Shown here one piece after another: positions 1 through 64,000 of a DNA stretch of 64,000 bases. A model generated the notes under the pieces. That model did not search any database. It was not told where the DNA came from and saw nothing but the letters and a program-made list of their open reading frames with translations. The position numbers and the translations under genes were made by a program. The DNA comes from Protoeuglena noctilucae (taxonomy: Eukaryota), in assembly GCA_958009085.1 (NCBI GenBank), contig OY253684.1, forward strand, positions 372,001-436,000, read 5' to 3'. Position 1 is the stretch's first letter, and each line of letters starts with the position of its first letter.

Positions 1-247
1 AGGACTGACGGCGTGCTTGACTCGATGCCGCTGGGCTTGCGATTCCGCGATTGTTTGCCCTTGCGATGCTCGATGGCGTCCAGGCGCCTCGCTTGTCCCA
101 TCCGGCGTAGACGTGGGTGTTCGCAACCTGAAAGGGGGCAAACATAGCACGGAGGCAGGCATCGTGCACGCGCGGTGTCTGGTTGCAGATCAGACTGCCA
201 TTGGAACCACCTGGGCCAGCGGCTTCGCTGTCCCAGCGGCACCAGCA

Positions 248-3200
248 TGGAAGTGTTGCTGCGAGCCGCTGAGAACGCCGGCAGGATCGCCGTGGCGACG
301 CCGGCGGGCTCATGGAGGTATCTCGACATCCTAAGGTGCGAACATAGTCACATGCACGTCCTTCTGGGGGCTGATATTCAACTTGGTGGGCACGGCAGCG
401 AGCTCATGTGTGCGTTTTAAGTGATTTCCGCAGGAGCGCCGCGGCTTTGCTTCCAAAACTCCCTCGCGCCGACGACGAGTGGCCGCTCCTGGACCCTGAC
501 GCCGGAGGGTCGCCGTGGGCGTGGCTGGGGAAGGCGTTTGGGGCGCAGGAAAAGACTGGGTCGGGGCGGCTGCTATCTGGTGAGAATTTGGCCAGTACCT
601 GTGCCGACGCGACTTCGTTAACAGTCAATAAACGCGTGGCCATCGTCGATGCGCGCCATCGACCGACCCCGCATGCAGACCGCGACCGCCGCGACCTGCT
701 AAACTGGCAGATGCCAGAGCACCACTGCCTGTCCCGGGGCCCTGGGTGCAGCTGTGGGGTCCTCTGCACGTGGGGCGAGAGGCCCTTGGTCGTGGGGCCG
801 CGCGTGGCGTGCCTGATCAACCCAGGTGCGACCGGCCACGCCACCATCGCGCTTGCCCCTACTCTGCAGTCTCTGTACTACTAATACCTGTACTACTAGT
901 CCCTACGCTGCCCAGTTATCGCTCGTGCTACGACCTTTGCGTTTCTCTCGCAGGCCCGGAGCACGTTGCCGCCATGTGGGCCACCTTTGGCCGCGGGTGC
1001 ACGTTCGTGCCCCTCTCGCGCTCGCACTCCTTCCCCGCCATCGAGCGAACCCTCACCGACACACAGGCAGCGGCACTCGTCGGTGAGACGCGTGGCTACA
1101 CGATACCGATACCGATCCTATCCCTCACCACCCTGTGTACCACTGTACCTGAGTCACCCGACCCACCCCACCCCACCGCATATCAACCCCACAGTCGCCT
1201 CACCCCACCTCGTTTCACTTGCATCTCATGCGGACCCACTCCACCTCATCTCACCCACCCCACCTCACCCCCCGCACAGTCGACGAGGCCCACGCCTCCT
1301 CATCTCACCCCCACCACACTCCACCTCATCTCAACCCCCACCTCCCCGCACAGTGGACGAGGCCCACGCCTCCTCCCGCCTCGAGAGCCTCATCTGCGAC
1401 CTGGGCCACGAATTCATCGTCGTCCCTCGCCCGGCCCCTTGCGACACCGACACTCTGGCAAACGCTGAGGGTAAGACCCTCGAGGGCAGCACCCGGTCAG
1501 GGCGAGGTGCAGCTGAGGGATCGAGAAGTGGGCGGGAGTGGCCGGGTGTGAGGGCGGAGGAGGTGGGGGAGGTGGAGAGGCTGCAGTCGTGGGCGGGGCA
1601 GGTGCTGCGGCCTCTTCTGCGCAACGACCTTGGGGCGATGCTGCTGACGAGCAGCGGGGCGGGGGGTGAGTGCATGGGTGGTGGCGGTGAATGTGTGAAG
1701 TACCAATAAGGGTGTCAATGGGGGTGTCATCCGTCGTGCCTTGTCACGCATTGTACATGCCCATATCTATGTCTCATTTCTGACCAGACATAAACAGTCA
1801 CATCACGTTTTCCTCTGTCCGCGCTGTGCCCCCCAGGTCGCCCCCGCGGTGTCCTCCACACCCACGCCTCCCTCACCGCTCAGTGCGCCTCTCTTCGCAA
1901 TGCATGGGCCCTGAGTCCCTCAGACCGTGTGCTGCACGCCCTGCCCTTGCACCACGCGTTGGGGTCCGTGACGGCCATGCTCAGTGTGCACGTGGCAGGG
2001 GGGGCCGTGGAGTTCCTCAGGTGACCTGCTGTGCTGTGGTCATGGCGATGGCATCTATAGACGTATGCGAACCGTCTGTGTGGTAAATAATGAATTTGAT
2101 CGTTGCTTGGCTTACTTACTGTGGTGACTCGCTTCATCACGTTACGCAGCATGCGATAATGACCACATCAACCCCCCGCAGCGACCAAGGCCGTTTCTCC
2201 GCCACTGCCGCCCTGGATCGCCTGGCCACGCAAGCACCCGCCCCCCCGTCCGCCACCGCAACGCTCAGAGCCCCGCCTGTCTCACCACCCGACACCCGCA
2301 CCGCCATCTCAGCACTGGTGGGCGTACCGGTCATGTTCGACCGACTGGTAACAGCATGGGAAGAGATGGAGGGGGCGAGCAAGGACGCAGCCAAACGTGC
2401 TTTGGCCTCGCTGCGCCTGGCGAGGTGCGGGGGCGGCCCCTGCGGACCCCGAGTGCGAGAGGCGTGGTTTCATGCAGCTGGGTCGCAGTTGCAGGAGTTC
2501 TATGGGGCCAAGGCTGCAGGGCCTGTGCTTTTTGCGCAACATGTGGCGGGCAGAGACGCAGCCACTGCTGGCGGCGAGGGGGATGCAAAGGCTGGGATGG
2601 CTGGGGTGACTGGGATGGGTGGGCTCACAGGGATGGTCCCGCTTCCTGGGGTGAGCGTGCGGCTGGCGACGGCGGCGGAGCTGCGGGGAGCGAGGGCGGC
2701 GACGGTGGTGGATGTGGATGGGGAAGGGGCGGGGGTGGCAGAGGAGAGGGGTGTGGGGGAGACGGGTGGAGAGAAAGCGGGGGTGGTTAAGGGAAGTGCG
2801 GATGGGGAGGGTGTGGCGAGGGAGATGGGGCGTGCGGTGGGGGGTGCGAGTGCGGTGGGTGGGGCAAGCGAGGGTGTGGGCGAGGGTGCGGGAGAGGAGG
2901 GGGAGGTGCTGGTGTGGGGTCCTGGGGTGTTCCGTGGTTACTGGGACGACACTGAATCGACGAGGGCAGCGATGGTGGAGATGGGGGGGCGGGTGTGGCT
3001 GAGGACGGGGGATGTGGGGGTGCGCGTGGGTGGGGAGGGGGGAGATGAGGTGAGTGTATGGGTGTGGTGGGTGGGGAGGGGTTGACGAGGTGGGGTGGGG
3101 TGTGTTGGGTGTGTGGACGAGATGGTCTCTGTGCATTTGTTGTCACTAGCAGTACGTAATGATGCTTTCGATACTTACTGAGTTGCTCTCCCATATCTCT

Positions 3201-4059
3201 TTCCTGCAGTCGCAATATGCGGTGTTGGGGCGTGAGGGCCTGGACGTGGTTGTGAGGGGAGGGGAGCGGGTGGTGGGGGCGGAGGTGGAGGCAGCGCTGG
3301 GGGCACTGCCGGGCGTGAGGGACGCGGCGGTGGTGGGGGAGGCACATGAGGTGAGGGGTGCAGTGATTGTGGGGGGACAAGAGGTGGAGAGGTGCAAGGG
3401 TGGCACCCAGTCGCACCACGCATCCAGTCGCTGCATCATCCATACATCACCTCTCGCCATGGTAGTAGCTCTACAGTTGATACCGACTCCCATCTCCCAT
3501 CTCACTCACTAACGTTTCATACATCACCCCCCGACCCCAGACCCTGGGCCAGTCCCTGGTGGCCGTCCTGGCCATGCGCCCCGGCCACCCGGTTCTGACG
3601 ACAGCCCAAGTGCAAGAATTGCTGCGTGCCAGCGCCGATCTGCCCAGCCACGCCATCCCTGATCGAGTGGTCACCGTGGACCGAGTCCCACGCACCGCCA
3701 TTGGGAAGGCGAGGGTGGGGGGGTACTGGGGGTTTCATTTCATGAGACGATGACATGCGCACGTCTGTTCCATGAGCTCTCTGCTTGCTTACATCTGGTG
3801 TCATGACCATTCTGCTGTATACATGGATGCATGGATTGGTCACAGTAACCATGTGCGTGGTTGTATGTCACAAGTAGTATTGCGTTGGCATTTGTGTCAT
3901 GTGTTTCGTGTTTTTTACGTATGCTCATTTCATCTATGTCTAGCGCAGGTGGACAAGGCATCTCTCCTGGCGGAGGTGGATGAGTTTCTGGCGGTGGAAC
4001 AGGCGGCGGGGAAGGACGCCCGGGGAGGGGCGGGTCAGAAGGGGGCGCACACGGGGTGA
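248..4059 (+). CDS. AMP-binding acyl-CoA synthetase, malonate-CoA ligase (AAE13/ACSF3)-like, multi-exon, with divergent motifs
   Basis: Spliced peptides: MEVLLRAAENAGRIAV..., GPEHVAAMWATFGRGCTFVPLS, LLTSSGAGGRPRGVLHTHASLTAQ...DRVLHALPLHHALG, GVPVMFDRL, GEVLVWGPGVFRGYW, WLRTGDVG, GAEVEAAL, VPRTAIGK|VDK. Stop TGA at 4057-4059. Confidence 0.8.
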
Positions 4060-4743
4060 GGGGTTAAGGCGGGTTGCGACTAGTTGCATGGTGACATGGA
4101 TGGTTGCGATCATGTGATGAGTATGGTTGCACTAGGAGGGGCGGGTCAGAAGGGGGGGCACACGGGGTGAGGCGCATCAGCTCCACTGCTCGTCTCGGGC
4201 TCTTGATGCTGTCGTTTCATGGATGTTCCCACTGCAAATCGAAAATAAATAGGGCCGGTGCCTCCTCAACTCCCACCCTCGCGGTATGAGTAACCCCAAC
4301 ACAGCATCTGACATTCCCCGCAGCACGGCGGACTGCGAGGTGTGCCAGGGTGGGCCGTGCGCAGCGGCGGACAAGCCAGCCAAGTCCACGCACGCGACGG
4401 AGAGGTGGATGTGAGGGAAGGGAGAGATGGGGATGTGCAAGGACTGCTCTTCCTCCTTTGCAATGTAATACCAAGGATGGTGCTTGAGAGAGCGCCGCCT
4501 GCACCTGCGTCCGTTTCCTCGCCATTTTCGCGCCGCACTGCAGCCACCCGCGTCCATTCTCTGTTCGCTTCGCTTGCGGCGAGCTCCGTTTGCACACCTG
4601 CAAACACGTTCACGTTGCACCCACACCACGCCCTGCACTACACTGGCATGCTCACTACAAACTGCGTGGGCACCGCTATCAAAGCTCTGTCGGAATATAG
4701 CGCACCCGCTGCATTTAACACTTCGTGCAGTTGACAACCGCGC

Positions 4744-6693
4744 CTAGGTCACGCTGCGCACACTGATGTTGATGCGGCATCCCTGCATGTACTCCGCCAC
4801 ATCCCTGCGCTCCCGCAGTGACCAGCCCGAGCTGCCAGGGGCCTCATATGTCGCGTCCGCACTATCCATCTCATGTCTCTTATCATCGTTTTCACCCACA
4901 TCCCTCGCACCCATGCCCTCGCCCTCGCACCCCCCCTCCACTGCTCTCCTGAGCCCCTCACACCCCTCCTCGGTCATGACCCTGGGCACTCCGTGAAACG
5001 CCATTCTCGCAGGCCCTGACATGACCACGACATCGCCCGACCTCAGCCTAAGGGCCACGGCGGGGTCGTCGCGAGACGAACCGCCCAGCACAAACACGGC
5101 ATCGCAGCCGAGGCTCAGGGCCACAAGGGGCTGAGTCAGGTCACGCTCGGCGTCGTCCTGGTGGGCCATCAGCGTATCGTGCTGCGGGCGGGGAAGGGGG
5201 GGAAGCGTCTGGGGATGCTGGCTTCCTGGCTGCGGATATCAAGGGAGAGTGGGAAGGCTCAAGACATATTGGCACATGTGATGTATTAAAGAAGCAGGAA
5301 ATGTACTGATGAAACAGGCTGGTCATTGTCATCACCTGTCGGTAGTAGTTGACGATGGCTGCGTCGGGGCGAAACCCCTCGCACGCTCTCCCCTCCTCAT
5401 CCCTGTCAACACCACACCCCCCTCCGACCCCATCTCCCCCCGCCAGGACACCGCACAGCCCCACCGCTTCCGCCGCCAGCCGTGCCAGAAACGGGGGCAG
5501 CGGCATGCAGGGCGAGTCTTTCAAGTACACCCGGCGGCCCCAGTCATAGGTGGGGCCGAGAGTCGACCACCGGAGGCGGCTGAGGAGACTGGAGGCCTGG
5601 GTGCCGCTGCCCGGGGGAAGGGAGCTTGATGCCGGGCTGGATGAGGGGGCAGGGTCGGGTGAGGGCGACGAAGGGGGCTCCCTGTCACCCTCAGTGACAC
5701 CGGCCTCCGTGTCGCGACTTCCCATGGCTGCCAGGCTTGGGCAGCCCGGCTCGCACCAATGCCAGGGGGACGTCCCAGTCTCACGCGACAACTGCAAAGG
5801 GTCCCCGTCGGTCCCAGACTCGCTGCCTGCTCCGCGCCCATCGCCCACATGCCCTCCCAGCCCATCTTGGCACCCGCCACATCCTGGGCACCCCCCCCAC
5901 GCACAACACGTCTGCCCCGGCGCCAGCACCCGGCCCTCCCGCGCTGCACGGAAGAGCCCCGGGGGCAGCAGCCCCATCGACCGCGCGTGGTTGGTGGCCG
6001 CGGGTGCGTCACAGAGCTGAAGGAGCACGTCGCAGCAGAGCGCGAGCTGCGTCGCGGGGGACAGGGCGCCGCGGAGGAGGACGTAGCCCGGGTAGCCGGA
6101 GAGAGCCCACACCTCCGCTTGAGGCGGGAAGAGCGAGGCAGTCGCAGCTGCAGCGGCGCTGTCGTAGCGGATCGTCTCTGCGCTCTCCACGGGCGCCGGA
6201 GGGACGAAGGCCGACGCGCGATAATCGCTGCAGGTGTTTGCGAGGTCCGGGTGGACCTGGGACCGGGGACGGCGCCAGCGCGTGCCTGTGACGCCGTGCC
6301 CCAGGTCGTGATGGGTCGCGTGCCACCCGCGGGGCGCGTCAGCAATCGGCGCTGGCTCCTCTTGCGCGGCTGCGTCGATGTCTTCGCCAAAGGCAGGCAG
6401 GTCGAGCAGCAGGGAGGGGTCGAGAGGGGCTGCGGCGCACGGGCGGGGTGGCGAACGTGGCTCGGATGCACGGACCGAATGCGCGCTGAGGAAGTCACTC
6501 TGCAATCGTCTCGTGACATATAAAGGTAACTGAACATCGACGGCACCATGAGCAATGCGTGGGCACGCGAAACATTGATCAGCGCGGCCCAGCTGCCTCG
6601 ATGTTTGCGATGCACCGAACACGCACCTGTTTTGTACTTCACGCATCGCCTGCGTCCCCGGCGCTCCTTGAACACGGGTTCCTGCCGCGCCAT
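4744..6693 (-). CDS. AlkB-family 2OG-Fe(II) dioxygenase, ALKBH1-like (start uncertain)
   Basis: LRWSTLGPTYDW, FRPDAAIVNYYRQ|HDTLMAHQDDAE (HxD), SLGCDAVFVLGG, LRSGDVVVMSG.AR.AFHGVPR (distal His), RINISVR. GT-AG intron at about 5182-5336. Confidence 0.85.
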
Positions 6694-7381
6694 GAGCGAC
6701 TTCTCTAACCTGCCGGGGTCGAACAGCAGCCAATTCCCGAGGGAGAGAGCCCTGCCCATGGCCGACTGCCGGGGAGCAAGGCCCACACCTGGCTGCGCAT
6801 ATTGTGTCAGGCAGCCGGCGGCTTCCTCACCTGCGGATGGCGGACGTGCTCTTGCCGTCCGCCGGCGCGTCCTGTGCGGCGTCGTACATGGCTGCACGCC
6901 ACACCCGACGCCAGCCAGCCCTGGAAAGGGTCGTCAGTGTGTCCTCATGGCATCCAACAGCCACTTTTGCTTGCAACGCAAACTCTCATGCTTGTCATTT
7001 GACGAGCGCTTGCAGGAAAGTGACAGACTCGGGCGAGCGCCAGATGACACATCAGCCCTGGGGCCGCGCGCTCCCCCTCAATGCAGGCCGACCTCGGAGT
7101 GCCGTGGCCAGTTGCATACCCACATTTGCCTGGCACACGATCGTCCCCGTCACTCTTGCTGCGAAGACGCACTTTCGGCCATCGCTGCGTGCCACTCGCC
7201 CTTGCCGCTCTTGACGCTGATCAGAGCATTTCGTGCTTGACCTCAGCAGCGTCGCCGCGCCCCTGGCTTCGCACCAGGTGATCTCCAGGCTGCGCATGGC
7301 TTCTTTTCGCGCGCAGTTTCACGAGGCCGCGGCACGGCCGTCGACCCGCGCAATCCATCTTCGTGCATCCAGAACGCGAGA

Positions 7382-7812
7382 ATGGAGATGCAGGAGCGAG
7401 CGGGCCGCGAGGCTGGATCGGGGCCGGCGGAAGCGGGCGCGGGGTCGTCGACCAGCTCTGCGAACAAGTCGCTCTGGCAGCGGCTGCAGGACGCCTGGTG
7501 GGCCGTCGACGAGTTCCTCGCCGACTTGATAGGGCTGAACAACCACAGGTGCGGCCCCTCCACCCACGCGTGTTCGCCCCTGGCGTCGGTGGCTCGACGC
7601 AAGTAGTTGAGCTCTCCGCTGCGCCCAGGTACGACTACGAGCTGCGTCGGGCGCTGTACATGGAGGAAGAGAAGCGGCGCGAGCTTGAGCGCATCGAGAA
7701 GCTGCGCGCGGAGCGGGAGCGGCGAGCCGCGGAGAGGGCCGAGATGGGCGGGAGCGGGACTGGCCCTGCAGACACCCCGGCGAGCTCGAGCTCGGCGCCG
7801 GCCCCGCAATGA
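7382..7812 (+). CDS. Small two-exon protein, possibly FAM177-like
   Basis: Intron 7549-7628 joins ...VDEFLADLIGLNNHR|YDYELRRALYMEEEKRRE. This resembles the FAM177 C-terminal pattern as I recall it. Confidence 0.4.
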
Positions 7813-7906
7813 GCCCCGTAATGGCTGCGAGTTCCGCTTCGCTATCTGCCGCGACGCATGCATGATGTCACTTCCACTTTCAATCCACACGAACAGGCAA
7901 GAGCCC

Positions 7907-11727
<3,821 letters not shown>

Positions 11728-13073
11728 ATGCTAAAAAACCCGTGGTGGAAGCACGTCGAGGGACCGTTCCCGACGTGGGAGGGCCCCCTGGTGAGAACTG
11801 CTGATGAACTGGATACTATGCTGCATGGCAGTGTCCACGACACGCAGTGGCGACGGGTCTTTGCTCGCGCAGGGGTGCAAGCCGGATGGAGGGGGCAGCC
11901 ACCGCGGACAGGGCAAGGTTGGGGCCATGGAGGTCCACAGAGCCGTGTATCGCAAGGATGCAGACGGTGCGTGCATCGCGGGGTTGCATCGTCGGTCCTG
12001 TGCGTGGCGGGCATGCCGTGGGAATACCAACGGTTTCGTGTCCCCCGCGTCCCCGGCGCCCGATGTTCTCGCATCTGCTGCGCGATAACGCAAGCCACGT
12101 TGCACATAGAATAGGCAGCGGGGACCATGCATGCAAGAGACTCGCTACATCCCTCGCACGCGGTCTCGGGAGCAACCTCGCAACGCTCGCCGCTCGCAGC
12201 GGTCCGGAAGGCCGTGGAGAACGGCGCGAGCGTGAACGAGGTCGAGGGAGCTGGGTGCACGCCGCTGCATAACGCGGCCTGGTGCGGGTGGCTCGAGGTG
12301 CGGGGGTATGCGCTCAGTGTGCGTCGGGCAGCTGTCGGCCAGGTTTGCCCGACGCCCTCTGCCCAGTCGTGCCCCTGGCTGACCTCGACATCGGACCCTT
12401 GATTACAGGGCGTTGAGCTGCTGCTGGAGCTCGGGGCCAAGATCGACGCGTCCAACAACGCCGGCGACCGCCCGTACCACTGGCGAGGGGCGCGCGTTCG
12501 CCCCCTCCACAACGTCCACAGCGTCGGCGTGTCTGCGTACTTACATACATAGCCAACTTGATGTCATGACTCTTGGGGTGTTCTTGACCCGCAGGGCCCT
12601 GCTGATGGACCACAAAGACGTCATGGACTTCCTGGTGGCCAAGGGCGCGACCACCGAGCGCGGCCAGGTCATCGTCCAGGCGAGTGGATGTCGGGACAAA
12701 CGACCTCGTGGCGGGCTCGCTCAACTGATACCTGGGTGCATGTCCAGCAGCAGAGATAGCTGGACAGGGTCCATGGCCACACCACCTGCAGGACCATACG
12801 CCCAAGGTCTGGGACTTCTTCAAGAAGGACTGCTGGGCCCACCACCCGAAGTGAGTACAGAGTGCCGTACCTGGGATGCGGACCGCGCCCTGCCTTGAGT
12901 TGGCGTGACCACGATGCGTGCACCGCGGCCTTCAAGCTTCATGGGTGCGGCGAGCCGCCTGATGCTGGTTTGCGCTGTAAGCACGCAGGCCTTACCAGGA
13001 CTTCATGGATTGGCGCCGCAAGAAGGACCAGGAGGAGCAGGAGGATGACAACAGGACCATCCCCGACATCTGA
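11728..13073 (+). CDS. Small ankyrin-repeat protein (7 exons)
   Basis: Spliced: MLKNPWW...GPL|GCK...MEVHRAVYRKDAD|AVRKAVENGASVNEVEGAGCTPLHNAAWCGWLE|GVELLLELGAKIDASNNAGDRPYHW|ALLMDHKDVMDFLVAKGA...|DHTPKVWDFFKK...|PYQDFMDW...IPDI*. Confidence 0.8.
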
Positions 13074-13130
13074 GCCTGAGCCAGACATCTGAGCCTTCCC
13101 AGGCTGGCAACGGATGGCACCCGAGTGCCG

Positions 13131-13135
13131 TGTAA
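13131..13135 (+). promoter_or_regulatory. Putative chlorophyte-type polyadenylation signal TGTAA (also at 19941-19945 and 49698-49702)
   Basis: TGTAA lies 60-250 nt downstream of the stop codons of three + strand genes. UGUAA is the known Chlamydomonas poly(A) signal. Confidence 0.4.
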
Positions 13136-14193
13136 ATGCGCCGCTCCGCCGCAGGTGGCCGCTGGCGATGCATAGCTTGGCTGCACCTGTCGGGGAAAGC
13201 TTTGCGCCCCTCTGCCATCGGTTTGCCGGGTCCTTGTCAAGGAGAATGCCTAGCTATGATTTCTCTCGCTTATGGAGTACTGTCAAGCTGCAGCAAATCC
13301 TCTCACGCATCCCGCTCGGCGCGGCACCAAGCGACAGCATCGCACGTGCCAGTGGACCGGGCACGCGTGCACGGATCCGCCCTTAGCTACCCCTCCGCGA
13401 CGCCCGCCACTCTACTGCGCGGTTATTCCGTCTGGTTGCCGCATCTGCCTGAAGGACCACTGGATGGGCGGGTTGTGACAGCGACGCGAGAGGGCGTGAC
13501 GAGACGCCCGGCGGGTCCCCGCGCCTGCCGGCGCCGCATCAGCAGGGACCGTCGCGCATGGACCTGGAATCCACGTCCGTTCCCCAGCCGGAGCGCTTCG
13601 CGCGGTTTTACTTCCCCATCCAAGGCACCCGCGCCACCCGGGGCTTGTGAGTCGCGCGCGACGGCTCCCGCTTCCCTCCCGTCGGCTCGGAGGAAAACCT
13701 TTGCTTGCGCCAGCGCCGCGTACATCGGCGCGCTTCAAACGGCGCCGAGCGGCTCCAGCAGGCCCGCGCATGCCGCCTGCCGGCCTCCCGCGCTCTCACC
13801 AGGCCGCGCCTCCGTGCTCGCAGCTTCACCGAGACTCCGGCTAAAAATGATTTCGTGGAGGGCGGGATCAATGCCGTGGGCCCACCCCTGAGCCTGACGG
13901 CGAAGCGGTGAATACGCTGCCCCGCAACGTTGCATGGTGCCGCAGCGTCTCTGTGCCACGCAGTCCGCTTTTGGGCATACCGTCGGATTTTCATCGCCGA
14001 TATCCTCGTATCCCGCGTGACCAGCGCCTCGAAGGACTGCTCGTTCGCGCTCCCGGCCCGCCGACCTGTGCCCACCTGTATTGCCGTGCATCGCGCGCCA
14101 GCGGTGCTTATCCGGCGCAGCGATTTGTTCAACCGCATCATCTTACTTTATTATTTCCCGCGGCGCCCCCGCAGGCCTCCGGAGGCCCCCGCG

Positions 14194-17100
14194 ATGGACA
14201 GGGAGACGCTGTCCAAGACGGGCGGCCTTCCGCCGCTCCCGACATTCCGCGCGTCGTCCGACGCGACCCCGACGCGGCCCAACACGCAGCAACAGAGCGA
14301 CCTGAGCGCGACGGGCACTTCGGCGGTCGTCGCGCCCACGCCCAAGCTCGCGGCGTCCCAGGCCCGCCAGTCGCACCCGCCGCTGCCCTTCTTCGGCCAC
14401 TTCGACGTCACCACGCCCTGGGACTTCGACCACCCGGCCGTGGACACCTCCGCCTACTCTCCGCAGCTGGGCTACTCGCGCTTCATGCTCGCGTTCGTGC
14501 CGCTGAGCCACGAGGACCCGACAGCCGGCACCGACGGCCTCAAGCTCCGCCCCGGCCCCGCGGACGAGCGCCCGCCGGCCGCGGCGCTCCCGGACGGCGC
14601 TTTCTCCGCGAGCGGCGCGCTGGCCCGCAAGTTCTCGTCGCTGCGCGTCGGGGACTCGGTGGAAATCAAGGAGATTGCCGAGTGGGCCGCGCGGCTCTAC
14701 CCTCGCGGCGTGCACGACCTCAAGCCCCTGCTGATCCTGTGCCAGGGCCTGCTGCGCGACGTGCTGGCGGAGAAGTACTCTTTCTACTGTGAGGAGATCC
14801 TTTTGCTGCGGGACACGCTGCGGGATACACAGGCGCGGTGGAAGGCGGACATCGAGGAGATGCAGAGGACGATCGAGCAGCTGCAGCAGAGTCTGTCGGA
14901 GCAGGAGGTCCGCGTGGGGGTCGTGGAGAAGTTCAAGGGGGCCATGGCCAAGATGAAGGAGGCGCAGCAAGTGCAGGAGAAGGCGAGGGGCGGGGGGCGG
15001 GCGTGGATGGGGACAGACAGCTGGCCGGGACTGATGTTAGGATTTCATCATTTGCGGTGTATTACACGTGCTTGCCGGCAGGTTGCTCAGACCCATGTGG
15101 CTGGCTCACCTCAGTAGCAGCCCATGCCGCTCTCCACGTGGCAACGCTCATGATCGGTTTCGATATTGATCTGCCTCGTCCATGTCCGCAGAGCGAATAC
15201 GACAAGAAGGTCAAGGAGATGCTGGCGCAGAAGGAGCAGAACCGGCTGAAGCTGGAGAGCATGTACGCGCAGGCGGTGGCCGACTTGGAGAAGAACAACA
15301 AGACCATCGATCAGCTGCGGCAGCAGGTCGAGAAGATGACCGACGAGGCGGGGGTGAGGGGCTGGGCGGGGTGGGGTGGGGTGACGGTCGCGGGGCTTGG
15401 GGAGTGGGGCGGTGGCAGCTTGGGTAGGGCTGGGTGGGGTGCTTTGCTAAGCATACCACCTGTGCAGTGCATGCCACCTGTGCTACCCATACCATCTCCC
15501 CAATGCCACGCATGCCACCTCGCGTCGTCCCTCCGCAGGTGGCGGACACTCGCATGAAGTCCCCGGAGCACCAGTCTAAGACGGACCAGCGCAAGCTGCA
15601 GGCGGCGCAGGCGCTGATCAAGAGGCTGCAGGAGCACCTGCGCAACAAGGCGCGGTTCATGAACATGGCCTTCCACGACGCGCGGATCGAGCAGTCGCTG
15701 CAGGGGCTCATGGAGGGGACGGGTGAGGGGAGAAAGGGGGAGGGGTAGATGCAGGGGGTGAGGGAGGCAGAGTTCAGATGGCGGAGTGCAGCTGCAGGCG
15801 ACAAGGGGCCGGGAGCAGGTGCGATAGGCTTCCACACTGTCCTCTCCTCCTTCTCTCAGAGGACCCCCGGGAGATCGCCAAGTGGATGCAGCGCAACGGC
15901 GTCCTGGCGTCCGCGCAGCTGCTGAACCTCCTGCAGGCGGAGCAGGCCTACAGCACCGTCACCGAGCTGCCCAAGGACTTCGCGGCCGGGGTCATGTCGG
16001 AGGCGACCGTGTCGGCGGTGGCGAAGATGGTCGAATTCGCCGCCAATTCGGGGCCCGCGGGGCCGGACCTGGCGCGCGCGCTCGCGGAGATCATGCAGGA
16101 CATGAGCCCCTCGCGCGTGGCTGCGGTCATGGCCGACCTGCCCGCGGACGTCTTCGAGGAGGTCTCGGAGCACTTCGGTGAGGATATTAGTGTCACAAAC
16201 ATTAGTGGAAAAGCGCGCGGGAGGTTCCGGGAGGCTTAGGCTTGTGCCCTGGCCTCCCACGTCGGCCAACAATTTCTACCACATCATGCTCCTCCCAAGC
16301 CTCCCCGCGTACGTCAAACTGCCCCAACCAGTTCTCAGCATAATATAAAATCGCTTTCCTCGCCCCTCGTCCCCGCAGCGTTCGCATTGGAGGAGAACCG
16401 CAAGAGCAACAAGCGCCGCGTCAAGTTCTTTGGCGGGGAGGGCGAGGACGAGGAGGACGTCGAGGTGGACTTCAAGCCGGAGGGGCTGCGGAGGATGGTG
16501 ACGGAGGCTAGGGACATGAAGGTGCTGCTCAGGTGAGAGGCAGAGCTTCACACAGGGCGCGTGGCGGGAAGGGAGCAGCTGCACCGTATATGTGTGATCA
16601 TGCCGAGAATTGCATCACGGCGATCGCAATGCAATTCCAGATTACCAAGACGCTCACCAAGCGCTTTGATACAACACCACATATCATCCACATCGCAAGC
16701 GACGATGCGAACGGTCGCGTCGCCCCCTCGTCCCTCCGCCCCTCGTCCCCACCGACCCGCCCCGCGCCTCCCGCACCCCCCGCAGGTCGGCGACGCAAGC
16801 CTGGGAGGATCTGGAAGACGTGATGAACGACGAGGACATGGGACTGAAAGAGGGCGAGGAGTTGGACAGGGACGGCAACGCGCCTCGTGTCCAGAAGGCA
16901 TTGGCGACTGTCAACAAGGCGGCCAAGCGTGCTGCGGACAAGATGAACGAGCTCGATCCCAAGGTCGTCGCCGAGATGATTTCCGACATGGAGGGGGGCG
17001 TGGCGGACGCCATCATGGACAAGATGGACCCACAGGCGAGTATAACGGTGTATGTACTTGGGTGTTCGTACTAGGTCAAGAGGGTATCGGATGTTGTCAT

Positions 17101-19699
17101 GGACAAGATGGACCCACAGGCGAGTGGGTGTCGTGTTGGTGGTTGATTGGCTGGCTGGGAGTGTCTCATGTCGCTTGCTGTCGGCTCTCATCGCCTTCGT
17201 CTCACCAACCGCGCCAATGTTCACATCCACATCCCCTTTCGCAGTCGGCCGCCAAGGTCATCGAGGCCATCGTCTCACCCAAACACAACCCCAATATTCA
17301 TATTCATATCCATGCCCCCCCTTTGCAGTCGGCTGCCAAGGTCATCGAGGCCATCGCCGAGCGCGCCGTCGACACCCAGGCGTTGAAGCTCAAGCAGGGG
17401 AACGACGTCGACAAGCTGCTGGCGGCCATCGGTGAGAGGAAGAGGGGATGGGCGTGAGTTGTTCATGGGTCCTTTGTCGCCCTTTTTCTCACCATCAGCA
17501 TCGTCCCTCTCATTAACGACCCACCCACACGTCAACCACCCACCCACTCTCTCATCCACAACCCACCCACACTCCCCCGCCCCCTCACCACCCACCCACT
17601 CCCTTCCCCTCACCCCCCCGCAGAGCGCGTGGCCCGCAGCCGCACGCACCTGGAGCTGACCGACCGGCTGCGCACGGTGCAGAACCTGATGATGCACGTG
17701 CACGGCATCGGGTTCACGCTCCGGCAGCTGGTGGACGACTCGGGTGACCCAGAGGACATCGATTTAGAAACCGAGCCAGCACCCATTGACAGCCTCAAGC
17801 TGATGCTGCGGATGGACACCCTCAGCTCCAACGAGCCGCACGTGACGAGCATCGGGGAGGCGGGGGCTGCGGACCTGCTGAGGGAGCTGGACGGGGACAG
17901 GCCGGCGACGGGGGAGGCGCCCGCTGAGACGGAGGAGGAGCGCATTGCGGCGGCGATGGCGGCAGACGTGGGCGGGGACTCGATCCAGATGTCCGAGAGT
18001 GAGAGGGAGCTGGCGAGGAGGAACATGGAGAACCTGGCCGTGTGCCTGGTGAGCTGGGGGTGGTGGTGGCTGATGTTACAACATGCGATGTAGGTGGCAT
18101 GTATGGACGGTGGGTCGACCCACCCCTGCATGCGTCTACCTCCCCACCCTGCACTTCCCTCACTCACCCACCCGCACCCAACTCACCCCATGCACCCCTC
18201 CCCACCCCCCCAGGTCGCCACGCTGCAGCACGAGCAGCCCGTGGTGACGCGCGCCCACATGGCTGCGCCCGTGTTCATCAAACAGGACGCGAAGGAGTTC
18301 GTCTTCGGCACCCTGTCCACCTCCCAAGGCTCCAACACCATGTGCCCGCTCTGCAAGCGCGGATCCGAGACCAACGAGCTGACACCCCAGGCCATCCAGC
18401 ACATGATGCTGCTGGCCAAGGCGATCGGGGAGGGGGTGTCCGCGGTGGCCGAGGCCGAGCGCATCTCGGTCGAGAAGGTGGAGAGGGTGCTCGAGGAGGC
18501 GCACTCGGTGCGCGAGATCCCCATCCCGGGTGAGTCCTGAGTGGGGGCGGTGTGACTGGTGATGTGTGCAGTATTATAAGATTGACGATGCGTGATTGGT
18601 AATATATAATACATGGGTCGGGGAACCATTTGCCGTTCCACAATTGTGTATCCGTTGCCTCTCTCCCCGCAGACGACAGGACCAGCAGGCATTGTTCAAA
18701 TACACTATCACTCAATTGCTTACCTGCATCATCGATATCTATAGTCATCTCTCATTCCCCGCAGACGACAAAGACTAGCAGGCGGTGTTCACATGGATCA
18801 CCACTCCATTGCTAACCACTCTCATCTCTTTCTTTCTCATCACCTGCAGACGACAAGGACCAGCAGGCGGTGTTCAAGGAGACGCTGCAGATCATCGCCC
18901 TCCGCATCACGCAGAAGATGCGCACGTCCGAGGTGCTCAGGAAGCAGCTCGCGGAGATCAAGTCCTACGCCAAGCCACCCAAGCAGGTGAGTTGTACAGG
19001 GTGCAGGAATGCATGTCTCAAGCCTCTTACAAATCGCGGTCTGTCAAGCTCACCCGCTGTCACTATGACATTCCCATCCGTGCCAACCCACTCACCCATT
19101 AACACCACCACCTCTCCCCACCCACCCATGCACTGCATCTCCCCACCCCCACCACCCTTACCTCCCTCGCCCCCCCAGGTCGTGCAAATCATCCTCTGCA
19201 CCTTTCTCCTCCTCGGCTACCCCGGCATCGACCGCTACCTCACCAAGGACCTCACCGTGCCCGTCGACACGCGGGCATTATGGGCCTTCCTCCGCAAGGG
19301 CATTTCGCTGGAGAAGCCCAGCCCCAAGTACCTGCCCCCATGCATGTCGCGGCTGGCCGAGGTGAGGTCGGGGTCAACGCTTGCGTGCTTGCATGCTTTA
19401 GATGGGAGTGATTGGGAAGGTAGTGCCATGCTGGGCTGGATAGGGTGGCGACAGAGCGCACGTTGAGAATCGTCGCGCTCGTCTCGCCGCTCATCACCAA
19501 CATGCCTACCATTCTCTGTCCCGCCCAGATCATCACCAAGATCCCCCTCCCCGACTTCGCCTACCGCTCCTCCATCCGCGCATTGGAGGGAATCTCCCAC
19601 ACGGAGGCCAAGCAGGGGTCCCACGCCACGGCCATGCTCCGCAAGTGGTGCCTGGCCATGATCAACCTCCACCGACTCATCCACGTCGAGAACATCTGA
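14194..19699 (+). CDS. Large multi-exon coiled-coil/helical-repeat protein with a C-terminal dynein-stalk microtubule-binding-like domain
   Basis: About 14 codon-biased exons with clean splice sites. Coiled coils (WKADIEEMQRTIEQLQQ, EYDKKVKEMLAQKEQ), MgtE-N/FliG-like helical repeats (MNELDPKVVAEMISDMEGGVADAIMDKMDPQ), a CPLC motif, and a C-terminus LAEIKSYAKPPKQV...SHATAMLRKWCLAM. Confidence 0.7.
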
Positions 19700-20152
19700 A
19701 AAAGATATATATGGGGTGGAGATGCGGGGTGGACGGGGAGTTGAGGTTTGAGTCCTGCAGAGGGCATGTGGAAACACGCACGGGTTGCTTTAACAGGGGT
19801 GTGGTGACCCGGGTTGGCGCCCTATGTGGTTGTGGTGTTGTCGGTAGGGTTAGGGCATCTGTTCGTGACACGACCTGTCGTGCTGTTTGATCGTCCCTTT
19901 CGTCTTGCGGTCTCTCACAGCAAGGCTCGCTGCTTGTGACTGTAATGCTTGAGCAGGGTGCCGGTGCCCGCTCCTAGCCCCGCCATAGATCGCTCGTGTG
20001 TGGCTCCTGGTGATTTCAAACGCTCTAAATGAAAGAATACATAGATGTAATAGCTAAGCCTTATGTAGGAGGCAACGTCATCGTCTGCCTTGAAACATGA
20101 CACCTTAGACAGAAAAAGTGACAGTCCAAGTGGCGAGCTCAGAGAAACTCTC

Positions 20153-21803
20153 TTAGCCTTTTGCACGCGTACCATTGGGGTTTGCCCGGGCGTGCAACTC
20201 TGGCAGCGGCATGGGCACCCACATGCCCAGCACCCCGTACCCCACCGCCATCATCCCCGCCTCCAACGCCGCCCCGAGCGCCCGCACGGGCCCATACGAC
20301 ACACCCTCTGCAAATTGTCCCTCATGCCTCCCTTCTCCAGACCCCACCCCTGCCTGCGCCCCTGTTGTGGTTGGCAAAGGCACTACAGCCGTGGGGACAC
20401 GCAAGCGGTCGAGGAGGAAGGGAAGCTCCAATTGAACCGCCTCGCCCGCCAGGCGAACGTTCGAGAAGACTGCGGGGGGTGCTCTAGCTGGGAATCGTTC
20501 CGGTGACCCATCCACTGCGCTTAGACGGTGCGCACCGCATCACGCGTGTGTCACTCGCCTGTTGCTGCCGCCGGCCGCGTGAAGAGCCCCGCCACGCACG
20601 GCGCCCCGATCGCCCCGTGCTGCACCCTGCGCCAGAGATCTCGCCAGGACCCCGGCCATTCCAGCGATGTCCCAAGTAATGCGCCTGCGCCTCGCCCCAT
20701 CCCCGGCCCAGCCTCTCTCGGGCTCACCCCTGCCCCGCTCATCCCCGTACCCTCCGCCCCCGTCCCGCCCTGCCCCTGCACCGCGAACGCAACCCCGTAC
20801 ACGTCCGCGTCGCCCCAATCCGCGATGCTCTCGGGGGTGCTCGGGGGCTGCGCCAAGAGGACCCCCTCTTCCTTACGCCCCGCCAGTTGCGGCGCCGTCC
20901 GCGCCAGAACCTGACCCAGGTACTTGTCCAATGCAGAGAACTGGGAACAGAAACAGAAGAATAGGTGATCTATTAGATTGTAGTCACTGAACCGGGCATT
21001 GCATAAGGTCTCCACCCTAAGGGTGGAGACAGGCGCATCACCCTGTGCACTGGCGCCTGTGTGCATGGCGCGTGGGCCACGGCTCGCTCACCATCTCGCG
21101 AGACGTGGCCGCCAGCACCACGTCCCTCGGCCCCGCTGCCACCAGAATCCGCTCCCCTCGCGCCGCCATCACTGCTGCCTTTACCAGGGATCCCAACGAC
21201 GCGTCTCCCGCATCGCACGGCAGCACCCGGACACCGTATGGCTCAAAGGGCGCGCATGTGGCCTGCGCTGCGCTCGCGCGCGTCGCGGAGCTCTGCGAAC
21301 GTCGTCCGGGGTCGGGGGCAGCCACGAGGACCTCGTAGGTGAAGGAGGGGCCCTGGGCGTCGCGCCTGCGTGTGACGGCAAGCGAGCTCTTTTGGGCCAG
21401 TGACGCGCGCGATGGAAACGGACGACGCGCATGGGTCGCGGCTCCTCACCGCTGCCGCAGCGTGCGGACGACCTCCTCGACCGGGAGGCGGTCCTCGGGC
21501 AAATGCGCGTACACGACCAGCACCACGGTCAAGGAGACGACAGCGGGCTCGAATATCATAGCGCGATTGCCCCCCTGCGAGCCGAAATTTGGCTTGGCTT
21601 CAGCGACATGAATTGCGTGCCCGCTGCTGTGCGTGGCGCGCTCTTACCTCGCCATGGTATGCACGTATGGCACGCTGATTGAGTTCGTTAAGGTACGACG
21701 TAATGAGCAGGGCAATGCCCGCGAGATACATGATCGGCTGGGCCAGCCAGCGCAACGCCAGGGCCCTCGCATGGGCGAGCGACAGCTGCAGGCCGGGCCA
21801 CAT
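20153..21803 (-). CDS. ALG5 (dolichyl-phosphate beta-glucosyltransferase)-like GT2 protein lacking catalytic motifs
   Basis: Five exons splice in frame: N-terminal TM (IMYLAGIALLITSYL), IFEPAVVSLTVVLVVY, LRQRRDAQGPSFTYEVLV, VKAAVMAARGERILV, GVAFAV, CVAGLFTRPAAAT|VFSNVRL, ELPFLLDRLRVP, VGYGVLGMW. These blocks are colinear with ALG5. Confidence 0.7.
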
Positions 21804-22059
21804 GCCGTCGCGTGCTCCACGAGCGGACGATTGTGGGGGGCCTTCCTGGACGTGCCACGCTATCTGCGCTGACAAAGCGCCGCTGGCTTGCGGGTTACCC
21901 CCGCCAGATCCTCTTCTCGCCAGCCCAAGGCCTCTGGGCCGCCCCCGACCACTCCAGTCCTTTCGTATACTCTTGCATCGTTCCTCGAGCCGTGTAGAGT
22001 GCCCTTGACACGCCCGACGTCTTGGATATTTCTCGATAAGGTGGTGGGACCGGCGAGCG

Positions 22060-23587
22060 ATGAGCCAGCTGCTGGGCGCCCGCTCGTGGGCTCGATGTGA
22101 CAGCCGCGCCACTCCGTCGCGGCAGGAGCCGCGGCCCAATGGACTCTCGCGGCTCCCCGCGGGCACCCGCGCCCGTCGCTTGGCACGGTGCGTCTTCCCG
22201 CGATGGTGCCGCACTCTGGGGGCCCCGGACCCAGCGCATGGTCTGCAAGTCATCGTCTGCAATCAGATGCCGCGCATAGTCCCGGGATCGTTGCTCCCGC
22301 GGCACCCGGCCCACCCGTGCCGCCACCGTCTCCCCTCGCAGATGGCAGGCGCGTGCCGAAAGCGTGGAGAACGAGGCGGAGCGGGACCTTGAGGCGGAGG
22401 TGGAGGCGTTTATGCGGAAGCAGGCGGAGGCGGAGGGGAGCATCAGCGATGCCCAGAAGCCCGAGCGCGTTTTGGGCGCAGACATCGTCTCTGACTCCGA
22501 CGCTGAGGCCATGTGCAAGGGCATTCTGAGCGTGAGTTTGTGTAGAAGTTGCCCAGTGGCCTGCGACGCCGTTCGCAGGCGTCCCGGCACCGGACAACAC
22601 AGCTAACACGTACGTTGTCCCATCCGTGTGCTTGTGCAGGCCCTGCGCACCCTGATGGACAAGCGGGACATGACGGTAAACGAGGTGAAGCTGATTCTCC
22701 AAATCGAGGATCCCCGCGCCAAGGAGCAGCGACAGATGGGCATTGAGGACAAATCCGGCATCAGCCGCGACGAGATTGCCCTGGCGTTCACGGTGAGGGA
22801 GCCTGAGGTTGAGCCCGCGCCGCTGGGTGACACGAACGGTGTTTGCACATGACTTGGTATTGGTACTCGGTATCAGTGACGGTGACGTGCCACCCGGGCT
22901 GCTTACATCCCATGGAGTGTATTGCGGCCACTTCATGTCGAGCATCTGTCGCTGTGTGCTTGCAGGATGTGGTGGACGGGCGCGTCCCCAAGGACCGCAT
23001 CGCTCTCAAGGTGTTGCACGAGGAGATGGTCAACTGGCCCTTCCTGGAAGTTGAAGGTAGCCTTGCCTAAGGGTGCGTCTTTCGATGGCCCCTTGCATGC
23101 ACCTTGATGCTCCCTACGTCCATGCTCTTGTCACTTGCCAATCGCTGGCTGAAGATTTCTCGACTGCCCATGTTGTGCTCCTGTCTTGCGCCCGACGCAG
23201 GCAAGCCGGCCGCAGATGTGGACGCCACGTCCATCCGAGAGTTCGAGTCTCAGAGGGCCGGGCAGAGCGCAGTGCCAGGGTACAGGTGAGCGAATGGAAT
23301 ACGAACTTGCGTAGTAGTGGTCAGAGCGTAGTCTAGCAACGATGTCACGGTGCCTCCTTCAGTCATGGCGCCCAACCCACCTGTGCTCATGTGCCGCCAT
23401 AGCCCCTGCGTGCAGGGCGGGGCAGGCGCAGCCACCGATCGGCAGCGACCCCAACGAGGAGAAGGAGAGTTTGGCGGACATGCTGCCGGACTGGGTAGGG
23501 TACGGCTTCCTGTACGGTGTCAGCGCAGTGCCTGTCATCATCGCCCTCTCGGCCGTGGCTGTGCTCTTCTACAACTCGCTGCAGTAG
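22060..23587 (+). CDS. Y3IP1: Ycf3-interacting protein 1 (photosystem I assembly factor, CGL59), chloroplast-targeted
   Basis: Arg/Ser-rich transit-like N-terminus, KRDMTVNEVKLILQIEDPR, GIEDKSGISRDEI, GRVPKDRIALKVLHEEMVNWP, and a C-terminal TM ending LFYNSLQ*. Confidence 0.9.
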
Positions 23588-23722
23588 CCGCGCTGCTCTC
23601 GTTTGAACATCCGAGAGAGCAAAAGCAATTACGTGCTAGATGCTACCTGAAAAGTAGTATATTTGGCTGAAAAAGAACTAGAACTAAAGCATCGTTTCAC
23701 GCAAGCGTCGGCTGCAGCGCCG

Positions 23723-24542
23723 TCATCGGTCCAGGGTGGCGTTCTTCCACCGCGAGGCCTCCATTGCGAACTTCATGCTCTCCCCGTACCTGACACCTCG
23801 GTCAGCGGATTTCTGCGGTCAATGAGATGTGTGACCGTTGGACAGGACGCGGGAAGATTCACCTTGGCCCATCATGCAGTGGGTCGGCGCATCGCACACC
23901 ACCACCCCATACGCCCACTTGCCTTGAACTGGCCCAACAGCTCCTGGTTCTTGATGCCCTGGTACCCCCATCCCAGGTCGCTGTGGTGCACCAGGTGCGG
24001 CATGTACTTGGCGGACGACACCCGCGCCTGCACCGACGCCGCGTGGCCCGGGTCCCCGACGCGTCGGTCCATCGCCCCCGTCTCGTGTGCCAGGAGCGCT
24101 TGCGTGGTCGCAGGCGCCTCCACGCGCCCCGTCGTCGTCGCGCTCGCCGGGTCCTGCGTGGTCGATACAGGGTTGGTGAATTGATGGCGTTCTCTTTAAA
24201 CCGGAAACGCAGGAAACCCGTCTCTCTTTAGCATCCGTACCTGCGCGACCCCCGACGTCGTCGCGGCACTCCGGCCCAGGCTGCCCGTCGCACGGGCCTG
24301 CATGCGCATGTGCAGGCCCAGCTGCAGGTCCCGCAGCTCCTGGAGGCTCCGCGTCCGCGACTCGAAGAGCTTCTCAATGGGCTCGCCCGCTGGCGTGTGC
24401 GTGGCGCGCTCCTGTCGCCGCGTTTCGCGGTGCACCCATTGCCGAATGGACTCGGCTGGGGCTTGACTGCGGGGACCAACAGATCGCGCCGCATCATACA
24501 CGTGTGCCACATGGCCATGTAGCGCATATCGTTGCTTCCGCC
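23723..24542 (-). CDS. Hypothetical spliced protein, weakly FAM183/CFAP144-like (5' exons unresolved)
   Basis: Exons IRQWVHRETRRQER...|FTNPV...AKYMPHLVHHSDLGW...GQFK|KSADRGVRYGESMKFAMEASRW...*. The resemblance to small ciliary proteins is from memory only. Confidence 0.35.
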
Positions 24543-25378
24543 TGAGGCGCGCCTGCGCCCACAGCCCGGGCTAGCATGCCTCATCTTGTCGAGGCCCTGT
24601 GCGAGGCGCACCTGTGCACGCCGTGGCCAACCGTAAAGTCTCCCGAGCCCAGACGCTTCGACATGGCTACAACGAGTCTCGGCGCGCGGGTTGGCGCCCC
24701 TAAGAACCCGTGTGGCCTGCGCAGACAACGACGGCCCTGAGCTGCGCGACCAGGCTCCGCGGAAAAAGGCGACCTTGCTGCCTGCAGACAGAACAGTAAC
24801 ATCTGCTTCTCCGACCGTGTGCGCTCCGTCCCTGCCCCACCTGGATGCGAGAGCGCTGCGCATGCAGGTCGTGTGCCTGTGAAGGGAATTGTTTGCCTCA
24901 GCCAGCCGTGAAGCCTCCAACGGCAAGTCACCTGTTGTCTCTTTCTCCTCGGGCACTTTGGCGCGTCCACGGTCGATGCTCAGAACGCGACAAGGCCTTT
25001 CTGCGGCAATAGCCTGCTCACTGGTGCACCTTTTTGCAAGACAGAACTTCAACCTCGTCCAATCTGCCGCGGGATAGGTGGAAACACACATCTTGGGTCA
25101 CATCTTCAACCCTTGAGGGCCTGCGACGCGCCAGCCATGCCGCTGGCACGTTGGATGACACGGTCATGCTTAGCCTCGACCCCAACGCCTGCGGATGGTA
25201 AGACGGCACGCAGGTTCTCCCAGAGAGCACGGGCCGCAGGCGCCCATGTGAGAGCAGTGTGAGAGAGCAACGCATGCATGAGGGACAGCGTCGGCAGTCA
25301 CAGCGCGCCAGCCATGAGACAACGCACATGCAGCGCCCTGCATCCCTGCACCCACCCTCCCTCACCTAGCCCGTGCGG

Positions 25379-27002
25379 TCAGTCAGAGGCGGGCTGGCCT
25401 CCGCTGCGCTTGGCCCGCAGCTCCGTCACGAGACGCATCACGAGCCCCGGCTCCCCGCCCGTGTTGACCAGGTGCGCGCCGCGGTCGGCCATCCGCAGCA
25501 CCACCTCGGGTCGATTACCGCCCGTTGCAGCCGTGTAGATTGGCGTCACGCCCCCGCTGTTCCTCGCCTCCAGGTCTGCCCCTCGCCCTGCAGAGCGTCC
25601 ATGCACGCAGCGTGCTCGATGCAGTGCAAGGGCGTCTCGCCGTCCTCATCGGCTGCCCTGGCGTCCGCCCCTGCCCTCAGCAGCACCTGCACGATCGCCA
25701 CAACCTCCTCCTCCGTCCCAGTGCCACCTACCGCACGGTGCAGGGGCGTGCTGCGCTGCCACCCACGGTAGCGCACGTCCGCACCCAGCTCCACCAACGC
25801 GGAGATGGCATCGACGCGGCTACTTAAGCAGGCCCACTGGAGCGGAGAATCGTTGACCCCATCGCCCTGGACGCACGCCCCGCGCGCCGCCAGCCGCCGC
25901 ACCACCTCCCCGCTGGCTGCCTCGTGCATGGCAGACAGCCCGTCGCTGCCGATGCCAGCCACGCTGGCCCCTACTTCTACCAGGGCCTCCATCAAGGCCA
26001 TGTTGCCTCGACTTGCAGCACAGCGAAGGGCAGCCGAGTTGACCGCACCGGGAGCGTTGACGTCCGCCCCCGCCTCCACCAGCCGCCTCAAGATGTGCAG
26101 CGTTGGATGGCCCTCGCACACCGTAGCCAAGGTCTGATCCCGGCCACCGAGCCCGACCTTGGCCGATGCCCCCGCCACCAGCAGCGCCTCCACCACCGCC
26201 TCGTGACCCCCGTATGCGGCGTGCACAAGGGCCGTCCACCATTCCCGATAGTAGCCGCCCGCCTCCTCCACCTTTGCCCCCTTATCCAGACACAGCTTGA
26301 CGGCCTCCACGCAGCCCCGCTCCGCGCAGTACGACATCAGCGGCCACGCTCGGGGCGGCCGCGAATTGACGTCCCTGCACGCCAAAGCCACCCGCACCAA
26401 ATCCGTCGCCTCCTCGTCCCCCAGCACGTACCTCCACAACACCCTGCCGCCCGCCCCGCTTCCCACCAGCCGCTGCCGTGCCCTCAACGCAAGAACCAGC
26501 GGCGACTGGTCCGGATCCTGGTCATCCCATATCATGTCGTTGATATCCTCCTCTTTCGCCAGCATCAGGGCAGGGCCCAACGCCCCCACGCTCGCCAGGT
26601 GGTGCGCGTGGGACCCGCCCTTAGCGTACACCGCCAGCGGGCCGCAAAAATTGATCTCGTCTTCGCGCCTCCCAGACCCGGAAAGTCCTTTCATTTGCTC
26701 CAGCTCGCCCTCCGTTGACGCCCGGATGCCCCACGTCCACCACACCTCGTCCACGAGATCACGGAGCTCCCTCGACGCCCTCCGCAACAATAATGCGTTG
26801 CTCAGGGGCATAAGCTTAATGACATCGCGCAGGATGTCATTAGGTATGTCAGTACACCCTGCGCACGGTGAGCGGTGGGCAACGCGGGTCAGGGAGCGGC
26901 GGTCACAGACCCCCGACTCCCCACTGACTCAACACAGCTGCACGACGCCTTACCCCGGTTCCTTCGCGTCGTATCGTCGACGTTCTCCAGCGGTTCGTCC
27001 AT
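25379..27002 (-). pseudogene. F-box + ankyrin-repeat protein, copy 1, with an apparent 1-nt frameshift near the 3' end
   Basis: MDEPLE...|GCTDIPNDILRDVIKLMPLSNALLLRRASRELRDLV (F-box), followed by about 8 ankyrin repeats. The last repeat (GADLEARNSGGVTPIYTAA...ADRGA) lies in another frame after about 25585. Confidence 0.6.
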
Positions 27003-28014
27003 TATCGCTCGCTTCCGAGAAAGTCTGCGACGGGCGGCGCCAACCCTAGGACCCTGCCATTTGTCCGCCTCAGCCGCGCGCGAGATCGCCCGCAAGCCGC
27101 CATCGCATTCTCACCTGCCAGATGCCTCACTTCCGCCTCGCGCGTCCCCCCGCAGCCCGCAGCGGGTCCGATTGGTCCTCCAAAATGCAGCCTCTGATGC
27201 TCGACTGCAGCGTCAATTCGGCGTCTACGTCGATGCGCCACAGCCTCAGCAGCATACATCCACGCAAGCGTGCACTGCCGCAGCCATCGCCCGCCTCGCG
27301 ACCGCAACGGCGGCTCAGGCAACGCGCTTGCCCTGCGCCAGTGCCTCCATCTGGTCATCGGCCCTTGCTTGCTTACGCCAACGCTCCCCGTGATGCATCC
27401 CTGTTGCACTTTGCGAGCAGCCTTCAAGCTAAGGTGACCTCCCGAAAGTCCAAGCCATGCGCAGGCCAAATGCAATGCTTCTGCCACACCCCGCTCTCTG
27501 CACGCTACGACAGTACGACTCGCCGCAGGGATGGTACAACCGGTCAAACTGGCCCCAGCCAGCTCGCCCACCCACGCGAGCGTCCCCCGTCCCAGGCCCG
27601 TCATGACGATGGGCGACAACCCTTTGCCCGCCATGTGACGACATCTCTGGGTGCCGATGCGAGGTCCCAGGCGCAGGCGCGCCAGAGTGGTGCCTGCGAG
27701 CGGCAAGGGAGCGCGCGGATGTGCTTTCACCACGTCATGGCCAGCGAGGCAGCGGCACTGTGTCCCCTCAGTCCACGCTCGCGGCATCATGTCGGGGCCA
27801 GCAGACAGCCCCGTCGATGTCCTCGAGAAACGCAGTCAGCTGCGAGCCTCGCGCAGCGTGGCACATAACAGCGGGCATCCCATCGCTTGCCACTGCGCGC
27901 CTGACCTCACCTGCAGCCCGCCCCGTCTCGTGGCACCCGTGGTCAGCCGGGCTAGTTGCTGCCTCCGGCAGACTCGATGCGCAGAGACTCCACGAACTTC
28001 TCCAAGCCGCTTGT

Positions 28015-29651
28015 TTACCATTCAGCAGAGTGTTCCTGGTCCCTAGGCGGGGAGATGCTGAGGCGTGCACCACGGTCGGCCAACCGCAATAATGCAGTAT
28101 CCTTCGGTCCCACCATCGATGCAGCAGCACAAAAGATAGGTGTTCTACCCAACGCGTCCTGCGCCTCCAGGTCAGCCCCAGCGTCCACCAGCAGGTCCAC
28201 GACAGAAGGGTGCCAGGCCCTGTGTAATGGAGTGACCTTCCCAGGCTCAGTGACCGCCCTGACATCCGCCCCTGCCGCCAGCAACAACCGCACTACCTCA
28301 ACAGCCTGTTTCTTTGTGCAGGCGGCAGCCTCATGCAAAGGTGTGCCCTCCTTGCTCCCAGCGTTGACATCCGCGCCCAGCTCAATCAAAGCGTGGGCCG
28401 TGTCGACGCGGCCATCCTCGCACGCCTTGTGCAGCGGTGATGGAGCATCACCTCCCCCGCCATGGATGCTCAACCCACGCGCCGCCAGCCACCGCACCGC
28501 CTCCCCGTCGCCCGCATAGTGCATTGGGATCTCTCCAGACCTGTCCTCAGCCGTTAGATCGGCCCCCAGATCCACGAGGGCCTCCATCACAGCCACGTTT
28601 CCGGCGGCCGCGGCACGTTGGAGGGCCGTGTACTCGTCAAAACCAATGCGAGCGTTGACGTCCGCCCCTGCCTCCACCAGCCGCCTCAAGATGCGCGGCG
28701 TGGGTCGACCCCCGCACACCCCCACCAACAAGCCTTCCCGGGACGCTGAAGCACCCGCCTCCAGCAGCACCTCCACCGCCTTCTCATGGCCCCCACGCGC
28801 GGCATGCATCAGCGCCGTGCACGTGGGGTTTCCAGACACTTCCACTTCCGCCCCCGCTGCCAGGCACGCCTTGACCGCCTCCAAACAGCCCCGCCCCGCG
28901 CAGTACGACATCAGCGGCCACTCATTGCGAGCCCGCCGGCTGACATCCGACCCCATCGCCACCGCCGCCCGCACCATCTGCGCCACCTCCCCCTCCCCCA
29001 AAGCGTACTCCCACTCCACCTCGCCGTCCGCCTGACGCCCCACAGGCTGCATCGCCCGCACCGCCAGCACCAACGGCGAATGACTGAACATAACCATGCT
29101 GACCCCAGGCAGGTGCGAGTCTTTCCAAAAGATGCCATTGATGTCCTGCCCCTCCGCCGCCAGCACGGCCAGCCACCACTGCCCCAGACTCGCCAAGTGG
29201 TGCGCGTGAGACCCGCCGTACGCGTACACCGCCAGCGGGCCACAGCTCATCTGAATTGAGTACGACCAATCGTGAGTTACCTCCTCACTTCCTTCAAAGT
29301 GAGTGGAATAAGCCTCTGCCGTGGCCCGGATGCCCCACGCCCTCCACACCTCATCCACCTCGTCGCGCATCTCCCGCGACACCGCCCGCGCCGCCACCAC
29401 GTCGCGCAGGGGCACCAGCCGCAGGATCTCGCGGTGCAGCTCCGGGGGCAGATCGCCCCATCCTGCGAGTGTCTCGAAAGGGGTTGGTGTAGCTGCATAA
29501 CGAAGCAGACGGGAGTTAGCATAGAGCGGGCGTAGAACAGCGGGAGTAGAGCTGCGTCTCGCTGGGCAGCTCAGCGCCCCCCTCACTCACCAGGTCCAGC
29601 CTGCGGGTCCTGACCGGCGGGGGCTGCCGACTCCTGATGCACTTCTCCGGC
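28015..29651 (-). CDS. F-box + ankyrin-repeat protein, copy 2 (5' exons uncertain)
   Basis: WGDLPPELHREILRLVPLRDVVAARAVSREMRDEV (F-box). Ankyrin repeats TALMHAARGGH, TALQRAAAAGN, SPLHKACEDGR, TPLHEAA, TPLHRA. Clear paralogue of copy 1. Confidence 0.85.
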
Positions 29652-30413
29652 ACCTGCACAAAGCGGTGGACGTGGCCGGGGATGGTGTGGACGAGCGGCT
29701 CGCCCGACCGACGCGCCAAAGATGCATTCTGCGCTTCTCACCTGTGCGCGCTGCCCGGCGCTGCGCCCGTCGTCCCTTCCTTCGCACCATCCCGCGCTAC
29801 CATGCGGAGGTACACCCGAACAAACGCCTTTGCGACCGCTGCGCACAGGGGCGGTGATCGCCCCACCCTGCGCACACGAGCGGGCCAAGTCCGAGACCGC
29901 ATGCGACGCAAGCGACGAGCGAAGCGTGGCCTCGCCGCTGGGCCTCACCAACGCTTGGCGCCTCGGGAGACGTCGAAATGTCCACGTAATCCACCGATCG
30001 GGTTTCTGTGGCCGCTTCCGGTGCGACCTGAGCGACCTCAGCGTGCACTGATGACTAGTGCGCTAGAGGGTCGGCACCGTCCCGGCTGATGCGACGTTCG
30101 ACGGTTTTAAACTCTTAGCATACGCTCGCTCGTCTGACGTTGAGACATGGAAACCAGACTGGCAGCACGAGCGCCAGCCCCCGCAGCTGGCACCAAGGTG
30201 GCACCTTGGTGCGCCAAGTTGCCCATCACGCAGGGTGCCCGCTCGAAAAGCTGCCCCTACCGTTGCGCTTTGGGCTGGAGGGCGCGAGCGTCGGGAGGGG
30301 CACAGGCCGGCCACGCGGGCCGGGCCATGGGCATCCGCCAGGCGGATATAGCAACCAGTCTGATCCGCTGTAGATTCTCGTCCATCACGCTTGCAGTTCG
30401 TAGCCTCCGCTCC

Positions 30414-36302
<5,889 letters not shown>

Positions 36303-37347
36303 CGCAGCGGTGGGGGCGTAGTGCGATGCGGAGTGGGCAGCTCGCGCATCTCGCTGGATGCGATTACGAGGCGTGGGAGGGCCTGGGGAGTGCGGGAGCG
36401 CGGGATGTGAGACGCGTGATTCACAGTAGTGTAGCAGCGTCTATGCATGGACGGCTCCATTGAAGACGCAAGTTTGATTGTGCCGGAACAGTGCTGTTGT
36501 GTGCTATGCGGGCCTCCGCTCACCTGTGCCTGCTCATTCACGCTCAGTTCGATCGCACCGAAAGCCAGGTTGCTCACACCGGGCATGGAGCCTAAGCCAC
36601 CGAAAGAACGAACCACGGCCGTCCCTGTGAAGGAAGCCGAGCCCGCTGCGGCAAAACAGAACGTCGCGGCCGCCAAAACTACCCCGTTTTCCCCCCTCGA
36701 TCTTAATCTGTGCGGGTTGATACGTAACAGGCTCGCGGATGTCTGGGCGTGGACGGTGTATTATGGGCTCTGTTGCTGCATCCTCCTGCAGCCGCACCCG
36801 TGCGGCGACGAGCTGGTGGCATGCGGATTGGCGGAGTACGAGTACGGCGACGCGTTAGGTTGCTGCGGTGAGCAAATCATTTACGCGGGCGCTTGCGGGA
36901 CGCTGTTTTTTCATGCTGCGTAGGTGTCACTGCGGCTCCGTGCTCTCCTCGCGCAGGCCCCTGCTTCAGCCGGCGGCGCGTCGTTTATTGTGCGGCGCAG
37001 AAGAGGTTCTTGCGGCGACACTGCGCGTGCCATGCTCAGGCGAGGCTGGAGAGGCACCACACATGCATGCTATTTTCACGCCTCACTCGTCGCAGAGGGG
37101 CATCCACGCGCCAGCGCAGCAGCTCAGCATGTTGACGTGGCAATAACAAATACATTCTGCGCTGCGATTAATCCACGCAGAGTCCCGACGACAAGCAGGG
37201 CCCCTCCAAGCCTTCCCCAGATCAAGAGCCAAAGAAAGCGTGATATAGATTTATCATCGCGTGATTCCGTTGCATTTGTATCGTCATTCGCATACAAACT
37301 AGCATGCCGCCGCGCTCTTCAATCGCGCCCCATATACAGTCGACTAG

Positions 37348-40236
37348 TCACCGCCCCAGCGCCACCCGCCGCTGCGCCCACCGCAGCAGCAATTGCGAGG
37401 CCACCGCCCCCGCCACCGCCCCCAGCACCGCCGCGCCAAGCGCGCCGCCCTGCGAGCCCCTCGCGCCGCCCCGCACCCACCCGGCCACCCCCTCCACCGA
37501 CCCACAAGCAGTGGTCGATGCGGCTTGGCCCGCCGCCCATGCGCTGGCCAGGCAGGACTCCAGGGACCCCGACAGCCGCGCCGCCCCTCGCGCCAAAGCC
37601 AACCCCGCCACCGAGGTGTCTCCCTGTGCTGGGGAAGCCACGCTTGCACCTACACCCCCAACCCCACCCCCACCCCCACCTGTGCCATTGACCCCACTAC
37701 CAGCCCCGCCAGTGCCTAGAGACGTGCTGAGGCCCAAGGACCGTTTTAAAGCTGCTCCGTGGGATGGCAGGGCCGGTAACAGTTTCGTGGCACCCCGCCT
37801 TGCTGCCCAGGAGGACATAGACTTCCAGAGGAGAGCGAGGGCCTTGGCCAGGACCTTGTGGGCTAGGGCCATGAGGGCAGCCTTGAAGCGACCTGGGGAG
37901 ATGAACGGGACATGCACATGCATGAGTGACACATGCATGAGTGACACATGACGGACAGCGCAGGGTATGGCTGTACAATGGTGGGTGCGCGACTCACCCA
38001 GGGCAACGACCCCCGCTGCCAGTGCGCTGCCCGTCATGGCCGCCGCGCTCGACGCCAGCGTCCCCTGCCGCTGAGAGACATCTAAACGTGCATTGTCATC
38101 CTGACCAACTGCACCGTTCTCATTTCGCCCGTCGCAGCCGTGACCGGCCCTTGCGGGGGGTGCCGTGGGGACGGAGGGTGACCCAGAGACTCGAGGACAC
38201 GCCACTTGGATCTCTGGCGATGCCGTCGTCGCGGTGTCTCGGTACACTGCCGGTGCGATGGATGGCGGTATAGGTGCAGCCATATCAGCGACCCTGGCCA
38301 CAGGCACGGGTGCGTGTGCTGTTGCTGCATTGGTTGTGTCGTCGGGCACCGGGCCTGCCGGGGCTGCGGCCAGGCCCCGTGCGTTCCGGAGCTCCAAACT
38401 CCGCGCCACCGCTCGCGTCTGGGGGCAAGAAGTGATAACTGTGTGATAACACTGGCATTCGTCGCCAACTCTCCCACCCGCCCACCTGCATCTAGGCACT
38501 CGTCTTCCCTCGCCCACTTGACACTCAGTCACCTGCATGTCGTCCAGCTGGGCGCGTATCCGGCCCAGCTCCACAAACAGCTCCCGCACCAGCTCCTGGG
38601 ACCCTGCAACACAGATCCGAGACTCATCACTCACACCTCACACCTTCGCACCAACTCCTTCCATCCCACTCATCGACACCCTACGTTTCGCTCATCTACG
38701 TCAGCGGCCTCGCCTCGTCTGCCTTGGTCCTCCCGCATGCCCGCCGCGTGCACTTGCGCCCGCAGCCACCGCACGCCCACCAGAGCCCCCGCCTCCGCAC
38801 CGGCGCCCCCCTCGCAGGTACTGACACCGGACTCTGACACCGTCACGCCAGAGCCCAGGCTGTCGGTCCCCGCGCCCCACCCACGAGACACCGCCGCGGC
38901 TGTGCCAGCAGCGGGCGCCCTGCCACCCCCGTCGCCGTCCCCCGGGGTCGTGGACATGCGGTCCAAGTCCCGCCCCTGCGCCTGCGCCATGCTTAGCGGC
39001 GCCATGCTGGTGGAGTAGCACCCGCACTCATCGCAGGATCCCCGGCTCGTGCGCCTCGACGCCCCCACTCCCGTACCCCCCCCCTCGCTGCCGTCGCAGC
39101 TGTCGTTTGTCGCCCTCGGCCCGTCCCCGGTAGCCCGCAGCACGTTCCTTCTGGTGCGTGAGGGCACATCTGCGCTGCTCTGACGCCGCAGCTCCCTCTC
39201 CAGGGCCTCCCGGAGAGCCTGGGCCTGCAAGGGTGTGAATGAGAGCAGCTGCTGACCAGTGAAAAGCAAGGCGGTGAACATGGGCTGACCAGACCCGGGC
39301 GTCCAAACAAGGGCATGCGACGCACCCATGTCTTGGCACAGCAAAATCCATGCATCGGTCTCAGGCCCTTCCCACACAGCCCCTCACACCTGCGCCTCCG
39401 TTGCCCCCGCCCCCGCCGCGTGTTTCCCCAGCCGCCCCACCGCCCGCCTCCTCCTCTGCCCGCTCGACTGTGAGGGACCACCCTCGGCGTCCGTCGTGGC
39501 CCCTGACGCCACCCCTGAGTCAGGGCCACGCAGGGAGAGGCTGCGCACGGGGGCGTGGCCCTCACGGCCGTCTCTGAGGGAGTCCTGCTCGTCGTAGAGC
39601 ACGCGGGGCAGGGCTGCGGGGGGCAATGGGGTGCTGGCTCAATGGCAGTTGAGTGGTCGTGTACAGGAGGGGCGGTGGGGTGTTGATGGGAGCCAAAGGG
39701 TGACACAGCATGCGGGGCAGGGGTGATGGGAGCGGCACAGGGAGCAAGCATGGTCCCTCTCGCCTGGCATGGCGGGTGAGCTCTCTGCACTCCATGCCGC
39801 CCTGCGAGCGCAGGGAGGACGTCACCATCACCCACTGCGCGACGTTCACGTCCCTGCGCATGCCAGCCTGCTAGCCTGAGACAGAGTGGCACCATGCGTC
39901 CCATGCCACGCACCGCTCGTTGTCACGGCCCATTGCTGCGTCTCCGATGGCCGGGGTGGCGCACACGGCTCCGATGTCCGGCAGCGCGGGGCTGCCCTGG
40001 AGAGGTGCCTCCGGGTCGCTGGCTACCCCGGGGTCTCCCCGGTGTGTTTCTGACGCCGCGTCCCAGGCAAAGCCACGGGAGGACGGCGCCTCGGTCAGGG
40101 CCGGCGGCAGGAGGCGCTCGTCGGCGGGTGGGGCTCCTGGGGTATCCCCCGCCCAGTCATGGCTGCATCCGAAGGGGTTGCTTCGCCGGACGTGGCCCCA
40201 CAGGGTGTCGGCACTGCACCTGCCTGCGCCTTGCAT
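37348..40236 (-). CDS. Hypothetical low-complexity multi-exon protein with a short coiled coil and a C-terminal hydrophobic segment
   Basis: Exon-like blocks bounded by GT/AG: ALPRVLYDEQ..., AQALREALERELRRQ, SQELVRELFVELGRIRAQLDDMQ, ...GGALGAAVLGAVAGAVASQLLLRW...*. Confidence 0.35.
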
Positions 40237-41189
40237 CTGGCCGGCGCTCGGAGAGCACGCGGGAAGCGGCGGGAGGTCCCCGGTGCGGGAACAGGGAGTA
40301 TTTGCGTCCAGCTCCGACAGCGGGGCACTGCGGGACGGCGGGGAGAGGTCAGGGTGGCCGGGCACAGGCGGATTGCTTGGATGCGTGCCGCGCACGCGGC
40401 AAAGCGCGAAGACCTTGCACGTCCCCGCGCCATGCATCAGTATCCGCACCTGTATCGGGGAGCGCGCTTTGGGGAAGGAAACGACGCGAGCCCTTCGCCG
40501 GAAGGGAACTTGAGGGGCGACATCGCAAACGAAATGGCGTCGGTGCGCGGCGAGGACAGGGGAGAAGCCGGAATCGAGCTCTGCATCGTGACAGTGCCCT
40601 TTGGCAATCGGTCCCTTGGACTCTGCGACGCTGAGTCTCGCCCGGGACCACGCGAGCACAGTGCAATGCCTCAATTCCAAGGTAGGAGCAGCAGTTGGCA
40701 ACAACCTCCGATCCGACAGTGCATGTATAGCAAAAAAAGAACTCGTTATGCAGTCGGCCGGCAATGGCGACCTAGGCGCGCCCCCCGGAGGTCAAAGGGC
40801 CATAGGGCGGGCCCCCCGGGCTGACTGCGGGCCGATGAGAGTAATTTGACGCATGCGACAGAACGTCCTTGACTAAACGCATACGGCGCAGCTGACGTCG
40901 TGGATTTGCAGCGACGAGGTTTCGAACGCCGACCGAGGAAAGCTGACACAGGAACCCGCCGCCGGTGGGGTTTCAATGGCTTGCCGGCAGACAATTCGGC
41001 CCTAACTGCATCGCGCAAAAATCTCTTATTGTTGGCGCATCTGACTCGTCGACGCCCGTCCCTCCTCCGCGCGCGACAGCCCGCATCTGTACCAGCTGAC
41101 AACGTTCGCCGCCGCAGCTGCCGACTGCGCTAGCCCCGAGTCCCGACAACCTGCGCCACATCTCCAGGACCTCTGGTGGAGCGACTGCG

Positions 41190-41986
41190 ATGAGCGAGAT
41201 GGCCGCGCCCGGCGACGCGGATCCAGCTGCAGGGTCTTGCCTGGTACGCTGTTCGCTGCCCCTTCACCGCCTCATTCGCCTCGCGACGAGGGCAGCAACT
41301 TGCAGCCCTACTTAATACCTTCCCCCTTGCACGCAGAGCGCTGCGCCATCTCCGAAGCGACCTGCGCCCTTGCTAGCCACGCCACCGCCTGTGCGCCTCC
41401 TTCTGCTGGACCCCGCCGCGTCCGCTCCGAGCTGCGCGCTGTCGCCTGCCTCGCCGGTGGACCCGTGCCCCATATGTACCTGTTCTCTTCAGGCCGAGCC
41501 CTCTCACAGGCTCCCATGCGGCCACATGGTGCGGGGGCCAAAACCTGCCTGGCCATTAGCGAGCCTCTTCAGCCCTCTCGCGACCCTGTGTCTCCCTGAC
41601 CTGCAGTTCCACCGCCAGTGCATCCGCGGCCACGCCGAGCACAACGGTGGGGAGGACGCCGCAGCCTGTCCCTACTGCCGGGCCTCTTTCCCTCTGTGCG
41701 CCTCACCCTTCGACAACCTCCAGGCACGCGGCGCTGCTCTTGCCTTGCCGCGCATGCCTACATCGCGATTCAGATCTAGCATGAGCCTTCATGTCTAATT
41801 AACGCACCACAACTGCACACGCAGAAGGTCGCCAGGCCAGCGTCGCAAGTCGCATCGAGATGGTACCAAGCAGACACCACGGCGCAGATCCTCATGCGGG
41901 CGAGCGCCGCCAGGGAGGCCGTTCAGCGCCGCCTGCAGGTCCGGCAGGGCGCCGAGCAAGTGCCCCTGCCCCCCGCAGCCGCATGA
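41190..41986 (+). CDS. RING-H2 zinc-finger protein
   Basis: Spliced CPIC...LPCGHM|FHRQC...CPYCR gives the C3H2C3 pattern. Confidence 0.8.
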
Positions 41987-42000
41987 CGACATGAACGCAG

Positions 42001-42582
42001 CTATGCCTTGCCCTTTGCCCTCCCCTTGCCCTTCCCCGCGGGCTTCTCCTTAGCAGGCGCGTCCTTCGCCATGATCCGCGGATGCACCGTGTCGCACTGG
42101 CCGTGCATGTAGGCCAGAAAGTCCTTCATGTCCATCTCCTGCAGCAAAAATGAGATGTAGCGCCTCGTTAGCTGAAGGGATTGTGAACGGATGGCGCGAC
42201 GCCTGAGCCCGCGCGCGCACCATGATCTCGTCGACCTTGCCGGACAGTATGTAGCCGTCTACGGGGAAGTTCAGCCAGTGTCGGGCACCAAACACGCCCC
42301 GCAGCTTTATGCACGCGATGTCGTACGCCTGGGCCGCCTTCTCCGGGTTCCAATAGTGCCCCAAATAGATGTCTGCGAGTCGAGGATGGCTGCGCCCTTT
42401 CTCGACAGTAGAAAAACGCAGCTTTCCATAGCGCATGTATCCATCACGCATGCATGCAGGTGGCGTCCGAAGGCCTTGCCTGATTCCCAGCCATAAATCC
42501 TCGCTTTGAACTGGCCCCTGTTGGGGTAGACGCCACGGTACTTCGGCCCAGTGTCTTCTGCCTTTTTCTTCTTGGGCGGCAT
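42001..42582 (-). CDS. AP2/ERF-domain DNA-binding protein
   Basis: NLS PPKKKK, KYRGVY...FKARI, IYLGHY..PEKAAQAYDIACIKLRG...LNFP. Confidence 0.85.
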
Positions 42583-42918
42583 CGACGGACGACGCCCACC
42601 CTTTTGTCTCGCAAAGGGACGCGCGCGATGAGGACGGCGGCTTGGCGAGATGACAGCCACGGCGACCGCGACGCTGCAGGCAATGAACTCACGACGTGCC
42701 GAGTCAGGCGAGCGCAAGAAGTCCCTACCAGCGACCCATTCTTTGTCCGTTGGCCGATGTGCCGTCGGCGATTTGCAGACTCCCTCACCCGCGTTCCATG
42801 TGCCGTCCCTAGCGTGGCCGGAACTCGCTGCATGCTTCGCGGGGAGCTCGCAGAACAGACAGCTGAAGGCTTGACGACTTTCCGAGTCCCGGTGCACCTT
42901 TCAGGGGGCGTTCGTGCT

Positions 42919-44186
42919 ATGCTTGGCTTCCTTAACAAGTTCCTGCCACAGGTGCGTTGAGCGATGCTCGTTAATCGGAGGCGGCGACGGGCGGCATCGC
43001 AAGCATGGTCAAACGCCTGCGCCCTTTTGCGCAGGTCCTCGGATGGACGCTCATCACCGTGGCCGGGTACTCTAGGGTGCCGCAGATGATCAATATTTAC
43101 GACGCGCGGAGCGCCAAGGGCCTGAGCATGGCGTCGCTCGAGGTGAGCCGCTGCAGTGCCCCGCCTGCAAGCCTCGAAACACAGCAAGCTCTAGCGAACC
43201 ATCTACCCTGCTCCGACGGCAGCTGAGGTGCCCGCGAATCCTCCCCGTGGCCCTCAGATCGAGATGATGGTGAACACGGTGTTCGTGATGCACAACTACG
43301 AGCGCTCCTTCTCGGACTGGGGCGAAGTCGGCGTGCTCCTCATCGCCTACGTCGTCCTGATGGCCATGGTGTACCACTACGGCAACAGCCGGGGCCGGGG
43401 CCTCATCGCCGGCGCGGTCTTCGTGACGTCGATGCTCGCATGGTCTCGCGACCTCATCCCCAAGGCCATCATCAGGCAAGGAGCCGCCCGCGACTCATAG
43501 ATGGGCTACTTCGCCCTCCATCTCTCGCTCCGCTCGCTCGTGGACCGCCCGACACCCTTCTCTCGACACGTACTGTGCCTTCCCTACGGTGCCACGCAGC
43601 CAGCTCTTCAACCTGAGTGTGGTCAGCCTGGCCGTGGCGCGTGGCAACCAGGTGGTGCAGAACTTCGTCAATAAGTCGGTCGGCGTCGCGTCGCCCATCA
43701 CCCTCCTCATCAATGTCGCTGGCACCGGTGTCCGACTCTACACCACCTTCGTGGAGATGCCGCCGCCTGCCCTGGCTGGTGAGCCACGCTCGCAAGACTG
43801 ATCGATCGCCATATCGACTGCCGTACTAGCTCACGACCGCAAGACTGCTTAGCCAGGGCGAGTCGTCTTAGCGACAGCTCATGCCCCGATTAACACCTCC
43901 CTCACCCCGCGCTGCTGCTGATGCGACAGCCGCAGCGGCTCATCCCACGCCCCTGTTCCGCGCCGCAGTCCGCCTGCAGTACCTGATTGCCTTCTCCCTC
44001 AACGTGGTGCTGTTTGGGCAGTACTGGGTCCTCGGCCCTGACCGGCGTGGCAAGGCGCCCCCCAGCGCTCGTGGGCCGGGCGCAAGGGCGAGGGGCGCGC
44101 CGTACGGGCCGCAGGACGGGGCGAGGATGGACTCGTCCGCGCCGCAGTCGTGGGAGAGGGACACGGTCCAAAAGAAGGCATCGTGA
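42919..44186 (+). CDS. PQ-loop membrane protein, MPDU1-like
   Basis: LGWTLITVAGYSRVPQMINIYDARSAKGLS, FSDWGE, NQVVQNFVNKSVGVASPIT, AGTGVRLYTTFVE, SLNVVLFGQYW. Confidence 0.8.
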
Positions 44187-44466
44187 CGTGGGGACTTGTC
44201 TGCCGATATGCGCTGTGGCAGGGCGTGCGGGAGCCGTAGGGGATGCAGAGGCCGCTAGTCGTCGCCCTTGAATATCGCTTGCGAGGGTCACAAGCTAGAA
44301 ACGGGTGCCTGGGATGCCAGAGGTGCCGTGCGGCATGGAAACGGGCGTGGGCCGCCACACATCAATGGTTATCACACCCACTCAGCGTTTCTATGATATG
44401 TGTCGGCCGTGGCGAGACACCCTCGTCGCTTAGCCAAGGATCCTCGTCGCTCTCGCCGTCCCTCTA

Positions 44467-45765
44467 TCATCCCAGGATGACGTTCGTGCGGCCACCCCCC
44501 GGCGGGTGGCGGCCCGAGGGAGGCCTCGCCCGGGGCCTCCCCAGCTCCTCCTCCAGCTGCATCACGAGCTCGGGCTTCTGGGGGTACCCCGCGCCCCGCT
44601 TGGACACCCGCTCCTCGGGCCACTCCCCGGGTGCCGTGCCGAAGAGACCGTGGCCCCGGTGGTCCCGGACGCGCCCCTCGTGCTGCACGCGCATGTCCCC
44701 TTGGGGCGCGGGCACCTCCCCCGTGCGATTGAAGATGTCTGCGAAGCAACGGGGTCGCCAGATGTCAGCGCCAGCACAGTCAAGCATCCGACCAGCACCT
44801 CGCGAATGCGCATTAGCGCGCGCACCGTTGCCCAGCACGTCCCGCAGCTTGGCCTCGCTCATGTGCGTGCCGCGCGACTGGAAGTGGTCCTCGGGCCCTT
44901 CCCGTTGGAAGAGCTTGGAGCCCACCACGTCCTTGTGCTTGCGGTCCGATAGCTTGCGGATGGGCGAGCCGTCCACGTGCCGCATCATCTCCGCGGCCTC
45001 AGAGCCGCCGAAGAGGGCCATGCGCTGCGCGGGAGCCTCCCGGATCGAACCCGAGTCGTCCAAGTACACGCTGCTGCCAGTGTCAAAGATGCCGTGGCCT
45101 GCCACGTCCCGCTGCTTGTAGGCGCTCTGGGGCCGCGACAGCATAGGCTCCTCCGGGTCGAAGATGTGGCTGCCCTCGCGCGCCGCGACGGCCATCGGCG
45201 ACTTGGCCTTGCGCGCGAACGCGTTCCGGTCCCTCTGCGCGGCGCGGGAGGCGAGCGCTGGCTTCGTTGTGTGAGCGGAAACAACCTGGGCCAGTCACGG
45301 GGTTATGGACCGCAAGAAGTGCACTGTGCGAGTCACGGGTGAGGATGGATGGGATCAAGCGGCGCGCCCACCTCGCTGGGGGCGCCCGCGTAGGGAATGT
45401 CATTTCCCCTGCGGCCGTTGGATCCCCCGTACGGATCCGCCGGTTCAGTCTGATTCCACTGCACGTGAAGCAAAGAGAGGACGGAGCGGCGATTAGGGCG
45501 GCCCACTTTGAGCGCGCGGGGAGGCGGAGGGGCCATCACAACCGCAACGGTTGTGCGGAGCAGCATTTACCTTGAGGATGTCGTACCCCCGGCCTGGCCT
45601 GCCCATGCTCTGCGAGCGAGGATCGCAAGCATCCATTGAGTGATCGGCTCGCCCCCAGGAATCCCACGCGCGGGAGGCCCGTTCAAAAATGTCCGCCCGA
45701 ACTGTCGCATGCCGGCGCACCGTGTTTTGGCTCTTCAGCGAGCCATCCGCATTCCACATCGACAT
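44467..45765 (-). CDS. DUF4057 / HN1(Jupiter)-like disordered repeat protein
   Basis: Repeats SAYKQRDVAGHGIF, SDRKHKDVVGSKLF, SEAKLRDVLGN.DIF, RDHRGHGLF, and a C-terminus RHPPGGGRTNVILG*. Confidence 0.6.
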
Positions 45766-46138
45766 TGTGCCGGGCGCAGCCCTGCAGGGCGGGCTCCCGG
45801 CGGGAGGCGACGGAGTACTTGTCGGCCTCGCTGCTCTTCGACCAGCCCAGCGTCCGAGCAGCGACCAGCGATATATTTGATAAGTGCAGAAGTCCGCCTG
45901 GGTCCGAGTCGGCCGCTGCACAAGCAGCGGCTGCACACTTGCACAAGAGTTTTCTGACGCGGACGGAAGCCTGTCCACGGCAGATTTGCGAGATGCGGAC
46001 GCATTGCTGGGGAGACGTGCAACCTTCATAGCCCCGGGAATCGAAAGCCGCCGCGTCCTGACTGTCGGGGAGACGCAAAGCGTACATCTTAGGGCTACGC
46101 CTCTTGCGGCGGGCTCAGGGGCTATTTGGCCTCAGACG

Positions 46139-49100
46139 ATGACGTCCAAGGATGGGGACCGCACTGTCAGCGGGGTGGAGGCGGAAACGTCGGGCCGCGA
46201 CTCCGGCGCAGGGGCGGAGGCCAAGTCGCGCAAGCGCCGCGAACGGAGCAGTATGCGGTGAGGCCAGGGCCGAGGCTGCGTATTTGGTGACTCATTCCTT
46301 TTCCATATGTCGACTCGCACTTCTGTACGTCGCGTGGTCCCCTGCCGCTGCCCGTGCGCGCTGGAGGGGCTTGCGAGCCGGCGGCCGCAGGGAGGAGCTC
46401 GCCAAGTTCGACCGCGGGCCCCGGGTGGACTTGAAGAGCATCAAGGACAAGAAAGTCAAGGCGAGTTTCCATCATCGACCCGCATTCCTGCACCCGCGCG
46501 GCGGGAGCGCGGCGCGACCGCGGGGACCCGGGCTGCCTCGCTCGCAGGGCCAGATGAAGTACCGCGAGCGGCTTTACAAGGAGGCGCGACACCAGGCGGC
46601 GAAAGTGGGACAATGGCTGCTTCCGGCGGAGGCGGGCGTCCTGGAGGCCGAGGGCATGGAGCGCACGTACCGCTTCAAGCAGGACGCGATCGTGGAGGCC
46701 GTGGAGGAGGGCGCCGCGCGCAAGGTCGTCGATCTCAAGGCAAGGATGCTTGTGACTGTATCAAGCGCTGCGAATCAGACGCGGGACGCGCTGGGCGCAG
46801 CGGCGGCCCTCGGGGTCCAGGGCTGCTTGGGTGAACGCTGGACCGTGTCGCTGTGTGGTCGTGACCGCAGCTGCCGGACCTGGGCCCGTACAACGTCGAC
46901 TTCACGCGGTCCGGTCGATTCGCGGCGCTCGCGGGCCGCAAGGGGCACCTGGCCCTGCTCGACTGGCAGCGCCCGCGGCTGTACTGCGAGGTGCAGGTCC
47001 GGGAAACGTGCCGCGACGTGACCTTCCTCCACAACGAGCAGTTCTTCGCGGTCGCGCAGAAGAAGTACGCTTACATCTACGACAAGCGCGGCCTCGAGGT
47101 CCATTGCCTGAAGGAGACGGTCGAACCCTACCGGTGCGGCGCGGTGGCGGGGGCTGGGAGCGGCCCTGCAGCCGCATACGCTTTGCGTGAAGCCGGGGCC
47201 GGCTTTTTTGTGTGCATGTAGATGTATTGCATGCGCGAAACCGCTCGTTGCGGCCCGCGGCGCGGACGTCAGGTGCAGGCGAGGACTTTCGCGTGTCGAG
47301 TAAACCTGCGGCTTGCCGTCCCCTGCTGCAGGCTGGATTTCCTCCCGCACCACTTTTTGCTCGTTTCTACGGGCGCGGCGGGCGTCCTGACGTACCAGGA
47401 CACGAGCACGGGTCAGATTGTCGCCCAGCACCGCACCCGCCTGGGCCCCTGCGATGTCCTGCGGCAGAACCCTCACAACGCCGTCATGTGCCTGGGCCAC
47501 TCGAACGGGACCGTCACCATGTGGACGCCCAATATGACGTCGCCCGTCGTCCGCATGCTCTGCCACAAGGTGCCTGCCAAGGGGGCTTCGTTGCAGGGCT
47601 GGGCTGCTTGTCCCATTGCACACGTTAAGATGGGTCGGCCAATGCACCCAGCCACTCTCCCATTCCACGTATCGCCCTCGTCTCACGTACCCCCTCACCC
47701 GCTCCGCCCCCACAGGGCCCCGTCCGCGCACTTGCCGTCAACTCCGGGGGTCACTACTTGGTCACTGCGGGCCTCGACTGCCAGGTCAAGGTCTGGGACG
47801 TGCGCACCTACCAGGAGGTCCACGCCTACTTCTCCTCTGCCCCCGCCGACAGCATCGACCTGTCGCAGCGGTGAGAGCGCGGTGGAAAGGGGGCGGGTAG
47901 GGTTGCGGTTGAAGAGGGTTGGGCTCTCGTTGCCTCTCTTTCATCAGCTGAGTGTGCCAATTAATGGGAGCAATACATTTTACGATACAAATAGCGCTAA
48001 GTAATGCACCACAAACAACACAAGACCCCTCCCCTGTCCCGCAGCAACCTGCTGGCGGTGGGCTGGGGCCGCCGGGTGCAGGTGTGGCGGGGGGCGCTGA
48101 CGGCCAAGCAGGATTCCCCCTACATGTCCCACCAGGTCGAAACCGGTTCGATCCGGGACCTGCGTTTCGTGCCCTATGAGGACGTGCTGGGGATTGGGCA
48201 CGCGGGCGGCTTCAGCACGATCCTCGTGCCGGGGGCGGGGGAGGCCAACAACGACTCGTGGGTGAGGGGTGTGGGGGTGGATGTGTTATGTGTGTTATGT
48301 ATGTTTTGTGTGTTACATATGCAGATGAGGCCAACTACGACTCGTGGGTGAGGGGCGTGGGGGTGGATGTGTTATGTGTGTAATGTGTGTTACATATTGA
48401 TGAGGCCAAGTACGACTCGCGGGTGACTTGTTAGATGCTGTTGCTCGTTGGTGTCTCTGACCCAACCACCACAGCCACCACCACCTGCCAATGCTCACTG
48501 CATGTGACGCAACCCCTCTCTCAGGTGGCGGACCCCTTCCAAGCCCCCAAGCAGCGCCGGGAGGCCGAGGTCCGCGCCCTGCTGGACAAGCTTCCTCCTT
48601 CCATGATCACGGTCGACCCTGACGCGGTGGGGAGGGTAATCAAGGCGCCGCTGGAGGTGCAGAAGGAGAGGGCCAGGGAGGCGAAAGAGGCGAACGAGGC
48701 CGCCGCGCAGAAGCAGAGGTGAGGGGTGGTGGGGGCTGATGGGTGATGGAGTGGGGTTCAGTTGTTGGGGTGGTGGGTGGGGTGGGTGGGGGTGGCCATG
48801 CAGAAGCAGAGGTGAGGGGTGAGGGGGGGTGATGGGTGGTGGTGTAAGGGGTGGTGGGTTGTGAGGGGTGGTGGCGATGGAAAGGTAGAGGTGGGGTGGG
48901 GTGCTAGTGTTATAGAGAAACGAGTCCAAGGAGGTCGCAGTTGCTCACATGTATCATGCTTGCTCACACGTACTAATCTCCATCACTGTCCACATCCCCA
49001 GGGACAAGAACGAGTCCAAGGACAAGATGAAGGGCAAGAACAAGCCCACGCGCAGGCACCGCAAGAAACAGGAGAACGTGATACGGGACAGGAACCAGGA

Positions 49101-49449
49101 GATCAGGTGAGGGGGAGATGGGTGCAATATGGTGGCAGATGGGGGGTGGTAGGGGGTGGTCATACGGAACAGGATGCACATTGCTCCAGTCATACAGATG
49201 CTTAGTACGACATCTCATCAGTCCCTCCCGTCGCATCACTCTCATCTCTTTCTCTCTTCCTCTTTTTTCAGAGAGAAGCTGCGCCTGGAGGGCAAAGCCA
49301 CGGGTCCCCGGGCCGAGGCGGCGGCCAAAGCAACGAAGGAGGCCGAGGCAAAGAGAGCCGAGAAGCGGACAAGGGTGGAGAGGGCGCTCGACGGGGTGCC
49401 CAAGCCGCTGCACGGCATCTTCCGAAACAGCCTGCAGAAGCTGGTGTGA
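46139..49449 (+). CDS. WDR46: WD40/BING4CT U3 snoRNP protein WDR46/UTP7
   Basis: [142 protein letters not shown]. Confidence 0.92.
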
Positions 49450-50169
49450 GGGAGGAGGGAGGGAGGGGGGTGTGAAGGGGTTCTTATGCAACAGCTTGCA
49501 GAAGCTGGTGTGAGAGATGGAGGGGGGTGGTTGATGAGCACGTGGCTGTTGCGCTGGAGTGTGGAGGGGGTGCGTTTGCGTGCCTGGGGTGGGGAGTTGA
49601 ACGGAGAAGTCGATTGAGCAGTGAATAAGCTAACCAATGGCTCATGTCTGGGTCGGTGCGAGGATTCGTGCTTCGGCAACGGCACGCCGCGAGTGTGTGT
49701 AACATAGCTACACCGAAGGTGTAGTGTACGTTTTTGGTTCAAATCCTGGCGGACACACGGCCGCCATCTGCATACTACAGAGCTGCGCGTTCGTCCGACG
49801 CCGTCTATGTCTTGGAAAGGGAAGGGGCGTGGGGCGAGCGACGAGTGCGGCACAGAAGTGACCATCGACATGCAGTGCGGCGGGGCAGGCATCGCTGAAA
49901 GGGAGCATGGGCATGAACATACGATCTAATGAACAGCTAACTATACACGATTGTCAAACATCACGTCGCGATCAGCTGGCATGGGACCACCCATGCAGGG
50001 TTGGCCACGGGCAGCAGCGAAGGCGTCACGATTGCACCCCACCCCCTCTGGCACCTCCAGCCTTGTCCCTATCACGACCAACCTCCACCACCACCACCAC
50101 CACCACCACCCCCACTCCACTTCACCAACCCCACCACCTCACCAACCCTTCACCCCCACCACCCCCGCC

Positions 50170-53100
50170 TCACTCCGACAGCTGCGTGAGCAGCGCCACC
50201 CCCCTCTTGATCCAGTGCGACGAGTGGTGCTCGCTGGGCAGCTTGACGTCCATGACAAAGTTGGTCGAGTGGCCAGTGGTCGACAGCACCCCGCGCCTCT
50301 CTGCGGTCTTGTACATGGGGGCCAGGTAGTGGGGTGCGTGCTTGAAGGCCGAGGTCTCCATCGGTTGCATCCAGATGACGGGCATGGGGGTGAACAGGGC
50401 CTGGGGGGTGGGGGAGGGTTGTGGGGTGGCATGAGGGGTGGGTGGGTGAGTGAGTGAGGGTATACGTGCGACGACAGGGGTGAGAGAGTGAGTCCGCTGT
50501 GTCACATCCACACGATTGATTGTCAACATATATGACAAGAAATGCATGCATTCACGAATGATTGACTCGCCTTGGGGTCCGACTCTGCCAGTACGTGTTT
50601 CTTCCAGTCCCACTTGCACCCCTCGATGAACAGTCCCCGGCAGTAGACGCCGTCGGTGGGGGGGTACTCGCACTGGCCGTCCTGGTCGCGGACCTCAAAG
50701 TCAAAGTCGATCTGAGGACAAGGGAGGGGTGGGGGGTGGCCATGAGGGTGGGGGTGTGAGGGGGGTGGGGGTGGTGTTGAGGGTAGCTGTGGGGGTGGCA
50801 GCGGGGGTGGTAGTGGGGTTGTCCTGGGGGTGGTGATATGGGTGGCAGGGAGAGCATCGATGGCAATCGTCGTCTTCCTATCATGTCTATTAACAGCCAC
50901 TCACCATGACCTGTTATATTCAGAGCATCACCGCCCATCCACCGACTCCCTCATCATGTCGATGGCGATCCGTGTCTTCCTAGCACAGCTATCGACAACC
51001 ACTTACCATGCCACGTCCATCAACCATCAACCATCCATGACCCCACTCCCATCTCCTCACCATGTCGATGGCGATCCTCGTCTTCCTGGCGTAGTTCTGC
51101 TTGGCCCCGGTGAGGAATGCCTGGGTGAAGAAGAACCCCGATATCCAGAACACCGTGGGCGGCCCCTCGTCGACCCACTTGCGGAAGAAGTCGCAGCGGT
51201 CGTTGAGCTCGCGGACATACGAGGCCAGGCCCTGGGGGGGAGGTGAGGTGGGGGTGGGGTGAAGGCGATGGGTGGGGTAGCGTTGGGGGTGGCGATGTGC
51301 GCATGCTGGGCAGTACGCCCCATAGTTACAATTACCATGTCACCCTTTACAATACATACCGTAATCACTGACAGTCAGTCAGTCGGCATCACTTGCCTTG
51401 AGGGAGGGGAAGGAGCTCCGCAGCCACATGTCTGGCACTTTGCCGTTGAACATTGCCCTCGCCACCTCCTCCAAGTCGCTGCTCATGATGGCCAAGCCCT
51501 TAACGGCCTTGCCCAGGTTGTGCAGGGAGGTGCGGATGACAGTAAGAAGAGCGTTGACGCGCTCCAGCTCTTGCACCAACACTGGGGGGTGAGGGAGGAG
51601 GGGTGGGGTGTTGGTGAGTTGGGTTTAAGGTTGGGTGGAAGAGAAGGTGAGCTGAGTGGGAGAGAGCGCATGGTAACTGTTCATCTCATCCCTCACCGGT
51701 GTTCATGGAGTTGTGGTAGTCCTGGGGGTACTTCATCGTCGCGTAGTCGATGTCGAAGTTGGCCGGCAGCCTCCCCAGTATATCCGCAGATACCCCCGCC
51801 ACCGCCTCCTCTAACGTCGCCGCCCCCGCCCCCGCGACCCGCGACTGGGTCAGTAGTAACGAATCGATCATCTCGTTCGTCTCCTTTAGGTCTTTAGATA
51901 TGTCCGCGTTGTCGTGCAGCCCGAACGCCTCGGGGGACGCCACCAGGGGCAGCGACTTGATGTGGGAGAGGTAATCCTCGTACTTGCCGTTGGGCTGTGT
52001 TTGGGAAAGGGATGGGGGAAATTGTGCTCATGTAGTAATAGGATCATGACAGATCGTGCTTGTGAAAGCTTGTCATGTTAAACACGCCTGTGATGACTCA
52101 ATGCGCGCAATCAACCCTGTCACCCCTCACCAGCGTGCAGCAGATACCCATCTCACCCCCCAACCCCATCCCCCACCCCCTCTCCTCACCAGCGTGCAGC
52201 AGACACCCACCTCTACCCCCACCCCAACCCCCTTTCTCCTCTCCCCTCACCAGCGTGCAGTAGATGCCCGAGGGCGACGTCTTGTACGCATCATCGAGTA
52301 TCCTGGGCGTGTAGTAGTCATCCAGGATGGTCATCAGAGTGGTGCGGTCGTGGCTGTCGGTGACCTTGCCGCCGTAGTTGCACTCCCCGCACGTGTACTT
52401 GAGAGTATCGTAGGGGATGTCGGGGTACTCGTCCAGGAACACCTGGGGGGGTGGGGGTGAGTGGGAGGGTGGGGGTAAGGGTGGCAGTGGGTGGGGGTGA
52501 GTGAGGGTGGGAGGGAAGCAGTGGGGATGGGGGTGGTTGGGGGGGTGGCAGTGGGGGTGGTAGTCGGGGTGGCAGCGAGGGTGGCAGGGGGGGTGGCAGT
52601 TGGGGTGGCAGTGGGGGTGGCAGTGAGGGTAACCTCGCCTGCAGCTGCCGCATAGTCACCTCACACACGCATGCACCCACCCATGTATACACACGCACCA
52701 CCCCATCCCCCCCACCCACCCCACATCCACTCTCACCTGCAGCTGCCGCACCGATGCCCTCAGACACCCGCAAACGCACCCCATCCACCACCACCCCATC
52801 TTCCACCCACACACCCACATGCACTCTCACCTGCAGCTGCCTCACGGATATCCTCAGGTCGTTCTCGTTGAACTCGTAGGGAATATTCCACCCGATGGGC
52901 CCGAACTTCTTCCTCTCATAAATGATGGAGTGGAAGAGCGCCAGTCCCCACAGCATCTTCCTGAACTCCTTGTCCTTCTTGCAGCCGTAGAAGAACTCCG
53001 GATCCGTGACGGGGTGCATCATGTAGGTGCGCAGCAGCCCCGCCGAAAGCCCCTTGGGCGCCTCGTTGGTGATCTTCACCCCGTTCTCCAGAATTGAGAT

Positions 53101-56100
53101 GGGGAAGGCGGGAGTGGGGTAGGACGTGAGCCATAATCGGAAGTCCCGGTGCACCTTCCCGGCCACCAGCTGCTGCTCGCAGATCAGCTCGAGCGTGGGG
53201 AGGAAGCGTGTCGCCAGATGGCAGTTCTGCAGGCATACCCAGAACCCCTCCTTCATGCCCTCCTGGATCCACCGCTGCGCCACGGGACCCTGGCCCTGGC
53301 CCAGGGACACCGTCTCCAGCCTCGCGCTCCGCTCGGACGCAAACGTGATGAGCGCGTTCATCGGGTCCGACCCGGGGCTCAGCACGAAGATGATGGGGCT
53401 GGTGGGCGACGAGTCGTTGAAGCTGGGCTCGATGGCGAAGGGGACCGGGTCCGTGAACTGCTTGCCCAGCTCGGCCATGACGTAGTCTGCAGGGGGGTGA
53501 GTGGGGGATGTGGAGTGGGCGGGGTGGCTGTGAGGGGGTGGGCATGGGAGCGTATGTGAGCAAGGCGCGCGTGAGTAAGAAAGGGCGGCAGGTGGACAGC
53601 GCAGCTGGGGCGGTCCAGGTGTTCTTGCAACGCGGCGACTTGCGCCCGCACTGGCGCCCGCCAATCTTCTCACCGATGATGCCCGGGATGAGCTTGTCGA
53701 GCCGCAGGCACCGCAGGATGAGGAGTTTCTGGAAGGGCGTGAGCGCGGCGTTCCAGCTCCCCGGGAAGGCCACGCGGTGGGGCTCGTTGGAGTCATACAC
53801 CACGCGCCACAGCAGCGCGTTGGTCTCCACGTGCTCGCGGAGGCCCTCCCAGGGCCCGGGGAGGTCCGACAGTCGCACGATCTCGCCCCAGCTTTTGTCG
53901 GAGAGCCACTCCGGGGCCGGGTTGGGCTGCTGCGTCTCGCCCACGGCCACGCCTCCCGTGAGGAGGAAGCGGAGCTCCGCGGCATCGACGGCGCGGATCT
54001 TGCAGGTCAGGAAGAAGGCGAAGAGGAGCTTGTCCTTCTCGAACAGCGAGCGGCAAACGTTGGTGAAGAGGATCGCGGTGAAGTAGCTGCTGAGGTGGTC
54101 GAGGCGGCGGTCGAGGTCGTCGCTGGGCTGCGCCTCGGCGATCGCGCGCACGAAGAGCGCGTTGAACCACGCGAGGGAGTACTGGTACATTGGGTCGATG
54201 TTTCCCATGTCCGTGACGCAGAAGTAGAGCGTCGTGGCGTGCGACGCCACCGGCTGGTATCCCGCGCGCGCCTCGTCAATTTTGGCCTCCGTCTCGTCCG
54301 CGATCTTCTGCTTTTCGGAGATCTCGTCTGCGAGCACCTTGGAGCTCTGCAGGATGTTGACGGCCTCCTCGTCGTTGAGGATGTTACCCGAGGATGACGA
54401 CAGCACCCGGAGAATCTCGTCCTCGATCTCCTTCAGGCGCCGCTTGTTCTCCGCGCCCTGCACGATCAACTTGCTTTTCTCCTCCTCGAGGTCCGGGCGC
54501 TCCTTCGCGACCACCACGCCCAGCAGCTGGTCCGCCAGCCCCTCGGCCGTAGTGACAAAATTGAGCACCGAGACGGCCGTGCAGAGCTCCGGCGGGAAGT
54601 GCGGGTTGCGCAGCTTCGTCGTGATGTAGAATTTGAACTCCTCGGAGAACTCCACGTTCTGGTCGCCGAGCTTCACCGTCCACGCGCCCGCCTGCTTGAA
54701 GACCTGCTTGCGCAGCAGCGGCTCCAGCGCGGCGTCCAGCGACTCCTCGATGTTCTCCAGGAGGACTGCGGGGGCGATTGGGATGGGTGATTTAGAGGCA
54801 GAGTGGCGCGTGGAGGCGCAGGGAGGGGTCAAAGGGTGCGCGGGTGACACGCGGGTCATGCGGCGGCAAGGGCAGGACTGTGCCCAGGTATGAGGTGTGA
54901 GAGAGGAAGCGAGGCCAGAGAGCGAGGCCAGAGAGCGATGCATGGCGCCACTCGTGGCCCGCACTGTCACCCCTCCGCCACCTGCACAGCCCCACCACAC
55001 CCCCCACATCGCCCGCCAACCCCCCCCTCACCGGGCGTGCCGTACGGGATGCAGTTCTCAAGTGTCCTCAGGAAGTTGGGATCAGAGAGTTTAATAATAA
55101 CCAGCTGCCTCGACTCCTCCATGTTGCGGATCCACCTGTTGGCCAGGCCCTGGGGGTCGATGCACAGCGGCCACCGCCGTCCCATCGTGAGCGCAATCGC
55201 GTTCTCAGCACTAAAGTCGTCCTTGGGGAGACCCTGGATGTTCCACTGCTGGATCTTGACGGGCTCTCCCAGCACGCGGGTGAGGCGGAAGTGGTCCGAG
55301 CAGGGGATGTTGAGCGAGCGGAGCTGCGGGGGTGGGGAGGGGGCGGGGGTGTGAGGGCGGTATGGGGAAGGGAGGGTGGGTGGAGTGACAAGGGGTGCGG
55401 GGGTTGGGACTAAGGGTGGCATTGCATGCAATCACCATTCCTTACTCAACTCCCTCTTACCTCCCACACCATGCATGTACATGCCAGCACCACCGCTACA
55501 CTACCACCACCGCCGCCCCTCCCACTCCCATCTCACCTCCTCGATCCACCGGCTGAGCCACTCCTGCCGGTACGTCTGGGTGTAGGGCCCCAGGTACGCC
55601 ACCTGCCCCGCGGCCAGCAGCACGTCCCCGATGAGTTTCTGGTACTGCTCTGACAGCTCCTGCGCCCTTTGGGTCCACCGGGCCTTCTCGCCCCCGAGCC
55701 CGCTAATGAGCTTCTTGGCCCTCTCCAGCTGCACCTTGCACGTCTGCACTTTATGCTCGAGCCTCACCTTGTTCTCCCTCTTCTCCTCAAACGCCCTTTG
55801 CAGCGCCTCCAGGTCCGCCATGACCTTGCGCAGCTCGGCCTGCTTGGCGGACAGCTTCTCCATCACCACGGCCAGCTCCGCCTCTGCCTGCGCGAGCGAC
55901 GCCTGCTTGGGCCGCACCACGAGCATGGCCTCGTGGTAGGAGTAGATGGCGCACACCCACGCGCACAGGTTGCCCGCCGCCTGGCTCTTGGCGGTCACGA
56001 ACGCCTCGTTGAACTCCTCGTCCTCGATAAAGGGTCGGATCTTGTCGATGATCGCGGGGGAGATACTGTCGCGGTTGTACGTCTTGCACAGCTGCTGGAA

Positions 56101-59100
56101 GCTGGGGTTCGCCATCATGCGCATCCCGGCGCCCCAGTAGTCGAGCTCCATCTTGCCCGTCTTGTCGTTCTTCTTCTTGCCCACCGGCTCCTCGAATAAT
56201 ATGACCACGGCCTCCATGACCTTGCGCACGGCGTCCGCGGGGGACTTGAAGGTCTTGAGCTCCGTGATGGCGTTGCGTGTGAGGCCGTCGACCGCCTTGT
56301 TGGCGGCCACCACGAGCGGCATAGCCACGTCCAGGTCCTTCTGGCAGTCGTCCTTGATGGCCTGGGGTGACAGGGAGGGAGTGGAAGGGTTGGGGTGAGG
56401 TGGAAGGTGAGCGAGAGCGAGGCGAGGTAGGTGCGGGAGCGGGCGAAAGGGCGTTGTGAGCGAAGCTGAGGTGTGAGGTGAGGGAGGTGAGAGACTGACG
56501 TTTCAGCAAGAGAGCCCCCTCTGTTCTCCACACAGCTAAGCATATCTGGCATGCAATACCACCTCCCGCCCCACTCGCCCCATCTTACCTGCACTTTCTG
56601 TGCCTCGGCCTTGGCCACCGCCTCCTCCTCCACCACGACCCGCTTCACCGCGTCAGCCTCCGCCGTCTCCTTCTCGATCACCAGCAGCGCCGCCTCCGTG
56701 TCCGTCACGGCAGCGTCCAGCTGCGGCTGCATCTCAATGATCTGCTCCTTGAGCTTCTCCACCTCTGCCTCGGCCTGGGCCAGCTGCTTGAGGCCGTTCT
56801 CGTACCGGCGCTGCACCGTGGACACCTCGCTCTGCTTGCGGCCCAGCAGGTCGCGGTAGGAGCTCAGCAGCTCGAGGTACGAGGTGGGCGTGACGTAGCT
56901 GTGCCGGCGCTGCTCGTGCAGGTAGCGGTCGGTGAGCGTGCGCATCGACGAGTGGAACACCATGCACGCCGCCGGCAGCGCGTCGACCGTGGCCCCGTCC
57001 ACGCCCGCGTCGCGCAGAGACGCGAGATTGGAGGCCGCGACGGTCGCCAAAGCGTCGTCCGGCCAGCGCGTGAACCAGTTGATGGTGCAGCAGTTGACGA
57101 GCGACGGGAACATGCGCAGGCGGTTGCGGAACGCGTCGCCCACGTAGCTGAACGACAACACGACGTGCAGATTGCGACGGACCTCGTCGAGGAAGAACTG
57201 GTACAGGTTGCCCTCCATCCCGGCCGCGCGGGCGCGGGGCTTGATGTTTTCATACACCTGCGCCAGGTCGCCGCCCGGAAACAGGTTCGGGACCTCGTAC
57301 GTGTTGAGTAAATTGCTAATGTCCTCGACGAACGTCTCGTCCTTGATCTGCGTGTCGCTGAGGAGGAATACGGTCGGCTTGGCCTGCTCGCCCGCCCGCC
57401 GCAGCACCGTGCGGAGGTCGTCGTGCCACTCGTTGACGCCGTACGTGCGCGACAGCTCGATCTGGAACACCCCGAACTCCTCGACGAAGGCCGCGAGGCG
57501 CGTGAGGCTCTGCCGGCCGGACCCGCCCAGCCCCACCAGCAGCGCGTGCCCGCCGGGCTGCTTGATGACGCGCGCGATGCGCGCGACGTGCTCGACCGCG
57601 AACGGGAACAGCACGAGGTTCATTGGCTTCTTGGAGCCCGCGTTGTGGTCGTTGAGGTACTCGCGGCACACGGCCACGAGCGCGTCCATGCTGGCGAACT
57701 CGGTGTAGCGCCGCTCGCCCCCGGGCGCCACGAAGTCGCCGAAGAGGTTGCGCCGGACGTCGTCGATGGTCATCTTGTCCCCGCCGGGCACATTGGGCCG
57801 CGCCACGAGCCGCGCGAACTTGTCCTTGAAGTGCCGCTCCGTGGCCTGCTCGACCGTGCGCAGCAGCCACGCGCGGTCGTCGTCGTCGACCAGTCGGTCG
57901 TGGAACACGCGCAGCGTCTCGTGGAGCCATAGGCGCACGAGCATGCCAGGGTCCGCGACCGACCGCTGGGCCACCGTCATGCCCTGGAACACGCGGCTCA
58001 TGTCGCGCAGGTTGAAGAGGTAGTGCGACTTGGCCGGCGTGGGCAGCAGCTCCTTCTGCACCGTCTGGAAGATGTCGATCGTGGCGTGGATGATGGGGCG
58101 CGAGTGCTTGGTGAACGTCTGGTCGTACTCGTGCTTGCTGAACCACCAATCTAACAACGTGGAGAAGATCGCCACGTTGGTCTCGTGGTCGAACTCCGTC
58201 AGCGACAGCACCGCGTAGTGGCGGAGGTACCGCTGCGTCACCGCGTTGCGCCCCCCGCCCGGCGGACCCATCGCCGCCACGAACTGCACGTTGACGATGT
58301 TTTTGAAGTGCTTCTCGATCGTGTCGCGCCGGTCGTACCACCCCCCGTGGTCCATCCACTGCCGCAGCAGTTCGATCGGCGGCTGAGCTTTGTACTTCTC
58401 CGGCTTGGGCATGTTCAGGTCATCAATGAAGATGGCCATGGTCTTGTTGTTGGGAGGGGCGTAGATCTTGGTGCCCTTCTGGCCGGAGCGGCGAGGGCGG
58501 TCCAGCTTGCCGTCGATGATGTCCTGGGTCATGAGCTCCGAGGTCTGCGTGGGGTGGGGGTGGGGGGGTAAGGGCGGTGAGGGTGGGATTGGGGGTGGCA
58601 GTGAGGGTGGGGGTGGCGAGGGCGGTGAGGGTGGGTGGGGTGGCGTGGGGTGAGGGCGGGGGTGCATGCAACAAGCGCAGTGGACAGCACCACGCAGCCA
58701 CACGACCGCACCATTACCCTCCGCATCACGCAACCACACAACCCTATTTCCACCCACAGCTCTGTCTAGTCCTCGATGATATGCACGAGTGGTGCCTGAC
58801 AGCTACATCATCCCATCTCACCTGAGCCGAGAAGTTGATGAACATGTACGAGTGCGTGGCGGGGTCAAGTTGCTTCTGGAGGTACCCCTTCACATAGATG
58901 GACTTGCCCGTCCCCGTGGGGCCCACCAGCAGCGCGTGGTGGCCGTGCCGCACGAGGGCGTCCAGCAAGAACGTGTACCGGATCGTATCTTGGGTGGGCA
59001 CGATGATGGACGAGTACTCCGCGTCGAGGGGTATCTTGCCCGAGCCCTCCGGGGCCAAGTCCAGCCAGGGGACCCACTTGGCCTTGCTCTTGTCGAACGC

Positions 59101-62100
59101 CAGGTCGTACACGAGTCGGCCCTCGGGGAACAGCTGCGTGATGGGCACGGGCGGGCCCCCCAGGTAGGGCTTGAGGTCGGCGGGCGGGTCGTTGACCAGC
59201 ATGTGCCGCAGGATGCCGTCGAAGGTGACCCTCCCCTTCTCGTCCGTGCACCCCCCCACGGACCAGACGAGAGCGAAGAGGAAGATGGACTGGATCCAGA
59301 CTTTCTGGATGTTGGCGTTGAGCTCGGCGATGCGGGCGGGGGTGGCGCGGAACTCGTCGAGCATCGCGTCGATGATGCGCATGCAGGAGCGGGCCAGGTT
59401 GATGGCGGACATGGGCACGGGCCGGCGCAGGATGCGCGTGGCGGCGCGGAGCGTGGGGGGCAGGAGCCAGTCGAACAGCGCGGTGAGCTCTTCGCGGTGG
59501 GCCTCGGTCACCGCGGGCGGCAACGTGTCCAACCAGGAGAGCATCACGGGGCGCCACCCGAGCAGCGACGCCTGCATGTAGACCATGCCGCAGCGGGAGA
59601 CGGTGGCGGGGGAGGCCTGACTCAGGTCGTCCACCTCGAAGATCATGTTCATTTGGGCGTTCATGGCGATCTGGTCGCCACTGGATAGACAGAGCTTCTT
59701 GTTGTCGTCGAGCACCGTGTTCATGTCCTCGATCCACACCGCGTCGACGGGGCCGTCCAGCACCACCCACTTCCGGTCGGGCGACTTGTCTTTCGCTGCC
59801 TTGCGGAAGTACACGGCCAGCACCCCGTCCGCCCAGTCCTTGCTCACGGGGTCCTCCGCGCCGTACAGGTGCCGCTGCGGCTGGGCCTTGGGGTTCATGA
59901 CGAAGCACTGCACCCGGTTCTCGCCCATCAGCCCCTGCGCTGCCAGGTCGCCCAACGCGTCCGCAAGCACACGGTACGACTCGGTTTTCATCCCGAACGA
60001 CTCCCCCACGACCATCAGCCCGTGTCGCACGATGATCATCTCGTACAGCTGGATGATCTTGGTAAAGAAGTCGGGGAGGGGCTGCAGGTTGCGCTTGATG
60101 GCATTGTCGCGCAAGGCGTCAAGCAGGGCGGAGTAGTCTGGGGGGGAAGGGCGTGGTAGGGGGTGGGAGTTGGAGTGAGTGTTGAGATGATTGGGAGGGT
60201 AGCAGTGGGGGTGGCAGTGAAGGTGGCAGCGGGGGTGGCAGCGGGGGTGGCAGTGGGGGTGGCAGTGGGGGTAACGAGACACCCATATGCTACCTACCGT
60301 GCCCATGCACATGTGACAACCCCACCCCACCCCCCCCCTCACCAATCTCTGGCAGCTCCACCCCCGGGAAGAGGTCCTTGATAATCCCCTTGAAGAGCGG
60401 CACGTCCTGATCGAGGAACTTGGGCAGGTTGACGTCCGACAGCGCGCGCAGCATGAGCACGTCCTCGCCCAGCGTGTCGCCGTACTTGCGCTTGAGGTTC
60501 GCCGCAGCTCGCAGCACCGAGATCACCGCCCTCATTCCGTAGTCGTAGTGGGATTGCGTGGACAGCTGCTCGGAGCACAGCTTGTAGGTCTGCACCAGCT
60601 TGCGTGCCATGGCGCGGGCGTCCAGGTAGCCGTACGAGTAGAGGAGGATCTCGGCGATCTGGGGGGGGGATACGAGAGGCTTAGTTACTAGGGATGAGAG
60701 TGGGGCGGTTACTGGAGTAGATGTACGAGTAGAGAGGGATCTCGGCGATCCGGGGGGTGGGGAGTGTGAGGGGGGATGAGGGTGGTGGTGGGTGAGCAGA
60801 GGGGTGGGGGCGGGGGGGGATGAGGGGTTGAGGGTGGGGAGGATGAAAGTTGGGGAGGCATCATGGCCACGCCATGCGATACTTAAGTACACTATACTAA
60901 TAATGACACCATACTTATGATGACAACATTAACTACACCCATGTAACAACTCACCATGGCGTAGTCGGGCACCATCATGGCCACGTCCCGGAACAGCGCC
61001 TTGAGGTTGTCGGGCAGCTCCGACCGCCCCGCATATCCCGGGTTCATGGTGATGAATGCATTGCAGGTCATGACCAATGGCAGGTCGACGCCATCCAGGT
61101 TGAAGGAGGGTGCCATGGCTGCCTTGGCGCGTTGGATGGTGAGCACCTGCTGCGCCACCACGGAGAGCACCTGGGGGGGAGGGGGGTGGGGGTGGGAGTG
61201 GGTGAGTGGAGGGTGGGGATGGGGATGGGTGGGAGGGCGTGGGGGTGGGAGTGGGGGTGCAAATGGGCGCTGAGACTGCTTGTTGGTAGGCACGCCCTTA
61301 CTTCTCGCGCCATCCAACGCAACCCATCCCAGCACTCTCTCACCTCCGGCTCGATGCGGTTGAACTCGTCGAAGCACGCCCACGCCCCCGAGCACCCCAG
61401 CCCCTTGAAGAACTTGGCCATGGCCTTGTAGTTGAGCGAATCGGTGCAGTTGGTCACCACGCACTTGATCGCCAGCGCCTTGCTCAGGTCCTTCACCGTC
61501 TCGGTCTTACCGGTCCCCGCAGGCCCTGCCGGGGCGCCCCCCAGGTTCATGTAGATGGCCCCGATCAGCGTGCGGTAGCACCGGTCCGTGAGGGGCGTGA
61601 TGACGAGGCGCGAGGAGTTGCCCAGGTACTCGTATCCGTAGAGCGTGACGGCGTTGATCATGCGAACCACTAGCGTGTCGGTCGGGGCGACTTTACTAGG
61701 GGGCCTCTCGTGGTGCTCCCAGTAGGAGCGCAGCTGGCTCTCCCAGTTAAAGTCGTCCAGTCGGTCGACCCCCTTCGACGCCATCTCGTCCACCACGTCG
61801 CGGGCGTGCACGTCGATCACGACCAGCGCCCCCACCGTCGCACGCTGCAGGGGCTTCAGCTGCCCACGCACCAGCTGCACGATCTTCCCCAGCTCCTCCG
61901 TGCACACACGGGAATACTCCTTCAGGCCCCGGGTGCCCCCAGCCTCAATGGCCTCGATGACCTGGGGTGGGGGGCGAGGGTGGGGCGGTGGGTGAGGGTG
62001 GTGGCAGTGGGGGTGGCATTGAGGGCGGCAGGGAGGGTAGCGTTGAGGGTGGCAGTGGGGGCGGGGGTGGCAGTGGGGATGACAGCAAGCGGACGAGGTG

Positions 62101-64000
62101 ATGGTGGGCGGGGCGGTGAGCGAGGGTGGGGGTACAGGTGAGGCGCAAGTCAGCCAGAACCCGACCACCCATACGGGGTGCTGACCACCGCACTACACAC
62201 TATATCCCACCATACATGCCCTACCACCCCTTGCCCCTCACCTCCTTGGTCCAGAACACCTGTCCGCAGTTGAGGCTAGTTGAGGCTAGAGACAAGACAA
62301 CAACCATACCACCGCTCCCTCACCTCCTTGGTCCACCTGGCTAGGTACAAGACAATAACCATAGTGGTACCACTCAATCCCCCCTCACCTCCTTGGTCCA
62401 GAACACCTGCCCGCAGTTGAGCACGAGCTGCCCCGGCCACTGCAGGATCCACGTGCTGCGTTCCTTGTTGGGGAAGTCCTCGATCGCGTCTCTCGCCATC
62501 TTGTGCACCGTCTGGTAGATGACCTCCTCACACTTGGTCAACCACGCCTCGACCGCCCCCACCTTACCGGGGCTCACGGGTTCAATCCACGGGATGCGCT
62601 CCTCCTCGACCGAAACCATCCCCGTGATGTCGCCGTTTGCGTGGAACTTGAACCGCGCGACCGCCTCGAATATCTTCTGCGTGAAGTCCTGTATCTTGAG
62701 GGGATCCTTGCACTCGGACAGAATCTCCAAAAGCTGGTCGTTGGAGAGGAAGTAGAAGCGCGGGAAGGCCATCTTCTTCGTCTCGAGAAACTCGTTGAGG
62801 CCCTTCTCGACAACGTCCAATAGCTCGTTGGCGTGGGTGAGGGAGTCGAGGAGTCCATCCATGTCGGCCACGTGCGTGAGCAGCGGGTCCTGCACGGTGC
62901 GGTCCATGACGCCCCGCCAGATTGCGTCCATGTCCCGGAAAGCCATCCCCTCCGTCGGGATCTGCCGCACGATCTCCTCGGACCCGAAGATCGGCTGCAG
63001 GTACATCCACCGGCCCTGGCACTTGAGCCACTCCTCCAGGATGGACTGCAGCCTTGTCAACAGCGACTCCCAGGGTCCGATCTCGCGCATGTGGGGCTTG
63101 GCGAAGGGAGACGTGCCCATGGCCTGGACCTTGATGATGTGGTCGTCCAGCAGCGCCTGGGCCTCGTCGACGGGGCCGCCCTTGAGGATGTACGTGCCGG
63201 TGCGGTCGTACTCGGCGAGCTCCAGTGACAGCCCCTCCCAGTCTCCCTTCATCTTGCCCAGCTGTTTCTCGATGGTAAACTCCCGCGACGCCCGCTCGGA
63301 GATCGCCACCAGGCGGCCCACGGGGTCAGGCACCTCGCACTCCTCGAGTTTCTTGATCAGCTGCCCCAGCCGCATCTCGTCCGGGCGGATCTCGATGCCC
63401 ACCGCCCCCACCATCTCCGCCCAGTGACGCGCCTTGAGGCCCTTGTTGCAGATGGCGTGGATGAGGGGCAGGTGCACGCGGAAGTTCTCGATCTTCTGCT
63501 TCGTCTCCAATGCCAGGTTGAGGGGGTCCTCCAGGAGCTGCAAAGAGGGTGGGGGTGGGGAGGGTGGTTGGTTGAGGGTGGGGGTAGCAGTGGGGGTGCC
63601 AGCAGCAACAGCACCGCACCACACAAGCACCCCTGCCTCCCTCGCTCCCTCGTCCGCAACCCCACCACCGCATCACTCACCACCACTGCGCCTCCACTCC
63701 TACCCACTCCTGTACCTCGCTCCCAACCCGTTACCACCCTTTCACCCCCTCCCCCCACTCACCCTCTCCACCCACCAACCCCCCTCGGCACCCACCCACT
63801 CGCACCCACCCACCCCAACCCCACTCACCCTCCCCCCCGCCGACCCCGAGAAGACCTTGGTGAGCTTGTCAATCTTCCGAGTGCACTCCAGCACCTCGTT
63901 CTCAATCTCCTCCGGATCCAGCGCCCCGAACGTGATCTCGTGGTTGTTCGTCCACTTGTTGTAAGATTCGAAGAACTGGTGGGAGGTGGTCCATAATATG
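50170..64000 (-). CDS. Axonemal dynein heavy chain, single-headed inner-arm type; N-terminus lies outside the window
   Basis: Linker [20 protein letters not shown]1 [20 protein letters not shown]2 [11 protein letters not shown]3 [11 protein letters not shown]4 [10 protein letters not shown], stalk/MTBD, AAA5 [14 protein letters not shown]6 SLGQGQG/LQNCHL, C-terminus [15 protein letters not shown]. Confidence 0.97.

Follow-up and report, generated by a model that had tools for sequence, protein, structure and literature searches.

Why do the edges of exons recur inside the neighbouring introns, and at so many places in one short stretch of a genome? The question arises in a 64,000-nt stretch of DNA from Protoeuglena noctilucae, called the window here, which covers positions 372,001-436,000 of the forward strand of contig OY253684.1 (assembly GCA_958009085.1); all coordinates below are those of the window. 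The host is a GC-rich marine green alga. A preliminary description had listed 16 groups of such echoes in five genes, each a short segment straddling a splice junction or stop codon that comes back nearby, and had proposed a recurrent mechanism anchored at exon edges. The groups are real, and we lean towards reading them as ordinary short tandem duplications that have passed through a filter of survival and visibility.

Detection of the echoes

All 16 groups were found at the positions listed. An ungapped direct-repeat scan of the whole 64-kb window, requiring at least 18 matches at offsets of 15-600, yielded 110 hits. A single 12-nt satellite accounts for 80 of these, and the remaining 30 comprise the listed groups, their summed spacings, an additional 20-nt repeat at 25488 and a few hits in low-complexity sequence. 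None of six block-wise dinucleotide shuffles produced a hit. Self-BLAST across the whole window returned 17 pairs, 15 of them echoes and two an old gene duplication, every one in direct orientation and none inverted. The alignment offsets of the echo pairs start at 59 nt; three of them (102, 147 and 177) are summed neighbouring spacings or gap-shifted, and the single spacings of adjacent copies run from 59 to 111 nt, as had been claimed. The group at 50857/50950 was placed correctly, but its copies line up at 102 nt, not 93: the two anchors first given for it start 9 nt apart.

An artefact of assembly or polishing could in principle produce such copies, and the window does contain a 200-N gap (9252-9451), which marks it as a scaffolded draft. 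This explanation can almost certainly be set aside. Short-read contigs of a marine-metagenome run from a different study (X5) were compared for nine groups in 20 kb, and eight of the nine are covered with 0 differences and 0 gaps; the copies at 34303 and 34507 lie in a gap between X5 contigs. The echo copies are also diverged rather than identical, and RNA contigs are spliced across them.

Donor, acceptor and stop-codon groups

Every group contains a coding/non-coding boundary (16/16): eight donor sites, six acceptor sites, one stop codon and one ambiguous stop or donor site. Each group has two or three copies, and six groups have three.

Four donor groups lie on the forward strand. The group 17013..17125 (+), at the donor of a GC-AG intron, pairs the real copy (17013-17041) with an echo at 17097-17125 (spacing 84); the core is identical at 29/29 positions, the spacer is unrelated, and the homologue P0121 aligns contiguously across the junction, which confirms it. 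In the gyrase A gene, 34196..34335 (+) holds the real donor at 34196-34233 and its echo at 34298-34335 (spacing 102), and the exons on either side map to adjoining stretches of E. coli GyrA (574 and 585 are the matched residues, and the offsets agree with 575-577). A BING4/UTP7-like gene has three copies at 48241..48426 (+), the real one at 48241-48305 and echoes at 48327-48391 and 48402-48426 (spacings 86 and 75). Here the match to BING4CT profile positions 1-48 ends at 48261 and that to 50-79 starts at 48525, and the X5 DNA contig is identical. The group 48707..48838 (+; real 48707-48745, echo 48800-48838, spacing 93) aligns over 75 nt at 83%, its junction coming from our own gene model.

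The four reverse-strand donor groups all have three copies. A dynein gene carries 50857..51090 (-), with the real donor at 51056-51090 and echoes at 50949-50981, where GT has become AT, and at 50857-50879, where the splice site is lost. At 52125..52264 (-) the real copy (52246-52264) is followed by echoes at 52185-52210 and 52125-52150 (spacings 61 and 59); TRF reports period 59 with 2.4 copies, homologue residues are contiguous over the intron, and the X5 contig is identical. The group 52634..52853 (-) aligns over 133 nt at 77%, with the real donor at 52826-52853 and echoes at 52732 and 52634 (spacings 94 and 98), the latter reading GCGAG. The copies at 62234..62421 (-; real 62382-62421, echoes 62317-62335 and 62234-62274) have differing breakpoints, with an exon share of 14 nt in the near echo and 36 nt in the far one; this junction is from our own gene model only.

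Among the acceptor groups, 1270..1375 (+) has its echo at 1270-1301 and the real 3' splice site and exon start at 1344-1375 (spacing 74), with an 81-nt alignment at 84% and a junction from our own gene model only. The intron that starts at group 17013 also ends in an echoed acceptor, 17241..17356 (+; echo 17241-17272, real 17325-17356, spacing 84; 58 nt at 86%), with homologue continuity across the junction. Such continuity is also seen at 18669..18876 (+), which has copies at 18669-18699 and 18761-18791 and the real acceptor at 18846-18876 (spacings 92 and 85; TRF period 85, 2.4 copies), and where one echo has TAG in the former reading frame. The gyrase A intron with group 34196 ends at 34507..34620 (+; echo 34507-34542, real 34585-34620, spacing 78), and the AG of the echo is now AA. 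A further gyrase A acceptor, 35182..35313 (+; echo 35182-35216, real 35279-35313, spacing 97), has a junction given by the gene model plus partial Pfam matches. On the reverse strand, 60632..60757 (-; real 60632-60666, echo 60723-60757, spacing 91) has an echo whose AG is now GG, and Pfam AAA_6 positions 171 and then 172 are matched across the intron. One degenerate acceptor candidate was absent from the earlier list: at 48919..49022 (+), 14 bases of exon (49009-49022) have an exact match at 48919-48932 (spacing 90), giving a score of 14 where none of the other 105 introns exceeds 10.5.

Two groups depart from the plain junction pattern. At 49426..49514 (+) the stretch that closes the reading frame (49426-49450) is repeated in the 3'UTR at 49490-49514 (spacing 64); the frame ends …NSLQKLV followed by an in-frame TGA, a stop rather than a proven splice site. 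At 4024..4172 (+) the real copy (4024-4061; echo 4135-4172, spacing 111) sits at a coding end with an in-frame TGA within GTGAGG, the gene model splices to a weak exon at 4324-4414, and similarity is limited to a 38-nt core.

The working copy and the fate of the inner copies

The working copy is the one that abuts the exon, and the inner copies are decoys. RNA or homology continuity places the working copy at the exon in 10/14 junction groups, with homologue or profile continuity across the echo introns at 17036/17328, 18849, 34229/34591, 48262, 52250, 52830 and 60659. In the dynein gene, RNA joins 50711 to 51061 in 3/3 RNA runs and tblastn alignments stop at 51058; in group 52634, RNA contig pieces start at 52828 (runs X9 and X11), where tblastn alignments also stop. 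Both the joint and the starts belong to the outer copy.

The inner copies drift neutrally as non-coding DNA. Of the 26 differences in their exon parts, 10, 5 and 11 lie at codon positions 1, 2 and 3; non-synonymous changes number 13, and one difference makes TAG. In the three-copy group with its junction at 18849, echo and real exon differ by ~11% and the two echoes by ~21% (manual count), as expected if one copy is frozen and the other two are free to change. GT or AG has been lost in three donor and two acceptor echoes, and 12/15 donor-side echo copies retain GTGAG or GCGAG by eye, so the expectation that decoy sites are created was borne out. Their suggested role as alternative splice sites was not: use of an echo donor would cause a frameshift or stop in 10/12 cases, which makes them decoys and not alternative coding sites. 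Introns with an echo have a median length of 293 nt (n=13) versus 156 nt without (n=93), all intron counts being from our own rough gene models; this roughly twofold difference matches the proposed intron growth.

The copies agree at 346/372 positions (93%) in the exon-derived part of the unit and at 700/1095 (64%) in the intron-derived part, versus ~55% for shuffled sequence, so the spacers have indeed mostly diverged around a recognisable junction. Intermediate states of decay are scarce: 15 junctions score at least 20, and only 2-3 score 12-16. This scarcity, the near-random remainder beside a well-kept exon part and the 12/15 intact donor motifs might suggest that echoes are retained for function, as extra U1/U2AF sites strengthening a weak outer site or through gene conversion from the real exon. 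We consider this very unlikely, since differences occur at all codon positions with one stop in the former frame, splice dinucleotides are gone in five echoes, 20-36 nt of exon is unnecessary for binding sites, and no role in splicing is apparent for the stop-codon echo.

In 11/16 groups the similarity found by self-BLAST spans much or all of the unit, and TRF reports two groups as plain tandem repeats; to judge from their alignments, these 11 look like ordinary tandem duplication. Four groups (4024, 17013, 34196 and 60632) have a 29-38 nt core, 91-100% identical (32/35 to 29/29), that stops abruptly at a spacer that is unrelated and not especially repetitive, and no significant similarity was found for either side of the spacer (z -1.3 to 0.9). 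At least these four could be explained by copy-and-paste of the junction core only, where a break 40-80 nt into the intron would be repaired by templated insertion from the exon edge, by a polymerase-theta-like route or template switching, leaving original intron as the spacer. This account is improbable. Templated-insertion repair commonly yields both orientations, whereas 0/17 pairs are inverted; the choice of junction segments as sole template is left unexplained; the 11 groups are similar through the unit; and the four core-only groups have spacing as narrow as the full tandem ones.

The unrelated core-only spacers, of which those at 4024 and 17013 appear by eye less repetitive and more AT-rich than typical introns here, would also suit small introner-like mobile elements at exon edges, with the spacer as the element and the echo as a long target-site duplication. 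This is barely credible. Self-BLAST of the window shows no dispersed family and no two spacers or introns alike, no terminal inverted repeats were noticed, and duplications of 19-65 nt are far beyond the 3-8 nt target duplications of introners.

Anchoring to coding boundaries

In a simulation with random placement of the observed unit sizes, the probability that 16/16 straddle a boundary is 3.6e-4 relative to intron-internal space, or 7e-3 with the detectability of internal copies halved, and the probability that all exon parts are at most 36 nt is 4.5e-8. Random placement thus fails to reproduce the boundary restriction. No 59-111 nt duplication lies wholly within an intron, UTR or spacer of the window. 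Because the simulation assigns 39% of tolerated placements to intron interiors and a further share to the rest of the non-coding DNA, the filter, if right, must be strong. Shorter tandem repeats (periods 13-58) form 31 arrays, 24 of them intron-only, so local duplication is a general habit of introns here.

These probabilities argue for a mutational hotspot at coding edges, in which the G-run block after a donor site or stop codon, or the C-run block before an acceptor, would be duplicated with 11-36 nt of neighbouring exon, so that the mutation process and not a filter would cause the anchoring; a G-quadruplex, R-loop or head-to-tail hairpin would stall replication or lead to paired nicks flanking the block, followed by repair. 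G makes up 42% of intron heads and C 48% of intron tails, donor sides with an echo are somewhat more G-rich (0.48 vs 0.38, P = 0.037), and G-rich sequence follows both stop-codon cases (49426 and 4024). Junction 62388 was struck twice with different breakpoints, echo introns are concentrated in 5/19 gene models (P = 0.004; 0.02 on confident introns), and base-pairing between intron heads and tails is predicted (on average 17.7 pairs and z = -0.91). We regard a hotspot as less likely than the filter, though a serious rival to it. The difference in G-richness is weak, and the acceptor side shows none (P = 0.22); G- and C-rich tracts elsewhere (for example 2.6-3.3 kb and the 12-nt satellites) contain repeats of short period only, units of 59-111 nt being absent; by eye, the breakpoints have no consistent microhomology or motif; and a filter accounts for the same pattern.

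Proposed origin by tandem duplication and filtering

Under tandem duplication plus filtering, the account we lean towards, a 59-111 nt unit spanning a coding/non-coding boundary would be duplicated directly and locally at the DNA level, in a setting where intron ends are G-runs on the 5' side and C-runs on the 3' side. The break and repair route may be fill-in and end-joining at staggered breaks, or replication slippage. The outermost copy, still joined to the exon, would keep serving as splice site or stop codon, and the inner copy would become a drifting decoy in the intron or 3'UTR, so that each event adds one unit to the intron; six groups would have been re-duplicated later to give three copies.

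Three filters would then act. Wholly exonic copies would be purged by selection. Copies within repetitive intron sequence would quickly become unrecognisable, while an exon-derived copy would stay comparable, its partner being held constant by selection. Finally, a boundary unit may be tolerated only with at least ~44 nt of intron end, which would preserve the native intron context beside the outer site; with too little, the outer site might not function. The exon share of the unit is always 11-36 nt and the intron share never below 44 nt, and, on a post hoc reading, exon-part sizes spread evenly from 11 to the spacing minus 44. A ~44-nt minimum and an upper size of ~110 nt would give both the exon part of 11-36 nt and the lower unit limit of 59 nt; this rule is itself post hoc, derived from the same data that it explains.

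Tandem duplication is supported by the direct orientation of 17/17 pairs, the through-unit similarity in 11/16 groups, the TRF calls, the stop-codon case and the intron-only short arrays. Against it, the 64% identity of the intron part is far lower than twice the 7% exon-part divergence predicts, the abrupt cores of groups 4024, 17013, 34196 and 60632 are unexplained by duplication and drift, half-decayed echoes are few, echo introns cluster in 5/19 gene models, and no duplication of this size is wholly non-coding. The originally proposed mechanism stands in part: copies at exon edges are real and recurrent, the need for a hotspot is weakened because a filter also fits, and a splicing-linked process is unlikely because 49426, and possibly 4024, straddles a stop codon at the start of a 3'UTR.

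Comparison with known systems

Introners of Micromonas and other algae are dispersed, near-identical intron families with short target duplications. Like the echoes, they supply marine algae with abundant, lineage-specific intron sequence; unlike them, the echoes form no dispersed family in the window and are local copies of their own gene's exon edge.

Intron gain by tandem duplication is reportedly the subject of Hellsten et al. 2011 and of Gao and Lynch 2009 in PNAS. In that model, as outlined in PMC3443670, an in-gene tandem duplication gives birth to a new intron between the two copies. In both cases exonic sequence turns intronic, the mRNA is unchanged and splice-site copies are made. 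The introns here are pre-existing, however: the duplicated unit lies across a junction that was already there and adds length to the intron without founding a new one, and the intron's two ends are not copies of each other.

In other organisms, small tandem duplications are an established outcome of fill-in at staggered DNA breaks (PMC8355091). Those duplications share with the echoes a direct, abutting arrangement of tens of bases and no obvious microhomology, and they are a common mutational class; that literature describes no anchoring to coding boundaries, whereas every echo group straddles one. Related work reportedly covers paired-nick experiments in Arabidopsis and short tandem duplications that arose naturally in plant genomes.

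The closest known cases are minisatellites of human genes in which an exon-intron boundary falls inside the first repeat unit (PMC1557585): F7 intron 7 (37 bp), IFI 6-16, CBS intron 13, LMNB2 (100 bp) and PDGF intron 4 (81 bp). For F7, LMNB2 and PDGF the same source describes use of only the most upstream donor site. Both systems consist of direct head-to-tail copies with a first unit made of exon end and intron start, and in both an authentic donor is followed by pseudo-sites (identical in the human cases); the LMNB2 and PDGF units match the 59-111 nt of the echoes. The human cases, as described there, are single loci with polymorphic arrays of 5-25 copies, whereas here 2-3 diverged copies occur in about 1 in 8 introns of 64 kb, six groups are at acceptor sites and one is at a stop codon, and the exon share is 11-36 nt versus 4 nt in F7. 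The kind of event is already known; its high density here is unusual, and its exon-edge copies leave behind unused decoy splice sites and longer introns.

Reality of the echoes

The preliminary description of this stretch, made from the sequence alone, reported 16 groups in five genes in which a segment at an exon edge recurs as a direct copy, or echo, in the adjoining intron or UTR, and all 16 were recovered in place; each is named here by its start position. The window has a G+C content of 64%, and a search for direct repeats offset by 15-600 nt found 110 matches in it, 80 of them from a 12-nt satellite and the other 30 made up of the described groups, their summed spacings and a few low-complexity cases. 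Six block-wise dinucleotide shuffles of the window gave no direct-repeat match in any of the six. Self-BLAST of the entire window returned 17 pairs, all direct: 15 are echoes, and two stem from an ankyrin/F-box gene that was duplicated long ago.

The possibility that the copies were produced by the assembly had been raised, and it is contradicted by X5, an independent marine-metagenome DNA run, whose contigs match eight of the nine groups in the 20 kb compared with no differences. Echo copy numbers are the same in this one independent run wherever it covers them, and the window sequence is present near-verbatim in marine metagenomes and metatranscriptomes. The echoes exceed chance and are no artefact. 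A 200-N scaffold gap (9252-9451) lies within a predicted minus-strand exon region.

The satellite, CTGCCACCCCCA on the transcribed-sense strand, occupies parts of several introns of two opposite-strand genes (32555-32630, 33028-33378, 50727-50818, 52528-52630 and 60197-60248) and is always C-rich in transcription sense; one gyrase intron (32890-33386) is nearly all satellite. The ankyrin/F-box pair (25561-26785 and 28157-29389) lies side by side on the minus strand; both genes encode F-box and ankyrin repeats, and they are old tandem paralogues with 66-79% DNA identity.

Host genes and the working copy

Rough gene models were built with a dynamic programme on codon bias and splice sites, within hand-set strand domains. 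They reproduce nine RNA-supported junctions among the joints listed, and place 29.4 kb of the window in exons, 21.6 kb in 106 introns and 13 kb in other sequence. The echo-bearing genes are an unnamed gene known from its gene model only (0.7-4.4 kb), a conserved protein of unknown function with the homologue P0121 (13.6-19.7 kb), DNA gyrase subunit A (30.2-35.7 kb), a BING4/UTP7-like protein (46.0-49.5 kb) and an axonemal dynein heavy chain, the largest gene of the window (50.2-64 kb), whose closest named relatives, with 73-76% protein identity, are green algae. About 250 nt downstream of one stop codon stands TGTAA, which we take to be the green-algal polyadenylation signal. On these grounds the source of the window is regarded here as a green alga of marine habitat.

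Of the copied segments, each described earlier as straddling a splice junction or a stop codon, 14 of the 16 straddle a predicted splice junction, and one, 49426, straddles an in-frame stop codon with no splice junction (the frame ends …NSLQKLV-TGA, with the echo in the 3'UTR). Group 4024 has an in-frame TGA within its GTGAGG and is ambiguous between stop and donor.

The copy joined to the exon, the outer copy, is the working one, with RNA or homology continuity at 10 of the 14 splice-junction groups. An RNA joint over 50712-51060, that is, with the outer site 51061 in use, occurs in all three RNA runs, and RNA pieces begin at the outer site 52828; low-level use of echo sites may escape this view, which covers the best 15 of 51 joints on contigs that lose rare forms. 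Homology demands the outer site at eight further junction groups. The P0121 alignment is gapless across 17036-17328 and 18530-18849, the gyrase exons flanking 34229-34591 abut on E. coli GyrA, the BING4CT profile runs from 1-48 to 50-79 across 48262-48524, the dynein AAA_6 profile passes from 171 to 172 across 60659-60954, and dynein homologues are contiguous over 51995-52250 and 52443-52830. Junctions 1353, 35290, 48719 and 62388 are those of the gene models only.

GC-AG introns seem frequent, with a GCGAG or GCAAG start in 13 of 80 confident predicted introns, a count that depends on gene models in which GC donors were permitted; the GC donor at 17036 is confirmed by homologue continuity. 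The programme behind the gene models, although splice-aware, called false micro-exons right at four echoes (50905-50910, 52737-52742, 62242-62259 and 48325-48347), and automated annotation of this genome may err likewise at echo sites.

Anatomy and drift of the echoes

Ten groups copy a coding end with the sequence that follows it (eight donor sites, one stop and one ambiguous case), and six copy an acceptor site with the start of its exon. Copies are 59-111 nt apart, the limits first reported, and six of the 16 groups have three copies; TRF gives periods of 85 and 59 for two groups. Each unit holds 11-36 nt of exon and 44-83 nt of intron. In 11 of the 16 groups the copies align, with gaps, over much of the unit or its whole length, as in a plain tandem duplication. 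In groups 4024, 17013, 34196 and 60632 the copies share no more than a core of 29-38 nt with 91-100% identity, the spacer being unrelated on both sides. Within the 4024 spacer (4062-4134) a GGTTGC(G/A) motif is repeated about 30 nt apart by eye, which suggests nested small duplications inside echo units.

The spacers had been described as diverged around a recognisable junction, and the counts agree: the exon-derived part is 93% identical between copies (346/372) and the intron-derived part 64% (700/1095), against about 55% for shuffled sequence. Of the 26 differences in the exon part, 10 lie at codon position 1, 5 at position 2 and 11 at position 3, and half are non-synonymous, one creating a stop; this spread and kind of difference indicate that the echoes are free of coding constraint. 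Some of the 26 probably arose in the real exon, as synonymous changes.

The expected decoy sites are largely preserved, as 12 of 15 donor echoes keep GTGAG or GCGAG, and use of the echo donor would give a frameshift or a stop in 10 of 12 cases. The splice dinucleotide is lost in three donor and two acceptor echoes. Recursive splicing was considered as a role for the echo sites and rejected, the sequence before the echo AG/GT being exon-derived, G-rich and, by eye, without a pyrimidine tract.

Echoes are carried by 13 of the 106 predicted introns. These have a median length of 293 nt compared with 156 nt for the rest, in line with the intron growth that had been proposed, and recognisable echo units amount to about 1.9 kb of the 21.6 kb of intron in the window.

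Apparent anchoring to coding boundaries

An alignment of every junction against its own surroundings, suggested earlier for the whole genome, was carried out in the window, where 212 predicted junctions gave 15 clear echoes (score of at least 20, with the same query scoring at most 16.5 in any other intron). Only two or three weak junction echoes turned up, one of them a degenerate candidate at 48919/49009 that had not been described before.

Next, units with the sizes observed were placed at random on the window after removal of the echoes. Among simulated placements that touch an intron and are not wholly exonic, 61% straddle a junction, so that straddling by all 16 has P = 3.6e-4. If copies inside introns are taken to be detected half as readily, P rises to 7e-3, and if other non-coding DNA is counted as tolerated, it falls to 1.5e-6; for no exon share to exceed 36 nt, P = 4.5e-8. 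All of these figures, like those on clustering below, depend on rough gene models and one 64-kb sample. Shorter tandem repeats, with periods of 13-58, are common, and 24 of their 31 arrays sit inside introns, which sets the 59-111 nt boundary class apart.

The 13 echo-bearing introns are confined to five of the 19 gene models, a clustering with P = 0.004 in resampling and P = 0.02 when confident introns alone are used. In the compared stretch, the two genes with most RNA coverage (42.9-45.9 kb) have no echoes, contig depth being a poor measure of expression. Two introns have echoes at both ends, which is not beyond chance (about 0.5 expected, by arithmetic from intron counts). A single event behind both echoes was tried for these two, one of which has a spacing of 84 nt at both ends, and no single rearrangement fits.

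Proposed origin

Our best reading is that the echoes are ordinary short tandem duplications which three filters make look anchored. Duplication would occur at the DNA level and in direct orientation, and duplicates would be tolerated as the outer site still works. Exon-internal duplications would be lost, copies of G-run or C-run intron sequence alone would fade quickly, and a surviving unit would have to bring some 44 nt or more of the intron end, keeping the outer site's native context. A need for 44 nt, itself inferred from these very data, would account for the 59-nt lower size limit and the short exon share. Fill-in at staggered breaks, which PMC8355091 gives as an established source of small tandem duplications, would be a plausible route to the echoes.

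Several observations fit this reading poorly: the window contains no intron-internal event of the echo class, divergence of the intron part is far above twice that of the exon part, half-decayed echoes are scarce, and four groups are similar in core only. The main rival is a true mutational hotspot in the G-run and C-run blocks next to coding sequence. It would draw on the composition of intron heads (42% G) and tails (48% C), on the slightly G-richer heads of echo-bearing introns (P = 0.037), on the predicted pairing of intron heads with tails, and on one junction that was struck twice with different breakpoints. Predicted introns have a polar build: on the coding strand, G makes up 42% of their first 60 nt and C 48% of their last 60 nt, and in minimum-energy folds the head pairs with the tail over a mean of 17.7 pairs. 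Compared with dinucleotide shuffles, these folds have a mean z of -0.91, with 22% of 76 introns below -2.

A stronger proposal is a dedicated border process, tied to the exon-flanking G-run and C-run blocks, that would repeatedly duplicate 60-110 nt as a main driver of intron growth in this alga and steadily lay down decoy splice sites genome-wide. One conceivable trigger is paired breaks where R-loops, quadruplexes or intron head-tail hairpins end; we consider such a process rather improbable. The splicing-linked process first suggested is also unlikely, because the 49426 echo sits on a stop codon.

Significance

If the density seen here holds genome-wide, donor and acceptor sites duplicated in their native context would number in the hundreds, and the choice that a short-intron spliceosome makes between identical sites could be tested on them directly. 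The genome would then also clearly exemplify stepwise intron growth by local duplication, not transposons. The pattern merits genome-wide follow-up.

Comparison with known systems

A metagenome scan with a dynein exon returned no close relative, the best of 80 loci reaching 75-79% protein identity, which left no orthologous introns for comparison. A scan of these 80 loci for local duplications (645 kb, many of the loci intron-poor or cDNA-like) served as a rough control; matches occurred in 10 loci, four of them long coding repeat arrays, and a clear junction echo in L003 only. This locus, from a related GC-rich alga with dynein 76% identical, has an acceptor-side echo (9157-9330): a copy of the 3' splice site with 23 nt of exon stands within the intron, 137 nt further upstream. 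The dynein of the window lacks an intron there. A further GC-rich dynein contig, L055, has an exact 24-nt repeat on both sides of a C-rich intron-like stretch ending in CAG (30-170), a layout nearer to intron birth by duplication.

In the window, an exon tail with its donor recurs downstream within the intron, and an acceptor with its exon head recurs upstream. Intron birth through tandem duplication of an exonic AGGT segment, as presented in PMC3443670, was rejected as a model, since the introns here pre-exist and are not bounded by the two copies. Introner or transposon origin was rejected as well, self-BLAST having found no dispersed family among the approximately 106 introns of the window. 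Templated insertion in repair of the polymerase-theta type would give short copies of flanking sequence, direct or inverted, with microhomology at the joints; the copies here are all direct, no consistent microhomology is visible by eye, and the four groups that share a core alone would fit in size. In the literature searched, which covers subscription journals thinly, no genome-wide junction echoes are described in any alga, nor such a density in any genome.

The closest likeness is to the human minisatellites of F7, IFI 6-16, CBS, LMNB2 and PDGF, whose first unit, according to PMC1557585, spans an exon-intron boundary. The same paper describes an authentic donor followed by identical pseudo donor sites, with the upstream-most donor used in F7, LMNB2 and PDGF. 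Like these arrays, the echoes are head-to-tail direct copies (four of the 16 groups being similar in core only), their first unit holds an exon end or start with the adjoining intron, and they match LMNB2 and PDGF in unit size. Unlike them, the echoes are few per locus and diverged, and occur also at acceptor sites and at a stop codon, while the chief difference is their density. In kind the echoes are known events, here unusually frequent, and they do not form a new category.
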